A DNA stretch of 49,069 nt, taken from contig DATIHK010000011.1 in the NCBI GenBank assembly GCA_035480775.1, positions 1 to 49,069 of the forward strand. Direction: 5' to 3'. Positions within the stretch are counted from its first letter, which is position 1. Each line of letters starts with the position of its first letter. Origin of the DNA: Candidatus Saccharimonadales bacterium. Lineage in GTDB: Bacteria; Patescibacteriota; WWE3; UBA101185; UBA10185. The notes below the pieces were generated by a model that worked only from the letters and a program-made list of their open reading frames with translations, did not search any database and was not told the DNA's origin. Both the position numbers and the translations under genes were made by a program. Positions 1 through 49,069 of the stretch are shown piece by piece.

Positions 1-84
1 AAAACAATGAGTATGACGAAAACAAATACTATTTTAGATATATTTGAACTATTGAGCATGAATATAGTTATATTGTAACAAATT

Positions 85-1437
85 TTAAAACTCTAACTCT
101 TGATTTAACGTTGGAAGTGCAATATCGGTTAACATCAAATCGGTCTTAACTTTCTCAGATAAAGCACTTCGCTGAATATCTTCGCCGTGAGTCAAAATTA
201 GTTTCTTAACATTTTTGATATTTTTGAGCCAATGAAGAAGTCTTGGCTGGTCAGCGTGAGAGCTCATAGTTTGTGTATCGCTAACGTGTGCTTTGACTTC
301 AATATCAACTCCAAATATGTTCACTAATTTTTGACCTTCTAGCAAAGCGCGACCTAGAGTTCTTTCAGCCTGATAACCCACAATAAGTAAACGCGTAGAT
401 TCGATTGGCAAATAATGCATTGCGTGCTTAACTATGCGACCCCCAGTCATCATACCGCTTCCGGCTATAATTACTTTTGGAGCTTCTGATTGATCAATTG
501 CAGAACTTTCATGCGGGTTTTCTATGTTAACCAATCCAGTAAAACTAAATGGATCTGAAGATGCTAAATCTGCAGTTAATTCTGTGTTGTAATATTGGCG
601 GTATTTTTCAAAAACTTGTGTAGCTTTCTCACCCATTGGACTATCAAAATATACAGTAGTAGATTCTTTCACTTTGCCAGATTTTTTTAAATGCAAAATT
701 CGATGCAATATTTCTTGTGAACGCTCAATCGAAAACGCTGGAATTAATAGAGTTGCTCCATATTGCTCGATAGAATTTATTTCAGATTGAATTATGTCCG
801 AGGGATTGTCAGTAGGATGACTTTTATCACCGTAAGTAGATTCCATAACAACTACATCGCCATTGTCTATTAGTTCTGTAGCCCTAATCAAATCTTGTGG
901 AGTATTACCCAAATCGCCACTAAAAATTATTTTTTTAATTCCTTGCTGCGCACTTTGGTCTATGATCTCTAGACTTGCCGAACCTAAAATGTGACCTGCA
1001 TCGCGCATAGTGATATTAAAACTTCCAACAGTAAAACTAGTATCGTATTCAACAGTTTTAAATAATCTTATAATTTGATCAACGTCTTCATTTGAATACA
1101 ACGGTTTTTTGGTTAAATCTTCGTTATTAATTTTTGCACTATCTACTAACGAAATTTCTGTAAGATCTCTGGTTGGAGCTGTCATCCAAATATTCTTAGT
1201 AAAACCTTGGGCTATAAGCATTGGGAGTCTTCCGCAATGATCTAGATGAGCATGAGTTAAAATGAGTCCAGAAACTTTAGAACAATCACAAGCTAGTTTT
1301 GCGTAATTAAGATTTTCTAGTTCTTCGGCTCCTTGAAACATTCCACAATCGATTAAAATAGAATCACCTGAGTAAGATGTGAGCAAATAACAAGAACCAG
1401 TAACTGTTCCAGCTGCTCCTAAAAATTTCACCTTCAT
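85..1437 (-). CDS. MBL-fold beta-CASP family ribonuclease (RNase J/CPSF-like)
   Basis: 450-aa ORF. HAHLDHCG (HxHxDH) metallo-beta-lactamase motif, then a beta-CASP-style C-terminal half. Confidence 0.8.
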   Translation of the reverse strand: MKVKFLGAAGTVTGSCYLLTSYSGDSILIDCGMFQGAEELENLNYAKLACDCSKVSGLILTHAHLDHCGRLPMLIAQGFTKNIWMTAPTRDLTEISLVDSAKINNEDLTKKPLYSNEDVDQIIRLFKTVEYDTSFTVGSFNITMRDAGHILGSASLEIIDQSAQQGIKKIIFSGDLGNTPQDLIRATELIDNGDVVVMESTYGDKSHPTDNPSDIIQSEINSIEQYGATLLIPAFSIERSQEILHRILHLKKSGKVKESTTVYFDSPMGEKATQVFEKYRQYYNTELTADLASSDPFSFTGLVNIENPHESSAIDQSEAPKVIIAGSGMMTGGRIVKHAMHYLPIESTRLLIVGYQAERTLGRALLEGQKLVNIFGVDIEVKAHVSDTQTMSSHADQPRLLHWLKNIKNVKKLILTHGEDIQRSALSEKVKTDLMLTDIALPTLNQELEF

Positions 1438-1449
1438 ATTATTAGACTA

Positions 1450-1902
1450 TCATAGATTCATAGATTTGAGATCGGCAATAACTTGATCAGCGTGTGTAGT
1501 AGTATTAACTTTTTCATACTTTTTTTCGATTTTTCCTTTTGGATTAATGAGGTAGGTAATTCTATATACTCCGTCATACTCTTTGCCCATAAATTTTTTG
1601 CGACCCCATGCATTATAATCTTGAATAACTCTTTTATCTGGATCGCTTAATATAGTGAAATTTAGTTTATATTTGTCTGCAAATTTTTTATGTGAAGCTA
1701 CAGAATCTTTAGATACACCCAATATAACTACTCCTAACTTTTGCAATTCTTTAGTTGAATCTCTAAAGTTACAAGCTTCCTTAGTACATCCGGGCGTATC
1801 GTCTTTTGGATAAAAGTATAAAACAACCCATCTACCAAAATATTGGCTTAATGTATGAGATTTTCCATTTTGGTCTAAAAGTGTAAAGTCTGGTGCCTTC
1901 AT
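1450..1902 (-). CDS. bcp: Thioredoxin-dependent thiol peroxidase (peroxiredoxin Bcp)
   Basis: 150-aa ORF with FYPKDDTPGCTKEAC peroxiredoxin active-site context. TAAAAT box 6 nt upstream of the ATG. Confidence 0.9.
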   Translation of the reverse strand: MKAPDFTLLDQNGKSHTLSQYFGRWVVLYFYPKDDTPGCTKEACNFRDSTKELQKLGVVILGVSKDSVASHKKFADKYKLNFTILSDPDKRVIQDYNAWGRKKFMGKEYDGVYRITYLINPKGKIEKKYEKVNTTTHADQVIADLKSMNL

Positions 1903-1920
1903 AGTTACATTTTATCATTT

Positions 1921-1975
1921 TTTATAAATAAAAAAGCGCCTGCTTCCACAAAAATTCTGTAGTAAGAGGCGCTTT
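1921..1975 (-). terminator. Stem-loop terminator closing GC-rich cassette 1
   Basis: AAAGCGCCT (1933-1941) pairs with AGGCGCTTT (1967-1975). A T-run follows on the minus strand. It lies between the cassette CDS stop and the bcp start. Confidence 0.6.
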
Positions 1976-1995
1976 TGCTAGCTGATTACCCATGA

Positions 1996-2769
1996 TTAGA
2001 CGTGTAGCGGAAGCTGCTTTTCGTCGCCTTCGACAGTCCACCAGTTTGATCGAGCCATAACACCATACAATTGTCCGTCTTCACCTCGAATCCAAACGAC
2101 ACCAACTGGATCATTCTCACCTGGTTCCCAAGTTGCCGGTTCTTGCCCGTAAGCGCGCGCAATAAATCGCAAAAAGTGGCCAGGATCATCGGTGACAAAG
2201 TCCCAGTGACGCGCAAGTTCCAATTTTTCGCCGGGAAAATACTGATTCTCGCGATAGTGCCAGCTACTGGTCTTAAAGTACGTCCGCAAATGGTCTTCAG
2301 CGGGGCGTTCCATTCCACCAAACGTCTGTGAATTGGCAAGTTTGTAGCTGTCCAAATCTGGATAGCGATATCCGACATGATGCAGCTTTAGTCTTTGCTG
2401 CACAGTGTGGTACAAGGTGATCAAAGCAATAAGCTTGTCGTGTTCACCAGCCAGCTTGCTGACGGCGACGATAAAACCGTGTAGGCCGACGCCACCCATA
2501 AGACCTAAGCTGTACTTATTGTCTATTGGCGACATCACTAAAACACCATCTTCACCACCGTGCATCAGCACCATTTCTCCCATCTTGTGGTACGCCAGCA
2601 TCGGCGAAGAGGTCTTGGGATTCTCTGGTACGTTTCCGGCCCAGTTACCGTAAGGCAGCGATTCAATGCTGTTAGGACCAATATTGCAAACTGCTGTGTA
2701 GGTGTACAATTCCATAGCGCTGCAGACGTTCGCAGCAAAAGCATGGGCATTGCTAAGGTCATAATACAT
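1996..2769 (-). CDS. Hypothetical protein (GC-rich cassette 1), 257 aa
   Basis: Longest frame in the GC-rich segment. I trimmed the start to the ATG at 2769, which is preceded by AAGGAG at 7 nt. TTGCTT-17 nt-TATAAT promoter upstream. No domain recognised. Confidence 0.7.
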   Translation of the reverse strand: MYYDLSNAHAFAANVCSAMELYTYTAVCNIGPNSIESLPYGNWAGNVPENPKTSSPMLAYHKMGEMVLMHGGEDGVLVMSPIDNKYSLGLMGGVGLHGFIVAVSKLAGEHDKLIALITLYHTVQQRLKLHHVGYRYPDLDSYKLANSQTFGGMERPAEDHLRTYFKTSSWHYRENQYFPGEKLELARHWDFVTDDPGHFLRFIARAYGQEPATWEPGENDPVGVVWIRGEDGQLYGVMARSNWWTVEGDEKQLPLHV

Positions 2770-2858
2770 TGGAGTAGCTCCTTGGCTATTGGCGAATATT
2801 ACTGAGATTATAGAGTAAAACTCGCCTCCAAGCAACCTATAGGATATTAGGCTGTATT

Positions 2859-3398
2859 TTAGGGATTTATAATTGAGTTGCTAAAAAGGCTCCAAACTTG
2901 CACATCTGTAGGCTCGGTTAAAGACAAGCAGGTCATTATTTCTTGATTTGTCTGACCGTTAGCATCTTTAAACTCTATTGAAGCAGTGGGTGATATCTTA
3001 TAACTAAAAGAAATTGGAGCTGCTTTTGTTCCAGAACATTGTGGGCCATTTGGATAATGAACCATTGAATAAACTTTTTGATTTGGCTGCAATCGATAAA
3101 TACTCACACTTGCTTGTCCTTGCTGACTAACGCTTATATTTTGCACAGTATATGTAGCATCAACAAAGTTATTACCAATAATTTTGCATTCTTTGTTAGA
3201 AATATTTTGAAGCGTCAAATTTCCATAAACATTACCAGCAGCATGCCCAATTTCAATTTGTGCAGAAAGATCGGTTGGACCACAGTATTGATCAGCAATT
3301 AATAATTTAGTGTTTTTAGCATCAAGATAATTTCCAATTGTGTAAGTTACGAAGATTAAAATTAATAAAATTGAAATCAGCCCTAGGGTTCTTTTCAT
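2859..3398 (-). CDS. Secreted/membrane-anchored protein, DUF4232-like
   Basis: N-terminal hydrophobic signal/anchor. Pattern C..DL....GHAAGN..G.L.LQN.S..EC.I.G resembles DUF4232. TATAAT 6 nt upstream of the ATG. Confidence 0.55.
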   Translation of the reverse strand: MKRTLGLISILLILIFVTYTIGNYLDAKNTKLLIADQYCGPTDLSAQIEIGHAAGNVYGNLTLQNISNKECKIIGNNFVDATYTVQNISVSQQGQASVSIYRLQPNQKVYSMVHYPNGPQCSGTKAAPISFSYKISPTASIEFKDANGQTNQEIMTCLSLTEPTDVQVWSLFSNSIINP

Positions 3399-3497
3399 AA
3401 ATATATTATAACTTATTTTTAACTTAAGTTAATTATCTATTTAATAAATTATTTAGTACAATACTGAGAATTGACAATATGATAGAAGGAGGAGCAC

Positions 3498-3671
3498 ATG
3501 AAAACAGCGGTCTGTCCTGAATGTGAAGGTGGCAATGTTCCAGTTGATGGAGTCTTAGCTGGCGAACTCGTGGTCTGTCCAGACTGCGGTGTCGATCTCG
3601 AAGTGACTGCAGTGACTCCAAATGTAGTGCTCGAACTAGCTCCGCAAGAGGCTGAAGATTGGGGCGAGTGA
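3498..3671 (+). CDS. lysW: LysW-type amino-group carrier protein (alpha-aminoadipate/glutamate carrier), 57 aa
   Basis: Not in the ORF track (under 60 aa). My translation: MKTAVCPECEGGNVPVDGVLAGELVVCPDCGVDLEVTAVTPNVVLELAPQEAEDWGE. It has a CPxC...CPDC zinc ribbon and the acidic C-terminal EDWGE tail typical of LysW/ArgW. GAAGGAGG SD upstream. 52% G+C by hand count. Confidence 0.8.
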   Translation: MKTAVCPECEGGNVPVDGVLAGELVVCPDCGVDLEVTAVTPNVVLELAPQEAEDWGE

Positions 3672-3682
3672 GAGAAACAAAA

Positions 3683-3742
3683 AGCGGGTAGGAACCAAGA
3701 GACCACATAGGTTTCTGTAAGGTTCCTACCCGCTCGCTTTTT
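3683..3742. terminator. Bidirectional stem-loop terminator (lysW-like / DUF2795 gene)
   Basis: AGCGGGTAGGAACC (3683-3696) pairs with GGTTCCTACCCGCT (3721-3734). A-run on the left, T-run on the right. It sits between convergent genes. Confidence 0.7.
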
Positions 3743-3746
3743 CAAT

Positions 3747-3971
3747 CTATTCAAAACTTATAGTACTTAATTCTTGTGCTACATCTTTAGCAGTGTGAAA
3801 TTTTCTGTCGCTTAGCAAACGCAAAGAATCAAAAGTATAATTATCAGCCCTATTATTTTGTGCCGCACTCATAAGATCCTCTTTATATGCAGGATACTCA
3901 ACTCCTCCAAGATACTGCATAACGGCTGCAGGATTTACTTCTTCTTTATCTCTAACTGTATATGTTGCCAT
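3747..3971 (-). CDS. DUF2795 family protein
   Basis: 74 aa. YLGGVEYPAYKEDLMSAAQNN......L..L.DRKFHTAKDV matches the DUF2795 pattern. AAGGAGG SD. Confidence 0.6.
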   Translation of the reverse strand: MATYTVRDKEEVNPAAVMQYLGGVEYPAYKEDLMSAAQNNRADNYTFDSLRLLSDRKFHTAKDVAQELSTISFE

Positions 3972-4059
3972 AGTACCTCCTTACAAGTTTATTTTTGCAA
4001 AACAGAATGAGAGTAATTTAAAAAAACGGTTAAAGTTTAGTTATAAACCAACTATATAG

Positions 4060-6285
4060 TTATTTAAGAAATTTTAATCTCAAACTATTACTAACAACGG
4101 ATACTGAACTAAAAGCCATTGCAGCACTGGCTATAATAGGAGAAAGTAAAATTCCAAAAGTTGGGTAGAGTAGTCCTGCAGCAATGGGAATACCAATAAT
4201 ATTGTAGCCGAACGCCCACCAAAGATTTTGTTTAATTATTTTAAAAGTTTGAGATGACAATTGAATTGATTCTACAACTTTATCAAGATTTCCTTTTACC
4301 AAAACTATATCACCGGATTCTATAGCCACATCTGTGCCGGTCCCCATTGCAATACCGATATCGGCTTGTACAAGTGCAGGGGCATCATTTATACCATCTC
4401 CAACCATTGCAACAATTTTGTGGCTAGTTTGGTTATTTTGAAGATCTGAAATTTTCTGAACTTTATCTGCAGGAAGTACTTCTGACAAAATTTCAGTGAT
4501 TCCAAGTTGTTTGGCAATTATTTTTGCGGTAATGTTGTGATCTCCTGTGAGCATAACAGGTATAATATTTAAGTCTTTAATCTTTTGGATCGTTTCATGA
4601 GCACCTTCTTTTATGGAGTCAGCGATACCAACAAGAGCTACATTCTCACCGTTTACACTTACATATGATACTGTCTGAGCGTTTTCACGAAGAATCTGGG
4701 CTTTGTCGCTAAAATCTTGTGGAATGGTTACACCGTTATCTGTCATTAATTTAAGATTTCCAATTAAAATAATTTTGTTTTGATACTTTGCTCTAATTCC
4801 AAATCCCGACATATTTTCAAAGTCTGTAATATCAACGCTTTGATCACCTTCTAAATGTCTTACAACAGCTTCTGCCAACGGATGATGAGACTTTTTCTCT
4901 ATACTATAAATAACTGACGAAATTAATTTAGCATCTTGATCTTTAGAAATTTCGTAACTTTTTACTTCAGGTTGACCTTTGGTTAAAGTTCCGGTTTTAT
5001 CGAATACAATGTAATCTAGCTGATGGGCTATTTCTAGTGCTTTAGCGTCTTTTATTAAAATTCCTTTTCTTGCGGCTTTGCCTGTTCCTACCATGACTGC
5101 AGTTGGTGTAGCTAAACCAAGAGCGCACGGACAGGCAATAATTAACACTGTAGTCGCAACATAAACTGCTAATTGTAAAGATCCGGTAGTAATAAACCAA
5201 AATGCAAATGACATCAGCGCTATTACCACAACAATTGGTACAAAAACAGAAGATATTTTGTCTGCAAGTTTTTGTATTGGAGCTTCGCTTCCTTGAGCTT
5301 CTTCTACCATTTTGATTATTTGCGCCAACATCGTTTGTGAGCCAACTTTTGTGGCTCTAAATTTAAAATATCCGGATTTGTTTATAGTCGCTCCAATTAC
5401 GGGTTGCCCAACTGTTTTTTCAACTGGTAGCGATTCGCCGGTAACCATAGATTCGTCTACAGCAGAGCTTCCTTCGGTAACTATTCCGTCTACAGGAATT
5501 TTCTCACCAGGTTTTACAATTAATATGTCTCCAATAATAACTTGGTCAACGGGAATCTTGATTTCTTTATTGTCGCGTACTACTAACGCATCTTTTGCTC
5601 CTAGTTGTACCAATGCTTTTATAGCGTCATTAGTTTGACCTTTAGCCCGTGCTTCAAGTAACCTACCTAATAATATGAAAAATACAATTATGACCGCAGC
5701 TTCAAAAAACACACTAGATTCACTTTGTACATTTTTAAAGGATGTAGGAAAAAATGTTACAACTGTCGAAAATAACCAAGCTGTGAATGTTCCAAGTGCG
5801 ACTAAAGTATCCATGTTAGCAGCTCTAACTCTAAGTGCAGCAAAGGCACTCGTAAAAAATTGTTTTCCGGCTACAAACAAAACTGGTGTAGCGATTAGAA
5901 ATTGAATAATAAAAAATACTGATCGACCGGCTATTTCTCCAAAGAGCATTTTAGGCATCCAAACCATAAAAATTAAAAATGGAATCGTAGCAATCCCACT
6001 AAAAACAACTAGTCTTTTAGTATGTTCGTATTCTTGTTTTTTCATCATGGCAGCATGATCGTGGTGACCAGAATCATTTACTAATTTATAATCTCCGCCA
6101 CTTGCCACTGTTTCTTGAAGTTTTAGGATTGATACTTGTGATTCGTCGTATTCAACCGTCATTTTTTCAGTCGCATAATTTACTGATACTGAAGATACTC
6201 CTGGTAAGTCGCCAACAAGAGTTTCGATTAAAGATTTGCACGAAGCACAATGCATTCCAACAACCGGTAAAATAGATTTTGTCAT
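4060..6285 (-). CDS. copA: Copper-translocating P1B-type ATPase
   Basis: N-terminal HMA domain (GMHCASCKS), CPC motif ([11 protein letters not shown]), DKTGTLT phosphorylation site, GDGINDAP hinge. Start set to the ATG at 6285, which overlaps the upstream stop as ATGA. Confidence 0.9.
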
Positions 6286-7625
6286 ATAACCCTCACAGTC
6301 ACAGGTGGAACCATACCCATTGTGCAAGTAATTTTAAAATCTCCTTTTTCACGAGGAATAAATGCAATTTCGTTTAACCCTCTATGAAGTTCAAGCACTC
6401 CGCTAAAAAGCCCACGACCTACAGCAGCGTTAGCACATCCGCCTGCATCTACATTTAGTATTTGTAGTTTAGTTAATAACCCTTGTTTCACAGTAAAAAA
6501 TCTAGGAAGATATTGATACCCTGTCGCCGTTAATTCAATTGTTCTTGTCGGAACGGCTTCAACTGCTTTTTGTTTTTGCGGAAGTTTTATATCGCTTAAA
6601 CTTTTAAATCCTAAAGCGTTTAATTGAGAATTAAAACTAAAGACACCAAAAAATATAATTAACAAACCGACAGCATAATTAAATTTTGCAGTAAAAGCAG
6701 GTTTAGAATTTAACTTAATACTCGAAAAACTAATCGCTGCCAACATAGGCAAGGTTCCAAGTGCAAAGAAGAGCATAAATATAGCGCCTTTTATAAAACT
6801 TCCAGATGTAAGTGCAACTCCTTGTGCAATCAAAGTAAATCCACATGGAATAAAAAACGTTAAGCCACCTAACACCAGCGGCATAAATTTTCCGGAAAAG
6901 TTATTTTCGTCTGTTATTTGACCTGAAAATCTTTTAGGAATTCTGATTTGAAATCTCGACGCCCATTTAATACCTAGCATTTGCAAACCTATCAGAACCA
7001 TTACTGCTGCTACTGCTAAAGATAAAAATGCCGAAAAATTGGTAGATATTTTAAGCGTTCCGCCAATTACCCCTAAAATTCCACCTAAAACAGCAAAACT
7101 TATTAACCTTCCAATGTTAAAAAGTAAAAATGGTATAGATCTTACAGCAGCACTGTCACCAATGTATATTTCGTTCCACTTTTTTGTCATCGATAAAAGC
7201 AAACCTCCAACTAGCGCAGCACAACTTGAAATTCCTGCCACTAGACCCAACATAAAAAATGCCCCAATTGAAGAAGAGGCGTTGGCTGAAATATTTGCAC
7301 CTATATTTAATTTTTGAATTAATATAAATGCAATAAATATAAATGAAAATATTCCGAACGCTTGCAAAAATTCTCGTTTTTTATTTATTTGCGTTTTAAT
7401 AACAGTTGGAGAAAATATGTATCCGTGTTCTGAAAATTGCTCATTTAATTTATCTATACTAGGAAGCTCATCTGTATAAGCGACTTCAACACGATTTTGA
7501 GATATAAATGCTTTAACTTTGGTAATTCCTTGGTTCTTTAAAAGTTTTTTTTCTATTAATAATTCACAAGAAGCGCAATGCATTCCTTCGACAAAATATG
7601 TATGTTTTTTAGTGTATTCAGCCAT
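6282..7625 (-). CDS. HMA-domain membrane permease (DsbD_2/TauE-like) with C-terminal cupredoxin-like domain
   Basis: N-terminal [15 protein letters not shown] heavy-metal-associated domain and about 6 TM helices (FFIPCGFT motif). Soluble beta-rich C-terminus. Translationally coupled to copA. Confidence 0.65.
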
Positions 7626-7627
7626 GT

Positions 7628-7891
7628 TTAACTTACTTCATATAGAGTCAAAAGCTCTTTGACAGTTTTGTCTTCTTCTTTATTTTGAATCTGGTCAACT
7701 ACACACGTTTTTAGATGATTTTCCAAAATAAATAAATCCAATTTTCTTAAAGCCGTCTGAACTGCTCGCGACTGATGCAATATATCAACACAATAGTCTC
7801 CGCCATCTATCATGCGTTCTACTGCTTTAGTATGTCCTTGGATTATTTTTATGCGGTGAAGTGCTTTTGTTTTACTGGATTTATCTAGCAT
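7628..7891 (-). CDS. csoR: CsoR/RcnR-family metal-sensing transcriptional repressor
   Basis: 87 aa. RIKIIQGHTKAVERMI....YCVDILHQS.AVQ.AL matches the CsoR (DUF156) fold signature with a Cys/His metal site. Confidence 0.85.
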   Translation of the reverse strand: MLDKSSKTKALHRIKIIQGHTKAVERMIDGGDYCVDILHQSRAVQTALRKLDLFILENHLKTCVVDQIQNKEEDKTVKELLTLYEVS

Positions 7892-7898
7892 GATACAT

Positions 7899-7928
7899 AT
7901 GCTAGTCCCCTACGGGGGGATGTGTCAA
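7899..7928 (-). promoter_or_regulatory. csoR-operon promoter with CsoR operator in the spacer
   Basis: On the minus strand: TTGACA (7923-7928), 18-nt spacer CATCCCCCCGTAGGGGAC, TAGCAT (7899-7904), then 7 nt to the ATG. The spacer holds the GC-rich pseudo-palindrome CCCC-n-GGGG typical of CsoR operators such as B. subtilis copZA. Confidence 0.6.
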
Positions 7929-7935
7929 GAGAATG

Positions 7936-9969
7936 TTATAGAGAAGAATTAGGTTCTTTATAAATAATAAGTTCTTGTCCAGGTTTTACCTTAACTCCGC
8001 TTAACATATTGGTTTCTGCAATTTTTTCCCAAGCACTTCCATCTCCATAAAATTCTTGAGAAATGGACCACAATGTATCTCCATCTTTAACAGTATATTT
8101 AACAACTAAATCAGACTGTGCATCTGCAGTAACTGATGGAATTGCCATCTTGTTTTGTACGTATTTTATAGGCATTCGAAGCGTATCTTTATATAAAATG
8201 GCTTCTTTAACATTTGGCTCTGAAACAAATGCTGTTCCTACCAAAAGCACCAGTAACAAGACTGAAACAATTAAGGGTTTTGTTCTAACTAAAACTGCTT
8301 TAAGCAGGCTTGTTCCATCTTTTTGCATATCTAACATATCTTTTATTAGTGCGGTAAAAAATACTAATGCAAACATTAATGAGCCTTGAAGTGCAAACAA
8401 AAGATATCCTTGAATGCTACTTTTGTGAAACACCAATAAGTAGTACCAACAAGAAATCAATGATAACAATATTAAAAGTAAATAATGGCTATGTTGTAAT
8501 ATACTAAACGGACTATTTTGACCTTTATTTATACCTTTAGTAGTGATCATGTAAGGTTTTTCAATTTTTAAGATTACTTGAATAAAAGCACTCAAAACAG
8601 TCGGCCATCTGGCTATGTGCAAAATTATTCCTCTCCAACTTAAGAAAACATTTTTAGGAGAGTGCCATTTATGACTCCAAATCCAAATTACAAAAGCCAT
8701 AATTGCGATTGGTAATGACATAAGCATAAAACTTATATAACTCACATTAGAAATAGGAGTATTTGTAAATAATGAAATTACAGGCAAAATAAACAAAATT
8801 AATAAGCTAGTTGAGTAAAATGTATACCAACTTTGAACGAATAAAAATTGAATCGCTTGTTTAAATGTATATTTTTTAATACATTTTGGAGTGTAATTTA
8901 TTAGTACTTGAATCATCGAAAATGCCCAAGCGAATTGTTGTGCTAAGTAGGTCTCAAAATTTTCTGGTCCGTCTCCAACAGCAATCACTTTTGGAACATA
9001 GACTCCTTGTTTGCCATTAGCAGCTAAAAATACTGTATCTAAATGATCTTCAGCGCGAGTAGGTTGAAAACCTCCAATATTTTTTATTGCAGCCATATCA
9101 TATGTTGAATGACTTCCTATAATAAACGGTGTTTTACAAAATCCGTAAAATCCCATTTGCATAGGACCTTGTAACACGAGCTCTTGTTCGGCAGATCCTC
9201 GAGCGGTCCAATCTTTTAAATTACCGTAAACACTAGGTGCTTGAACCCAGGCGACATTATCATCTCTAAAATAACCTAAAACTTCATCTAAATAATTTGG
9301 ATTTGGTATGTGATCGATATCTAATTGTGTAAAGTGTGAGTAAACACTTCCAAAAGCATCTATCCAAGCATTAACATTTCCAGCTTTAGTCTTAGCTTTA
9401 AATGGAGGAATATCTTGGTTCCATTTTTTAACCAATTTTTGTCCCCAAGTTGATACGTCTTTACGACTAAAATATTTGACTCCTAAGCTATTAGCCATTT
9501 TTTGAATATCTGGTGAGTGTTCTTTATCTACTACAACCCAACTATCGTGGGGAAATTTTACTTTTTTTAAAGCAACTAATTGTTTGCGGACAATGTCTAA
9601 ACTTTCTGATCCTGGAACTGTAGTTGTAATCATGGCAACATTTTTTACAATTCCGGCTTTTACAGCTGCTTTAGCGGGCATCTTTTGCGGTTTTTTCATA
9701 TTACCTAAGTAAAAAAGGTAAAAAGATGGAAGTATTGTGATATCGTAGAAAAAAGCCAATGAAATAAGGCTAAAAAGCACTAAATTACCTATATGTTCAG
9801 GAGTTAACCACCAGGCCCAAAATAAAACATTTACAAAGGTCCATAATGCTACAAGACATATATATTGAGCTGTCTGTTTCTTATTAAGCACGGTTAATTG
9901 CCTTACTGAAAGGCTTTTAAGGAGTTTTGTCTTAGTTGTGGTTTTGGTTCTTACTTGGCTATAGGCCAT
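7936..9969 (-). CDS. Family 2 glycosyltransferase (processive synthase-like, multi-TM) with C-terminal LysM domain
   Basis: GT2 catalytic core between TM segments (DIDH, RAEDH, QQFAWA resembling Q(R/Q)xRW). C-terminal YTVKDGDTLWSISQEFYGDGSAWEKIAETN is a LysM motif. Start placed at ATG 9969 (TATAAT 6 nt upstream) rather than the TTG at 10020. Confidence 0.7.
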   Translation of the reverse strand: MAYSQVRTKTTTKTKLLKSLSVRQLTVLNKKQTAQYICLVALWTFVNVLFWAWWLTPEHIGNLVLFSLISLAFFYDITILPSFYLFYLGNMKKPQKMPAKAAVKAGIVKNVAMITTTVPGSESLDIVRKQLVALKKVKFPHDSWVVVDKEHSPDIQKMANSLGVKYFSRKDVSTWGQKLVKKWNQDIPPFKAKTKAGNVNAWIDAFGSVYSHFTQLDIDHIPNPNYLDEVLGYFRDDNVAWVQAPSVYGNLKDWTARGSAEQELVLQGPMQMGFYGFCKTPFIIGSHSTYDMAAIKNIGGFQPTRAEDHLDTVFLAANGKQGVYVPKVIAVGDGPENFETYLAQQFAWAFSMIQVLINYTPKCIKKYTFKQAIQFLFVQSWYTFYSTSLLILFILPVISLFTNTPISNVSYISFMLMSLPIAIMAFVIWIWSHKWHSPKNVFLSWRGIILHIARWPTVLSAFIQVILKIEKPYMITTKGINKGQNSPFSILQHSHYLLLILLSLISCWYYLLVFHKSSIQGYLLFALQGSLMFALVFFTALIKDMLDMQKDGTSLLKAVLVRTKPLIVSVLLLVLLVGTAFVSEPNVKEAILYKDTLRMPIKYVQNKMAIPSVTADAQSDLVVKYTVKDGDTLWSISQEFYGDGSAWEKIAETNMLSGVKVKPGQELIIYKEPNSSL

Positions 9970-10061
9970 TGAAGTATTATAGGTTATGCCAAAACCTTTG
10001 TCAAAGCCAGGTTGTTGCAATTCAGTTTGAAGTAATTAGCGTGTGTGGTAAAATACTCTAG

Positions 10062-11534
10062 TTGAATAATTACAAAAATCTATACAAAATCACTAAATAC
10101 TCCTTTAATTTACTATTAATTTCAGTTCTTTTTATCGGAACTTGCTTTGTCGTATTTACCAATCACTCCAACGCAAATGCCAACTCAGTTACAGTTTCCA
10201 ACGGAAAATTATTTGTAAATGGCCAAGAATTTGAAATTAAAGGAATGAACTATAATCCGGTACCAATTGGTCTTACCCAAATAGACCCTACTGCCGCAAC
10301 CAACGATGTTCCTAAGATTGCTCAACTAGGTGCAAACACTATAGGCACTTATAATTTGGGTAAATTCGATTGGTATCAAACAATTAACATTACAGCAGGA
10401 GAAAATTTTTATAACACTTTATACCCTGTAGCAGAAGCAAATAATTTAAAAATAATAGTTGCCTATTTCTCAAATCAAACTATTGATTGGACAAATGCAA
10501 CACAAGTTGCTCGAGCAAGTGCTCAATATCAAGAGTTAGTTATAAAAGCTAAAGATAAACCATCTACACTTATGTACCTTATTGGAAATGAAATTTTTGG
10601 AAGACTTTCGGATAATAATCAGAAAAAAGCTTATGCTACATGGATTGGCCAAATGGTAAACTGGACACACACCAACGATCCCAATCATCCAGTGACTTAT
10701 GCAGACGATGCGTTAAAAAATGGATTGGGTTGGCTAAGTTTATATTCCTCGAACTTGGATATTTATTCTATAAACAATTATGAGTGGGCAACACAGTCAG
10801 ATTTATCAAATATTTTAGCTGCAGATTCGGTTGCTTGGCCAAATAAACCAATTTTATTGCACGAATTTGGAACCGATAGCTTAGATGTACCTAAATGGGC
10901 AGAAGACGAATCAGCTCAAGCAGCAAAAGTTAAAGATTTAGTAACAAATGTCCAAAAAGTTTACGACAGCAATATATTTCCGCTAATTGGGCAAGTGTAT
11001 TTTGAATATACAGATCAATGGGACAAAATCGGGTCACCATCTCTACAAGATAAAGACACTGGCTGGCCCTGGTTATGTACAAACTGCTTTGACGCCAAAG
11101 CCAATGAAGATTTTTGGGGAATATCGCGGGCAGTTGGTGCAGCAAACGCAAATAATAGAGTTCTTAAAAGTGCCTATTACGCATTACAGCAAGTCTGGGC
11201 GCCACAAACTCCAACACCTATTCCGACTCCATTACCTACACCGGTGGGAAATGATACAACACCTCCAACTGTGAGCATTACGAATCCTTTAAACGCAAGT
11301 TTAGTCACAAATAAGGCTAGTGTGAGCATTTCAGCAAACGCAAGTGACAACGTTGGAGTAATAAAAGTAGAATTTTATATTAATAATGTACTTTTATGTG
11401 CCGATACTTCACAACCCTATACTTGCATCTGGAAAGTTCCTAAGCGAGTAGGTGCACAATTTACTATTTTAGTTAAAGCTTATGATACCGCAGGAAATGT
11501 CGGTACAAATACTGTAAGTGTAATTTCTAAATAG
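10062..11534 (+). CDS. Secreted clan GH-A-like glycoside hydrolase with C-terminal Ig-like domain
   Basis: Signal/anchor. NGQEFEIKGMNYNP, IGNEIF (acid/base NE) and LLHEFGTD (nucleophile E) spacing fits a (beta/alpha)8 clan GH-A enzyme. PTP linker, then an Ig-like repeat. TTG start as in the track, so the start is uncertain. Confidence 0.6.
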   Translation: MNNYKNLYKITKYSFNLLLISVLFIGTCFVVFTNHSNANANSVTVSNGKLFVNGQEFEIKGMNYNPVPIGLTQIDPTAATNDVPKIAQLGANTIGTYNLGKFDWYQTINITAGENFYNTLYPVAEANNLKIIVAYFSNQTIDWTNATQVARASAQYQELVIKAKDKPSTLMYLIGNEIFGRLSDNNQKKAYATWIGQMVNWTHTNDPNHPVTYADDALKNGLGWLSLYSSNLDIYSINNYEWATQSDLSNILAADSVAWPNKPILLHEFGTDSLDVPKWAEDESAQAAKVKDLVTNVQKVYDSNIFPLIGQVYFEYTDQWDKIGSPSLQDKDTGWPWLCTNCFDAKANEDFWGISRAVGAANANNRVLKSAYYALQQVWAPQTPTPIPTPLPTPVGNDTTPPTVSITNPLNASLVTNKASVSISANASDNVGVIKVEFYINNVLLCADTSQPYTCIWKVPKRVGAQFTILVKAYDTAGNVGTNTVSVISK

Positions 11535-11801
11535 CTATTCGACTAGCAAGTTATCAATATAACAATATTTCCAGTCTTCTCCTGGTTGAAATGATTTAAC
11601 TACAGGGTGACTTGTAGAATGAAAATGCTTAGTTGCATGCTTATTCTTAGACTGGTCGCAACATCCAACATGACCACAAGTTAAACAAATTCTTAAGTGA
11701 AACCAAGTATCACCCATTTTCAAACATTCTTCACAACCATTAGGAGTATTAGGAGCTATAGATGCGTTGGCAGTTTTTAAATGGTCACAGATTTGATCCA
11801 C
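11535..11801 (-). CDS. UBP-type zinc-finger protein
   Basis: 88 aa. CEEC....W.HLR.CLTCGHVGCCD.S.NKHA.KH...S.HP matches zf-UBP. GTG start with TATAAT 5 nt upstream. Confidence 0.75.
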   Translation of the reverse strand: MDQICDHLKTANASIAPNTPNGCEECLKMGDTWFHLRICLTCGHVGCCDQSKNKHATKHFHSTSHPVVKSFQPGEDWKYCYIDNLLVE

Positions 11802-11855
11802 AAGTAATTATACATCAGTTGGAATATGTAAAATATCTAAGTATAATTAAATTAT

Positions 11856-12824
11856 ATGAAGACTATACTGATTATTGTAGTAACTGTAGTCATCGCGGGT
11901 TTCATAGTTACAACTTATCCTCAATTAAAATCGCAAGCATTAAATATTGTAATGTATAGCCAATGCGACGCTCCAACAGCTTATAAACTTGGTGCTCTAG
12001 ATGCAAAATTTGGATTGACTAATAAATTGGCAGAAGAAGATATTCAAAAAGCAACAAATATTTGGAGCAAAGCCTACGACAAAACTCTTTTTACAAATAA
12101 TTTTAATGCAGTCCTTACCGTAAATTTTGTCTATGACGAGCGATCGTATTTAAATTCACAAATCAGCCAATTAGAAAATCAACTGAGTAATAGTAACAAA
12201 TCTATTCAGCAACAAATAGGCGCTTATGAAGCAGATCTGATAATATTCGAAAAGAAGGTATCTAATTTTAAATCAAAAGTACAAGGCTTAGAAAGCTCGG
12301 GTAAAATGACTCGAGAAGTTTACAATAGCTTAGTAAGCGAGCAAAACGCTCTTATTGCAGAAGGTAATGCGTTAAATGCTAAAGCAAAAAGTCTTAACCT
12401 TGCAACTACAGATTACAATTCTCAAGTAAAAACTTTGAATCAAAATGTAGGTGAATTTAATCAATCTATTTCACAAAAACCTGAAGAAGGATTGTATGAC
12501 CCAAGCAACAATACGATAACCATCTATTTTGCGAGTAATCAAGACGAGCTGATTCATACATTAGCACATGAATTTGGCCACTCATTAGGAATGCAACATG
12601 TACAAGATCCACTGGCGATTATGTACCCTTCTGCTTCTTCAACCTTTTTGACTTCGCAAGAAGATTTACAAGAACTTAGTCTAGTTTGTATGAAACACCC
12701 GGTATTTTATAAATGGCTTCAAGAATTAATTATAGTGGCACATTCGATAGCGAGTACTTATAACTTAAGGCTGCCCTTCGTGCAAGATTTCGTTAATAGT
12801 TTGAACAATACTTTCCATACTTGA
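11856..12824 (+). CDS. Matrixin-like zinc metalloprotease with coiled-coil region
   Basis: N-terminal TM. HEFGHSLGMQH (HExxHxxGxxH) followed by a Met-turn (AIMYP). Central Q/N/S-rich coiled coil. Confidence 0.75.
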   Translation: MKTILIIVVTVVIAGFIVTTYPQLKSQALNIVMYSQCDAPTAYKLGALDAKFGLTNKLAEEDIQKATNIWSKAYDKTLFTNNFNAVLTVNFVYDERSYLNSQISQLENQLSNSNKSIQQQIGAYEADLIIFEKKVSNFKSKVQGLESSGKMTREVYNSLVSEQNALIAEGNALNAKAKSLNLATTDYNSQVKTLNQNVGEFNQSISQKPEEGLYDPSNNTITIYFASNQDELIHTLAHEFGHSLGMQHVQDPLAIMYPSASSTFLTSQEDLQELSLVCMKHPVFYKWLQELIIVAHSIASTYNLRLPFVQDFVNSLNNTFHT

Positions 12825-13145
12825 ATTTGCCTTAATCATAAATTTAACTGCACCATAATTTAATGCTGCAAGAGTAGTTCCAAAATCACTTTTATTACTC
12901 AATACGACTACGGGAATGTCTTTATTTTTCGTGTCTTGCATTAAGGTATAAAGTACTTCCATACCATCTTTGTTAGGCATAATAACATCAAGTAATATTA
13001 AGTTTGGAGTAGTTGTTTTTAATTTTTCAAGACAGTCTTGACCGTCTACCGCTTCGATTGTTGAGAATCCACTGCTCTTTAATTTCTCTACTAATAATGC
13101 TCTTAGTGAATCTTCATCTTCGACAATTAATATTGTTTTAGGCAC
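12765..13145 (-). CDS. Stand-alone response regulator receiver protein
   Basis: REC domain (ILIVEDED...LLDVIMP...K). Start trimmed to the GTG at 13145, preceded by TAAGGAGG at 6 nt. Overlaps the upstream REC gene by 8 nt. Confidence 0.8.
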   Translation of the reverse strand: MPKTILIVEDEDSLRALLVEKLKSSGFSTIEAVDGQDCLEKLKTTTPNLILLDVIMPNKDGMEVLYTLMQDTKNKDIPVVVLSNKSDFGTTLAALNYGAVKFMIKANSSMESIVQTINEILHEGQP

Positions 13146-13530
13146 TTTGAACCTCCTTAGGAAATAATAATTCTGAAACTTTATCAGCAATTTCTTCAAG
13201 CGTAGTATTACTTTTTATGAAATAATACGCAGGAGTATTTTTTACAACATTATCTATCGTCGTATCATTAGGATCTACATTAGTTAAGATTATAACCGGT
13301 ACTGATTTTCCCCAGTCATTGTTACGTAAATTTTCTAACATATCTTGTCCATTCATAACTGGCATTATTAAATCAAGTAATATCAGATCGGGTTTTTCAG
13401 ACATTGCCATGCGTAGCCCTTCTTCTCCATTGTGGGCATAAAATAACTGGTATTGGGTAGATTCTAGTTTTTCGGCAACTGCAGTTAGTAACTCTGGTTC
13501 ATCTTCAACTATCAAAATCTTTTTTGTCAT
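13138..13530 (-). CDS. Stand-alone response regulator receiver protein
   Basis: 130 aa. KILIVEDEPE...LLDLIMPVMNG...ILT...K gives the canonical REC acidic pocket, Thr and Lys. Confidence 0.85.
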   Translation of the reverse strand: MTKKILIVEDEPELLTAVAEKLESTQYQLFYAHNGEEGLRMAMSEKPDLILLDLIMPVMNGQDMLENLRNNDWGKSVPVIILTNVDPNDTTIDNVVKNTPAYYFIKSNTTLEEIADKVSELLFPKEVQSA

Positions 13531-13532
13531 AT

Positions 13533-15662
13533 TTATATTTTATTAGATATATCTGACTTTACAAGTAGAGGTATCGAAATTGTAAACTTAGTACCTTTAC
13601 CCTCAGAGCTTTCAAAAGTAAGAGTTCCTCCCCACTCTTCAATATACGATTTTGCTACGAACAGGCCCAAACCAGTTCCTTTAGTTCTGGTTCTCAGTGC
13701 ATTATTAGCTCTAAAAAACTTAGTGAACACTTTTTTTTGAGCTTCTTCTGGTATACCTATACCAGTGTCCGTAACAGTAACCACAATATATTGATCTTTT
13801 GATTCTACGGCTATATCAACTCTACCTTTTGGAACATTATATTTAATCGAATTTGATATGATATTTTCTAAAGCTCCACGAAATCTATTCGGGTCGATAT
13901 AAATATTGGGAATTTCTGGAGAATTGTAAGCTACGTGTATACCAATTCCATCTTTTTTTGCTTCGGGCTTTAATTCTTCAATTATGTTGCCAATAGTTTG
14001 GTTAACATCAGTATTTTGTGGAGAATCTTTTATACTTTTTTGATCAATTCGAGCTGCTTCTAATAAGTCATTTACCAACGCAATCATTCGCTCGTTGTTG
14101 TCTGAAATTTCTGCGATTACACTTTCTTGAGTTTTTTGAATACCCATATCGGTTAACTTTTCTAGATGCCATTTGATTCCCGTTAAAGGAGTGCGTAATT
14201 GATGCGCTGCAATTGATAGAAAGTTATCTTTTGCTTGTTCTAGTTCACGTTCTCTACTTATATTTCGAACGACAACCACACAACCTAAAATTTTACCTGT
14301 TTCGTCTTTAACTGCTGCTACGCTATCAGCCACAGGAATTTTTTCGCCATTCTTTTTGATAAGTATAGTGTGGTTTCTCATTTCACTATTTACTCCAGAT
14401 TTAATAACGTTTTCTATGATTGGAGGGTATGGAGAATCGGGAGACTTTTCTGATATAAAATGAAAAACTGTGCTGTAGAGATTATTTTTTACATCTTCAA
14501 ATCTATAGCCACTGAGTTTTTCGGCGACTGAATTCATTAAAATAATATGGTATTTAGTATCTACGACAAAAACTGCATCACCTATAGAAGTTAAAATAGT
14601 TTCTAATTTGTATCTTTCATGATCTACATTAATCTTCTCAGTTAATACTTGTTCAGCTGTGCTAATTAAATCTTTTTTAACTTCTTCTAAAATTTTATTT
14701 TGTTTTTCGTATTCAATAACTCTAAATTGCAAAGCTTTATTGACTTCTAAGCGTTCCGCAATTGCTGCTGATAATGTTAAAGATATTAAAGTAGAAACGC
14801 CAATAAAGAGTTGTAAAAATATCAGAGACTGACTAAGCATAGGGGTAATAAACGGTCCTACTCCTTGTACGGTTGCATAAATTGTCAAAATTGAAACTGC
14901 TACAGTATTTAGTAAAGTGACTCTTGGTTTATATCTAATCGACGACCAAATCAATGGTAGAAATAGAAGGTATAAAATGTGACCACTATGATCTTTAAAT
15001 CCTAAATAATCCCAAAAGACTATAAAATACAAAAAAATGAACAGACTATATAAAGCTACTGTCTCTAAAAGTCTATTAAAATTTATTTTTTCTAATTGTA
15101 AATTCTGCTTTGACTTGGTCTTTTGTAAAAGAACAATAAGTGCGGGTGTTACAACCAAACTGCCAAGTGCATCGCCAATCCACCAAGCTGTAAATGTTGG
15201 AATTAGTGCCGCGTTATCAGAGATAATTCCGTTTATTCTTAAACTAAAAACACCTATAGTGGCACTAACTAGAGGCCCAACTACTGCGCCAAAGAAAATT
15301 AAAATAAAATTTCCTTTTACGGACTTTCCTATTTCGTCTACTTTTACTAATCTTAGAATTAGCTTGGCGGCTACTACTGCTTCTAAAGTATTGCCTAAAC
15401 CTATTCCAAACGCAGCAAGTGGAGTAGCTCCTGTAGAAAGATTAACAAGAAAGGCAGCTAAAAAGATTGCTGGCCATAAATCGTATCCAAATAAAAGAAT
15501 AAACGCTAATGAAATTCCGGTGGGTGCCCAAACAGGAGTAGCAAAACCACTAACGGCATCTAGGCTTAGGCCAATCTTTGCAGTGACAAAGTAGAGCACA
15601 AATAAAATTAGAAGTCTTAAAACATACAGAGGCGAAAAAGTTTTTGGGAGAATATTTTGCAT
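13533..15662 (-). CDS. Sensor histidine kinase (MASE1-PAS-HisKA-HATPase_c)
   Basis: N-terminal ~300-aa multi-TM MASE1-like module, a PAS region, H-box SIAAHQLRTPLT, and N/G1/G2 boxes (NSIKYN, DTGIGI, GTGLGL). Confidence 0.85.
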   Translation of the reverse strand: MQNILPKTFSPLYVLRLLILFVLYFVTAKIGLSLDAVSGFATPVWAPTGISLAFILLFGYDLWPAIFLAAFLVNLSTGATPLAAFGIGLGNTLEAVVAAKLILRLVKVDEIGKSVKGNFILIFFGAVVGPLVSATIGVFSLRINGIISDNAALIPTFTAWWIGDALGSLVVTPALIVLLQKTKSKQNLQLEKINFNRLLETVALYSLFIFLYFIVFWDYLGFKDHSGHILYLLFLPLIWSSIRYKPRVTLLNTVAVSILTIYATVQGVGPFITPMLSQSLIFLQLFIGVSTLISLTLSAAIAERLEVNKALQFRVIEYEKQNKILEEVKKDLISTAEQVLTEKINVDHERYKLETILTSIGDAVFVVDTKYHIILMNSVAEKLSGYRFEDVKNNLYSTVFHFISEKSPDSPYPPIIENVIKSGVNSEMRNHTILIKKNGEKIPVADSVAAVKDETGKILGCVVVVRNISRERELEQAKDNFLSIAAHQLRTPLTGIKWHLEKLTDMGIQKTQESVIAEISDNNERMIALVNDLLEAARIDQKSIKDSPQNTDVNQTIGNIIEELKPEAKKDGIGIHVAYNSPEIPNIYIDPNRFRGALENIISNSIKYNVPKGRVDIAVESKDQYIVVTVTDTGIGIPEEAQKKVFTKFFRANNALRTRTKGTGLGLFVAKSYIEEWGGTLTFESSEGKGTKFTISIPLLVKSDISNKI

Positions 15663-15711
15663 AATATCCTAATAAAATTATACATAGTTGCTTGAAAAAT
15701 TAAAGTTCTTA

Positions 15712-15768
15712 TTAAACAAAAAAACGACCCGGCAACTTGTGAGAATTTCCACAGGTTACAGGGTCGTT
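15712..15768 (-). terminator. Stem-loop terminator closing GC-rich cassette 3 (minus-strand operon)
   Basis: AACGACCC (15723-15730) pairs with GGGTCGTT (15761-15768). A T-run follows on the minus strand. It separates the cassette from the kinase gene. Confidence 0.65.
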
Positions 15769-15794
15769 CGCTGTCTTGCAGTTAAAACATTGCC

Positions 15795-16169
15795 TTAGGT
15801 TCGCGGGTGCGACACTCTGTCAACAATCACACCGTTTTGAACCAGGCACCAAGGACCAGGCAAAAAGCGCGGCCAGACTTCGAAACTTTTAAATCCGAGC
15901 TCGACCGCGACCAATGCCAGAGCTTCACAGAGTTCATTCGCCCGAGCTTCTAGTCCTTCATGTGGGCAAGTGTCGGCATAAATAACAAAATCCGCGGAGT
16001 GTGGATCGGCGTCGACAACGGGGTGCAGAAGATTCACCAGGATGTCGGTGGACTCAAAACCAGAAATTCTGCAAGCCACTAGCTTGAGTCCGACCCGAAG
16101 CTCTTGCATCCTCGCCTGCAGATCTTGCTGAACGCTTAAATCTTTGGGCTCGATATTAATTAGAGGCAT
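15795..16169 (-). CDS. Hypothetical protein (GC-rich cassette 3), 124 aa; possible tautomerase-superfamily fold
   Basis: GC-rich ORF with an AAGGGAG SD. The N-terminal Met-Pro (MPLINIE...) and ~2x60-aa size recall Pro-1 tautomerase-superfamily proteins. This rests on pattern only. Confidence 0.55.
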   Translation of the reverse strand: MPLINIEPKDLSVQQDLQARMQELRVGLKLVACRISGFESTDILVNLLHPVVDADPHSADFVIYADTCPHEGLEARANELCEALALVAVELGFKSFEVWPRFLPGPWCLVQNGVIVDRVSHPRT

Positions 16170-16182
16170 TCTCTACTCCCTT

Positions 16183-16365
16183 CTATTTGGGGTCTAGACC
16201 AACGCGTTCGCGAGCTTTCTCAAACATTTGCACAGTTTCAAGTTTCGGCTTGCTACCGATTAGCCAAGCGGGATCATCCCAGACAAGTGCATCGACGGTC
16301 AACAACATCGCAGCGTATTTCAGATGCCACTGTAGCCATTTAAGAAGCCTTTTGAGCAGGCTCAT
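16183..16365 (-). CDS. Hypothetical small protein (GC-rich cassette 3), 60 aa
   Basis: First gene of a two-gene unit, 13 nt upstream of the 124-aa ORF. AAAGGA SD. The antisense ORF 16187..16369 is judged spurious. Confidence 0.5.
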   Translation of the reverse strand: MSLLKRLLKWLQWHLKYAAMLLTVDALVWDDPAWLIGSKPKLETVQMFEKARERVGLDPK

Positions 16366-16528
16366 GTGAGATCCTTTCGCAAATGGTTTAACTCAAGTTG
16401 AGATGATTATATTACAAAGTCGAATTATAGTAAACTATAGGGTAAGCTAATTGGCATTCTTCATTCATTCATTGTATATTGTGCATAGTTAATCCAACTT
16501 CCCACTTATATAGGTATAGGAGGGTGAA

Positions 16529-17278
16529 ATGGCCGGATTCTTCGACTCATTAGGGCACATTATCAATGGAATCACAGAAGGAGGCAAGTTCTACCCGGAT
16601 TCGAGTTTCTCAGGAGATGTCTTTAATTCTAATCGCACCTTTGTTGGCTATTCTAGCAACGGGTCGAGCCTTATGGATGTAGCGTCTGTAGACTCTGGTG
16701 ATGGTGGCGCAGGCATAGCACTAGCCGCTTTCATTTTGGGAATTATGCTTTTTGTGTTTTGCTTGCAAGCACTTTTCTGGATTATTAAGATGTTTGTTCA
16801 GGGAGTGATTTTGCTAATCAAAGGCAGGTTTTTGGGATTTTTGTATGTTGCTCCTTTAGTTATGGCTAGCATTACATGTTCAGTCTTGGTTGGTGGTGCT
16901 GGACTTCTTTATCTAAATCCAGATTTGGCCTTACTACCTCCGCAGAAGGAATATAACTGGGCACAATCACATGTAACAAAGATTGTTACTTTTACCAAAA
17001 TCACTGAGGACCATTATGTTGTACACAATAACCTTCGTTACAATGCTGTTCATGTAGCTCCAGGTATTAGTATCGATTATGATTCAGTCAGACATTGCGA
17101 ATTTGAAGCACAGAATAACTCAATTCAACCAGGTGGGAATGAAAATCTGCGATGCGATCCCCTCGACCCCTTAGATACAAGGTCACGTGTTTGCATTGGA
17201 ATTTGGTTTGGCTATGGAGCGTGTATCAAAGAATCTATTGTTGATGGCAAAGACGTAATCGAGACAGTCTCGCCATAG
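16529..17278 (+). CDS. Hypothetical membrane protein (GC-rich cassette 3), 249 aa
   Basis: AGGAGGG SD. Two to three central TM helices and a Cys-containing C-terminal soluble domain. No family recognised. Confidence 0.65.
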   Translation: MAGFFDSLGHIINGITEGGKFYPDSSFSGDVFNSNRTFVGYSSNGSSLMDVASVDSGDGGAGIALAAFILGIMLFVFCLQALFWIIKMFVQGVILLIKGRFLGFLYVAPLVMASITCSVLVGGAGLLYLNPDLALLPPQKEYNWAQSHVTKIVTFTKITEDHYVVHNNLRYNAVHVAPGISIDYDSVRHCEFEAQNNSIQPGGNENLRCDPLDPLDTRSRVCIGIWFGYGACIKESIVDGKDVIETVSP

Positions 17279-17300
17279 TCAACAAACAAGTTCACGCTTA

Positions 17301-17336
17301 ATGCGTCTTATCAGTAATTGATGGGACGCATTTTTT
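17301..17336 (+). terminator. Rho-independent terminator
   Basis: ATGCGTC (17301-17307) pairs with GACGCAT (17325-17331), followed by TTTTT. Confidence 0.7.
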
Positions 17337-17354
17337 AATGATACAATCTAGGTA

Positions 17355-18077
17355 GTGTTAAACTCTAACAACTCACCAAAGCGACTTATTTTAAAAGTAA
17401 GTGGTGAATTGTTTTCTTCTAGAGGTAAAAATATCGATTTCCAAAAATATAATAAATTTGCTAAACAGATTTTGAAAATTGTTAAATCAACTGAAATTCA
17501 ATTAGCTATGGTTGTTGGTGGAGGAAATATCTTTAGAGGAAGAGAAAAAAGTGAAGATGTAGATGCCGCTGAGGCAGATTCAATGGGCATGTTAGCAACC
17601 GTCATGAATGGAATAGCTCTTAGAGAAGCCTTAATTAGACAAGGTGCAACGGATACTCGATTAATGACGGCATTTCATCTTCCAGAATTTGCAGAGCCCT
17701 ATATAAGATTAAAAGCAAAACACCACTTAAACAATAATAGACTCGTAATCTTAGCAGGAGGTTTGGGAAAGCCTAGCTTTTCAACAGATTCCGCAGTAGC
17801 GCAGTATGCTAACGAATTAAATTGCAGTTTAGTTTTAAAAGCCAGCACAGTTGACGGAGTTTATGATACGGATCCAAAGAAAAATCAAAAAGCCAAGAAA
17901 TTACCAACTATAACTTTTCAAGATGCACTCGAAAAAAGACTTAAAGTTATGGATTCAACAGCATTTGCTATGTGTATGATTTCTGAGATTCCAATTTTTG
18001 TTTTTGATATTAGAGATTTAGATAGAATTCCAGATATTGTTAATGAAGATTTTTCGTTTGGAAGTTTAATTTCGTAA
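17355..18077 (+). CDS. pyrH: UMP kinase
   Basis: LKVSGE...VVGGGNIFRG...MGMLATVMNG...VDGVYD.DP signatures. GTG start with TACAAT 7 nt upstream. Confidence 0.9.
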   Translation: MLNSNNSPKRLILKVSGELFSSRGKNIDFQKYNKFAKQILKIVKSTEIQLAMVVGGGNIFRGREKSEDVDAAEADSMGMLATVMNGIALREALIRQGATDTRLMTAFHLPEFAEPYIRLKAKHHLNNNRLVILAGGLGKPSFSTDSAVAQYANELNCSLVLKASTVDGVYDTDPKKNQKAKKLPTITFQDALEKRLKVMDSTAFAMCMISEIPIFVFDIRDLDRIPDIVNEDFSFGSLIS

Positions 18078-18082
18078 AAATT

Positions 18083-19210
18083 TTAGTGATGATGCCCATC
18101 ATGAACACTAACCTTTTTATTCTCATAATAATAAGCAGCAATAAATGTAGATAATGGAACTGCCAAAATCAACGCTATACTTCCGACCAAAGTTCTTACC
18201 ACCTCTTCGATTATAAATTCACTATTAAATGTTACCCATAACGGTTGATAAGAATTTAATTTCAATAGCAAAAATAATGGAAGAGATGCACCTGCATAAG
18301 CTAAGAACAAAGTATTTATTAATGATGTAATATGTTCTTTTCCAACATTAATTCCCTTAGAATAAAGTTCAAATAAATTTAAACGTGGATTTGCACCTTT
18401 TATTTCGCTAACAACACTAGTTTGGGCAGTTGTAATATCATCCAAAACTCCTAAAACACCTAAAATAATTCCACCTAATAATAGGCCTTTTAAATTAACA
18501 CTTATTGTTTGATTTGCTGAAAGGAAAAAGGATTCGTCAGTTCCAGCTCCGCTTAAATGAGTAATATTAACAGCAATACCTGACAACACCATTGAAACCA
18601 GTAAAGTTATAAGCGTACTTATCAAAGCTAATGAAGTATTTCTATTAAATCCGTGAGCTAGATATAAAGACGACACAGCTATTAACAATACTGCAATATA
18701 AGAAATTATAGCCGGATTAGATCCCGCTAAAATCTGCGGAACCATAAAATTGGTAATAATAAAAACTCCGACAAAAAGGCCAATTATGGAGGTAATGCCA
18801 CGTTTTCCAGCTGTAATAACTGCAATCGCAATAAAAAGTAGTATCAAAAATATTACGGGACCTATTCTATAACGATCAGTAATTATAAAAGTATTTCCAA
18901 TTGGAGTCGAAACTGAAGTCAAGACTACTTTGTCACCTTGATTAACACGTTGTCCTTCAGTAATAGAAATGCTTCCACCATTTTCGACTTGAATTTGTTT
19001 TCCATTAAGATCGCCATTGATTATTTTTATATCCAGTTTTTGATATGGTTGTTTAGACCCATCAATAGTCTTGTAACCGTTTTCTAAAACCTTTAATACA
19101 ACCCCTTGATAATATTTTTGTGAAGGAATCAAATTATTAGAGGCAGCTGATGTATTTATTTGGAGTAAGAATGCTAAAAAAAACAAAATTACCGTTAGTA
19201 ACTTACGCAT
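18083..19210 (-). CDS. YibE/F-family membrane protein
   Basis: Signal peptide, soluble N-domain, DRYR motif, then ~7 TM helices typical of YibE/F. His-rich C-terminus. TGaTACAAT 6 nt upstream of the ATG. Confidence 0.6.
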   Translation of the reverse strand: MRKLLTVILFFLAFLLQINTSAASNNLIPSQKYYQGVVLKVLENGYKTIDGSKQPYQKLDIKIINGDLNGKQIQVENGGSISITEGQRVNQGDKVVLTSVSTPIGNTFIITDRYRIGPVIFLILLFIAIAVITAGKRGITSIIGLFVGVFIITNFMVPQILAGSNPAIISYIAVLLIAVSSLYLAHGFNRNTSLALISTLITLLVSMVLSGIAVNITHLSGAGTDESFFLSANQTISVNLKGLLLGGIILGVLGVLDDITTAQTSVVSEIKGANPRLNLFELYSKGINVGKEHITSLINTLFLAYAGASLPLFLLLKLNSYQPLWVTFNSEFIIEEVVRTLVGSIALILAVPLSTFIAAYYYENKKVSVHDGHHH

Positions 19211-19289
19211 TTGAATATTGTATCACCAAACAAGAGAGAATACAGCTATAGGTCGTAATGATTGGTGTGGAAATTAATCTGAGAGGGAA

Positions 19290-19610
19290 CTAGTTATCCC
19301 ACAGATCAATAAACATAACTACTTTTAAGGTGATACTATCTACTGATCGATAGGTATATTTTGTATGAGGCGGAATTGTGATTACATCTCCACTAGATAC
19401 TTTAGTAGTTGTTCTGTTAATCATAAATTCTCCGTTACCCTCAATAATATAGTATATCCATTCGGATTCTTTTGTTTCTGCATCACCGTGTTCTCCAACA
19501 ACTTCGGCATAAACTACCGACATCTCAGGTTTTAAAAAATCTAGTTTATAATTCCAACTTTTTACTTTATCCCAATCTTGTCTCTTAGAATTGTTAATAG
19601 ATATATACAT
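19290..19610 (-). CDS. Cupin-domain protein
   Basis: 106 aa. IIEGNGEF.....T.KVSSGDVITIPP.T.Y matches cupin beta-barrel motif 2. TATAAT 7 nt upstream of the ATG. Confidence 0.6.
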   Translation of the reverse strand: MYISINNSKRQDWDKVKSWNYKLDFLKPEMSVVYAEVVGEHGDAETKESEWIYYIIEGNGEFMINRTTTKVSSGDVITIPPHTKYTYRSVDSITLKVVMFIDLWDN

Positions 19611-19631
19611 GCACTGAATTATATCTCAAAC

Positions 19632-19910
19632 TTACCTTGTAAAAATAATATAAAAAACCATTAACAGAAATATTGGATACGCGAATAATGCTTGCGGTTT
19701 TACACAATATAATGGACTATATTTTATATTATTAGTTTTTGAATATTGATAAAAATGTCCCAACTCTTGAGTTAATCCACCTAATATTAGCAAAACCAAG
19801 CTCTTTTCTACCAAAGCAAATCCAATTATTGTGAATCCTATAATATGAAATAGTTTATTTACAATTCCATTATGACAAACTATAAAATCTTTAAGATAAG
19901 TGTAGATCAT
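19632..19910 (-). CDS. Small membrane protein
   Basis: 92 aa with 3 predicted TM segments and native AT-rich composition. Confidence 0.5.
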   Translation of the reverse strand: MIYTYLKDFIVCHNGIVNKLFHIIGFTIIGFALVEKSLVLLILGGLTQELGHFYQYSKTNNIKYSPLYCVKPQALFAYPIFLLMVFYIIFTR

Positions 19911-19996
19911 TTACTGATCAATTGTAGCAAAAAGTTTGGCTGACAGTTTTGTACGCTATTTGAACTGTATATAAAACTTGCTGTTATACTTTGTGT

Positions 19997-20662
19997 ATGA
20001 AAGATTTTAATGAAATAATTCAACATTTAAAAAATGAGTACGAAAAAAATCCAAATGTTAAAGCAATGCTAATTACTGGAAGCGTGGCGAGAGGTGAAGC
20101 AGTTCATGGAAACGATTTGGATATTCTTTTAGTAACCTCTGGAGAAAAAATCTCTAAAGAATACTATGAAGGAAACTCATTAGTTGAAATTGGTACTATT
20201 CTACTCCCAGAAGGTCTAGAAAAGATAGAAAAAAATCCAATGAGAGTTTATATGTTCCTTGATGCAAAGGCAATTTTTGATAAAGAAAATTGTTTACAGA
20301 CACTGCAACAAAAAGCGCACGAAGTATTTGATAGTTATAAATCTTCGCAAGAAGATAAATCAAAATCGAAAAAATGGCTTTCCAGTGTTGTAGATAAAAT
20401 TAACGCATCAAAAAGTAATGGTGATATGTTGAAAATTGGATTTCAGGTGTCAAATGTTTTGTGGCCACTGGTTGAAGGATTATATTTAATAAACAACACA
20501 ATTACTCCAGCATCTACAAGTGCTTTTAGAAGAATTAAAACTTTAAAAAACATTCCACCCGATTTTGAGACTTTGTGGACCAAAATGCTGCTCGGTAATT
20601 TAGAAGACCGCACAACGGCTACCTTAAAATTAATTGAATTTGTTTTATCGAAACTTTCTTAA
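19997..20662 (+). CDS. Nucleotidyltransferase-domain protein (KNTase-like)
   Basis: GSVARGE....NDLDILLV Pol-beta-type NTase motif plus a helical C-terminal domain. Start moved to ATG 19997 (TATACT 6 nt upstream). Confidence 0.7.
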   Translation: MKDFNEIIQHLKNEYEKNPNVKAMLITGSVARGEAVHGNDLDILLVTSGEKISKEYYEGNSLVEIGTILLPEGLEKIEKNPMRVYMFLDAKAIFDKENCLQTLQQKAHEVFDSYKSSQEDKSKSKKWLSSVVDKINASKSNGDMLKIGFQVSNVLWPLVEGLYLINNTITPASTSAFRRIKTLKNIPPDFETLWTKMLLGNLEDRTTATLKLIEFVLSKLS

Positions 20663-20684
20663 TTAATAATTCAAAATTTAAATT

Positions 20685-20758
20685 TGGCTGGGGTGCAGAG
20701 ATTCGAACTCCAATAGCTGGGACCAAAACCCAGAGTCCTACCATTAGACGACACCCCA
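20685..20758 (-). tRNA. tRNA-Gln (anticodon TTG)
   Basis: The reverse complement folds as a cloverleaf: acceptor TGGGGTG/CACCCCA, anticodon stem CTGGG/CCCAG with loop TTTTGGT, T-loop GTTCGAATC, encoded GCCA end. TGcTATAAT promoter at 20792-20800. Confidence 0.9.
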
Positions 20759-20810
20759 ATAAATAAAAGACAATTGCTATAGAGCACCGATATTATAGCA
20801 ACAAAAATAT

Positions 20811-20853
20811 AAAAAAAGCAGTCGGTTGATGGAATTTTCCAAAAACCGGCTGC
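20811..20853 (-). terminator. Rho-independent terminator of cassette 4 minus-strand gene
   Basis: On the minus strand GCAGCCGGTT...AACCGACTGC (9/10 bp) followed by TTTTTTT. Confidence 0.7.
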
Positions 20854-20896
20854 CGAATCTAGCTGTTTATAACCGTATTTCGATGAGTCTAGCTTC

Positions 20897-21214
20897 CTAC
20901 CGACGCTCTTCGAGCGGTGGAGTGTATAGCACCTGCTGTTGAATTCTTTTGTTATATGGATCGGTGTAAACGAAAACGCACTGCTGATTGCCACGTCGCG
21001 AAATTTTTATACCTATGACATGCTTGTTTCCTTCTGGTCGAACAAGAGTGATTTCACCCTCTTCGACTATCAGCTGACTACTATGCGTATCAAGCCAATC
21101 GCGGGCTGGTTTTGTTGTCACACTCGCAATAATTCTTGAACGTTCGGGTTCCACAAAAAAATCGTCGGACACGAATGCGCCATTTGGCGTGTAGAGCGGA
21201 TTTAAATCTCCCAT
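20897..21214 (-). CDS. Hypothetical protein (GC-rich cassette 4), 105 aa
   Basis: GC-rich ORF with a GGGAG SD 6 nt upstream of the ATG. No family recognised. Confidence 0.6.
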   Translation of the reverse strand: MGDLNPLYTPNGAFVSDDFFVEPERSRIIASVTTKPARDWLDTHSSQLIVEEGEITLVRPEGNKHVIGIKISRRGNQQCVFVYTDPYNKRIQQQVLYTPPLEERR

Positions 21215-21326
21215 TTTAGGTCTCCCGTAGGTGTTGTCGGTTAAATTCTAATCTACTTTAGTATATTTAGTCAGAAAACTCAAATTTTTGATACAATGCT
21301 TGCAGCCATGGGTGGAAGGAGACTCA

Positions 21327-21551
21327 GTGTCACGTGTCGTTGTTTATCGAAGATTCGAAAACACTGAGGAGGTGCGCAAGATTTTTGGAGCACTTGTACG
21401 ACGGTCGTATAGTATCAAACTCGATCTAGAATTTGCTAATAACAAAATCTTGGTCGAGATGCTTAGAAAGATCGCCAGAGAATACCGTTTTTTGTGTACG
21501 ATAGATGGAAGATCTGGAACACTAAAACCAATCAGACGACGTCATAGGTAA
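21327..21551 (+). CDS. Hypothetical small basic protein (GC-rich cassette 4), 74 aa
   Basis: Start reassigned to the in-frame GTG at 21327, preceded by GGAAGGAG at 5 nt. TGaTACAAT promoter upstream. Arg-rich C-terminus. Confidence 0.55.
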   Translation: MSRVVVYRRFENTEEVRKIFGALVRRSYSIKLDLEFANNKILVEMLRKIAREYRFLCTIDGRSGTLKPIRRRHR

Positions 21552-21556
21552 CAAGT

Positions 21557-21592
21557 AGCCGAAAGATCCACCCTCTTTCGGCTTATTTTTTT
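21557..21592 (+). terminator. Rho-independent terminator
   Basis: AGCCGAAAG (21557-21565) pairs with CTTTCGGCT (21575-21583), followed by TATTTTTTT. Confidence 0.75.
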
Positions 21593-21606
21593 GCTACAAT
21601 CTTGAT

Positions 21607-22314
21607 ATGGACCTTCCAAAAATGTATCAGGTTAAGTTAGTCACAAAGTATATGCTCAACTCCAGAGACTTATTCGTAGAATATTCACTCGTTAATCCTA
21701 CTGAAATGCATTTTATTCCAGGACAATTTATAAATTTAAATGTTGCTGAAAACACTTATCGTGCATATTCTATTGCTTCTCCAGCTAACGAAATAATTAA
21801 ACTGGGTTTTGTAATTAGTGTAGATCAACCAGGAATTGGTGCAAATTATCTAAAAAATTCACAAATTGGTGATCAAACTAAAATTATAGGTCCATCAGGG
21901 CGATTTATACTTCCACAAAATTTATTTAGAGATTTAGTTTTTGTAGCTACAGGAACAGGATTAGCTCCCTACATACCTATATTTCATAAGCTTGTTGAGC
22001 AAAAATACCTAGGTAAAATTAAGCTATATTTTGGAGCTCGCAATGAAACCGAATTATTTTTTATTGATAAGCTAGATTATTTTAAACAAAATCTTAATTT
22101 AGAATATATAATTTGCCTTTCACAACCTTCAGCAGAATGGTCGCAACCTATGGGAAGAGTAACAGATCTATTTGATAAAAATGATGTAGTGAATAAACAA
22201 TTTTTCTTATGTGGTCATCCAGCTATGATTGACGATATGCAAAATGTTTTATTAAGCAGCAAAGTTGATAAATCCAACATTTTTCACGAAAAGTTTACAG
22301 TCAATAAAAAGTAA
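21607..22314 (+). CDS. Ferredoxin-NADP reductase-family FAD/NAD(P)-binding oxidoreductase
   Basis: RAYSIAS (RxYS FAD motif), GPSG, and GTGLAP NAD(P)-binding motif. TGcTACAAT 6 nt upstream of the ATG. Confidence 0.8.
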   Translation: MDLPKMYQVKLVTKYMLNSRDLFVEYSLVNPTEMHFIPGQFINLNVAENTYRAYSIASPANEIIKLGFVISVDQPGIGANYLKNSQIGDQTKIIGPSGRFILPQNLFRDLVFVATGTGLAPYIPIFHKLVEQKYLGKIKLYFGARNETELFFIDKLDYFKQNLNLEYIICLSQPSAEWSQPMGRVTDLFDKNDVVNKQFFLCGHPAMIDDMQNVLLSSKVDKSNIFHEKFTVNKK

Positions 22315-22321
22315 TTCTTTA

Positions 22322-22398
22322 TGGTGGGTCTAATAGGGATCGAACCTATGACCTCACGGATGTAAACCGTGCGCTCTAACCAGCTGAGCTATAGACCC
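22322..22398 (-). tRNA. tRNA-Val (anticodon TAC)
   Basis: Reverse complement GGGTCTATAGCTCAGCTGGTTAGAGC...; anticodon stem CACGG/CCGTG with loop TTTACAT; GGTTCGATCC T-arm; encoded CCA. Confidence 0.9.
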
Positions 22399-22403
22399 AC
22401 GCA

Positions 22404-22441
22404 GCCGATTTAAAATCGTCTGCATTTGCAGACAAATCGGC
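22404..22441 (-). other. Hairpin between GT39 gene and tRNA-Val (leader structure or weak terminator)
   Basis: GCCGATTT/AAATCGGC outer and GTCTGC/GCAGAC inner helices. It ends 5 nt before the tRNA 5' end. Confidence 0.45.
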
Positions 22442-22489
22442 GGAGTGTGTTCCCCTACCACTAACTGAACATTTTATCATACCACTCAC

Positions 22490-23890
22490 CTATTTCTTAT
22501 TCTTAGTATATGCACTGTAATTTCCAGATTCAGAAATTTTTGTATAATCAGGCGTTATCCTAGCCGGATCAGGTGAAATCATTAAAGTAGTATTTAAATC
22601 TGTGGGCAAAAAGTCTCTGGGAATAAGTTCGTAAATTGCATAAGTGTTTCCTGGGTCTTGAGGGTTATATAACTTTACATTTGAAGCATTTTGAAAATAA
22701 TATTTGCCAATTGTGTAATCTTCTGGTGAAGTAAATCCAATTTCATAAGGGTATTTTCCGTAAATAGTATATAAAGCTTTCATCCCCATATAATAATCAG
22801 GCCTAATAGCAAAGAGTAAAAATATGGCATATACACCAATAATTGAGTAAGCAACAAACTTCGGAAGTTTTGAAAGTAACAACGCTACTAATAGAATCGC
22901 AAATATAGAAGATGGAAATAAATATCTTTCAACATAAACTTTGTAAATTGAAAGTTTGAACAATAGCCCCATTGCAAATTGTGGAATAAAAAGTAAACAA
23001 AATGCCAAATAATACTCGAGCTTTTTATCTTTGTATAAAACATAAATTAATCCTATTACAAACAATACAAACAAAACACCTCCAATTGTCAAAACATCTA
23101 TATTAGAAGTAAAATATTTGTAATCGAGTAACCAATCAGCACCTGGCGATTTTGATTTAATTCCGAAAATATAAGAAATAAAGCTGCGTGGAATATTCCA
23201 AAAATCAGCTGGCCTAACCCAATCTATGTATTGCCCAGCAAGATTTTGCATTTTAACTTTGTGATAGGCATACACATACGCTAAAAATATTGGCAGAGAT
23301 ACGAAAAAAATGTATTTGAGTCCTTTTTTATCTACAAAAGATCGGCGAAATATAAAATAAACCATCATAATAAAAACAAAAAATGCTGACATATATTGAG
23401 TTACAGACAAAAGCAAAATAGCACATATAAACAACTTATCTTTTTTATCTAACAAAGCATAAAATGCCAATGCTGCCAAAAATCCATATAAAGCATAAGT
23501 TCGAGCTTCTATAGAATATCCAACAAAAAAAGGATTAATAGCGGCAAGTACACCGGCGATATATCCTACATATTCACCAAAATATTTGCGGGCTGTAAGG
23601 TAAATTAGCGCTACTGTAACGACACCTAATATTAATGAAGGAAGACGCAAAGAAAGGTCATTAATACCAAAAACAAATGACCAGGTTTTAATTAGCAAAT
23701 AATATAACGGTGGTGTATTTTCGTGCATCAATGCAAACCAAAAATCGTGTGGTTTTGCATACATTAAAATACCTGTAATCGCTTCGTCATACCAAAATTC
23801 ATACAAATTGATAAAGTGAAATCGTATTACCGCTGCGAGTATTAATATTATGAGCAGTGGAATATCGCGCTTCGCATTAAACTTATACAT
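22490..23890 (-). CDS. GT39/ArnT-like (PMT_2) membrane glycosyltransferase
   Basis: 466 aa and ~11 TM. The N-terminal FWYDEAITG loop motif is typical of ArnT/PMT-family lipid-linked sugar transferases. Confidence 0.75.
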   Translation of the reverse strand: MYKFNAKRDIPLLIILILAAVIRFHFINLYEFWYDEAITGILMYAKPHDFWFALMHENTPPLYYLLIKTWSFVFGINDLSLRLPSLILGVVTVALIYLTARKYFGEYVGYIAGVLAAINPFFVGYSIEARTYALYGFLAALAFYALLDKKDKLFICAILLLSVTQYMSAFFVFIMMVYFIFRRSFVDKKGLKYIFFVSLPIFLAYVYAYHKVKMQNLAGQYIDWVRPADFWNIPRSFISYIFGIKSKSPGADWLLDYKYFTSNIDVLTIGGVLFVLFVIGLIYVLYKDKKLEYYLAFCLLFIPQFAMGLLFKLSIYKVYVERYLFPSSIFAILLVALLLSKLPKFVAYSIIGVYAIFLLFAIRPDYYMGMKALYTIYGKYPYEIGFTSPEDYTIGKYYFQNASNVKLYNPQDPGNTYAIYELIPRDFLPTDLNTTLMISPDPARITPDYTKISESGNYSAYTKNKK

Positions 23891-23981
23891 GTTTCATATG
23901 ATACTACAAAACTTTGCGTTTGGGATTTGCTATAATCCAACCATAGAAGGTCTTTGAAAACTAAACTAAAAAGGAGCCACA

Positions 23982-24821
23982 ATGGCAACTGGATCAGTTC
24001 CTGCCGGTAGACATCATCTTCCGCCGCATGTAGATACATCTGCGCTGGTTGCTGTTGTCTTGAGTCTACTTGGAGTCTTTGTTATATCGTTGGGTGCTAC
24101 TTGGATCTTCACACGAAATTCAGGCGCTTCCTTGACGAATGTAGAGCCGACTCTTGCAAATATCGCGATTGTTAAGCTGTCGGATACACCAAGTCCAAGT
24201 TCGTCACCAAGCAGTACCAGCACCTCGACAAGTACAAGAACTCCCACCAAGACGGCAACAGCAAGCGCTACACCATCGGCTACACTTACGTCTTCGTCAA
24301 CAGCAACAGAAACGTTGACTGCAACACCTACGGATACTGCAACGCCAACTTCGACGGACACGCCAACATCTACCGCGACTAGGCCTAGACCCACTCGAAC
24401 GCCGGCGCCAACGGAAACTGAAACAGAAGTTCCTACCGATGTCTTCACTGACACTCCAGTACCAGTCGTGCAGCCAGTTCATGTTAACGAAATGCCAACA
24501 CTCGATCAGCTAGTAATGTGTATGGCAGGTTTTGACGGTTCTCCATACCAAGTAAGCCCTGGAGACTATCAGAACCAGTATGGACCACTGGACTTTGTCG
24601 ATGGAAGAGTTGTCCACTTTGTCGGTGGCGAAGTTTTAGACACCTCGGCGGCAGCGTCGTTAAATGTCCGATGGGTTCTTACCTCACCGGAACAAAGCAC
24701 TATGAACGCAGTTTCTCCGTATTCGGTGGATCAAGTTTTGGCAATTGCACCACACGGTTCATGGATACTAGGAAGGTCTGGAGCCCCTTGGTTAACCGTC
24801 GGATGCCATGCAGTTCCTTAG
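23982..24821 (+). CDS. Hypothetical membrane-anchored protein with Thr/Ser/Pro-rich linker (GC-rich cassette 5)
   Basis: AAGGAG SD. One N-terminal TM, a ~95-aa T/S/P-rich low-complexity linker, and a ~115-aa C-terminal globular domain of unknown family. Confidence 0.7.
   Translation: MATGSVPAGRHHLPPHVDTSALVAVVLSLLGVFVISLGATWIFTRNSGASLTNVEPTLANIAIVKLSDTPSPSSSPSSTSTSTSTRTPTKTATASATPSATLTSSSTATETLTATPTDTATPTSTDTPTSTATRPRPTRTPAPTETETEVPTDVFTDTPVPVVQPVHVNEMPTLDQLVMCMAGFDGSPYQVSPGDYQNQYGPLDFVDGRVVHFVGGEVLDTSAAASLNVRWVLTSPEQSTMNAVSPYSVDQVLAIAPHGSWILGRSGAPWLTVGCHAVP
24183..24464 (+). repeat. Low-complexity Thr/Ser/Pro-rich coding repeat
   Basis: Encodes DTPSPSSSPSSTSTSTSTRTPTKTATASATPSATLTSSSTATETLTATPTDTATPTSTDTPTSTATRPRPTRTPAPTETETEVPTD... 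Confidence 0.8.
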
Positions 24822-24842
24822 AGTAAGACTAGAGTAAAAAAA

Positions 24843-24870
24843 GAGCAACCATTTGTGCGAGTGGTTGCTC
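24843..24870. terminator. Shared stem-loop terminator between convergent genes
   Basis: GAGCAACCA (24843-24851) pairs with TGGTTGCTC (24862-24870). The A-run on the left gives a T-run for the minus-strand gene. Confidence 0.6.
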
Positions 24871-24876
24871 TAAAAT

Positions 24877-25224
24877 TCAATTTAGCTTTTTTAAGTAGAT
24901 TTTTATACCTTCAAGATTACCGTTATCATTAACAGAGTTAGAAATTAAAATAATATTATTCAGCGTTTTAGTTATAAATTCCTTTTCACTATAATCTAAA
25001 TCTAAATTATTTCTAAGTTTATTAGCAATTTGAAGTTGCTCCTTTTTCATTTTATCCATAAGCTCAGTATCAGCATCTTTTTCTACACCAGTATTTGATA
25101 CTTTTATATCTTTTAATAAATCAAATTTCGATGCAACATCTTCAAGATATTCTGCAATATCTAAATCTGAAATTTCGGATTTATATAATATGTTTTGTTT
25201 GGGATCACTAGTTATTGTAATCAT
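24877..25224 (-). CDS. Hypothetical protein, 115 aa
   Basis: Start trimmed to the ATG at 25224, 1 nt after the PIG-L gene stop (TAAtATG). AT-rich native composition. Confidence 0.5.
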   Translation of the reverse strand: MITITSDPKQNILYKSEISDLDIAEYLEDVASKFDLLKDIKVSNTGVEKDADTELMDKMKKEQLQIANKLRNNLDLDYSEKEFITKTLNNIILISNSVNDNGNLEGIKIYLKKLN

Positions 25225-25225
25225 A

Positions 25226-25969
25226 TTAGTCCGCAATAACGTATCTAAATCTTTCGTAGCGATTACCAGAATCATCCAATTTTGTAAAAAAATCTGCTGC
25301 GGCTTGCGCATCTTCAACGGTGTATTGAGAGCTATGCGCTGATAGTGCTTTCACCTTTGTATCAATATAATCTGTAACATCAATTGCAACTGTATCTCTG
25401 TGATCAAAATAGTCTGTAAATAAAAACTCAGCAACAATGTGAGACCCCAATCCTTCATTTTCTATCTGATGTGGAAAAAATAATAAATCTCTGCTATATG
25501 GATAAGCTGCGTCTACAGCAAGTTTTGCAGTATTGCGGTGATCGCGATGATTTATCCAGTTAACTCCTTCAGACCAGCGAATAATTATATCTTCTGGGTT
25601 ATGAGTTACTATAATTTCTGGCTTAAATTTTCGAACTATTCTAACTAATTTTTCTAGCGATTTTTCGTCATCTTCTATAGCTCCGTCAGGTAATTCAAGA
25701 TATACATTATTTTCGGCTTTGAGACCCAAAATAGACATAGCCATAATATCTTCGTTTAGGCGTTGGGTAGCTAATTCTTTTTCGGAAACAATTTCTTGTC
25801 GTGATCCTTTATTTCCAAAAGTCATCTTAACAATACAAACACTTTTTTTCGCAGCAACAAGTCGTGCAATGGTTCCGCCGGCAGATATTTCAGCGTCATC
25901 AGGATGAGAAAAGACAAATAGAATTTTTTGTTTATTTTTAAATACTTTGTCGAAACTGTCTTCAAACAT
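25226..25969 (-). CDS. PIG-L/LmbE-family N-acetylglucosaminyl deacetylase
   Basis: FSHPDDAEISAGGT and HRDH zinc-binding motifs characteristic of the PIG-L family. Confidence 0.8.
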   Translation of the reverse strand: MFEDSFDKVFKNKQKILFVFSHPDDAEISAGGTIARLVAAKKSVCIVKMTFGNKGSRQEIVSEKELATQRLNEDIMAMSILGLKAENNVYLELPDGAIEDDEKSLEKLVRIVRKFKPEIIVTHNPEDIIIRWSEGVNWINHRDHRNTAKLAVDAAYPYSRDLLFFPHQIENEGLGSHIVAEFLFTDYFDHRDTVAIDVTDYIDTKVKALSAHSSQYTVEDAQAAADFFTKLDDSGNRYERFRYVIAD

Positions 25970-25973
25970 AAAA

Positions 25974-26312
25974 TTATTTTAGAATATCCCAACCTTTAAT
26001 AGTAGGTCTTCCTTTAAACTCCTCAGGAACTTCTCCTTCAAATTCAATTTCAAATCTTGTTTTATCTTTTGTCCATTTTACTTCGAACCAAATATTATCA
26101 AAATTATCTAATTTACATTTTGAAGATAATCTAACAATAGTTCCTTTAACCGGAGTTGGATAGTCTTTTTCGCTTATTTCGTTAGTTAATGTATCGAATC
26201 TAATTCTTTTACTTCCTGTATAGTCATCTTTCACATAGTCAGTTCGCACCACTTCTAACTTTTTGCTTAATTCAAATGCTTCTTCTTGAGTTAGTACTAT
26301 TCTATATTCCAT
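25974..26312 (-). CDS. Hypothetical protein, 112 aa
   Basis: Clean ORF directly downstream of tRNA-Phe. No family recognised. Confidence 0.55.
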   Translation of the reverse strand: MEYRIVLTQEEAFELSKKLEVVRTDYVKDDYTGSKRIRFDTLTNEISEKDYPTPVKGTIVRLSSKCKLDNFDNIWFEVKWTKDKTRFEIEFEGEVPEEFKGRPTIKGWDILK

Positions 26313-26319
26313 CTTTTTT

Positions 26320-26395
26320 TGGTGGGGAGGGTGAGAGTCGAACTCACATAGTCGGTTTTTCAGACCGATGCCGTGACCACCTTGGCTACCGCCCC
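26320..26395 (-). tRNA. tRNA-Phe (anticodon GAA), atypical D-arm
   Basis: Reverse complement GGGGCGGTAGCCAAGGTGGTCACGGCATCGGTCTGAAAAACCGACTATGTGAGTTCGACTCTCACCCTCCCCACCA. Anticodon stem TCGGT/ACCGA with loop CTGAAAA. C5-U68 mismatch and a 3-bp D stem. Confidence 0.8.
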
Positions 26396-26417
26396 ACGCA
26401 GCCTGTATTTTAACACA

Positions 26418-27629
26418 TCAATTATTAGTTCCAGCCGTTTTAGGAATACTTATCAGCATATCAGCTTGTGGATACCAACTTCCATCGTCTTTTTGCCAAG
26501 CAAAACCTTTAGCACAAGGGTCACTGCTTTTAAAGATAAATGGCGTAATAGCAACAATCTGAGGATTATTTAGCCAGTAATATACAAACGCATCATGATA
26601 TCTAGCAGAAGTAGCTGACGCCGACAATAATCCACTTTGTGAATATTCCACACAACTGCTTTGGCCTTCTCTATGAAGCCACCCAGTTTCGGTAATAAAA
26701 ATTGGCAAACCGCTGATTCCAAAATTATTAGATAAAATTGCATTCTCCCACTTATAGTTAGTAATCGAATCGCGTGAATTATCTAGAATATAACCGCTAA
26801 AATTTGGCTGAGGATATGAATGCGTCGCCCATCCATCGACTTTTCCAAAAATACCTGGAACAGTTTTATTCATTTGAATCATATAGGAATCTTCACTCAT
26901 ATAACGATCTTGTGATCTGGCGCTGCTATTAAAAGCTCCGGCCATAACAAAAAAATTGCTGCTTTTACCTTTAAAAGCTTTTATTGCTCTATTTAAGGTA
27001 TCGGCATATTCGTTAGGCGCAATTCTTTGACACCAATAATCCTTGGCATTCATTTCGTTAAAAATAGTTACGTACCTATGAGTGCTCGGCCATTTAAGTT
27101 TATTTAGCATGTCGGCCAACCCAGAAAAATCCATTTTATCGGGGTTACACACATTATTATTTGAGACCTGAACAATTGGGATAAGTTTACTTTTTGAAGC
27201 AGCATCAAATAAACTCTGCCAGCTAGATTTGTTGCGATCTTTTAAATCCATTGTAAGTAACACCCAGCCCCAAGAGCCTCCATTACTATTTATTAATTTG
27301 GCGGCTGCCTTTATATCATCTGAGGAATTGTTTACATACATTCCAACTTTATTATTAGGAGTACCTCGACCATAAAACTTTTGGCCTGAAGCATCTGTAG
27401 TTCCTTGCCTTGGAGTTGGCGTTGGAGTCGGTGTTGGAGTAGGAGTTGGAATATCGGCTTGTGAAGTTTGCGTAGACTCAACCTGCGCTAGAACTCTGGG
27501 GGAAATTGGGGTCTTTAATGGTATTTTTAGATTGGCTTGGTTTTTAAATACAAAAAAAGTCGAACCAGAAATTAACAGCAACACTGCTGCAGTTATAATA
27601 ATTTTAGAAAATAGCGAGCCGAATTTCAT
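26418..27629 (-). CDS. Secreted clan GH-A-like glycoside hydrolase
   Basis: Signal/anchor, (TP)6 linker, FNEMN (acid/base) and IFITETGW (nucleophile) motifs. Confidence 0.6.
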   Translation of the reverse strand: MKFGSLFSKIIITAAVLLLISGSTFFVFKNQANLKIPLKTPISPRVLAQVESTQTSQADIPTPTPTPTPTPTPRQGTTDASGQKFYGRGTPNNKVGMYVNNSSDDIKAAAKLINSNGGSWGWVLLTMDLKDRNKSSWQSLFDAASKSKLIPIVQVSNNNVCNPDKMDFSGLADMLNKLKWPSTHRYVTIFNEMNAKDYWCQRIAPNEYADTLNRAIKAFKGKSSNFFVMAGAFNSSARSQDRYMSEDSYMIQMNKTVPGIFGKVDGWATHSYPQPNFSGYILDNSRDSITNYKWENAILSNNFGISGLPIFITETGWLHREGQSSCVEYSQSGLLSASATSARYHDAFVYYWLNNPQIVAITPFIFKSSDPCAKGFAWQKDDGSWYPQADMLISIPKTAGTNN

Positions 27630-27669
27630 ACTAATAGTGTGCAGAACTATTGATCAGATGTCAAAAATT

Positions 27670-28248
27670 TTACTTCGCAACCAAATGTCTAAAAAACTCC
27701 AAAAATTTGCTGTAATGAAGATATACTAGATATCCCTCGGCAATTAATAAACCGGGAAATACCACCCCTTTCTCAACAAAAGCGCCTGTTGTAATACGAA
27801 AAGCTTTAAAAGGCGGAATACCAAATCTAACTGGAACTGGAAAAAACCAAGGAACACCTTCTTTGGTAACAGTGTCAGCTATTAAATGTGAAAAATATCC
27901 AATCATAAAGGCCCACCAAACTAAATCCATATTTACAAGCAAAACTGTAGAAATTTTTGCCAATAAAAGTTTTAGCAACCAACCCACTAAAAATAATCCC
28001 AAAAGAGAATGCGAAATCATTCGGTGACTTCCTAAAAGCGGATGAATAATCCGACCAATTATAGAACCAGTTGGAATTTTATTCCAAAGAACTGAAGTCG
28101 GCTCATCCAGATCAGGAGCGACTCCGCCGAGCAAGTTTCCACCAACAGCAACTATTGCTGTGGCCAAGCTCATTTGTGGAATTGGTTGGAGTGTTAAAAC
28201 ATACGTTAATGCTGTAAATGCTGCTAAATCATGAGTTCTTCCGACCAT
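27670..28248 (-). CDS. Membrane-bound metal-dependent hydrolase (YdjM/DUF457-like)
   Basis: 192 aa. N-terminal GRTHD motif, internal HSLLG, 4-5 TM. TAGCAT 6 nt upstream of the ATG. Confidence 0.65.
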   Translation of the reverse strand: MVGRTHDLAAFTALTYVLTLQPIPQMSLATAIVAVGGNLLGGVAPDLDEPTSVLWNKIPTGSIIGRIIHPLLGSHRMISHSLLGLFLVGWLLKLLLAKISTVLLVNMDLVWWAFMIGYFSHLIADTVTKEGVPWFFPVPVRFGIPPFKAFRITTGAFVEKGVVFPGLLIAEGYLVYLHYSKFLEFFRHLVAK

Positions 28249-28278
28249 TCATATATGCTAGCATATGTGTACTGTCCG

Positions 28279-29196
28279 ATGAAAAAGCTATTACTTTTTA
28301 TTATTTTATTAATATTTTTAATTTTTTCTGTTTATTACTTTAATATCAGACCTGTTTCAAATGTTGTTATAAATAATGTGACCCATCCAATTGTTAGTGC
28401 CTTTCAAGATTTAGCAAAAGCAACTATAAATAGACCAAATTTAGAAACTTTATTAACTCCGACTCTAAACAATTATGACGGAAATTATGCGGTTGCAGTC
28501 AAAAATCTTTCTACGCATGAAACTTATTACTACAACGAATCTCGAGCTTATCAATCAGCAAGTTTATATAAACTTTGGGTAATGGCTGTTGCATATCAAC
28601 AAATCCAAAATGGAAGATTTTCAGAAAACCAAGAAATTAGCGCGAAAATTGAAGATTTGATTAAAAACTATAATGTGGACGACGCATACGAACAAAGATT
28701 ATCTGAAACGCTTGATTACAACCTTAACAATGCATTAGAAATGATGATTACAGTGTCTGATAATGATGCCGCTTTGTTGCTAGTTGATAAGGTTGGAATA
28801 TCTAATATAACTAATTTCTTAAAACAAAATAAACTTATAAGTACCGATATGGGTACTGACACTACACAACCTGTAACGTCGGCAAAAGATGTGGCTGATT
28901 TTTTTGAAAATCTTGAACTAGGTAAAATTGCAAAACCTCAATATACAGACAAAATGTTAACGCTCTTGAGAGCTCAAAAATTAAATTCAAAGATTCCGGC
29001 ACTTTTACCCAAAGAAGTTGTCATAGGGCATAAAACAGGTGAACTAGACGGATACTCTCACGATGCTGGAATTGTATATACTCCAAAAGGTAACTATATA
29101 ATTGTGGTTTTAACTAATACAAATAATCCAAAACTGGCGAATCAACATATAGCTGAAATCTCAAAAATAGTTTACGAGTATTTTGTAGTAAAGTAA
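28279..29196 (+). CDS. Class A beta-lactamase-like serine hydrolase (secreted)
   Basis: Start chosen at MKKLLLF (signal peptide). SASLYK (SxxK), SDN and HKTG motifs. Confidence 0.75.
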   Translation: MKKLLLFIILLIFLIFSVYYFNIRPVSNVVINNVTHPIVSAFQDLAKATINRPNLETLLTPTLNNYDGNYAVAVKNLSTHETYYYNESRAYQSASLYKLWVMAVAYQQIQNGRFSENQEISAKIEDLIKNYNVDDAYEQRLSETLDYNLNNALEMMITVSDNDAALLLVDKVGISNITNFLKQNKLISTDMGTDTTQPVTSAKDVADFFENLELGKIAKPQYTDKMLTLLRAQKLNSKIPALLPKEVVIGHKTGELDGYSHDAGIVYTPKGNYIIVVLTNTNNPKLANQHIAEISKIVYEYFVVK

Positions 29197-29463
29197 TTAA
29201 GATCTACGATTTTTACCTTTAAAATAATCAAACAAAAAGATAAGTGTAAATGAAATAACAAACCAAAATATTGCGTCTTTAACTAGGCCAAGCATAATTA
29301 ATTTATCTTCTCGAATACCTACAAATCCCCCACTGCCGCCATAAAAAGAAAAAGGCCAACCTGCATGAAAAAATTGGTCACAACACTCTCCTTTATTATT
29401 TATGAAATAGGAAACACCTATAAAAATAGTAGCTAACAAAATTGTAAATATTACTTTTTTCAT
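29197..29463 (-). CDS. Small membrane protein, 88 aa
   Basis: Start trimmed to the ATG at 29463 (MKKVIFTILL...) because the track ORF runs into tRNA-Gly. Two TM segments. Confidence 0.5.
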   Translation of the reverse strand: MKKVIFTILLATIFIGVSYFINNKGECCDQFFHAGWPFSFYGGSGGFVGIREDKLIMLGLVKDAIFWFVISFTLIFLFDYFKGKNRRS

Positions 29464-29466
29464 TTT

Positions 29467-29541
<75 letters not shown>

Positions 29542-29552
29542 GAATGCAACGA

Positions 29553-29603
29553 GCGGAATTAAGAGGAAGCGCAGCCAACAGGCGAGCAAGCTCTTATTCC
29601 CGC
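29553..29603 (-). other. 5' leader hairpin of pre-tRNA-Gly containing a copy of the tRNA 5' end
   Basis: On the minus strand GCGGGAATAAGAG (29591-29603) pairs with CTCTTAATTCCGC (29553-29565) across a 25-nt loop. TATTCCCGCGAA occurs twice, at 29533-29544 and 29595-29606. TATAAT at 29616-29621 lies just upstream. Confidence 0.5.
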
Positions 29604-29712
29604 GAACACTGAAGCATTATAAAGCAGACGTGTGTATTTTACTAGTTGTAACTCAATTTAAAGATTTGATATTATAACCTTAATTCGTCGCGACTATTGA
29701 TAGGAGATCTTC

Positions 29713-29964
29713 ATGGCTAGTTACGTTTTGGCACAGATAGCCCAAAACTCTCACTATGCACTTTATGATGCATTAAAAGCAATTCCACATGTCACTGCTG
29801 TTACAGATATAAATCACCGACGATGGGATCTTCAAATTGCATTGGATGGAAATGACTCAGAAATGTCTGCTGCACGCGACACAATTTTAGGTCGAAGTGG
29901 ACACTTACCTCCAGGAATTGTGATCGTCAGTGGAATCAGAAATGGAAAAATCAAAAAAAAGTAA
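29713..29964 (+). CDS. Hypothetical small protein (GC-rich cassette 6), 83 aa; possible stand-alone RAM/AsnC-C-terminal-like domain
   Basis: TAGGAG SD. YVLAQI......L.AIPHVTAVTDI..RWDLQIAL.G.D resembles the Lrp/AsnC ligand-binding (RAM) domain. This rests on pattern only. Confidence 0.55.
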   Translation: MASYVLAQIAQNSHYALYDALKAIPHVTAVTDINHRRWDLQIALDGNDSEMSAARDTILGRSGHLPPGIVIVSGIRNGKIKKK

Positions 29965-29980
29965 TGAGTTGCACGGCTCC

Positions 29981-30016
29981 AGCCGGGATTCCCTCTGGGA
30001 TTCTCGGCTTTTTTTA
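29981..30016 (+). terminator. Rho-independent terminator
   Basis: AGCCGGGATTCCC-TCT-GGGATTCTCGGCT followed by TTTTTTT. Confidence 0.75.
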
Positions 30017-30029
30017 AAAATAACTTACA

Positions 30030-30115
30030 TGGTGGGCGAGACAGGAGTTGAACCTGCACGAGTTTTACCTCACAACGACCTCAACGTTGCGCGTATACCA
30101 TTCCGCCACTCGCCC
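30030..30115 (-). tRNA. tRNA-Leu (anticodon GAG)
   Basis: 86 nt with a long variable arm. Acceptor GGGCGAG/CTCGCCC. Anticodon stem CAACG/CGTTG, loop TTGAGGT. TATAAT at 30136-30141. Confidence 0.9.
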
Positions 30116-30151
30116 TTGTACCTCAAAACATTCGCATTATATCAGTTAATC

Positions 30152-30238
30152 TGGTGCCAGAGGAGGGATTTGAACCCTCATCCCCGTGAAGGGACAGCCT
30201 TCTGAAGACTGCGTGTCTACCAATTTCACCACTCTGGC
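30152..30238 (-). tRNA. tRNA-Leu (anticodon CAG)
   Basis: 87 nt with a long variable arm. Acceptor GCCAGAG/CTCTGGC. Anticodon loop TTCAGAA. Encoded CCA. Confidence 0.9.
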
Positions 30239-30249
30239 GAACGAAGTGA

Positions 30250-30292
30250 GCCAGTGGAAGGTTCTGAGCGAAGCTCAGGTTCTTACTCTGGC
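30250..30292 (-). other. 5' leader hairpin of pre-tRNA-Leu(CAG) containing a copy of the tRNA 5' end
   Basis: On the minus strand GCCAGAGTAAG..CTGAGC-TTC-GCTCAG..CTTCCACTGGC forms an imperfect hairpin. GCCAGAGT (the first 8 nt of the tRNA) is repeated at its 5' edge: ACTCTGGC at 30231-30238 and 30285-30292. TGcTATAAT at 30314-30322. Confidence 0.45.
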
Positions 30293-30340
30293 AATCTATG
30301 TTAACTTGTTGGTATTATAGCAATTTGCTTGATAGATAGG

Positions 30341-30937
30341 TTATGGCTGAATAGTAATTCCTCTGATAGTTTTTAAAACAGCATTTACGGCAGCTTCTTG
30401 TGATTCTGGAACTGTAGAGTAATAAACAATCACTTTTATATCTTTGTTATTAGCTGTTTTACCAATAAGGTAATAGTCTTTGGATCCACAAAAATCCACT
30501 GATGTTATTAACTGATTACCAATGGGAAATGTTTTTGGAGTTGATTTAAAACCTCCTCCACAATCTGTTCCACCTACTTCAGAAGTAATATCTATAATGC
30601 GTGAGAACTGAGAAGAGCTAATTGAAATAGTAGTAGCTTCATAGTTTAACCGTTTTACTACATTTTCTTCAACATTCCATTGAATAGGCACATCCACAGA
30701 AAACATATACTGTGGATTGGAATAGGAATCCCAGGTTGCACTTTTTAATGATATCGAAGATTTAGCTGGCATAGCTTTAACCGGCGAAGTAACAGCTATT
30801 TGTGGAATTGTGCTAGCAATAGATTCTTGATATTTAATTCCCCAATTAAAAGCAGCAAATGGAAAAATAATAAATATTAATAGAGCTAGAAATTTCGAAA
30901 CTCTGGTAACAGTGGTAAGTTCAGATGGAAGTTTCAC
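30341..30937 (-). CDS. Hypothetical membrane-anchored protein
   Basis: The track ORF overlaps tRNA-Lys, so I trimmed it to the in-frame GTG at 30937 (VKLPSELTT...). The start is uncertain. One TM, then a beta-rich domain. Confidence 0.5.
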   Translation of the reverse strand: MKLPSELTTVTRVSKFLALLIFIIFPFAAFNWGIKYQESIASTIPQIAVTSPVKAMPAKSSISLKSATWDSYSNPQYMFSVDVPIQWNVEENVVKRLNYEATTISISSSQFSRIIDITSEVGGTDCGGGFKSTPKTFPIGNQLITSVDFCGSKDYYLIGKTANNKDIKVIVYYSTVPESQEAAVNAVLKTIRGITIQP

Positions 30938-30976
30938 AACATGAGTATAGCGTATTTTATTTTTAATTCTATTATT

Positions 30977-31051
30977 TGGTGAGGACGGTGGGAATCGAAC
31001 CCACGACAAAGGGATTAAGAGTCCCCTGCTCTACCTCTGAGCTACGTCCCC
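30977..31051 (-). tRNA. tRNA-Lys (anticodon CTT)
   Basis: Reverse complement GGGGACGTAGCTCAGAGGTAGAGCAGGGGACTCTTAATCCCTTTGTCGTGGGTTCGATTCCCACCGTCCTCACCA. Loop CTCTTAA. Confidence 0.9.
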
Positions 31052-31193
31052 TCGAACAAAGTGAGAGTGTTATCTTTGCAGCGCTATTTTACTATACTAA
31101 TCACATTTATAGAATTGCCACTTCACAATATCACTATATGTAGTAATCTAGATTCGAAGGAAGCGATTCCTATCTTAAAGGTTGGAGGGCAAA

Positions 31194-31397
31194 ATGTTGC
31201 TTCGAGTGCACGACAACAGATCCAAAGTGGCAACACTGCTGTTTATGCACGTACAAGGAATAACCAACAAAGATGAACGTCCTGTATTTAAGGTGCTTGG
31301 CAATCGCCACGGCACACATTGCAGCATTACAGCTACAAGATCAGACATGGAGCAGATTCGCACCATTCTCGAAATTCAAGGTGTGGAGATTGCTTAA
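31194..31397 (+). CDS. Hypothetical small protein (GC-rich cassette 7), 67 aa
   Basis: Start moved to the ATG at 31194, preceded by GGAGGG at 4 nt. No family recognised. Confidence 0.55.
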   Translation: MLLRVHDNRSKVATLLFMHVQGITNKDERPVFKVLGNRHGTHCSITATRSDMEQIRTILEIQGVEIA

Positions 31398-31423
31398 TGA
31401 ACACAAAATCATCGATCCAGTTA

Positions 31424-31455
31424 CTCAAGAAAGGAGGGAGACTGGATCTTTTTTT
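31424..31455 (+). terminator. Rho-independent terminator
   Basis: GATCCAGT (31424-31431) pairs with ACTGGATC (31441-31448), followed by TTTTTTT. Confidence 0.75.
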
Positions 31456-31479
31456 GTGAATACCCATACCCTATAGCAA

Positions 31480-31508
31480 TTGACTTTGAAGCTAAAATGT
31501 CCTATAAT
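31480..31508 (+). promoter_or_regulatory. Sigma-70-type promoter
   Basis: TTGACT (31480-31485), 17-nt spacer, TATAAT (31503-31508). Confidence 0.65.
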
Positions 31509-31514
31509 GATGGT

Positions 31515-31793
31515 GTTTGTGAGAGAACGACAAGATAGCCGATATTTGGGGAAAAGTTGTTCTCTCAATAACTTCCCCAAATACCGGCTAATTTTGTGGC
31601 TTTAATGCCATTTTAGCTGTGTACCTTGAAAATCTATTGTTCTACTACTAAAGAGGTCTCAGGCCACCCGGGCTTAATACTGGGCAGGAATTAAGCCTGG
31701 ATTGCCTGCAGATCTCTAGCATTACCAGAGGACTGTTTAGGTGTAGTAAGGGGCAGATTTGTTAACTAGCGGCCATTTGGCCATACAAGGAGA
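31515..31793 (+). promoter_or_regulatory. Long structured 5' leader (candidate cis-regulatory RNA) of the 490-aa cassette gene
   Basis: Interleaved helices 31520-31528/31559-31567 (9 bp) and 31536-31553/31573-31590 (18 bp, 1 mismatch). A compound hairpin at 31652-31717 includes a perfect GGCTTAAT/ATTAAGCC helix. GGCC-ATTT-GGCC lies next to the SD. Confidence 0.45.
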
Positions 31794-31799
31794 ATGGAA

Positions 31800-33272
31800 A
31801 TGAATAGGACGAAAGCACTGTTGTTAGTGGTTATCGCTTTGTTGTTTGGCATCCTGGTTTATAGCATGAAAACGAACCAGGTGCTGATTCAAAACAGCAA
31901 CGCGGAGATGACCCAGCAAGCTGAGCTGATCGCGACGAACGTGCAGCTCTCCACCAAGGTGGCGCAGTACGAAGGACAAGATCCCACGTTTGTGCCGGCC
32001 ACTTTCACCGAAGTTGTTTCCACTCCGCAACCCATAATCACCCGAACGATCCTCGTCACTGAAAAGCCGACGCTCTACAGCAGCTACATTTACAGCTTCA
32101 CGAGTTCGCCGGCGGAGTATGGTTCCTTCTTCATCATGTGGAAATTGCAAATAGACCCCCAGGGTCTTCCACAAGATGCGGCTTGGGGCCAGATGCACGA
32201 AGCCTTCAAGCTCGTGAAAAATAGCTGCCCCTACAGCGGCTATGAGACCAACAACTTCGGACTGTCGTATATGGCTATCAATCGTGACAGCTACAGCACC
32301 ATTCCCATGACGGCTGGTTGCTGGAGCATTCTCGAGGCTGTCACCGGCAATACGCTTCAGCAAAGCGACCCAACTTTCGGCCACGATCGCGAGATCGATT
32401 GCCACTTCGGCGTCGCGTGCCAAATCCTTACTGCGCAAGAAATTATCACGGCGCAGAAGTCGCTCGTCGCCGATAATACCAACCTGTTGGTTGACCCCAA
32501 TGGGCAGGCATATTCGACGATCCGCGAGTACAACAGAAACGAACCCAACTTTTACAGCTGGACCGGCATCGGCGAACGCTTTTTGTTCCCGAGCACGGTC
32601 AAGTTTGAGGAGTCTGGGTCGGCACCACTCATGGGCATCACCAACTGGGATAGCAAACAACTTTGCTACCGGTCGGCGGGTCATGTCGGTTTCGGAGAAA
32701 TTCCACAATTCGTTCCCGGTGGCGAAACTCGCTGCCTCGATCCAAAAGTGGACTTCAAGAATCTCACTGCCGACGACCGCCCATTCTGGAATCTGGTGAG
32801 TCAGGGCTATGCTGACAATGGTCGGCTAGTTTTTACCTGGATCTGGATACCGGAACTGAAAGATGGCAAGCTCGTGATTCACGTCCTCGACATCGACGTC
32901 ACGCGCCTCATTCCAGCGGCCATGCCAACAAACATTGGCACGAAGTTCGATGTTCCATATACCGCTTACCCAGCGAAAGCCTACTCATGGGGTAATGGTG
33001 ATCTCGTCAAGCTGGTGGCCGTCACCTGGAGCTATCAAAACTCCACGGCTACTGACACTCAGTGGCGCGGCCTGATCCATCAGTTCGAAAGCATTACCCT
33101 CGAACTGGATGACAAGACCCAGGTCACACTCACCTCAGGCTTCAATGCCAAGCTTCCAAACGGCGTCGAAGAATTCAGCTACGTGCCTGTGAACTTTATA
33201 GGCCGTAGCGCCGTGGTGGATCTGAGTGAGTTTGAAGCTGATGAGAGGGTAATTTTCGATTTCAGGATGTAG
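31800..33272 (+). CDS. Hypothetical membrane-anchored protein (GC-rich cassette 7), 490 aa
   Basis: AAGGAG sits 7 nt upstream of the ATG at 31800; the track start at 31794 is too close to the SD. One N-terminal TM, then a large Cys-containing domain with no recognisable family. Confidence 0.7.
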   Translation: MNRTKALLLVVIALLFGILVYSMKTNQVLIQNSNAEMTQQAELIATNVQLSTKVAQYEGQDPTFVPATFTEVVSTPQPIITRTILVTEKPTLYSSYIYSFTSSPAEYGSFFIMWKLQIDPQGLPQDAAWGQMHEAFKLVKNSCPYSGYETNNFGLSYMAINRDSYSTIPMTAGCWSILEAVTGNTLQQSDPTFGHDREIDCHFGVACQILTAQEIITAQKSLVADNTNLLVDPNGQAYSTIREYNRNEPNFYSWTGIGERFLFPSTVKFEESGSAPLMGITNWDSKQLCYRSAGHVGFGEIPQFVPGGETRCLDPKVDFKNLTADDRPFWNLVSQGYADNGRLVFTWIWIPELKDGKLVIHVLDIDVTRLIPAAMPTNIGTKFDVPYTAYPAKAYSWGNGDLVKLVAVTWSYQNSTATDTQWRGLIHQFESITLELDDKTQVTLTSGFNAKLPNGVEEFSYVPVNFIGRSAVVDLSEFEADERVIFDFRM

Positions 33273-33309
33273 AACAATAGATATAACCCCCGTATAACGG
33301 GAAACTTCA

Positions 33310-33376
33310 CAGGGCAGCTCGCGACGACATAAAGACCACCCGGTCCTCTCGTTGCCAGCTGCCCTGTTTCATTTTT
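33310..33376 (+). terminator. Stem-loop terminator closing cassette 7
   Basis: CAGGGCAGCT (33310-33319) pairs with AGCTGCCCTG (33357-33366), with an inner GCGACGA/TCGTTGC helix, followed by TTTCATTTTT. Confidence 0.7.
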
Positions 33377-33410
33377 AAAATGTTTTGGTAGAAATATAAG
33401 ACTTAATTTT

Positions 33411-33487
33411 ATGGTGCCCCCAGAGGGACTTGAACCCCCGGCCTCTCCGTCCGAAGCGGAGCGCTCTAATCCGCTGAGCTATGGAGG
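33411..33487 (-). tRNA. tRNA-Arg (anticodon TCG)
   Basis: Reverse complement GCCTCCATAGCTCAGCGGATTAGAGCGCTCCGCTTCGGACGGAGAGGCCGGGGGTTCAAGTCCCTCTGGGGGCACCA. Loop CTTCGGA. TATAAT at 33509-33514. Confidence 0.9.
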
Positions 33488-33547
33488 CACGCACGCAGTT
33501 AACGCCATTATTATACTATAAATCCTCCTCCATGATATTATTTACAG

Positions 33548-33988
33548 GTGAAACTTAATCCTCGATACAAATATGTAGCAATTATAGGTTATTTAGTATT
33601 TCTAGTCGCTGGAATTTTATATGTCCACTCTGTTATTTCCTCTGGTAAAGTGCAAGTTTCGACACAATCTACTCCAAAGAAAGTACCTAAAGTTAGATTT
33701 ATTGACGTTTCACTGCAAATCGAAAATGGTCCAACTTATAGAATTAAATTAACTAATTTTGATACTGTTTTAGATTTGCTTGATGAAGCAAGACAACACA
33801 ATGGATTTAGATATGAGCTTGTAGAATATACGGATGGAACACAAATTGATTCGATTAACGGAATCAGTTCTACAGCAGCTCGTAAATGGAGAGTTTTTGT
33901 CGGTGAAAAAGATGTTACTAGTAATATGGGAGATGTAGTCCTAGAAAACGATAAAACTTATACTATTCGTAGCGTAGCGCAACAATAG
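33548..33988 (+). CDS. Membrane-anchored protein, possibly DUF4430-like
   Basis: 146 aa with an N-terminal TM. The C-terminal pattern (..INGISS....KWRVFVGEKDV....GDVVLENDKTY) resembles DUF4430. GTG start with TATTAT 6 nt upstream. Confidence 0.45.
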   Translation: MKLNPRYKYVAIIGYLVFLVAGILYVHSVISSGKVQVSTQSTPKKVPKVRFIDVSLQIENGPTYRIKLTNFDTVLDLLDEARQHNGFRYELVEYTDGTQIDSINGISSTAARKWRVFVGEKDVTSNMGDVVLENDKTYTIRSVAQQ

Positions 33989-35144
33989 GATCTAACTTAC
34001 TAGCTTTTATCGCAGGTGCAACTCCAAATATTATTCCGATAGCTGCAGAAACTACAAAAGAAATTGCGACATAAAAAAAGTTTACTTGTGTATCGATAAA
34101 CTTGCCTAATAGTGCCGACGATAAAATTCCAAATAATACTCCTATTAATCCACCTAAAAGCGACAAAATAACTGCTTCTAGTAAAAACTGAGACAAAATG
34201 TTGTGAGAGCTTGCTCCGATAGCTTTACGAAGTCCGATTTCTCGAGTGCGCTCAGTAACCGAAACAAACATAATGTTCATAATTCCAACGCCTCCTACAA
34301 TTAACGATATAGCAGCTATTCCTCCAAGTGCTGCAGCTAAGACTCCTAAAACAGTATTTATAAATTGCAAACTTTGATCTTGGCTGATTACCGAAAAATC
34401 TGATTCGTCTAATGTGCGCGAAATGACTCTTATAATATCGTGTTGAACAGTGCCAATATTTTCAGTTTGTCCGACTTTTACAAAGAAAAAGTTTGGACGA
34501 TCGATTTGAAATCGCTGCCTTGAAACAGTTAATGGAATATATACCTCCGTATCTTGGTCTACTCCAAATATTGCGCCGCGCGGTTCTAAAACTCCTACTA
34601 CTGTAAATTTTTTATCTTTTATAATAACTTCTTTGCCAATTGCAGTTTGTTTTCCATATAATTTTTCTTTTATTTTTGGACCAATCACTGCTACAACCCG
34701 CCCACCTGAATACTCACTGCGAGAAAAGTAGCGACCTTCGAGAAGTCCTAAAGAAGACAATGATATAAAATTATCTTCGGTTCCATTTATAGTTACGTTT
34801 TTACTATCTTTATTTAGATATTTTATATTTCCAACATTTATTACTGCGGCAGAAACTGTTGTAACACCGCGAATTTGTTTTAACTGGTCTTCCATAGAAA
34901 AAGTTAATTTATTAACGACTGCGCCACCGGGACCACGTCCACCGCCGGGAGTTCCGGGAAAGACATACAAATTATTAGATCCAAATGATTCAAATTGTTT
35001 GGTGATAGTTTTTTTGAGGCCTCCGACGATAGAAGTTAAAATAATGACAGCACCGACGCCGATAATAATTCCAACCATGGTTAAAATAGAACGAACTTTA
35101 TTGCGAAGCAGCGATCTTAAGGCAATTTTAAAATATTCAAACAT
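33963..35144 (-). CDS. ABC transporter permease, MacB/FtsX family
   Basis: MacB_PCD-type periplasmic domain between TM1 and TM2. C-terminal FtsX module (RTREIGLRKAIGA). Confidence 0.85.
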   Translation of the reverse strand: MFEYFKIALRSLLRNKVRSILTMVGIIIGVGAVIILTSIVGGLKKTITKQFESFGSNNLYVFPGTPGGGRGPGGAVVNKLTFSMEDQLKQIRGVTTVSAAVINVGNIKYLNKDSKNVTINGTEDNFISLSSLGLLEGRYFSRSEYSGGRVVAVIGPKIKEKLYGKQTAIGKEVIIKDKKFTVVGVLEPRGAIFGVDQDTEVYIPLTVSRQRFQIDRPNFFFVKVGQTENIGTVQHDIIRVISRTLDESDFSVISQDQSLQFINTVLGVLAAALGGIAAISLIVGGVGIMNIMFVSVTERTREIGLRKAIGASSHNILSQFLLEAVILSLLGGLIGVLFGILSSALLGKFIDTQVNFFYVAISFVVSAAIGIIFGVAPAIKASKLDPIVALRYE

Positions 35145-35146
35145 AA

Positions 35147-35842
35147 TTATGCCTTTGTAATGTCCTCTACAATTTTTCCATCGCTAATTTTTATAACTCG
35201 TTTGGTAATTTCGGCAATGCTGTCGTCATGAGTAACTATCACAATTGTTTTTCCTTCTAAATGCAATTCTTCGAGCAGTTTTAAAACTTCTTCTCCAGAT
35301 TTGGAATCTAAATTGCCAGTTGGTTCATCCGCCAAAATTATTGATGGATCATTAATTAGTGCTCGAGCAATGGCAACGCGTTGTTGTTGTCCTCCCGATA
35401 GCTGATTTGGCATATTTTGCATGCGATCTTCTAGTCCAACTCGCTTTAGCAATTCTATGGCTTTTTCTACAGAGTTGGGAATTTTCTTTTTGGCATATAA
35501 TGTTGGAAGTAAAACGTTTTCGAGTGTAGATGTTCGCGCTAACAAATTAAAAGCCTGAAAAATAAATCCTATTTCGTCGCTTCTAATCTTTGCTAAATCA
35601 TTGTCATCCAAAGATGAAGTAGCTATACCTTTAAAGAATAATGAACCCAGAGTTGGGCGATCTAAAAGTCCAATGGTATGCATCAAAGTTGATTTACCAG
35701 AACCTGATTTACCTAAAATACTGATAAATTCGCCTTGACTTATATCCAGATTAACACCATCTAAGGCTTTTACCATGGTATCGCCCAAGAGATATTCTTT
35801 ATAAACATTATCAACTTTTATTAGCGGAGACTTTTGATCCAT
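35147..35842 (-). CDS. ABC transporter ATP-binding protein (MacB/LolD-like)
   Basis: Walker [10 protein letters not shown], signature LSGGQQQRV, Walker [12 protein letters not shown]. Confidence 0.9.
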
Positions 35843-37004
35843 TTGTTAGCTTTGAAACAGTATCGCCTGTAACTATTTTCTCTCCTTCTTTTAATCCATC
35901 TGTTACAACAACATAATCTGCGCCTTCAAATCCTAATTTTACTAATCTTTTTTCTACAGTGTCGCCGTGAATTACAAAAACATATTCTTTATTGTCTGCA
36001 TCGTACAAAATTGCATCAAATGGAACGGCTGGAGAATTAGTTTCTTTGCCAACTTCAATTGTGGCTGTTCCACTCATATTTAAAATTGGATTTATTTGAG
36101 GTCCTTTGGTAAAACGAATAGCAGTTGGAACTATAGTACTTCCGCTTGTGTTTATGGCAGTTTTTCCGTCTATGCGAACTATCTCACCTTCAAAAGGTTC
36201 TGAATATCCTTCGAGTTCGACTTTGGCTTTTTGTCCTGGTTGAACATATTGAACGTCTGTTTCATCTACTTCGGCTGTAAATTCAGTACCTGCAAAATTA
36301 GTTACACTAAAAAGTTCTTGACCTACTAAAACACTTTGACCTGCAGCTAAATTATTTACTACCAGCATTCCACTCGCCGGAGCCCTGACAACTCCACTAT
36401 TTAAATTATCTTGAGCTGCTAAATAAGTAGAATAAGCGGCATTAACTCCTTGAGAAGTAGAAGATTTTTTTTCTTCTATTGTGGATAGTGTTGCGACAGC
36501 ACTTTGATATGAAGACTCTGCACTTTTGTAAGCTTGTTTGGCGTCATTTCCGTTGTCTCCCATATAGGTTCGCCAAGCTGTGTCGCGAGATTGCTTTTTA
36601 TCATTTACTGCTGATTTTGCGGCATTAATTTGCGAATCAAAAGCATCAGATGAAGCCTTTGCAGATAAATATGCGTTCCAGGCAGAACCTGCGGAGGCCT
36701 GTAAACTAGTTTGGTCCAACTTTAAGACTACTGCTCCTTCAGTCACCGGAGTTCCACTATCAAAATAAATCTTTTCGATTTTTGCCGCTACACCTGCATG
36801 TTCCACAAATTCACTTTTGGGTGTTGTTTTTCCTGAAGAAGTAACTGTTTTTACAACCTCTTGTTTTTTGACTGTGTATATAGAAACTTGCGTTGGTTTT
36901 GATCTTCCTCGCATTAAGAAAATTGCACCAATAACAACTACAACGACCACAATCGCGAGTCGTTTATGTTTATTAATATATTTTAAAAATCGCCCAAACA
37001 TCAT
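35811..37004 (-). CDS. Efflux periplasmic adaptor (HlyD/MacA family)
   Basis: N-terminal TM, coiled-coil hairpin region, barrel-sandwich and beta-barrel C-terminus. First gene of the MacAB-like operon. TATAAT 5 nt upstream of the ATG. Confidence 0.75.
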   Translation of the reverse strand: MMFGRFLKYINKHKRLAIVVVVVVIGAIFLMRGRSKPTQVSIYTVKKQEVVKTVTSSGKTTPKSEFVEHAGVAAKIEKIYFDSGTPVTEGAVVLKLDQTSLQASAGSAWNAYLSAKASSDAFDSQINAAKSAVNDKKQSRDTAWRTYMGDNGNDAKQAYKSAESSYQSAVATLSTIEEKKSSTSQGVNAAYSTYLAAQDNLNSGVVRAPASGMLVVNNLAAGQSVLVGQELFSVTNFAGTEFTAEVDETDVQYVQPGQKAKVELEGYSEPFEGEIVRIDGKTAINTSGSTIVPTAIRFTKGPQINPILNMSGTATIEVGKETNSPAVPFDAILYDADNKEYVFVIHGDTVEKRLVKLGFEGADYVVVTDGLKEGEKIVTGDTVSKLTNGSKVSANKS

Positions 37005-37041
37005 ACTGGATTATACCTCCAAATACCTCTATTATATATAT

Positions 37042-37431
37042 GTGAAAACGATAGTAACTGCTCACCATCCGGTCAGACATTTAAACAGTTTTAAATACGC
37101 TTTACGTGGAATTTCTCACGCTTTTTTAAACGAAGCCAATTTTAGAGTTCAACTTGTTATTACAATATTTTCTGGAGCTTTAGGTTTTTATTTCAAAATT
37201 TCAAGCATAGAATGGGCATTTTTGGTTTTATCTCTAGGATCGTTATTGAGTTCAGAAATAATTAATACTGTAATTGAAGAATTTATTGACCATCTTATTC
37301 ACGAGCACCATGAAGGAGCAAGAATAATTAAAGATTTGTCGGCTGGATTTGTACTCACGACGAGTATTACCACACTTTTTATTTTGATATTAGTCTTTGG
37401 CGAAAGACTTTTGTCTTTTTTATTTAGATAA
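37042..37431 (+). CDS. dgkA: Diacylglycerol/undecaprenol kinase family protein
   Basis: FKYALRGI....NE.NFR.......SSE.INT.IE......H......KD..AG motifs with 3 TM. Start reassigned to the GTG at 37042 (TATTAT 6 nt upstream). The track N-terminus is antisense to the adaptor gene. Confidence 0.8.
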   Translation: MKTIVTAHHPVRHLNSFKYALRGISHAFLNEANFRVQLVITIFSGALGFYFKISSIEWAFLVLSLGSLLSSEIINTVIEEFIDHLIHEHHEGARIIKDLSAGFVLTTSITTLFILILVFGERLLSFLFR

Positions 37432-37434
37432 AGT

Positions 37435-38958
37435 TTAAAATCCTCTAGCTATTATTTCGTCGAGTATTCCAGGTTCCATATAATAAATTTTTGCTTGCTC
37501 GTTTCCGTTGTTTGAAAAAATATAAACTGGTGGATATTTAGCCATCCAATATTTGCCTTTATCGCTTTTTGTGCGCGATGTAAAGCTTTGAGGATTATCT
37601 ACATTCACAAAATATCCGGCTTTGTTTTCACTTTTTTCATATGGAAGATAAAACCTGGTAATTGAATCGCGTTCGTTTGTTGCATAAAACTTCTTTCCTG
37701 AATGTGAATTATCTTTGGCCATATAGGCTGCAATTCCTTCCCAATTTCTGTAATAAGGAAATCCAAATAAACTTAAGTTAAATGCAGTACTGGGCATATT
37801 AAAATTCCAAATCAGAAAATCTTTAGCCTCCCAAGGATATTCGTGTGAATGATCAACAAATATCCAATATGTCTGAGCAGTTAAAAATAAAAAAATTACA
37901 AAAACACTCAAATATAAAATTATTTGGGGAATTTTCTTACTAAGTTTTAATTTTGAAAATATGAAAATCAGGAGATTTTCTGTTTCAACTATTCCAAATC
38001 CTAAAACTACTGTAAGTGGCAAAATATAGTTAAAGATATGGGTTCCAGAAACTTTTACAATTCCTTCAAAAAATAAAATTGTGAAGGCAACCCAGAGCAA
38101 AAGAGCCATATATTCAAATTTTCTTTTTCTAAAATTAAGTAATCCAATAAAAAACAAAGCAATATAAATTTTTAAAGCATATATAGGATTGTAAATTTGA
38201 AAAAGGTAATTCGAACTAGTTATCTTTCCATTGTAGTTTCCAAGACGACTGTTCCAATATTCTAGTGTTGCTTTGCTTATCGCTACAACAAATGGAATAT
38301 AAAATGCTGCGAGCATTAATCCACTTACAACTAGTGAAATTATTAAATGTTTGATAGATGTTTTATCACGTCTATTTTGCAAAAACCATTTAATTAGTAA
38401 ATAAAAAGCAAATGGAGCAATAAACACTCCGTCGTAGTGAGCTAATATACATAGAGCCCAAGAAATAAATCCAAGGTAAATGCCAGTAATTTTCCATTTT
38501 GGATCGGTTACAGACTTTGAAAGAAAATAAAGTGTCAAAACTGCAAAAAGCAAAACTAGCGACTGATATTGAACTATTCTTGTTAAACCAACAAATAATC
38601 CGTTAGTTGCGAAAAAGAAAGAAGCATAAAAGGCCACTTTTTCTCCAAAATGAATTTTTACAAATTTATAAAAAAAGAAAACTGCTAAAACTCCTGCAAT
38701 AGCAAAAGGTACTCTTATAAAAAAATTGTGAGTGTAGTTGGGATCAAATAATTTTAAAAAATAAGTAACAAAAAATTGAAGTGGGCCTTTTCGCTGAGTT
38801 ATTAAAAAAGTAAAAACATTTTGTCCAGGATCAGGAACAAGAAATGCTTTTATTTCATCACCTTGATAATCTGAATATCCTAAATTAACTAATCTTAAAA
38901 CAGCTGCGATTAATGCGACCAAAACTATTGGGATATATTTAAGTTTGTCTTTTATCAT
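37435..38958 (-). CDS. GT39/ArnT-like (PMT_2) membrane glycosyltransferase
   Basis: 507 aa and ~12 TM. The N-terminal loop YSDYQGDE matches the Asp/Glu motif of ArnT/PMT-type transferases. Confidence 0.7.
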   Translation of the reverse strand: MIKDKLKYIPIVLVALIAAVLRLVNLGYSDYQGDEIKAFLVPDPGQNVFTFLITQRKGPLQFFVTYFLKLFDPNYTHNFFIRVPFAIAGVLAVFFFYKFVKIHFGEKVAFYASFFFATNGLFVGLTRIVQYQSLVLLFAVLTLYFLSKSVTDPKWKITGIYLGFISWALCILAHYDGVFIAPFAFYLLIKWFLQNRRDKTSIKHLIISLVVSGLMLAAFYIPFVVAISKATLEYWNSRLGNYNGKITSSNYLFQIYNPIYALKIYIALFFIGLLNFRKRKFEYMALLLWVAFTILFFEGIVKVSGTHIFNYILPLTVVLGFGIVETENLLIFIFSKLKLSKKIPQIILYLSVFVIFLFLTAQTYWIFVDHSHEYPWEAKDFLIWNFNMPSTAFNLSLFGFPYYRNWEGIAAYMAKDNSHSGKKFYATNERDSITRFYLPYEKSENKAGYFVNVDNPQSFTSRTKSDKGKYWMAKYPPVYIFSNNGNEQAKIYYMEPGILDEIIARGF

Positions 38959-38961
38959 GCC

Positions 38962-41004
38962 TCATTTTACTGACAAAATGTGGAGCTCATTCATAGCTCT
39001 TGTTACTGCAACAAAAGCTTTTTTAGCTTCAGTAAAATTATGTATTTTATTGAGGTTTAAATCAAGAACATAAACTTTAGCAAATTCTAAACCTTTGCAG
39101 TTTTCGAACATAGTAACGTAAATTCCCCGTGGAATGTAGTTAATCGGCTTAGTGTCGTCGAGTTTAATAATTTGATCTTTTGCTACAGCTAAATCATTAA
39201 CTATCTTTTCTACTTGATTTAAAGTTTCAGAATCGAAGCAAATAATTCCAATACTTTTATTAAGATCTTTGGCGTCGTTGTGCATTTCTTTGGCAAATAT
39301 ATCCAGCATTTCGGCAGAAGTATCAGATTGAGTTATATCTATTTCAGATCCAATTCGGTTGATAGACTTTGGAAGATAATCAGAAGTGTAAGGAGCTAGT
39401 ATTTTGTTTGCCAATTCTATAATAGGCTTGGTGCTTCTATAGTTTGTATCTAATTCAAAAACATTAGCTTTGTTGGCTTCTTTCACAACAGCAGAAATTT
39501 CTTTCCAAGTTGATAATCCTTCTTGTTGATATGATTGATTTAAGTCTCCCAAAATACAAAAACGACCGTTTAAAACAATTTTGCCTAAAATCAGATATTC
39601 AAGTGGACTAAAATCTTGACCTTCATCGACTACGCAGTATTCATATTTTTGCCATTTTGAAAGTCCAATTAATTCTGAATATAAATAAATATATAAAAGA
39701 ACTGAAGAATAATTTAGATGTTCTTTTGACGTTATGCCAACAGATTTAACCAACTTTGGAAATACCTCTAGTTTTAAGTTTTCTTTGAGTTTGCGCAATT
39801 TGTTATTGAGTTTTTTTAGTGATTTAATATTTTCTTTAAATAACCACGACTTTACAGAGTTTGGATGCTCTTTTAAGTTTTCTATCTGCATTTCAAGTTC
39901 TTCTTCCATGTCTGAAACTACTTCTTTTAGGTTTTCCATTACGGGAATCTTTTTGTTATAGATAAAACCTCCAAACGTAATAAATTCTGGATCTTCAAAA
40001 AGCTTTTGCAATTCAAATTCAAATTTTTCGTGAACTTCTAAAACTTCGGTATCAATTTTTTTAATTTCTGAGACATCTGTCTTTAATTGAGAATCGTGCA
40101 AATCCATTTTTATGTTTAGCTCTTCTCTAAAAACTATATTAATTACAATATCTTTAAGTGTTTTATAATTGATGTCGAATATTCCCAATTTTGGAAAAAG
40201 CGTAGATAAATAACCTACTAAAATTTGATTTTTAGCTATTAAAATTGAGCGCTCTGGGTGAATTAGAGTTGGAAAGTTAAAAAATATATGTGAAAGCTTG
40301 TGAATCGCGACAGTACTTTTACCACTTCCAACACAACCTTGTACAATACAAATTTGGCGAGGATCGCTTTCAATAATATCTAGCTGAGACTCTTGAATTG
40401 TTTCGATAATATCTTCTAGTACACCTCCGGTGCGAGTTTTTATTTTTGACGAAATTATTTCTGTTTCGTCGAACTGAATATCGTTGTTGTAATATTTAAC
40501 TAAGTTACCTTCATCAATTTCAAAAGTTCTTTTGAGTGTTAAATCGCGAACTTCGGTTCCGTCAGGAGTTTCGTATTTAACATTTTTTTGTGGATAGCGG
40601 TATCGATAATAAACTGATGCAATTTTAGCGCGCCAATCTGTAATTATGGATTTGAATTCTTCTGAATAACCAAATTTTCCAATATAAATATCGTCTGCAC
40701 GCTCAGTTTTTTCTTTTAAAATCATGCGAGCAAAATAAGGTTCTTTAAGAAGAGACTTAATTTCTTCGACACGTTGATATTTATCTTTAAAGTTAAAAGC
40801 TTCGTTTTTTTCGTGTAGTCTTTCGAGAAAAAGCAAAAAATCTTGAGCTTGAGTTTCACGTCCTTCACGTAAATCTTTAAGTTTTTCCAAATTTTCTGAT
40901 CCCATAACTTGCATTGACTGCTCTATCACCTCAGTACCTGTTTTGAGTTTTGTAATTACATTAGATAGTTTTGTTTTCTCTTCGTTAAGTATTTTTAAAT
41001 CCAT
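38962..41004 (-). CDS. helD: UvrD-like ATPase, HelD-type (helicase IV / RNAP-recycling motor)
   Basis: Coiled-coil N-terminal region, Walker A GCVGSGKST, VVDEGQDF (motif II), NYRST, and a C-terminal VAVTRA motif. Confidence 0.7.
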   Translation of the reverse strand: MDLKILNEEKTKLSNVITKLKTGTEVIEQSMQVMGSENLEKLKDLREGRETQAQDFLLFLERLHEKNEAFNFKDKYQRVEEIKSLLKEPYFARMILKEKTERADDIYIGKFGYSEEFKSIITDWRAKIASVYYRYRYPQKNVKYETPDGTEVRDLTLKRTFEIDEGNLVKYYNNDIQFDETEIISSKIKTRTGGVLEDIIETIQESQLDIIESDPRQICIVQGCVGSGKSTVAIHKLSHIFFNFPTLIHPERSILIAKNQILVGYLSTLFPKLGIFDINYKTLKDIVINIVFREELNIKMDLHDSQLKTDVSEIKKIDTEVLEVHEKFEFELQKLFEDPEFITFGGFIYNKKIPVMENLKEVVSDMEEELEMQIENLKEHPNSVKSWLFKENIKSLKKLNNKLRKLKENLKLEVFPKLVKSVGITSKEHLNYSSVLLYIYLYSELIGLSKWQKYEYCVVDEGQDFSPLEYLILGKIVLNGRFCILGDLNQSYQQEGLSTWKEISAVVKEANKANVFELDTNYRSTKPIIELANKILAPYTSDYLPKSINRIGSEIDITQSDTSAEMLDIFAKEMHNDAKDLNKSIGIICFDSETLNQVEKIVNDLAVAKDQIIKLDDTKPINYIPRGIYVTMFENCKGLEFAKVYVLDLNLNKIHNFTEAKKAFVAVTRAMNELHILSVK

Positions 41005-41019
41005 ATTTTTCTTTCGTGA

Positions 41020-41700
41020 CTAGTACCCTTCTTTAGCTATCAAAACCACATATTCTCCTTTAACATTCAGTTTTTCAAAATTAATCAGTAGATTTGTAGC
41101 TTTATCTACCGCAATCTTTTCGTGCATTTTGGTAAGTTCTCCGGCAAGACAAACAGTTCTATCACCAAAAACCTCTACTACTTCTTCTAAAAGCTTACGA
41201 ACCCTAAATGGGGACTCGTATACTACCAGAGTTGCGTCAAATTGACCATATTGCTTTAATAAATCTTTGCGTTGATTTGGCCCTTTTGGCAAAAAACCTA
41301 GATAAACAAATTTATCGGTTGGAAGTGATGACACACCTAAAGCTGTAATAACCGCAGACGGACCAGGTATAGGAACAACTTTATAACCGGCTCGCATAAC
41401 ATCTCGAACTAATTTAAATCCGGGATCTGAAATTAAAGGAGTTCCACTGTCAGAAACCAAAGCTACTGCTTTGCTTTCTTGCAAATACTGCAAAATTTGA
41501 GGTAAGACACGATCGTGATTTTGATCTCGATAAGAAATTTGAGGTTTTGAAATTTGAAATGAATCTAAAATTTTGGCCGTTTCGCGAGTGTCTTCAGACA
41601 AAATTACATCCGCGCTCTTGAGTATATCAACAGCACGATAGGTAATGTCCCGCATGTTTCCGATAGGTCCTGCGACAATGTAGAGAGTTCCAGAGCCCAT
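41020..41700 (-). CDS. rsmI: 16S rRNA (cytidine1402-2'-O)-methyltransferase
   Basis: LYIVAGPIGN..DIT.RA...L...D.I..EDTR tetrapyrrole-methylase-fold RsmI signature. TAAAAT 6 nt upstream of the ATG. Confidence 0.9.
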   Translation of the reverse strand: MGSGTLYIVAGPIGNMRDITYRAVDILKSADVILSEDTRETAKILDSFQISKPQISYRDQNHDRVLPQILQYLQESKAVALVSDSGTPLISDPGFKLVRDVMRAGYKVVPIPGPSAVITALGVSSLPTDKFVYLGFLPKGPNQRKDLLKQYGQFDATLVVYESPFRVRKLLEEVVEVFGDRTVCLAGELTKMHEKIAVDKATNLLINFEKLNVKGEYVVLIAKEGY

Positions 41701-41759
41701 TGGATTATTTTATCATATAGCTGCAAATTAGCTGAATTTGGTGTGGTATAGTAGCGTTT

Positions 41760-42818
41760 ATGCTTAGAGAATTAAAAACAAAGACTGCCACATTATCTCT
41801 ACCGGTTTTTTTCCCTGATGCCACCAAAGGAGTCATAAAAAGCTTAGGAGCACACAATTTAAAAGACTGTAATACTGATGGATTGGTTATTAATACCTAC
41901 CATTTAATGAACGACGACAAAATTGAGTTAATAAATAAATTTGGCGGAATTCACAAATTTATGGGATATGATCGACCTGTTATTTCTGATTCTGGTGGAT
42001 TTCAAGTAATGTCACTCATTCACAACAACCCAAAAAACGGAAAAATAGAAGAAGATGTAATTAGTTTTAAAATCGACGGCTCAAATAAAAAACTCATCTT
42101 AACTCCGCAAAGCTGTATTGAAACTCAAATTAAACTAAGAACTGACATAATAATGTGTTTGGATGATTGCACAGATCCAGAAGCTCCACTAGAAGAGCAA
42201 CAAAAATCAGTCGAACGAACTATTAGATGGGCTAAACAATGCAAACAAGCTTTTAATGAACTGACAGCAGATATGGCCGAAAAGCCTTTAATTTTTGGAA
42301 TTATTCAAGGAGGAAACCACAAAGAGCTTCGTAAAGAATGCGCAGAAGAACTAGTTAAAATAGGTTTTGACGGATACGCATATGGAGGATGGCCTATGAA
42401 TAGTGATCATCAGTTTTTATCTGAAATAACAGCATACACTGCTTCGCTAATTCCGGACAATTTTCCTAAATACGCCATGGGTGTTGGAAAACCTGAAAAC
42501 ATCACAGAATGTGTGGCTGCTGGATATAATATGTTTGACTGTGTAATTCCAACCAGAGACGCCAGACACAAAAGATTATATGTTTTTACAGATTTAGAGA
42601 AAAACGAATATCAATTTATATATCTAGGCAGCGGAAAACATAAACATTCTGATGAACCTATTTCTAAAGTTTGCGATTGTATCGCCTGCAAAAACTACAC
42701 TCGTGGATATTTGTATCACTTGTTTCAAATTCAAGACGCACTTTCAATTCATTTAGCAACTATTCACAATCTCAGATTCTATTCAATGTTTATGGAAAAT
42801 ATTCGAGCTAAATACTAG
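41760..42818 (+). CDS. tgt: tRNA-guanine transglycosylase (queuine tRNA-ribosyltransferase)
   Basis: DSGGFQV catalytic motif and CDCIAC....R.YL.HL zinc site. TATAGT 7 nt upstream of the ATG. Confidence 0.9.
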   Translation: MLRELKTKTATLSLPVFFPDATKGVIKSLGAHNLKDCNTDGLVINTYHLMNDDKIELINKFGGIHKFMGYDRPVISDSGGFQVMSLIHNNPKNGKIEEDVISFKIDGSNKKLILTPQSCIETQIKLRTDIIMCLDDCTDPEAPLEEQQKSVERTIRWAKQCKQAFNELTADMAEKPLIFGIIQGGNHKELRKECAEELVKIGFDGYAYGGWPMNSDHQFLSEITAYTASLIPDNFPKYAMGVGKPENITECVAAGYNMFDCVIPTRDARHKRLYVFTDLEKNEYQFIYLGSGKHKHSDEPISKVCDCIACKNYTRGYLYHLFQIQDALSIHLATIHNLRFYSMFMENIRAKY

Positions 42819-42837
42819 CGGGAAAGAAGCGAAGTCT

Positions 42838-43644
42838 TTATTGAGGCAATTCAGCTGCAAAGATATGATCAGCAACATCCCAGAAAGCTGTATTTCCTTT
42901 TTGCTGACTTGCACATTCTGAAGCTTCAGCAAACTTTTGAGCATATTGATGAATTGATGTTAAAGGAAAGTGTCGATACACCCAAAGCATATCGTTAGGA
43001 TTTTCGGCCTGTAATTGTTGTAGAGTTGGATGGAATCTCGAACAGAAAGGACACTGTAAGTCGGAATATTCAACCAACGCGAAGGTAGGATTCTTAGCTC
43101 CTCTTTGGTGATCATTTTTAGAAATTGGTGTCATATTTGTAACTTCGGCAACTTGTCCGGCTTGGACTGAAGTCATATAGGCATTTATTTCTTCGATTGA
43201 TTTACCTGAAGTGAAATCGGCGACAATAGTCTTCATAATATCTATAGGTAATGCACCTCCATCAATACGAATGGCTTTATTAGTTTTAAGATTTACCAAA
43301 ACAGAGCCTGGTGTACCTTGAATTCCAATTTCTTGACCATTTTTTTGATCAGCTGAAATTACTGAATCAACTTCTCCAGAATCTAAGCACTTTTTGAAAT
43401 CATTAACATTTAATCCTATATCTTTTGCTAATTGTGGAAGATCCGTGTCAGCAAACGCAGCTTTTGGATATAATGTGGTCTTAATTTTCGCGAGGTCTTG
43501 ATACATCGTGTACATAAAGTAACCGGAGGCAAAGATGTAGGCAATTACGACCAACTGAAGTAAAATTCCTAATACTTTAAAAATACTAAATTTTCTTTTA
43601 GGAGTTGCCATTGGCTGCATTGGTTGTGTTGTTTCTTCTGACAT
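42838..43644 (-). CDS. Membrane-anchored DsbA-family thiol:disulfide oxidoreductase
   Basis: CPFC active site (LQCPFCSRFHP) in a thioredoxin fold, with one TM. Start set to the ATG at 43644 rather than the TTG at 43683; it is uncertain. Confidence 0.75.
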   Translation of the reverse strand: MSEETTQPMQPMATPKRKFSIFKVLGILLQLVVIAYIFASGYFMYTMYQDLAKIKTTLYPKAAFADTDLPQLAKDIGLNVNDFKKCLDSGEVDSVISADQKNGQEIGIQGTPGSVLVNLKTNKAIRIDGGALPIDIMKTIVADFTSGKSIEEINAYMTSVQAGQVAEVTNMTPISKNDHQRGAKNPTFALVEYSDLQCPFCSRFHPTLQQLQAENPNDMLWVYRHFPLTSIHQYAQKFAEASECASQQKGNTAFWDVADHIFAAELPQ

Positions 43645-43750
43645 ATCAGTAGCAACTGTATTAGAAAAAACTAACTGTGTCAATGTCCTGAATTACCGCT
43701 GAATTATTAGAGTGTTTTGACTTTTGAATCAATTGGACTATAAATAACAT

Positions 43751-43921
43751 GTGAAAAATAAGGTCGAGTTAGCGCAAGAACTGGCAAAACAAATCCACAC
43801 TGAGCGCCCAAGACTTTCGGGAGAAAGTTATTATCAACATGTTCAAGAAACAGCTAATTACCTTACTGAAATAGGAATTGACGATGAGAATATTCTAATT
43901 CTGGCTTACTTAAGTTTTTGA
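43751..43921 (+). pseudogene. Truncated N-terminal remnant of a RelA/SpoT-type HD-domain protein (56 codons)
   Basis: My translation VKNKVELAQELAKQIHTERPRLSGESYYQHVQETANYLTEIGIDDENILILAYLSF* matches A..A...H..Q.R.SGE.Y..H...VA..L....D...I.AALL and stops just before the HD dyad. TTGACT-n16-TATAAA promoter 6 nt upstream. The 3' end overlaps rpmG. Confidence 0.4.
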
Positions 43922-44079
43922 ATTTCTTTGTGAAGAGTACGTTTTTTTAATTTTGGATTAAATTTCATCAATTGCAATTTGTCAGGAGTATTGATTTTGT
44001 TTTTTTGAGTAACATAAGAGCGCATTCCTGTCTCGGTACATTCAAGTGCTATTAAGATACGGTTGCCCTTTTTTGCCAT
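43906..44079 (-). CDS. rpmG: 50S ribosomal protein L33 (Cys-less, C- type)
   Basis: Not in the ORF track (57 aa). My translation MAKKGNRILIALECTETGMRSYVTQKNKINTPDKLQLMKFNPKLKKRTLHKEIQKLK matches the L33 pattern (Y.T.KNK.N.P.KLEL.K..P....H..HKE.K). Confidence 0.85.
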   Translation of the reverse strand: MAKKGNRILIALECTETGMRSYVTQKNKINTPDKLQLMKFNPKLKKRTLHKEIQKLK

Positions 44080-44146
44080 AACTGGAGTATTTTAGGGTAT
44101 TTTTGTGGAAATAGCAAGATTTCAGATTATCTGGCATAATCACACT

Positions 44147-44956
44147 ATGGTCGATCTTCATAAACAAATCCATGATATTTTAACCAATGTTGATGGCGTT
44201 TGGGGAATATGTGCTAAAAAACTCGATAATGATGAGATAATTTACGAATACAACAAAGATCACGAATTTTCTGCAGCAAGTGTAAACAAAATAGCAATTG
44301 CACTTTATGTCTTTTCGCAAATTGATCAAAAGCTAGCAGATCCAAAAGAAATTATTACTCTTGTTGAAGAAAACAAACTTGGTGGAGGTGTATTATATTT
44401 CTTAGATGCTGGACTCAATTTAACACTAATGGATACAGTCAAATTGATGCTTTCGATCTCTGATAACACAGCCGCTAAACATTTAGTCAAAAGATTTACT
44501 CCACAAAAAATTAATGCTTATTTGGAAACTATTGGACTTAAAATTACACAATTAGAAATAGAGGGAGATAAATTTACCTTCGGAAATACAACTCCGCTAG
44601 AAATGGCGACAATTTTAGATGGAATTTACAAATCAAGATATTTTAGCGCCGAGCTTTGCAATACTTTTTTGGAAATTATGAAGCGTGATCACAATGATTT
44701 AGGAATTAGAAGGTATTTACCTGAGTATATTTCTGGACAAGAAAATAAACTTAGAGTTGCCAATAAAGCCGGAACAATTCCAGGTGTAAGAAATGATGTT
44801 TCAGTTGTTTTTGACAAGGAACCTTATGTTTTGACTATTTTTGCAAACGACTTGTCTGATACTATTGTTAATCCTGATAACAAAGGGGTTTTAGCAATTG
44901 CAAAAATTTCAAAAATAATTTACGAATCCTTGAATTCCGCCTCAAACACCTTATAA
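44147..44956 (+). CDS. Class A beta-lactamase-like serine hydrolase
   Basis: SAASVNK (SxxK), SDN, and NKAGT in place of KTG. Start set to ATG 44147 (CATAAT 6 nt upstream). The track GTG at 44105 is also possible. Confidence 0.7.
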   Translation: MVDLHKQIHDILTNVDGVWGICAKKLDNDEIIYEYNKDHEFSAASVNKIAIALYVFSQIDQKLADPKEIITLVEENKLGGGVLYFLDAGLNLTLMDTVKLMLSISDNTAAKHLVKRFTPQKINAYLETIGLKITQLEIEGDKFTFGNTTPLEMATILDGIYKSRYFSAELCNTFLEIMKRDHNDLGIRRYLPEYISGQENKLRVANKAGTIPGVRNDVSVVFDKEPYVLTIFANDLSDTIVNPDNKGVLAIAKISKIIYESLNSASNTL

Positions 44957-44963
44957 TCTCCTT

Positions 44964-47384
44964 ATGTCGCAATACAACTTTAAAAAAACGCAAGACAACT
45001 GGCGAGACAAATGGTTCGACAACAATTTGTATGAAGCCAAAGATTTTTCTCCCAAACCCAAAAAATATATCTTAGCCGAACTTCCATATCCATCAGGTGC
45101 ACAATTACACGCTGGCCACATTATGCGTTATACAGTTCCCGATGTTTACTCACGATATCTACGCATGAAAGGCTTTAATGTGCTGTTTCCAATGGGTTGG
45201 GATGCTTTTGGGTTGCCAGCCGAAAATTACGCTATAAAAACCGGCGTTCACCCAGAGGTTACTACAAAAAAAGCTATCGCGGCAATGAAAGAGTCTTTAA
45301 AGCAAATTGGTTACGGAATTGATTGGACTCGTGAAGTAAGTTCCGCTGATCCAGAATATTACAAATGGACTCAATGGTTATTTTTAAAATTTTATGAAAA
45401 CGGATTAGCAGAACTCAAAGAAATGCCAGTGTGGTGGGATGATGTATCAAAAACAGTTTTGGCCGATGAAGAAATTTTGACAACCAAAGAGGGTGTAAAA
45501 ATTTCTGAACGTGGCGGAAACCCAGTAATACGACGCAATTTAAAACAATGGGTTTTAAAAATTCCACAATATGCCGAGAAATTAATAGCCGGATTAGAAA
45601 CAGTAGATTACCCCGATGCTATTAAAAACGCGCAAATGAACTGGATAGGTAAGTCGGACGGCGCAAATATAGATTTTAAAATTGATCAACAAAAAGTTAC
45701 AGTATTTACAACTCGCATCGACACCATTTATGGAGCAACTTTTTTAGTTTTATCCCCTGAACACCCGTTGGTGGATCAAATAACATCTTCAGAGCAATCG
45801 GATATTGTTAAAAAGTATCAAGCTCAGGCAAAAAACAAGAGCGATATGGAACGCACCGAAACTAAAGATAAAACCGGCGTTTTTACCGGTGCTTACGCAG
45901 AAAATCCTTTTAGCCACGAAAAATTGCCGGTTTGGATAGGGGATTTTGTTGTCATGTCATACGGAACAGGCGCTTTAATGGCGGTTCCGGCTCACGATGC
46001 GCGCGACTTTGAATTTGCGACTAAATTTAATTTGCCAATAAAACAAGTCATTAAACCAACTGATGACACAAAAGTTACACTTCCCTACTCTGAAGACGGA
46101 ATTTTAACAAGCTCCGACGTTTTTGATAATTTAACATCTAGTGAGGCGCAACAAAAAATGACTGAACAAGCTGAAAATCAAAGCTTCGGAAGTAAAAAAA
46201 CAAATTATAAAATGCGCGACTGGATTTTTTCACGCCAAAGATATTGGGGCGAACCTATCCCACTAATTTTTGTCGAACCAGATGGACACACCGAAGAAGT
46301 TTTAGATTTACCAGTAATCTTGCCGAGTGTTCCAGATTACACTCCATCGTCAGACGCTACTTCCCCACTTGCTCGCAACACCGAATGGGTTAGCACAAAA
46401 TCTAAAGACGGCTCTCCTGCGAAGCGTGAAACTAACACAATGCCTAACTGGGCTGGATCTTGCTGGTATTTTTTGCGTTATCTTGATCCACACAATGACA
46501 AAGAATTTGCTTCAATGGATAAATTAAAGTATTGGATGCCGGTTGATCGATACTTTGGAGGTGCCGAACACACGACTATGCATTTATTATATTCAAGATT
46601 TTGGTATCAATTCTTTTTTGATATCGGGTTAGTACCCAACTCCGAACCTTATCAATGGCGCTTAAACGGCGGACTTTTATTAGGTCCAGATGGGCGAAAA
46701 ATGTCCAAATCAATCGGAAATGTTATTGACCCAATGACTATTGCCGAAAATTACGGAGCCGACGCTTTGCGAACATTTATCTGCTTTATCGGACCATACA
46801 CCGATACCTATCCATATAACGAAAACGGGGTTAGATCTTGTTGGCGCTTGATGAAAAATATTTATGAGCTTAAAGATAAAGTTACTGATGGAGTTGAAGA
46901 CACAAATGTTTCAAAAGCTTACAACAAAATGGTCAAAAATATTACTTCTATGTTTGAAGATTTAAAGATGAATACATCTGTCAGTGAAATTATGATTTTT
47001 ACTAATCAATTAAAAGATGTCGAAAAAATAGATTCAAAAGTATGGAATGGTTTCTTGCGCGTTTTAGCACCTCTAGCTCCATTTTTGGCCGAAGAACTTT
47101 GGCAAGAATTAAACCACTATACCGAATGGAAAAATGAAAACAGCGTTCATGTACAACCTTGGCCAGAGTTTGACGAAAAGATTCTCGAAAATGAAACAAT
47201 TACAATTGCAGTGCAAGTAAATGGTAAAGTTCGAGAACAAATCGAAATAACTCCAAACGAATCAGAAGACTCTGTAAAACAAAAAGTTATGCTGAATGAA
47301 AATGTGCTTAAGTGGACTCAATTTAGAGAAGTTGTGAAATTTATTTATATTCCAAATAAAATTGTTAGTATCGTAACAAACTGA
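44964..47384 (+). CDS. leuS: Leucyl-tRNA synthetase
   Basis: 806 aa. HAGH (HIGH-class motif), KMSKS present, CP1 editing domain. TATAAT 6 nt upstream of the ATG. Confidence 0.95.
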   Translation: MSQYNFKKTQDNWRDKWFDNNLYEAKDFSPKPKKYILAELPYPSGAQLHAGHIMRYTVPDVYSRYLRMKGFNVLFPMGWDAFGLPAENYAIKTGVHPEVTTKKAIAAMKESLKQIGYGIDWTREVSSADPEYYKWTQWLFLKFYENGLAELKEMPVWWDDVSKTVLADEEILTTKEGVKISERGGNPVIRRNLKQWVLKIPQYAEKLIAGLETVDYPDAIKNAQMNWIGKSDGANIDFKIDQQKVTVFTTRIDTIYGATFLVLSPEHPLVDQITSSEQSDIVKKYQAQAKNKSDMERTETKDKTGVFTGAYAENPFSHEKLPVWIGDFVVMSYGTGALMAVPAHDARDFEFATKFNLPIKQVIKPTDDTKVTLPYSEDGILTSSDVFDNLTSSEAQQKMTEQAENQSFGSKKTNYKMRDWIFSRQRYWGEPIPLIFVEPDGHTEEVLDLPVILPSVPDYTPSSDATSPLARNTEWVSTKSKDGSPAKRETNTMPNWAGSCWYFLRYLDPHNDKEFASMDKLKYWMPVDRYFGGAEHTTMHLLYSRFWYQFFFDIGLVPNSEPYQWRLNGGLLLGPDGRKMSKSIGNVIDPMTIAENYGADALRTFICFIGPYTDTYPYNENGVRSCWRLMKNIYELKDKVTDGVEDTNVSKAYNKMVKNITSMFEDLKMNTSVSEIMIFTNQLKDVEKIDSKVWNGFLRVLAPLAPFLAEELWQELNHYTEWKNENSVHVQPWPEFDEKILENETITIAVQVNGKVREQIEITPNESEDSVKQKVMLNENVLKWTQFREVVKFIYIPNKIVSIVTN

Positions 47385-47390
47385 CAACAA

Positions 47391-47414
47391 AGAATGCCCA
47401 ACTAGTGGGCATTC
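47391..47414. terminator. Hairpin between convergent leuS and SIMPL genes
   Basis: AGAATGCCCA-CTAG-TGGGCATTCT is a perfect 10-bp stem. The U-runs are weak. Confidence 0.55.
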
Positions 47415-47437
47415 TATCGAATTATTTCCATAATTAT

Positions 47438-48193
47438 TTATCTCAGTTTAAATGTAACAGTGACAGATTTAGTGATATCGGTAGATCCAGGAGAAACTGA
47501 AGTTCCGCCACCTCCACCCATACCTTTAGCCATCATATTGTCGTACATTATTGGTACAGCAACACCATAGGAATTTTCGGTAACATTCATAACTTTACCT
47601 AAACTTCTTCCACTTGCAGTTGCTAAGGCTTCTGCTTTTTGTCGAGCATCAAGCAAAGCCAGACTAAGCAAATCGGCATCTGTTTTAGAGGTGTTTTCTA
47701 CAGTTAAATTGGGACCATAAAGATTTGAGACATCAAGTTTGGAACTGGCCAAAAGTGTTGCGACTGAACTAGCTTTCTTTATGTCGTGTAATTTAATTGT
47801 TATATCGGTTGCTGCATGCCAATCTTTATATTCAGAAATTTGTTTAGTTTGATTCCATACTTGTTCTTGATATACATTTATATTTTGAGTTTTGACATCA
47901 GCGTCGGGCACTCCTGCATCTTTTACAGCAGCTAATACATCAGCTACTTTGCGATTCATATCATCAACAGCTGAAGATTTATCACTATTAATAGCCATGA
48001 CAGTTCCAGTAAATGTGGCAACTTGATTTGGAGTAGAACCATTTGAAGTTCCAACAACTGTTATCGAGTCTTTATTAACCCAATCAAGATAACCAATGTA
48101 ATTTAAAACGTAATAACCGGATCCGATGAGAAATGCTATAGCTAAGAATGCAAGGTATTTGTTTTTAAACAAATGTTTGAGTTTTAAAATCAT
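47438..48193 (-). CDS. SIMPL-domain (DUF541) periplasmic protein
   Basis: N-terminal anchor, SIMPL-type alpha/beta repeats, Gly-rich loop. AAGGAGG SD. Confidence 0.7.
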   Translation of the reverse strand: MILKLKHLFKNKYLAFLAIAFLIGSGYYVLNYIGYLDWVNKDSITVVGTSNGSTPNQVATFTGTVMAINSDKSSAVDDMNRKVADVLAAVKDAGVPDADVKTQNINVYQEQVWNQTKQISEYKDWHAATDITIKLHDIKKASSVATLLASSKLDVSNLYGPNLTVENTSKTDADLLSLALLDARQKAEALATASGRSLGKVMNVTENSYGVAVPIMYDNMMAKGMGGGGGTSVSPGSTDITKSVTVTFKLR

Positions 48194-48251
48194 GTAAACA
48201 CCTCCTTTTAGTATTTTAATGATACTTTATTTGTGTTGGGAGGGAAAGTAG

Positions 48252-48899
48252 GTGTATAAGATCTTTATGCAACAAAATTTAGTTGTTTTAAGAGGCTTAC
48301 CTGGAAGTGGAAAAACAGTTCTCGCTAATAATCTTGCAAATTATTTTGACTTAAATGTATTTGATCCTGACCAAATTGATAAAAGCAAGAGTGATTTTCT
48401 AGATTTTATTAACAGTCTCAGTGAAGAATTACCATTGAGACGTAAGATGTACCGCTATCTATTAAGTCAAGTGAACACGGACCTAAATTCCGGGAAAAGT
48501 GTAATTTGGTCCCAACCATGGAGAAAAATAGATCGGCTAGTATTAACAATTAAAAACATTCAGCACTATTTGAAGCCAATTATTCAATATGATGAAATGC
48601 CTATCTATACACTTAAAAATGAACTGGCTTTTAACGTTGTGGTCATCGAACTGAACATAAGTACTGAGGAGTCTAGAAACCGAGTTAGTAAAAGATACAT
48701 TGAGGGTAACCATACATGGGACGGTAGCAATCTAGAGCTTTTTAACAGCAGTTTTGAAGATTATAACCTCCCATTTGATTACATAAATATTGATGCAAAT
48801 AAAAAGCCATCGTTAATTGCAAAAGAAGCAATTAAATTTTTATGTACAAATACCAAAACATTGCCACACAGTAAAAATACAATTACAATATCCGAGTAA
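48252..48899 (+). CDS. P-loop NTPase/kinase-like protein
   Basis: Walker A LRGLPGSGKT near the N-terminus. GTG start preceded by GGGAGGG at 7 nt. Stop overlaps the next start (TAATG). Confidence 0.6.
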   Translation: MYKIFMQQNLVVLRGLPGSGKTVLANNLANYFDLNVFDPDQIDKSKSDFLDFINSLSEELPLRRKMYRYLLSQVNTDLNSGKSVIWSQPWRKIDRLVLTIKNIQHYLKPIIQYDEMPIYTLKNELAFNVVVIELNISTEESRNRVSKRYIEGNHTWDGSNLELFNSSFEDYNLPFDYINIDANKKPSLIAKEAIKFLCTNTKTLPHSKNTITISE

Positions 48900-49069
48900 T
48901 GAATAAACCCACAATCATAAAAATAGCTATGGATTTTCTCGAAATGATGTTCATTGGCACTGCAGTTTTCTTTATTCTTTACATTTTTATTGCGCAACCT
49001 CTACTTGTAACTGGCAATTCTATGGTTCCAACGTTTTTAGATGGAGAGCAAATTCTGGCTGAAAAAATT
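48899..49069 (+). CDS. lepB: Signal peptidase I (5' partial, runs off window)
   Basis: My translation MNKPTIIKIAMDFLEMMFIGTAVFFILYIFIAQPLLVTGNSMVPTFLDGEQILAEKI has a TM plus the catalytic GNSMxPT box. Confidence 0.8.
   Translation, partial: MNKPTIIKIAMDFLEMMFIGTAVFFILYIFIAQPLLVTGNSMVPTFLDGEQILAEKI

Follow-up and report, generated by a model that had tools for sequence, protein, structure and literature searches.

The GC-rich stretches found among the AT-rich genes of a Candidatus Saccharimonadales chromosome are probably horizontally acquired accessory genes that occupy it as autonomous, moron-like units. The DNA analyzed, referred to here as the window, is a 49,069-nt contig of a metagenome-assembled genome (MAG) from this Patescibacteria/CPR lineage, and has a G+C content of 36.1%. 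An earlier note, made by reading the sequence, had delimited seven GC-rich segments in it (cassettes 1–7), which total ~7.2 kb, or 15% of the window. We infer horizontal transfer itself from the composition of these genes and from their phyletic pattern.

Composition of the cassettes

We compared the 11 ORFs contained in the seven segments with a native reference set of the 41 ORFs outside them. The native ORFs had a GC content of 0.338 ± 0.029 and a GC3 of 0.235 ± 0.032 (range 0.17–0.32), and 10 of the 11 cassette ORFs lay 4.3–13.3 SD above this native GC3 mean. GC3 was 0.52 (z 8.9) in cassette 1 (1996–2769, minus strand), 0.38 (z 4.5) in the lysW gene of cassette 2 (3498–3671, plus), 0.51, 0.52 and 0.37 (z 8.6, 9.0 and 4.3) in cassette 3 (15795–16169, minus; 16183–16365, minus; 16529–17278, plus), 0.42 and 0.39 (z 5.6 and 4.7) in cassette 4 (20897–21214, minus; 21288–21551, plus), 0.39 (z 4.7) in cassette 5 (23982–24821, plus), and 0.49 and 0.66 (z 7.8 and 13.3) in the upstream and main ORFs of cassette 7 (31273–31476 and 31800–33272, both plus). 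The exception was the 83-aa ORF of cassette 6 (29713–29964, plus), whose GC3 of 0.26 (z 0.8) and codon usage are native; the sliding-window GC peak at this cassette is due for the most part to the tRNA genes beside it (one tRNA-Gly and two tRNA-Leu). The claim of seven deviant cassettes thus holds for ten ORFs, but not for the cassette 6 CDS.

In the ten deviant ORFs, the likelihood of the synonymous codons under native usage was 4.5–13.5 SD low, and amino-acid usage was shifted, with FYMINK and Lys reduced and GARP increased. Cassette GC was elevated at codon positions 1, 2 and 3, although in the 279-aa gene of cassette 5 approximately half of the excess falls at position 2 (0.59) because of a Thr/Ser/Pro/Ala linker. 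Scanned in 100-nt steps, GC rises from ~25–35% to ~50% across borders that are less than 100 nt wide and that match transcription-unit limits. The contrast with the surroundings is therefore real, and the elevation at all three codon positions, together with the shifted amino acids, speaks for a long stay in a GC-richer background rather than for a local synonymous effect.

These data also bear on the alternative that the cassettes are a second class of native genes, namely lineage-specific, fast-evolving genes led by a Shine-Dalgarno (SD) sequence and encoding mostly small, exported or membrane proteins, which would be inherited vertically but be richer in GC than the leaderless core genes. 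Such a class could arise if selection acted on expression or on the properties of the mRNA, or through GC-biased gene conversion at accessory loci prone to recombination. We consider this explanation unlikely, given that GC3 reaches 0.66 compared with 0.235 in native genes, and that codon positions 1 and 2 and the amino acids are shifted too. A shift this large far exceeds the effects reported for gene conversion or expression.

Presence of the cassettes in independent assemblies

Since the source is a MAG and the composition shifts abruptly, we considered whether GC-rich reads from another organism had been spliced in during assembly or binning, a reading to which we give practically no credence. 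The inserts measure only 0.3–2.3 kb and have native sequence on both sides within one contig, and their borders fall at promoters and terminators. Another assembly, GCA_964473275.1, which was submitted independently, aligns with window positions 6529–24616 at 99.97% and 27310–34400 at 99.8% identity and carries cassettes 3–7, while cassette 3 is also present, at 99.97% identity, in the Logan assembly of SRR9179559; over the cassette-bearing stretches, identity in other assemblies was 99.7–99.97%. From the recurrence of cassettes 3–7 in a second assembly and of cassette 3 in a third, at ≥99.7% identity, we concluded that the segments are genuine and not chimeras. The strain SNPs within the 490-aa gene of cassette 7 are, in addition, mostly synonymous. 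The synonymous SNPs that distinguish the two assemblies form clusters, which suggests that homologous recombination is active in the population. This would suit gene conversion in a native gene class, but such clusters occur in native genes as well, with no GC elevation there.

Expression signals of cassette and native genes

A GGAG-type SD was present 3–17 nt upstream of the start in 8 of 11 cassette ORFs versus 5 of 41 native ORFs (Fisher p = 2e-4). Refining two of the starts (GTG 21327, ATG 31800) and accepting AAGGA raised the cassette count to 10 of 11, just short of the SD at every cassette CDS that had been proposed. Conversely, a TANNNT box ending 3–12 nt before the start was found in 26 of 41 native and 0 of 11 cassette ORFs (p = 2.6e-4), which fits the proposal that native units are leaderless. 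The native genes appear to be AT-rich and mostly leaderless, with a −10 box 5–8 nt ahead of the start codon. Hairpins followed by a T-run, with energies of −13.7 to −34.9 kcal/mol, close 8 of 9 cassette units; the same search found no canonical terminator after the 490-aa gene, so that the closure of every unit, as first described, stands for all but this one. These sequence signals support the notion that the cassettes are insulated, individually expressed units with SDs and terminators of their own.

The link between SD and GC is not confined to this window, in line with what a native gene class would predict: in five related contigs (window excluded), the GC3 of SD-led genes exceeded the contig median by 0.057, while that of the remaining genes was 0.013 below it (Mann-Whitney p = 0.002), and the GC-richer SD-led genes tested in one contig, L026, also had no Pfam match.

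Organization and products of the cassettes

Except for LysW, no cassette product had a match in Pfam, PHROG, NCBIfam or PADLOC, in agreement with the earlier count of 11 CDSs of which 10 have no confident function. Cassette 1 lies on the minus strand and consists of an AAGGAG SD (2779–2784), a 257-aa CDS (1996–2769; HSX39044.1; GC 0.49; no family match) and an intrinsic terminator (1932–1976; hairpin of −22.5 kcal/mol, then a T-run). Cassette 2 (3486–3734, plus strand) comprises an AAGGAGG SD (3486–3492), the lysW CDS and a terminator (3683–3734; −34.9 kcal/mol). LysW proteins are typically found in Thermus, Chloroflexi and archaea. Like the LysW/ArgW carrier proteins (TIGR01206, PF21344), the 57-aa product has two CxxC zinc-ribbon pairs and a C-terminal EDWGE, and it aligns end to end with Thermus thermophilus LysW (PDB 3wwl; E 2e-11), while its score of 53.1 bits falls just below the TIGR01206 cut-off of 53.2. 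Unlike in LysW/ArgW systems, the gene is an orphan, with no LysX/ArgX ligase or other AAA-pathway gene within the 49-kb window.

Cassette 3 holds a minus-strand operon of two genes (15795–16365), in which a 60-aa ORF (16183–16365) is followed by a 124-aa ORF (15795–16169) with a GGAG SD inside the 13-nt spacer; neither had a family match, and an intrinsic terminator (hairpin and T-run) lies at 15722–15779. An AT-rich divergent promoter region (16366–16528, ~29% GC), containing promoter-like sites at 16434–16406 (minus) and 16451–16480 (plus), separates the operon from a plus-strand unit (16529–17332) that encodes a 249-aa protein with predicted transmembrane segments (HSX39059.1), preceded by an AGGAGG SD and closed by a terminator (17300–17332). 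Cassette 4 is a divergent pair. Its minus-strand unit (20817–21214) has a GGGAG SD, a 105-aa CDS (20897–21214) and a terminator near 20817–20854, and adjoins the 5′ end of tRNA-Gln (20685–20758); its plus-strand unit (21268–21583) has an extended −10 promoter-like site (21268–21297), an AAGGAG SD and a terminator (21557–21583), and probably starts at GTG 21327 (74 aa), the mechanical ORF beginning at TTG 21288. Cassette 5 (23971–24871, plus) contains an AAGGAG SD, the CDS at 23982–24821 and a terminator (24842–24871), and its 279-aa product is predicted to have an N-terminal transmembrane helix, a Thr/Ser/Pro/Ala linker of ~100 aa and a C-terminal domain. Cassette 6 (29698–30009, plus), with an AGGAG SD, the CDS at 29713–29964 and a terminator (29966–30009), is flanked by tRNA-Gly (29467–29541) and tRNA-Leu (30030–30115).

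Cassette 7 is located between tRNA-Lys(CTT) (30977–31051, minus) and tRNA-Arg(TCG) (33412–33488, minus), the latter with its 3′ end facing the cassette. Its upstream part (31060–31476, plus; GC 0.40–0.47) holds a doubtful 67-aa ORF with no SD (31273–31476), and a hairpin and T-run near 31416–31456. The best promoter-like site, TTGACT-17-TATAAT (31480–31508, plus; 11 of 12 matches), implies a leader of ~285 nt for the 490-aa gene, which together with its AAGGAG SD (31787–31792) spans 31787–33272 (plus; GC 0.53, GC3 0.66). This gene probably starts at ATG 31800, the annotated start being 31794 (HSX39080.1, 492 aa). Its leader contains a conserved 21-bp hairpin (31655–31713, plus) that has no Rfam match, shows covariation at 10 of 21 pairs and recurs upstream of distant homologues on five other CPR contigs, and this covariation across loci indicates that promoter, leader and CDS act as one heritable unit. 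The protein is predicted to carry an N-terminal membrane anchor, and its fold, although confidently predicted, had no match. Membrane-anchored or secreted products, as had been noted, are thus predicted in three cases (transmembrane segments or an anchor in the 249-, 279- and 490-aa proteins). Two strains differ in the 490-aa gene at 12 synonymous and 3 non-synonymous sites, and the gene is under purifying selection.

The small ORFs (60, 67, 74 and 83 aa) offer individually weak coding evidence, and where an AT-rich genome has GC-rich islands, these are often RNA genes. That the cassettes are structured non-coding RNAs rather than protein genes is nevertheless very improbable: Rfam searches at gathering and E-value thresholds returned tRNAs only, the long ORFs (257, 249, 279 and 490 aa) have well-spaced SDs and terminators, two of them have protein-level homologues, and in the 490-aa gene, 12 of the 15 sites that differ between strains are third codon positions.

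Phyletic distribution of the cassette proteins

Each product except LysW forms its own 90% cluster, confined to this population. The exhaustive homology search covered the 490-aa protein, one of the 11 cassette proteins, for which phmmer returned 13 relatives (21–34% identity) among 1.84 billion representatives, the sole named one being from Candidatus Woesebacteria. The 257-aa protein has distant homologues in contigs L021 and L026 (27% identity) and L025 (38%), in unrelated gene contexts. Homologues of both families were found only on CPR/Patescibacteria-type contigs. With the best homologue of any cassette protein at 38% identity, any transfer came from unsampled lineages, and we found no donor sequence. 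An empty site was not found either, the nearest available relatives (PyrH 74–81% identical) sharing no gene order with the window.

The GC of these homologues speaks on both sides of the question of a native gene class. Members of the two families exceed the GC of their flanks in several genomes (L002, 0.54 vs. 0.38–0.43; L003, 0.47 vs. 0.35–0.41; L025, 0.44 vs. 0.35; L021, 0.41 vs. 0.34–0.37), as vertical inheritance of a GC-rich class would predict. However, the fetched contexts of 490-aa homologues resemble CPR genomes in which the homologue is near-native in GC, in Woesebacteria-type and other genomes alike (L008, 0.37 vs. 0.35; L004, 0.45 vs. 0.42), so that high GC is not a property of the family, and family members occur in unrelated contexts with no microsynteny.

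Relation to mobile elements and other known systems

Across the whole window, domain searches and gene tables revealed neither integrase nor transposase nor phage domains, and border-to-border repeats showed no excess over shuffled controls, in agreement with the absence of integrase, transposase and flanking repeats noted at the outset. The adjacency of three cassettes to tRNA genes (Gln; Gly/Leu/Leu; Lys/Arg) was also confirmed. tRNA genes are common integration targets, and ORFan content is typical of phage-derived genes. This adjacency, the ORFan-rich products, the deviant composition and the moron anatomy (own promoter and terminator) could all be expected of a decayed prophage or mobile element that left morons or cargo behind. 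We regard such an origin as decidedly improbable, since no PHROG family rose above noise for the cassette products, a tblastn search of 50,697 phage records with the 257-aa and 492-aa proteins gave no match, and neither a BFVD fold search nor pattern scans of IMG/VR found relatives, although these viral scans are not very sensitive and the sampling of CPR phages is poor. There is likewise no att-like repeat or duplicated tRNA 3′ end (the tRNA-Arg 3′ end is not repeated at the far border of cassette 7), and the neighbors are housekeeping genes (pyrH, tRNAs, histidine kinase, peroxiredoxin).

Phage morons, in the concept of Hendrix and Juhala, are autonomous promoter-gene-terminator units located between phage genes. 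The cassettes resemble them in having one to three genes, a promoter-like site, a Rho-independent terminator and deviant composition, with no recombinase or repeats marking the insertion, but lie next to the housekeeping genes and tRNAs of a bacterial chromosome rather than in a prophage, and have no detected phage homologues. In contrast to tRNA-linked integrative islands, which share the position beside tRNAs and the deviant composition, the cassettes span 0.3–2.3 kb and have neither an integrase nor a direct repeat of a tRNA 3′ end, and two of the three face a tRNA 5′ end or sit between tRNAs. Integron cassettes, too, are small and of unknown function, mostly contain a single ORF and carry an inverted repeat at the 3′ end; the units described here, however, are scattered rather than arrayed, have their own promoters and SDs, and end in ordinary T-run hairpins with no shared attC-like sequence, and there is no intI in the window.

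Proposed origin of the cassettes

Under the reading we favor, each acquired gene set would lie between genes as a self-contained transcription unit, with a putative sigma-70-type promoter, a 25–285-nt leader with an SD, one to three ORFs and a Rho-independent terminator, and would still bear the marks of GC-richer donors in its composition, codon usage, amino-acid bias and SD-dependent initiation. The 490-aa gene would have arrived with its conserved structured leader. Repeated single-gene acquisition from a higher-GC donor had been suggested, and foreign composition and autonomous units agree with this, but there was probably more than one donor, because GC3 spans 0.37–0.66, two families are CPR-only and LysW is typical of other groups. 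Other Patescibacteria were probably the donors of the 490-aa and 257-aa genes at least. Nor were all events of single genes, given the two-gene operon plus divergent gene of cassette 3 and the divergent pair of cassette 4. Several products are predicted to be membrane-anchored or exported, and may therefore act at the cell surface in an epibiotic lifestyle.

In Patescibacteria, where transfer is frequent and mostly intra-phylum, genomic islands and single transferred genes that number in the hundreds and amount to up to 13% of genome length have been reported (PMC12455944), so the cassettes are less notable in a reduced genome than was first claimed. They agree with that report in the sizeable foreign share of a reduced CPR genome (15% of the window vs. 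up to 13% of the genome), in donors that are apparently largely other Patescibacteria, and in competence as the proposed route, and differ in being resolved to expression signals, with SDs as opposed to apparently leaderless native starts. Saccharibacteria are naturally competent (PMC10633639, PMC10187176), which makes this a plausible route of cassette uptake, and the route we favor would be DNA uptake through natural competence, with illegitimate recombination then placing the DNA between genes. In the literature searched, we did not find such an SD versus leaderless contrast between acquired and native genes described for Patescibacteria. Horizontal transfer is an ordinary process; here, the apparently imported genes also differ from the native ones in their translation start. 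The pairing of SD with higher GC is a lineage-wide pattern, not peculiar to this genome, as it recurs in related Saccharimonadales contigs.

Composition of the GC-rich segments

The earlier note had described seven GC-rich expression cassettes embedded in AT-rich DNA (cassettes 1 to 7, at about 1921-2850, 3470-3745, 15712-17336, 20811-21592, 23930-24875, 29690-30016 and 31060-33376), which by these limits total about 7.2 kb, or 15% of the window. The compositional deviation was borne out for 10 of the 11 cassette ORFs by GC at third codon positions (GC3), codon likelihood and a sliding profile. G+C in the window overall is 36.1%, and the 400-nt sliding profile gave peaks of 0.44-0.55, at about 2.0-2.8, 15.8-16.4, 20.8-21.4, 24.0-24.8, 29.8-30.4 and 31.0-33.4 kb, over a background of 0.27-0.39. 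The 41 ORFs outside the cassettes (native ORFs) have a GC of 0.338±0.029 and a GC3 of 0.235±0.032, with 0.32 as the highest value, whereas GC3 in 10/11 cassette ORFs is 0.37-0.66, which is 4.3-13.3 standard deviations over the native mean. The likelihood of their synonymous codons under native usage was correspondingly low (z -4.5 to -13.5 for 10/11). Codon positions 1 and 2 share in the GC increase, and the products contain less Phe, Tyr, Met, Ile, Asn and Lys and more Gly, Ala, Arg and Pro. At the unit borders, GC moves from about 25-35% to about 50% in 100-nt steps. The 279-aa gene of cassette 5 has a GC of 0.59 at codon position 2, where much of its excess lies because of a Thr/Ser/Pro/Ala linker in the product. 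Cassette 6 had to be dropped as a deviant unit: its 83-aa CDS (29713-29964) uses codons as native genes do, with a GC3 of 0.26, and most of the local GC peak comes from the adjoining tRNA-Gly and two tRNA-Leu genes.

Presence in other assemblies and strain differences

We found matching DNA in a second, separately deposited assembly, GCA_964473275.1, in which contig CAYYOH010000005.1 corresponds to window 6529-24616 at 99.97% identity and to 27310-34400 at 99.8%. These two stretches cover cassettes 3-7; further stretches extend out to window 43777 at 99.2-99.7%, and CAYYOH010000005.1 also encodes part of the cassette-1 protein. In a Logan assembly of SRR9179559, cassette 3 lies between the histidine kinase gene and pyrH, at 99.97% identity. 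With cassettes 3-7 matched in one assembly and cassette 3 in the other, the cassettes are real, and misassembly, by which they would be chimeric joins in the contig, has practically no chance of being the explanation.

Between the two strains, the 490-aa gene of cassette 7 differs by 12 synonymous and 3 non-synonymous codon changes, and is therefore translated and under purifying selection. The differences between the assemblies cluster in short tracts, consist mainly of third-position changes, and involve both this cassette gene and native genes (window 32537-32729, 36285-36393, 40450-40561 and 43027-43087); such tracts look like the product of homologous recombination between co-existing strains. 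In the second assembly, the 279-aa gene also contains a scaffold gap of 100 N and an overlap of 55 nt, 3′ of the Thr/Ser/Pro linker (window 24562-24616, against 3363-3462 of L001 and 18089-18188 of L027, both from that assembly), and its gene caller took an opposite-strand ORF at this gene, an example of mis-annotation.

Translation starts, terminators and surroundings

That cassette genes are led by Shine-Dalgarno (SD) sites while native genes look leaderless had likewise been noted, and counts of start-proximal motifs agreed with this. A GGAG-type motif stands 3-17 nt before the start of 8/11 cassette ORFs versus 5/41 native ORFs (Fisher p=2e-4), and a TANNNT hexamer whose end is 3-12 nt upstream of the start codon was present in 26/41 native ORFs versus 0/11 cassette ORFs (p=2.6e-4). 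Once starts were refined and AAGGA was counted, 10/11 cassette ORFs had an SD. The 257-aa gene starts at 2769, as read from the DNA; the "87-aa" ORF of cassette 4 most likely starts with GTG at 21327, after an AAGGAG site; and the large gene of cassette 7 most likely starts with ATG at 31800, 7 nt past AAGGAG, which is also where the second assembly, with its 490-aa annotation, places the start. Most native genes lack an SD, and their start codon follows 5-8 nt after the end of a TATAAT- or TACAAT-like box (for example, starts 11801, 11856, 17355, 19210, 19610, 21607 and 44964), and such start-adjacent boxes without an SD likewise occur in four related Saccharimonadales contigs (L019, L021, L022 and L024). 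As far as sequence can tell, most transcripts of this lineage would be leaderless.

Promoter-like sites were assigned to the cassette units by consensus match, with predicted leaders of 25-285 nt. A terminator had been ascribed to every unit; this stands for 8/9, each closed by a hairpin of -13.7 to -34.9 kcal/mol followed by a T-run, and fails for the 490-aa gene, which has no canonical terminator. The tRNA genes reported next to three cassettes (Gln; Gly/Leu; Lys/Arg) are in place, and other cassette neighbours include pyrH, the histidine kinase, a peroxiredoxin and glycosyltransferases. Cassettes separate the histidine kinase from pyrH, tRNA-Gln from an FNR-like gene, PMT_2 from a 146-aa gene, and tRNA-Lys from tRNA-Arg. 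The window also carries a native copper-homeostasis cluster (4060-7891), comprising a CopA-type P1B ATPase with an HMA domain, an HMA-DsbD_2 membrane protein and a CsoR-type metal-sensing repressor.

Products of the cassettes

Ten of the 11 cassette CDSs had been listed without a confident function, and across Pfam, PHROG, NCBIfam and PADLOC the 57-aa product of cassette 2 (3498-3671) is indeed the only one with a family. It scored 46.1 bits against PF21344 (cut-off 27) and 53.1 bits against TIGR01206, for which the cut-off is 53.2. The product is a zinc-ribbon with two CxxC pairs and an intact acidic C-terminal EDWGE tail, and aligns over its full length, tail included, with LysW of Thermus thermophilus (PDB 3wwl). 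These features mark it as a predicted bona fide LysW-type amino-group carrier. In LysW/ArgW systems, the carrier is usually clustered with LysX/ArgX and LysZ/Y/J/K, whereas the lysW of the window is an orphan: neither a LysX/ArgX ATP-grasp ligase nor LysZ/Y/J/K enzymes were found in the 49 kb. Its host organism is expected to be without lysine and arginine biosynthesis.

None of the other cassette products had a Pfam, PHROG, NCBIfam or PADLOC match above noise, and their 90%-identity clusters are restricted to this population. By inspection, the 249-aa protein contains several hydrophobic helices, the 279-aa protein an N-terminal helix followed by a T/S/P/A linker of ~100 residues, and the 490-aa protein an N-terminal anchor, so that these three would be membrane-anchored or exported, as first proposed. 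The 124-aa product of cassette 3 (15795-16169) begins with Met-Pro and shows a repeated beta-alpha-beta pattern; a tautomerase superfamily (MIF/CHMI) fold would be a guess, as there was no Pfam match and the sole MIF-like fold match was non-significant. The model of this protein from its single sequence was poor (pLDDT 59). A defence-system origin was discarded, the PADLOC match being low-complexity only. That the segments specify non-coding RNA rather than proteins is highly improbable, since the only Rfam matches were tRNAs.

The 490-aa protein family and its leader hairpin

The large gene of cassette 7 (492-aa product, HSX39080.1) could be traced most broadly. A word-indexed search with the 490-aa protein returned its self-match only, and exhaustive phmmer against 1.84 billion representatives recovered 13 distant relatives at 21-34% identity, of which the sole named one belongs to Candidatus Woesebacteria, on an 845-kb contig. 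The contexts that we fetched look like CPR genomes. In three of these contigs, the GC of the homologue is near that of its surroundings (0.37 vs 0.35 in L008, 0.45 vs 0.42 in L004, 0.47 vs 0.42 in L010); it is mildly elevated in L003 (0.47 vs 0.35-0.41), and the best match, on the short contig L002, has a GC of 0.54 with flanks of 0.38-0.43. A Thr/Pro linker and a signal peptide of the lipoprotein type are present in many of the homologues. An AlphaFold model of the 490-aa protein, built on the homologue alignment, was confident (mean pLDDT 80), and the predicted fold had no match in PDB or BFVD.

In four other CPR contigs, the homologue adjoins a conserved divergent gene pair, encoding proteins of about 318 aa (with a winged-helix-like C-terminus) and about 359 aa that are 47-57% identical between contigs (L004 7635-9667, L008 7721-9701, L003 155-2193), and the pair is probably a dedicated regulator of the homologue. 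We also observed TGTCC direct repeats before the homologue in L003 (2200-2260), L004 (9690-9750) and L008 (9720-9760). No remnants of the divergent pair were found in the window, where cassette 7 is a promoter-leader-CDS module of this CPR-specific family standing alone between tRNA-Lys and tRNA-Arg.

The best promoter-like site of cassette 7 (31480-31508) implies a leader of ~285 nt, which could be aligned with the upstream regions of the homologues despite protein identities of ~30%. The alignment contains a 21-bp hairpin, at window 31655-31713 and at ~360-432 of L002, ~2365-2437 of L003, ~9843-9915 of L004, ~9874-9943 of L008 and ~1410-1481 of L010. In it, 92% of cells are paired and compensatory changes occur at 10 of the 21 pairs; 0/500 shuffles matched the observed values, and slid-register versions collapsed. 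A U-rich stretch lies 3′ of the hairpin in most homologues, and just upstream is a conserved block that reads GTACCTTGAAAATCT in the window and GTACCTTAAAAATCT in L003, with near-identical versions in L004 and L008. When 380 kb were searched with a covariance model of the hairpin, the only matches were leaders of the 490-aa family, and neither the rest of the window nor 21 loci had a further copy; Rfam 15 gave no match at E≤5 in 31050-31810 or for the leaders of L002 and L003. We consider the hairpin a candidate for a new cis-regulatory, attenuator-like RNA of CPR bacteria.

Origin of the cassettes

Domain searches of every ORF in the window found no integrase, transposase or phage domain, no repeat family or recombination site common to the cassettes was found, and alignments of left with right borders, target-site duplications included, gave nothing above shuffled controls, all in keeping with the absence of integrase, transposase and flanking repeats recorded in the earlier note. 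The cassettes thus differ from a tRNA-targeting integrative island, having neither a site-specific integrase nor a distal direct repeat of the tRNA 3′ end, and from integron cassettes, in that the units are dispersed, have their own promoter-like sites and no common 3′ repeat, and the window has no intI. They resemble phage morons as autonomous units with a promoter-like site, a terminator (8/9) and deviant composition, but sit in a housekeeping setting outside any phage or prophage genome. Derivation from prophage remnants is improbable, given that PHROGs, tblastn against INPHARED, IMG/VR scans and a BFVD fold search were all negative.

We favour, as the probable explanation, horizontal acquisition of autonomous, moron-like units, because composition is shifted very strongly, at every codon position and in the proteins themselves, because the borders coincide with the limits of transcription units, because high GC is not intrinsic to the one broadly traceable family, because family members occur in unrelated contexts, and because the products are population-specific ORFans. 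As to contexts, the related contig L021 (identical to L026 in the overlap examined), whose PyrH is 75% identical to that of the window, encodes a 261-aa homologue of the 257-aa protein of cassette 1 (27% identity, E 1e-23, with HHVG and RSNWW motifs in common), and the JGI contig L025 encodes another at 38% identity. These genes are SD-led or GC-elevated over their neighbours (0.41 vs 0.34-0.37 and 0.44 vs 0.35) and occupy unrelated gene contexts; the 179-aa genes adjoining the family members in the window and in L021 have no detectable homology.

The main rival is that the cassettes belong to a vertically inherited, SD-led, GC-richer gene class, which we judge unlikely, though far from negligible. 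In its favour, the pattern recurs in relatives: among those retrieved with PyrH, SD genes were again the GC-richest and without family matches, and low-GC genes had start-adjacent -10 boxes. Pooled over five relatives' contigs, the window excluded, SD-led genes deviated by +0.057 in GC3 from the contig median and the rest by -0.013 (Mann-Whitney p=0.002). The association of SD with higher GC is therefore lineage-wide, and could reflect either the continual entry of foreign genes with SD sites into leaderless genomes or a resident second gene class. This rival is also kept in play by the failure to find empty sites, as the anchors PIG-L (42-57% identity, GTDB genomes) and PyrH (74-81% identity) gave only relatives that have no gene order in common with the window.

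Under horizontal acquisition, the likely route would be DNA uptake by natural competence, likely followed by illegitimate recombination into intergenic DNA; the window bears on this route only through the absence of recombinases and repeats. Natural competence has been demonstrated in Saccharibacteria (PMC10633639, PMC10187176). Compositionally detected transfer into Patescibacteria is already documented, with islands and singly transferred genes that number in the hundreds, were mostly exchanged inside the phylum and take up as much as 13% of genome length (PMC12455944); the cassettes would represent the same process, here at 15% of the window. What goes beyond the routine is the dichotomy in initiation mode, of which full-text searches on leaderless expression in Saccharibacteria or CPR gave no description, together with the hairpin conserved in leaders of the 490-aa family.

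The window indicates, at the resolution of single units, that foreign genes can become established, with no recombinase involved, as complete and insulated modules of expression that keep an initiation mode unlike that of resident genes. More tentatively, translation-start mode may mark gene origin in this Saccharimonadales lineage, with a vertically inherited leaderless core and incoming genes, the module with the 21-bp covarying leader hairpin included, long remaining SD-led because they enter, and are maintained, as whole promoter-leader-SD-terminator modules. We regard this as possible but less likely than not. If true, two expression architectures would exist side by side, SD and GC3 would serve as a built-in acquisition clock, and one module would carry an undescribed structured 5′ leader, attenuator-like in most homologues, that has accompanied a surface-protein family specific to CPR over distances at the phylum level. 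Because the genomes of Patescibacteria are tiny and these cells rely on host bacteria, the origin of lineage-specific surface and secreted proteins bears directly on host adaptation. Were the pattern genome-wide, SD plus GC3 would be an inexpensive way to flag recent acquisitions in CPR genomes dominated by leaderless genes, relevant to gene calling and to the design of expression constructs in newly tractable Saccharibacteria.

Further GC-rich genes in related contigs

L021 2484-3797 (= L026 11206-12519) holds an SD-led 437-aa gene with a GC of 0.52, the membrane-anchored product of which contains a nine-cysteine run (CCCCCCCCCNCGC), long PTKSPEPTKTHEPT-type repeats and a Lys/Asp/Gly-rich tail. 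At 14827-18035 of L026, we observed a three-gene operon encoding Pfam-less proteins of 596, 322 and 132 aa (GC 0.45-0.48, GC3 0.46-0.50), which is a multi-gene counterpart of the window cassettes.

Follow-up and report, generated by a model that had tools for sequence, protein, structure and literature searches.

The window, that is, the whole 49,069-nucleotide stretch of DNA analyzed here, comes from a WWE3-like Patescibacteria genome and carries a solitary gene of the LysW type between two genes of DUF families. The features of this locus are as follows.

2859 to 3398, minus strand: gene for a DUF4232 protein (Pfam PF14016, 35.1 bits; GC3 0.23), a native flanking gene divergent from lysW
3486 to 3492, plus strand: Shine-Dalgarno sequence AAGGAGG, 5 nt before the lysW ATG, read from the sequence
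3498 to 3671, plus strand: lysW-type coding sequence, 57 amino acids and stop codon, identified from the ORF translation, family profiles and fold
3672 to 3678, plus strand: GAGAAAC, a possible vestige of a lysX start, from by-eye comparison with donor junctions
3683 to 3743, no strand assigned: putative bidirectional intrinsic terminator with a 14-bp GC-rich stem, an inner 7-bp stem, an A-run on the 5' side and a T-run on the 3' side
3747 to 3971, minus strand: gene for a DUF2795 protein (Pfam PF11387, 51.1 bits; GC3 0.20), a flanking gene convergent with lysW that has the terminator in common with it

A first-pass annotation of this DNA described a zinc-ribbon ORF with an EAEDWGE tail, its own Shine-Dalgarno sequence, a terminator with a 14-bp stem, and DUF4232-like and DUF2795 neighbors. 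Translation of the 57 codons at 3498-3671, which gives the protein MKTAVCPECEGGNVPVDGVLAGELVVCPDCGVDLEVTAVTPNVVLELAPQEAEDWGE, the AAGGAGG motif located 5 nt upstream of the ATG and the Pfam matches of both neighbors bear out this description. The gene is monocistronic, with one divergent and one convergent neighbor. The arms of the 14-bp stem span positions 3683-3696 and 3721-3734, and the hairpin has a folding energy of -39.3 kcal/mol (z = -6.8). With an A-run 5' and a T-run 3' of the hairpin, this predicted terminator can serve the convergent DUF2795 gene as well as lysW. An alternative interpretation of the GC-rich stretch as a non-coding RNA was rejected because no Rfam family matches it and the hairpin sequence is unique in the genome. 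No sigma-70-like promoter upstream of lysW on the plus strand passed a consensus scan; TACAAT at 3457-3462, picked by eye only, is a candidate -10 element. The lysW gene is a monocistronic solo unit of approximately 250 bp that consists of a donor-type Shine-Dalgarno sequence, the ORF and the shared terminator, and the DUF4232 and DUF2795 genes are not part of this cassette.

The wider neighborhood includes a metal-homeostasis row beside the cassette (4060-7891, minus strand), with genes for a CopA-type P-type ATPase containing an HMA domain, an HMA-DsbD_2 fusion and a CsoR-like repressor (Trns_repr_metal). Across the window (36% GC), the GC fraction reaches 0.45 or more in about ten islands, each no shorter than 200 bp; the lysW cassette is one of these, and the others include 15726-16400, 20851-21250, 23976-24875, 29951-30325 and 31626-33575.

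The zinc ribbon of the predicted protein is of the CxxC...CxxC form, with cysteines at positions 6, 9, 27 and 30 that occupy invariant columns in an alignment of 39 homologs. The C-terminus is APQEAEDWGE, with the same EDWGE end as in 80 of 80 Anaerolineae relatives and in Thermus LysW. The profile search that had been proposed as a check of the family assignment was positive in one part only: the ORF passes the Pfam model Zn_ribbon_LysW (PF21344) with 46.1 bits against a cut-off of 27 (E 3.8e-12), but misses the NCBIfam equivalog TIGR01206 (lysW) by 0.1 bit (53.1 against 53.2) and is below the cut-off of NF041070 (53.7 against 75). A phmmer search of PDB sequences retrieved Thermus LysW (3wwl, E 2e-11) in an alignment that matches the EDWGE ends of the two proteins, and the six best PDB fold matches of an AF2 model (built with 39 homologs, pLDDT 86.6) are all LysW chains (TMq 0.72-0.79). 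Of the 33 columns with a conservation of 90% or more in the 119 closest homologs, 30 are retained, the exceptions being a one-residue insertion at G11 and the conservative replacements L16V and I24L. Judging from the Pfam profile, the modeled fold and the similarity to Thermus LysW, the initial assignment was correct and the ORF encodes a genuine LysW-family amino-group carrier protein.

Characterized LysW and ArgW proteins are those of Thermus thermophilus (3wwl, 3wwn, 5eio), Sulfolobus tokodaii (3vpb) and Thermococcus kodakarensis (5k2m). The window protein resembles the characterized LysW in length, in the four-cysteine zinc ribbon and in the EDWGE end, with about 53% identity to Thermus LysW. 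It differs from them in genomic setting: the characterized proteins are encoded and work together with LysX/ArgX, LysZ, LysY, LysJ and LysK, none of which was found in the genome from which the window derives. The amino-group carrier proteins of Streptomyces (clusters of the DADH/vazabitide type) are LysW homologs recruited outside lysine and arginine synthesis, and these clusters retain a LysX-like ligase along with LysZ, LysY and LysJ homologs in one cluster.

The closest relatives of the window protein are found in Chloroflexota. The nearest non-self sequence among 5.8 billion proteins is 80% identical, and the named close matches all belong to Anaerolineales or Chloroflexota. In a search of GTDB contigs (one genome per species), the best 80 loci come from Anaerolineae or Chloroflexota apart from one MAG labeled Planctomycetota, and lysX starts no more than 150 bp past the lysW stop in 75 of the 78 of these loci that have enough downstream DNA. 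Full lysW-X-Y-Z-J-K clusters were seen in the two loci inspected in detail, L006 (GCA_020845955.1, contig JADLEU010000205) and L008. Other LysW proteins of Patescibacteria are only 39-55% identical to the window protein, whereas those encoded in Anaerolineae clusters, such as L006, show 71-80% amino acid identity, with the same APQEAEDWGE tail and the same AAGGAGG motif. Since this motif precedes lysW in both L006 and L008, the Shine-Dalgarno sequence probably arrived with the gene. The foreign origin that the first-pass annotation had raised as a possibility is thus upheld, in that the nearest relatives are Anaerolineae genes within lysW-X-Y-Z-J-K clusters, and these comparisons of homologs and gene order show a horizontal origin of lysW from Anaerolineae (Chloroflexota).

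The two settings differ downstream of the gene and in codon composition. In the Anaerolineae clusters, the lysX start coincides with or closely follows the end of lysW, and GC3 ranges from 0.55 to 0.85, whereas the window gene has a terminator after its stop codon and a GC3 of 0.39. The GAGAAAC heptamer directly after the window lysW stop matches the GTGAAAC lysX start of an Anaerolineae-type junction (L050) at 6 of 7 bases in a fixed position. This resemblance is suggestive only of a vestige of the donor lysX start and could be due to chance; it weakly suggests that the foreign stretch extends from the Shine-Dalgarno sequence to a few bases into lysX, or approximately 200 bp. The cassette shows no insertion scars in the form of flanking direct repeats or a tRNA. 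A phage vector was considered and rejected given that none of the 50,697 phage records contains a LysW relative. Comparison with sister sites found homologs of the DUF2795 gene in only 3 of 60 family genomes, none of them syntenic, and a metagenome scan with the adjacent CopA yielded nothing closer than 57% identity, with LysW, DUF2795 or DUF4232 nearby in 0 of 80 CopA loci.

The nucleotide composition of the gene bears on the time of transfer. The ORF has a GC content of 52.6% compared to 36.8% for the genome, so that the earlier description of it as GC-rich relative to its flanks is accurate as a measurement but misleading as a clue to origin: the excess sits in the first codon positions (GC1 0.77), where it results from the abundance of Glu, Asp, Gly, Ala, Val and Pro, whose codons begin with G or C. 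GC content was therefore rejected as evidence of recent transfer. The GC3 of the window lysW is 0.386, compared with 0.28 ± 0.08 on average across the genome. Inspection of the closest homologs, which the first-pass annotation had advised, showed that these are Anaerolineae genes and that GC3 never falls below 0.55 (median 0.755) among the 28 relatives sharing 65% identity or more. More distant Anaerolineae lysW (54-60% identity) have a GC3 of 0.39-0.46.

Synonymous sites are saturated between the window lysW and its nearest relatives (pS 0.73-0.85), and dN (0.13-0.19) is no higher than it is among Anaerolineae lysW themselves. At sites that have G or C in all four nearest relatives, the window gene has A or T at 13 of the 29 third positions, at none of the 33 first and at 2 of the 23 second positions (third against first and second combined, 2 of 56; Fisher p = 6e-6). 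In a neutral AT-biased simulation that started from the closest relative and ran to the observed GC3, the ORF stayed intact in 0.2% of 2000 runs, and an identity of at least 78% was reached in none. The near-host composition of third positions, together with the retention of first and second positions, the cysteines and the tail, implies that purifying selection acted for a long time once the gene had left its GC-rich source. The simplest reading of these patterns is amelioration under purifying selection during a long stay in AT-rich genomes, with the protein and its tail held constant. This selection could date from a time when lysW still belonged to a cluster or from a stay in an intermediate genome, and an unsampled donor of moderate GC content is possible considering the GC3 of 0.39-0.46 in the distant Anaerolineae lysW. 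The suggestion that the gene is a recently transferred fragment is disfavored by the contrast between its GC3 and that of the close relatives and by the preservation of first and second codon positions.

Searches for the enzymes that act together with LysW gave negative results throughout the assembly. The Pfam models for the ligase (RimK, PF08443, and LysX_preATP_grasp, PF22626), for LysY (Semialdhyde_dh, PF01118) and for LysJ (Aminotran_3, PF00202) have no match in this genome. With queries from an Anaerolineales cluster, the best tblastn match for LysX (E 0.011) is to a Ddl-like gene, and LysY, LysZ, LysJ and LysK yielded nothing at E < 0.2; homoisocitrate dehydrogenase, homocitrate synthase, ArgH and PurA have no match at E up to 1. 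As a positive control, a genome of the same family (G009) gave strong matches for LysX, LysY, LysZ and LysJ in the same searches, which indicates that the method detects these genes; LysK, missing from the 12 kb examined, was the only partner gene that did not turn up there. No RimK-family gene was detected in the 12 genomes that represent this family in the phylum sample, G009, which is outside this sample, being the known exception. The observation that no lysine or arginine biosynthesis gene occurs near lysW thus holds for the 49-kb window and for the rest of the assembly, and the genome-wide search for LysX/ArgX-type ligases and LysZ, LysY, LysJ and LysK that had been recommended along with it detected none of these and no lysW cluster elsewhere. 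By these homology searches, no LysX, LysY, LysZ, LysJ or LysK homolog is encoded in the 95.5%-complete assembly, and the orphan status of lysW is supported as far as a MAG allows.

The only ATP-grasp genes identified in this genome are three divergent Ddl-family paralogs, all of which score below the NCBIfam Ddl cut-offs.

Contig C25, locus L014, 1474 to 2490, minus strand: Ddl-family ATP-grasp paralog
Contig C15, locus L015, 1099 to 2217, plus strand: Ddl-family ATP-grasp paralog
Contig C68, locus L016, 755 to 1426, minus strand: Ddl-family ATP-grasp paralog

Of the 134 genomes of the class, 36 contain the C15 paralog, but three other genomes with LysW-type genes (G230, G458 and G009) do not, so that it does not track LysW; being widespread in the class without such co-occurrence, it was rejected as a specific LysW partner. 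The C68 gene overlaps a downstream Peptidase_C39-like gene (L016, 130-768), and the two look like an ATP-grasp and C39 peptidase pair.

The assembly that contains the window consists of 915,627 bases in 91 contigs, with 36.8% GC, and about 4.5% of the genome is missing from it. An identical LysW protein in the same context is encoded in GCA_964473275.1 and in two Logan assemblies (99.5-99.9% nucleotide identity); the recurrence of the same junctions in three other assemblies shows that the locus is not an assembly artifact. The 174-bp lysW is free of differences across the four assemblies, which is uninformative at a divergence of 0.1-0.5%. Among 134 genomes of the class, this lysW was found in one species only.

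Several other features of the vicinity emerged from the comparison of assemblies. A 133-bp tract within the DUF2795 gene (3792-3924) accounts for 20 of the 24 differences from GCA_964473275.1 over 5.3 kb, mostly spaced by multiples of 3 nt, and resembles a segment brought in by recombination from a more divergent relative; it begins 47 bp past the lysW terminator, and the lysW cassette itself contains no differences. On the other side, an ORF of 279 amino acids (1996-2835, minus strand; 50% GC, GC3 0.51) has no Pfam match and 28 database homologs with 34-62% identity, the named ones coming only from candidate division WWE3 or Patescibacteria. All three other assemblies break within this ORF: L011 has a gap of 100 N over 2383-2671, and L012 and L013 start at 2672, which suggests a repeat or a strain-variable stretch. 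Paralogy with another 279-aa ORF (23982-24821) was rejected as the cause of these breaks because the two ORFs are unrelated.

Matches to the LysW domain were detected in 5 of the 134 genomes of the class, namely, the genome of the window (G000), G009, G466, G230 and G458. In G009, an AT-rich (37% GC) lysW-lysX-lysY-lysZ-lysJ row is present (L223, G009:C8, approximately 6381-10340), and a LysW-dependent pathway in a CPR genome of about 1.1 Mb is unusual in itself. The LysW of G009 is identical to the window protein in only 25 of 57 positions and thus does not represent the same acquisition. In the genus g46, the genomes G230 (a single contig of 0.9 Mb) and G458 share a solo LysW-like gene at a syntenic position, flanked by a TrmH-like gene and lexA.

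L025, 1390 to 1665 (G230), and L057, approximately 1432 to 1662 (G458): solo LysW-like gene of g46, on the same strand as lexA and directly upstream of it

The g46 gene may be co-transcribed with lexA. Like the window lysW, it is a solo gene from the same host class that is locally GC-elevated, has an SD-like AGGA or AGGAG sequence upstream and ends in EDWGE or EDYGE (EEEEDWGE in G230, EEKEDYGE in G458). Unlike the window protein, to which it shows about 40% identity, the product has a variable N-terminal extension that is not conserved between the two species, and its locus is upstream of lexA. The LysW cores of G230 and G458 are identical in 34 of 54 positions, with saturated synonymous sites (pS 0.75) and a dN of 0.25, and synonymous sites in the flanking genes are equally saturated. 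The models searched in G230 and G458, which cover LysX, LysY and LysJ (RimK, LysX_preATP_grasp, Semialdhyde_dh and Aminotran_3), have no match above cut-off in either genome, and a word-based search for homologs of the g46 protein returned only the query itself. The solo state in two species with saturated synonymous sites implies that a solo LysW-like gene can persist for a long time, and the constraint on this gene across speciation makes pathway-independent use of LysW plausible. This is no proof of such a use for the window lysW, which was acquired independently of the g46 gene.

Many matches to the LysW Pfam domain in Patescibacteria are zinc ribbons of approximately 55-65 amino acids that end in -EEEK, -VDEGK, -LVEK or -YVQK rather than -EDWGE (loci L024, L026, L028-L036, L041, L044, L047 and L049); these are a separate subfamily. 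They share the Pfam domain with the window LysW but lack the terminal Glu and the EDWGE end, and are accompanied by enzymes of their own, whereas the window LysW is canonical and solitary. A different arrangement was observed in G303, a larger, GC-richer Patescibacteria genome, where an EDWGE-tailed LysW gene directly follows argH (L023, G303:C6, 55-1665), away from the RimK-type genes of that genome, in an unlinked ArgW-like arrangement.

We favor, at about an even chance, the explanation that a solo lysW derived from Anaerolineae is kept by selection in this WWE3-like Patescibacteria genome and works with a partner other than LysX. Under this scenario, a lysW of Anaerolineae ancestry became a solo unit in a genome in which no part of the LysW pathway was found, and purifying selection in AT-rich genomes would have kept it, which would mean that the gene is expressed and useful. 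Physically, the protein would still work as a LysW, with the acidic flexible tail that ends in Glu docking into the basic cleft of an enzyme. The partner would be something other than a ligase of the LysX/RimK type from this genome, with the divergent Ddl-family ATP-grasp paralogs and enzymes of a Chloroflexota host as tentative candidates. The repurposed role that the first-pass annotation put forward for this carrier protein is plausible. A broader version of the same idea, in which canonical LysW carriers have a second, LysX-independent role and at least two independent lineages of ultra-small WWE3 bacteria that lack amino acid biosynthesis captured and kept a solo LysW, the one in the species of the window with an intact acceptor tail, is tentative and, in our judgment, has a modest chance of being correct.

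Selection on LysW can also be accounted for without a new partner. If an ancestor possessed a complete lysW-X-Y-Z-J-K cluster from Anaerolineae that underwent amelioration under selection, and reductive evolution then removed everything 3' of the lysW stop, the remaining gene would be a functionless relic, too short or too young for its decay to be visible. The AT-rich lysW-X-Y-Z-J row of G009 demonstrates that WWE3 genomes of the same family can host the pathway, and the 7 nt that follow the lysW stop resemble a donor lysX start. However, there is no lysX remnant beyond these 7 nt and a clean bidirectional terminator directly follows the stop, the LysW of G009 stems from a different acquisition, and the persistence of the solo gene in g46 indicates that a solitary state can be stable in the long term, and we regard this course of events as unlikely. 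Still less probable is that a lysW-only fragment arrived recently as a neutral passenger from an unsampled Chloroflexota donor of moderate GC content or from a mobile pool that supplies the GC-elevated cassettes of this genome, with all the selection having occurred in the donor. The restriction of this lysW to one species among the 134 class genomes and the roughly ten GC-elevated islands of the window are compatible with such an event. The genome carries several GC-elevated cassettes, so that cassettes may be taken up whatever their function, a point that also weighs against the favored explanation. The low GC3 values known from Anaerolineae, however, come from genes of a subclade farther away, at 54-60% identity, with high GC3 in 28 of 28 closer relatives; the nearest of 5.8 billion proteins is only 80% identical; and neither a phage record with a relative nor direct repeats or a tRNA flanking the cassette were found.

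Two further possibilities concern the assembly itself. The partner genes might be encoded in the approximately 4.5% of the genome that is missing from the 91 contigs, in which case lysW would not be an orphan. This is highly improbable given that the LysX, LysY, LysZ, LysJ and LysK genes and those for making alpha-aminoadipate or arginine all went undetected in 915 kb, that the place next to lysW, which lysX occupies in 75 of 78 donor-clade loci, is taken by a terminator, and that RimK-family genes went undetected in all 12 sampled genomes of the same family, G009 standing outside this sample as the exception. The local rise in GC over the flanks might also point to a chimeric assembly or to Chloroflexota contamination, but this explanation is effectively refuted by the presence of the same junctions in three other assemblies from different data, by the host-like rather than Chloroflexota-like GC3 of lysW and by the small size of the foreign stretch, only about 200 bp within a 49-kb contig.

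To our knowledge, and as far as we could find, LysW has been described only as the shuttle of a five-enzyme pathway. If the gene is kept by selection in a genome that lacks both these enzymes and amino acid synthesis in general, LysW would be able to do something else or to use a partner never before connected with it. A general LysX-independent role, if real, would imply an undiscovered non-RimK enzyme that uses the LysW tail, or use of the carrier with or against the LysW-dependent enzymes of a Chloroflexota host. Should the gene instead be a relic, it would record an earlier lysine or arginine pathway that this lineage had borrowed, which would be informative with regard to reductive evolution in CPR bacteria. 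Anaerolineae often share habitats with CPR bacteria, and the Anaerolineae-derived gene with its ribosome-binding site provides a lead on host association; if LysW acts with or against enzymes of the host, the donor clade would also point to the host of this symbiont.
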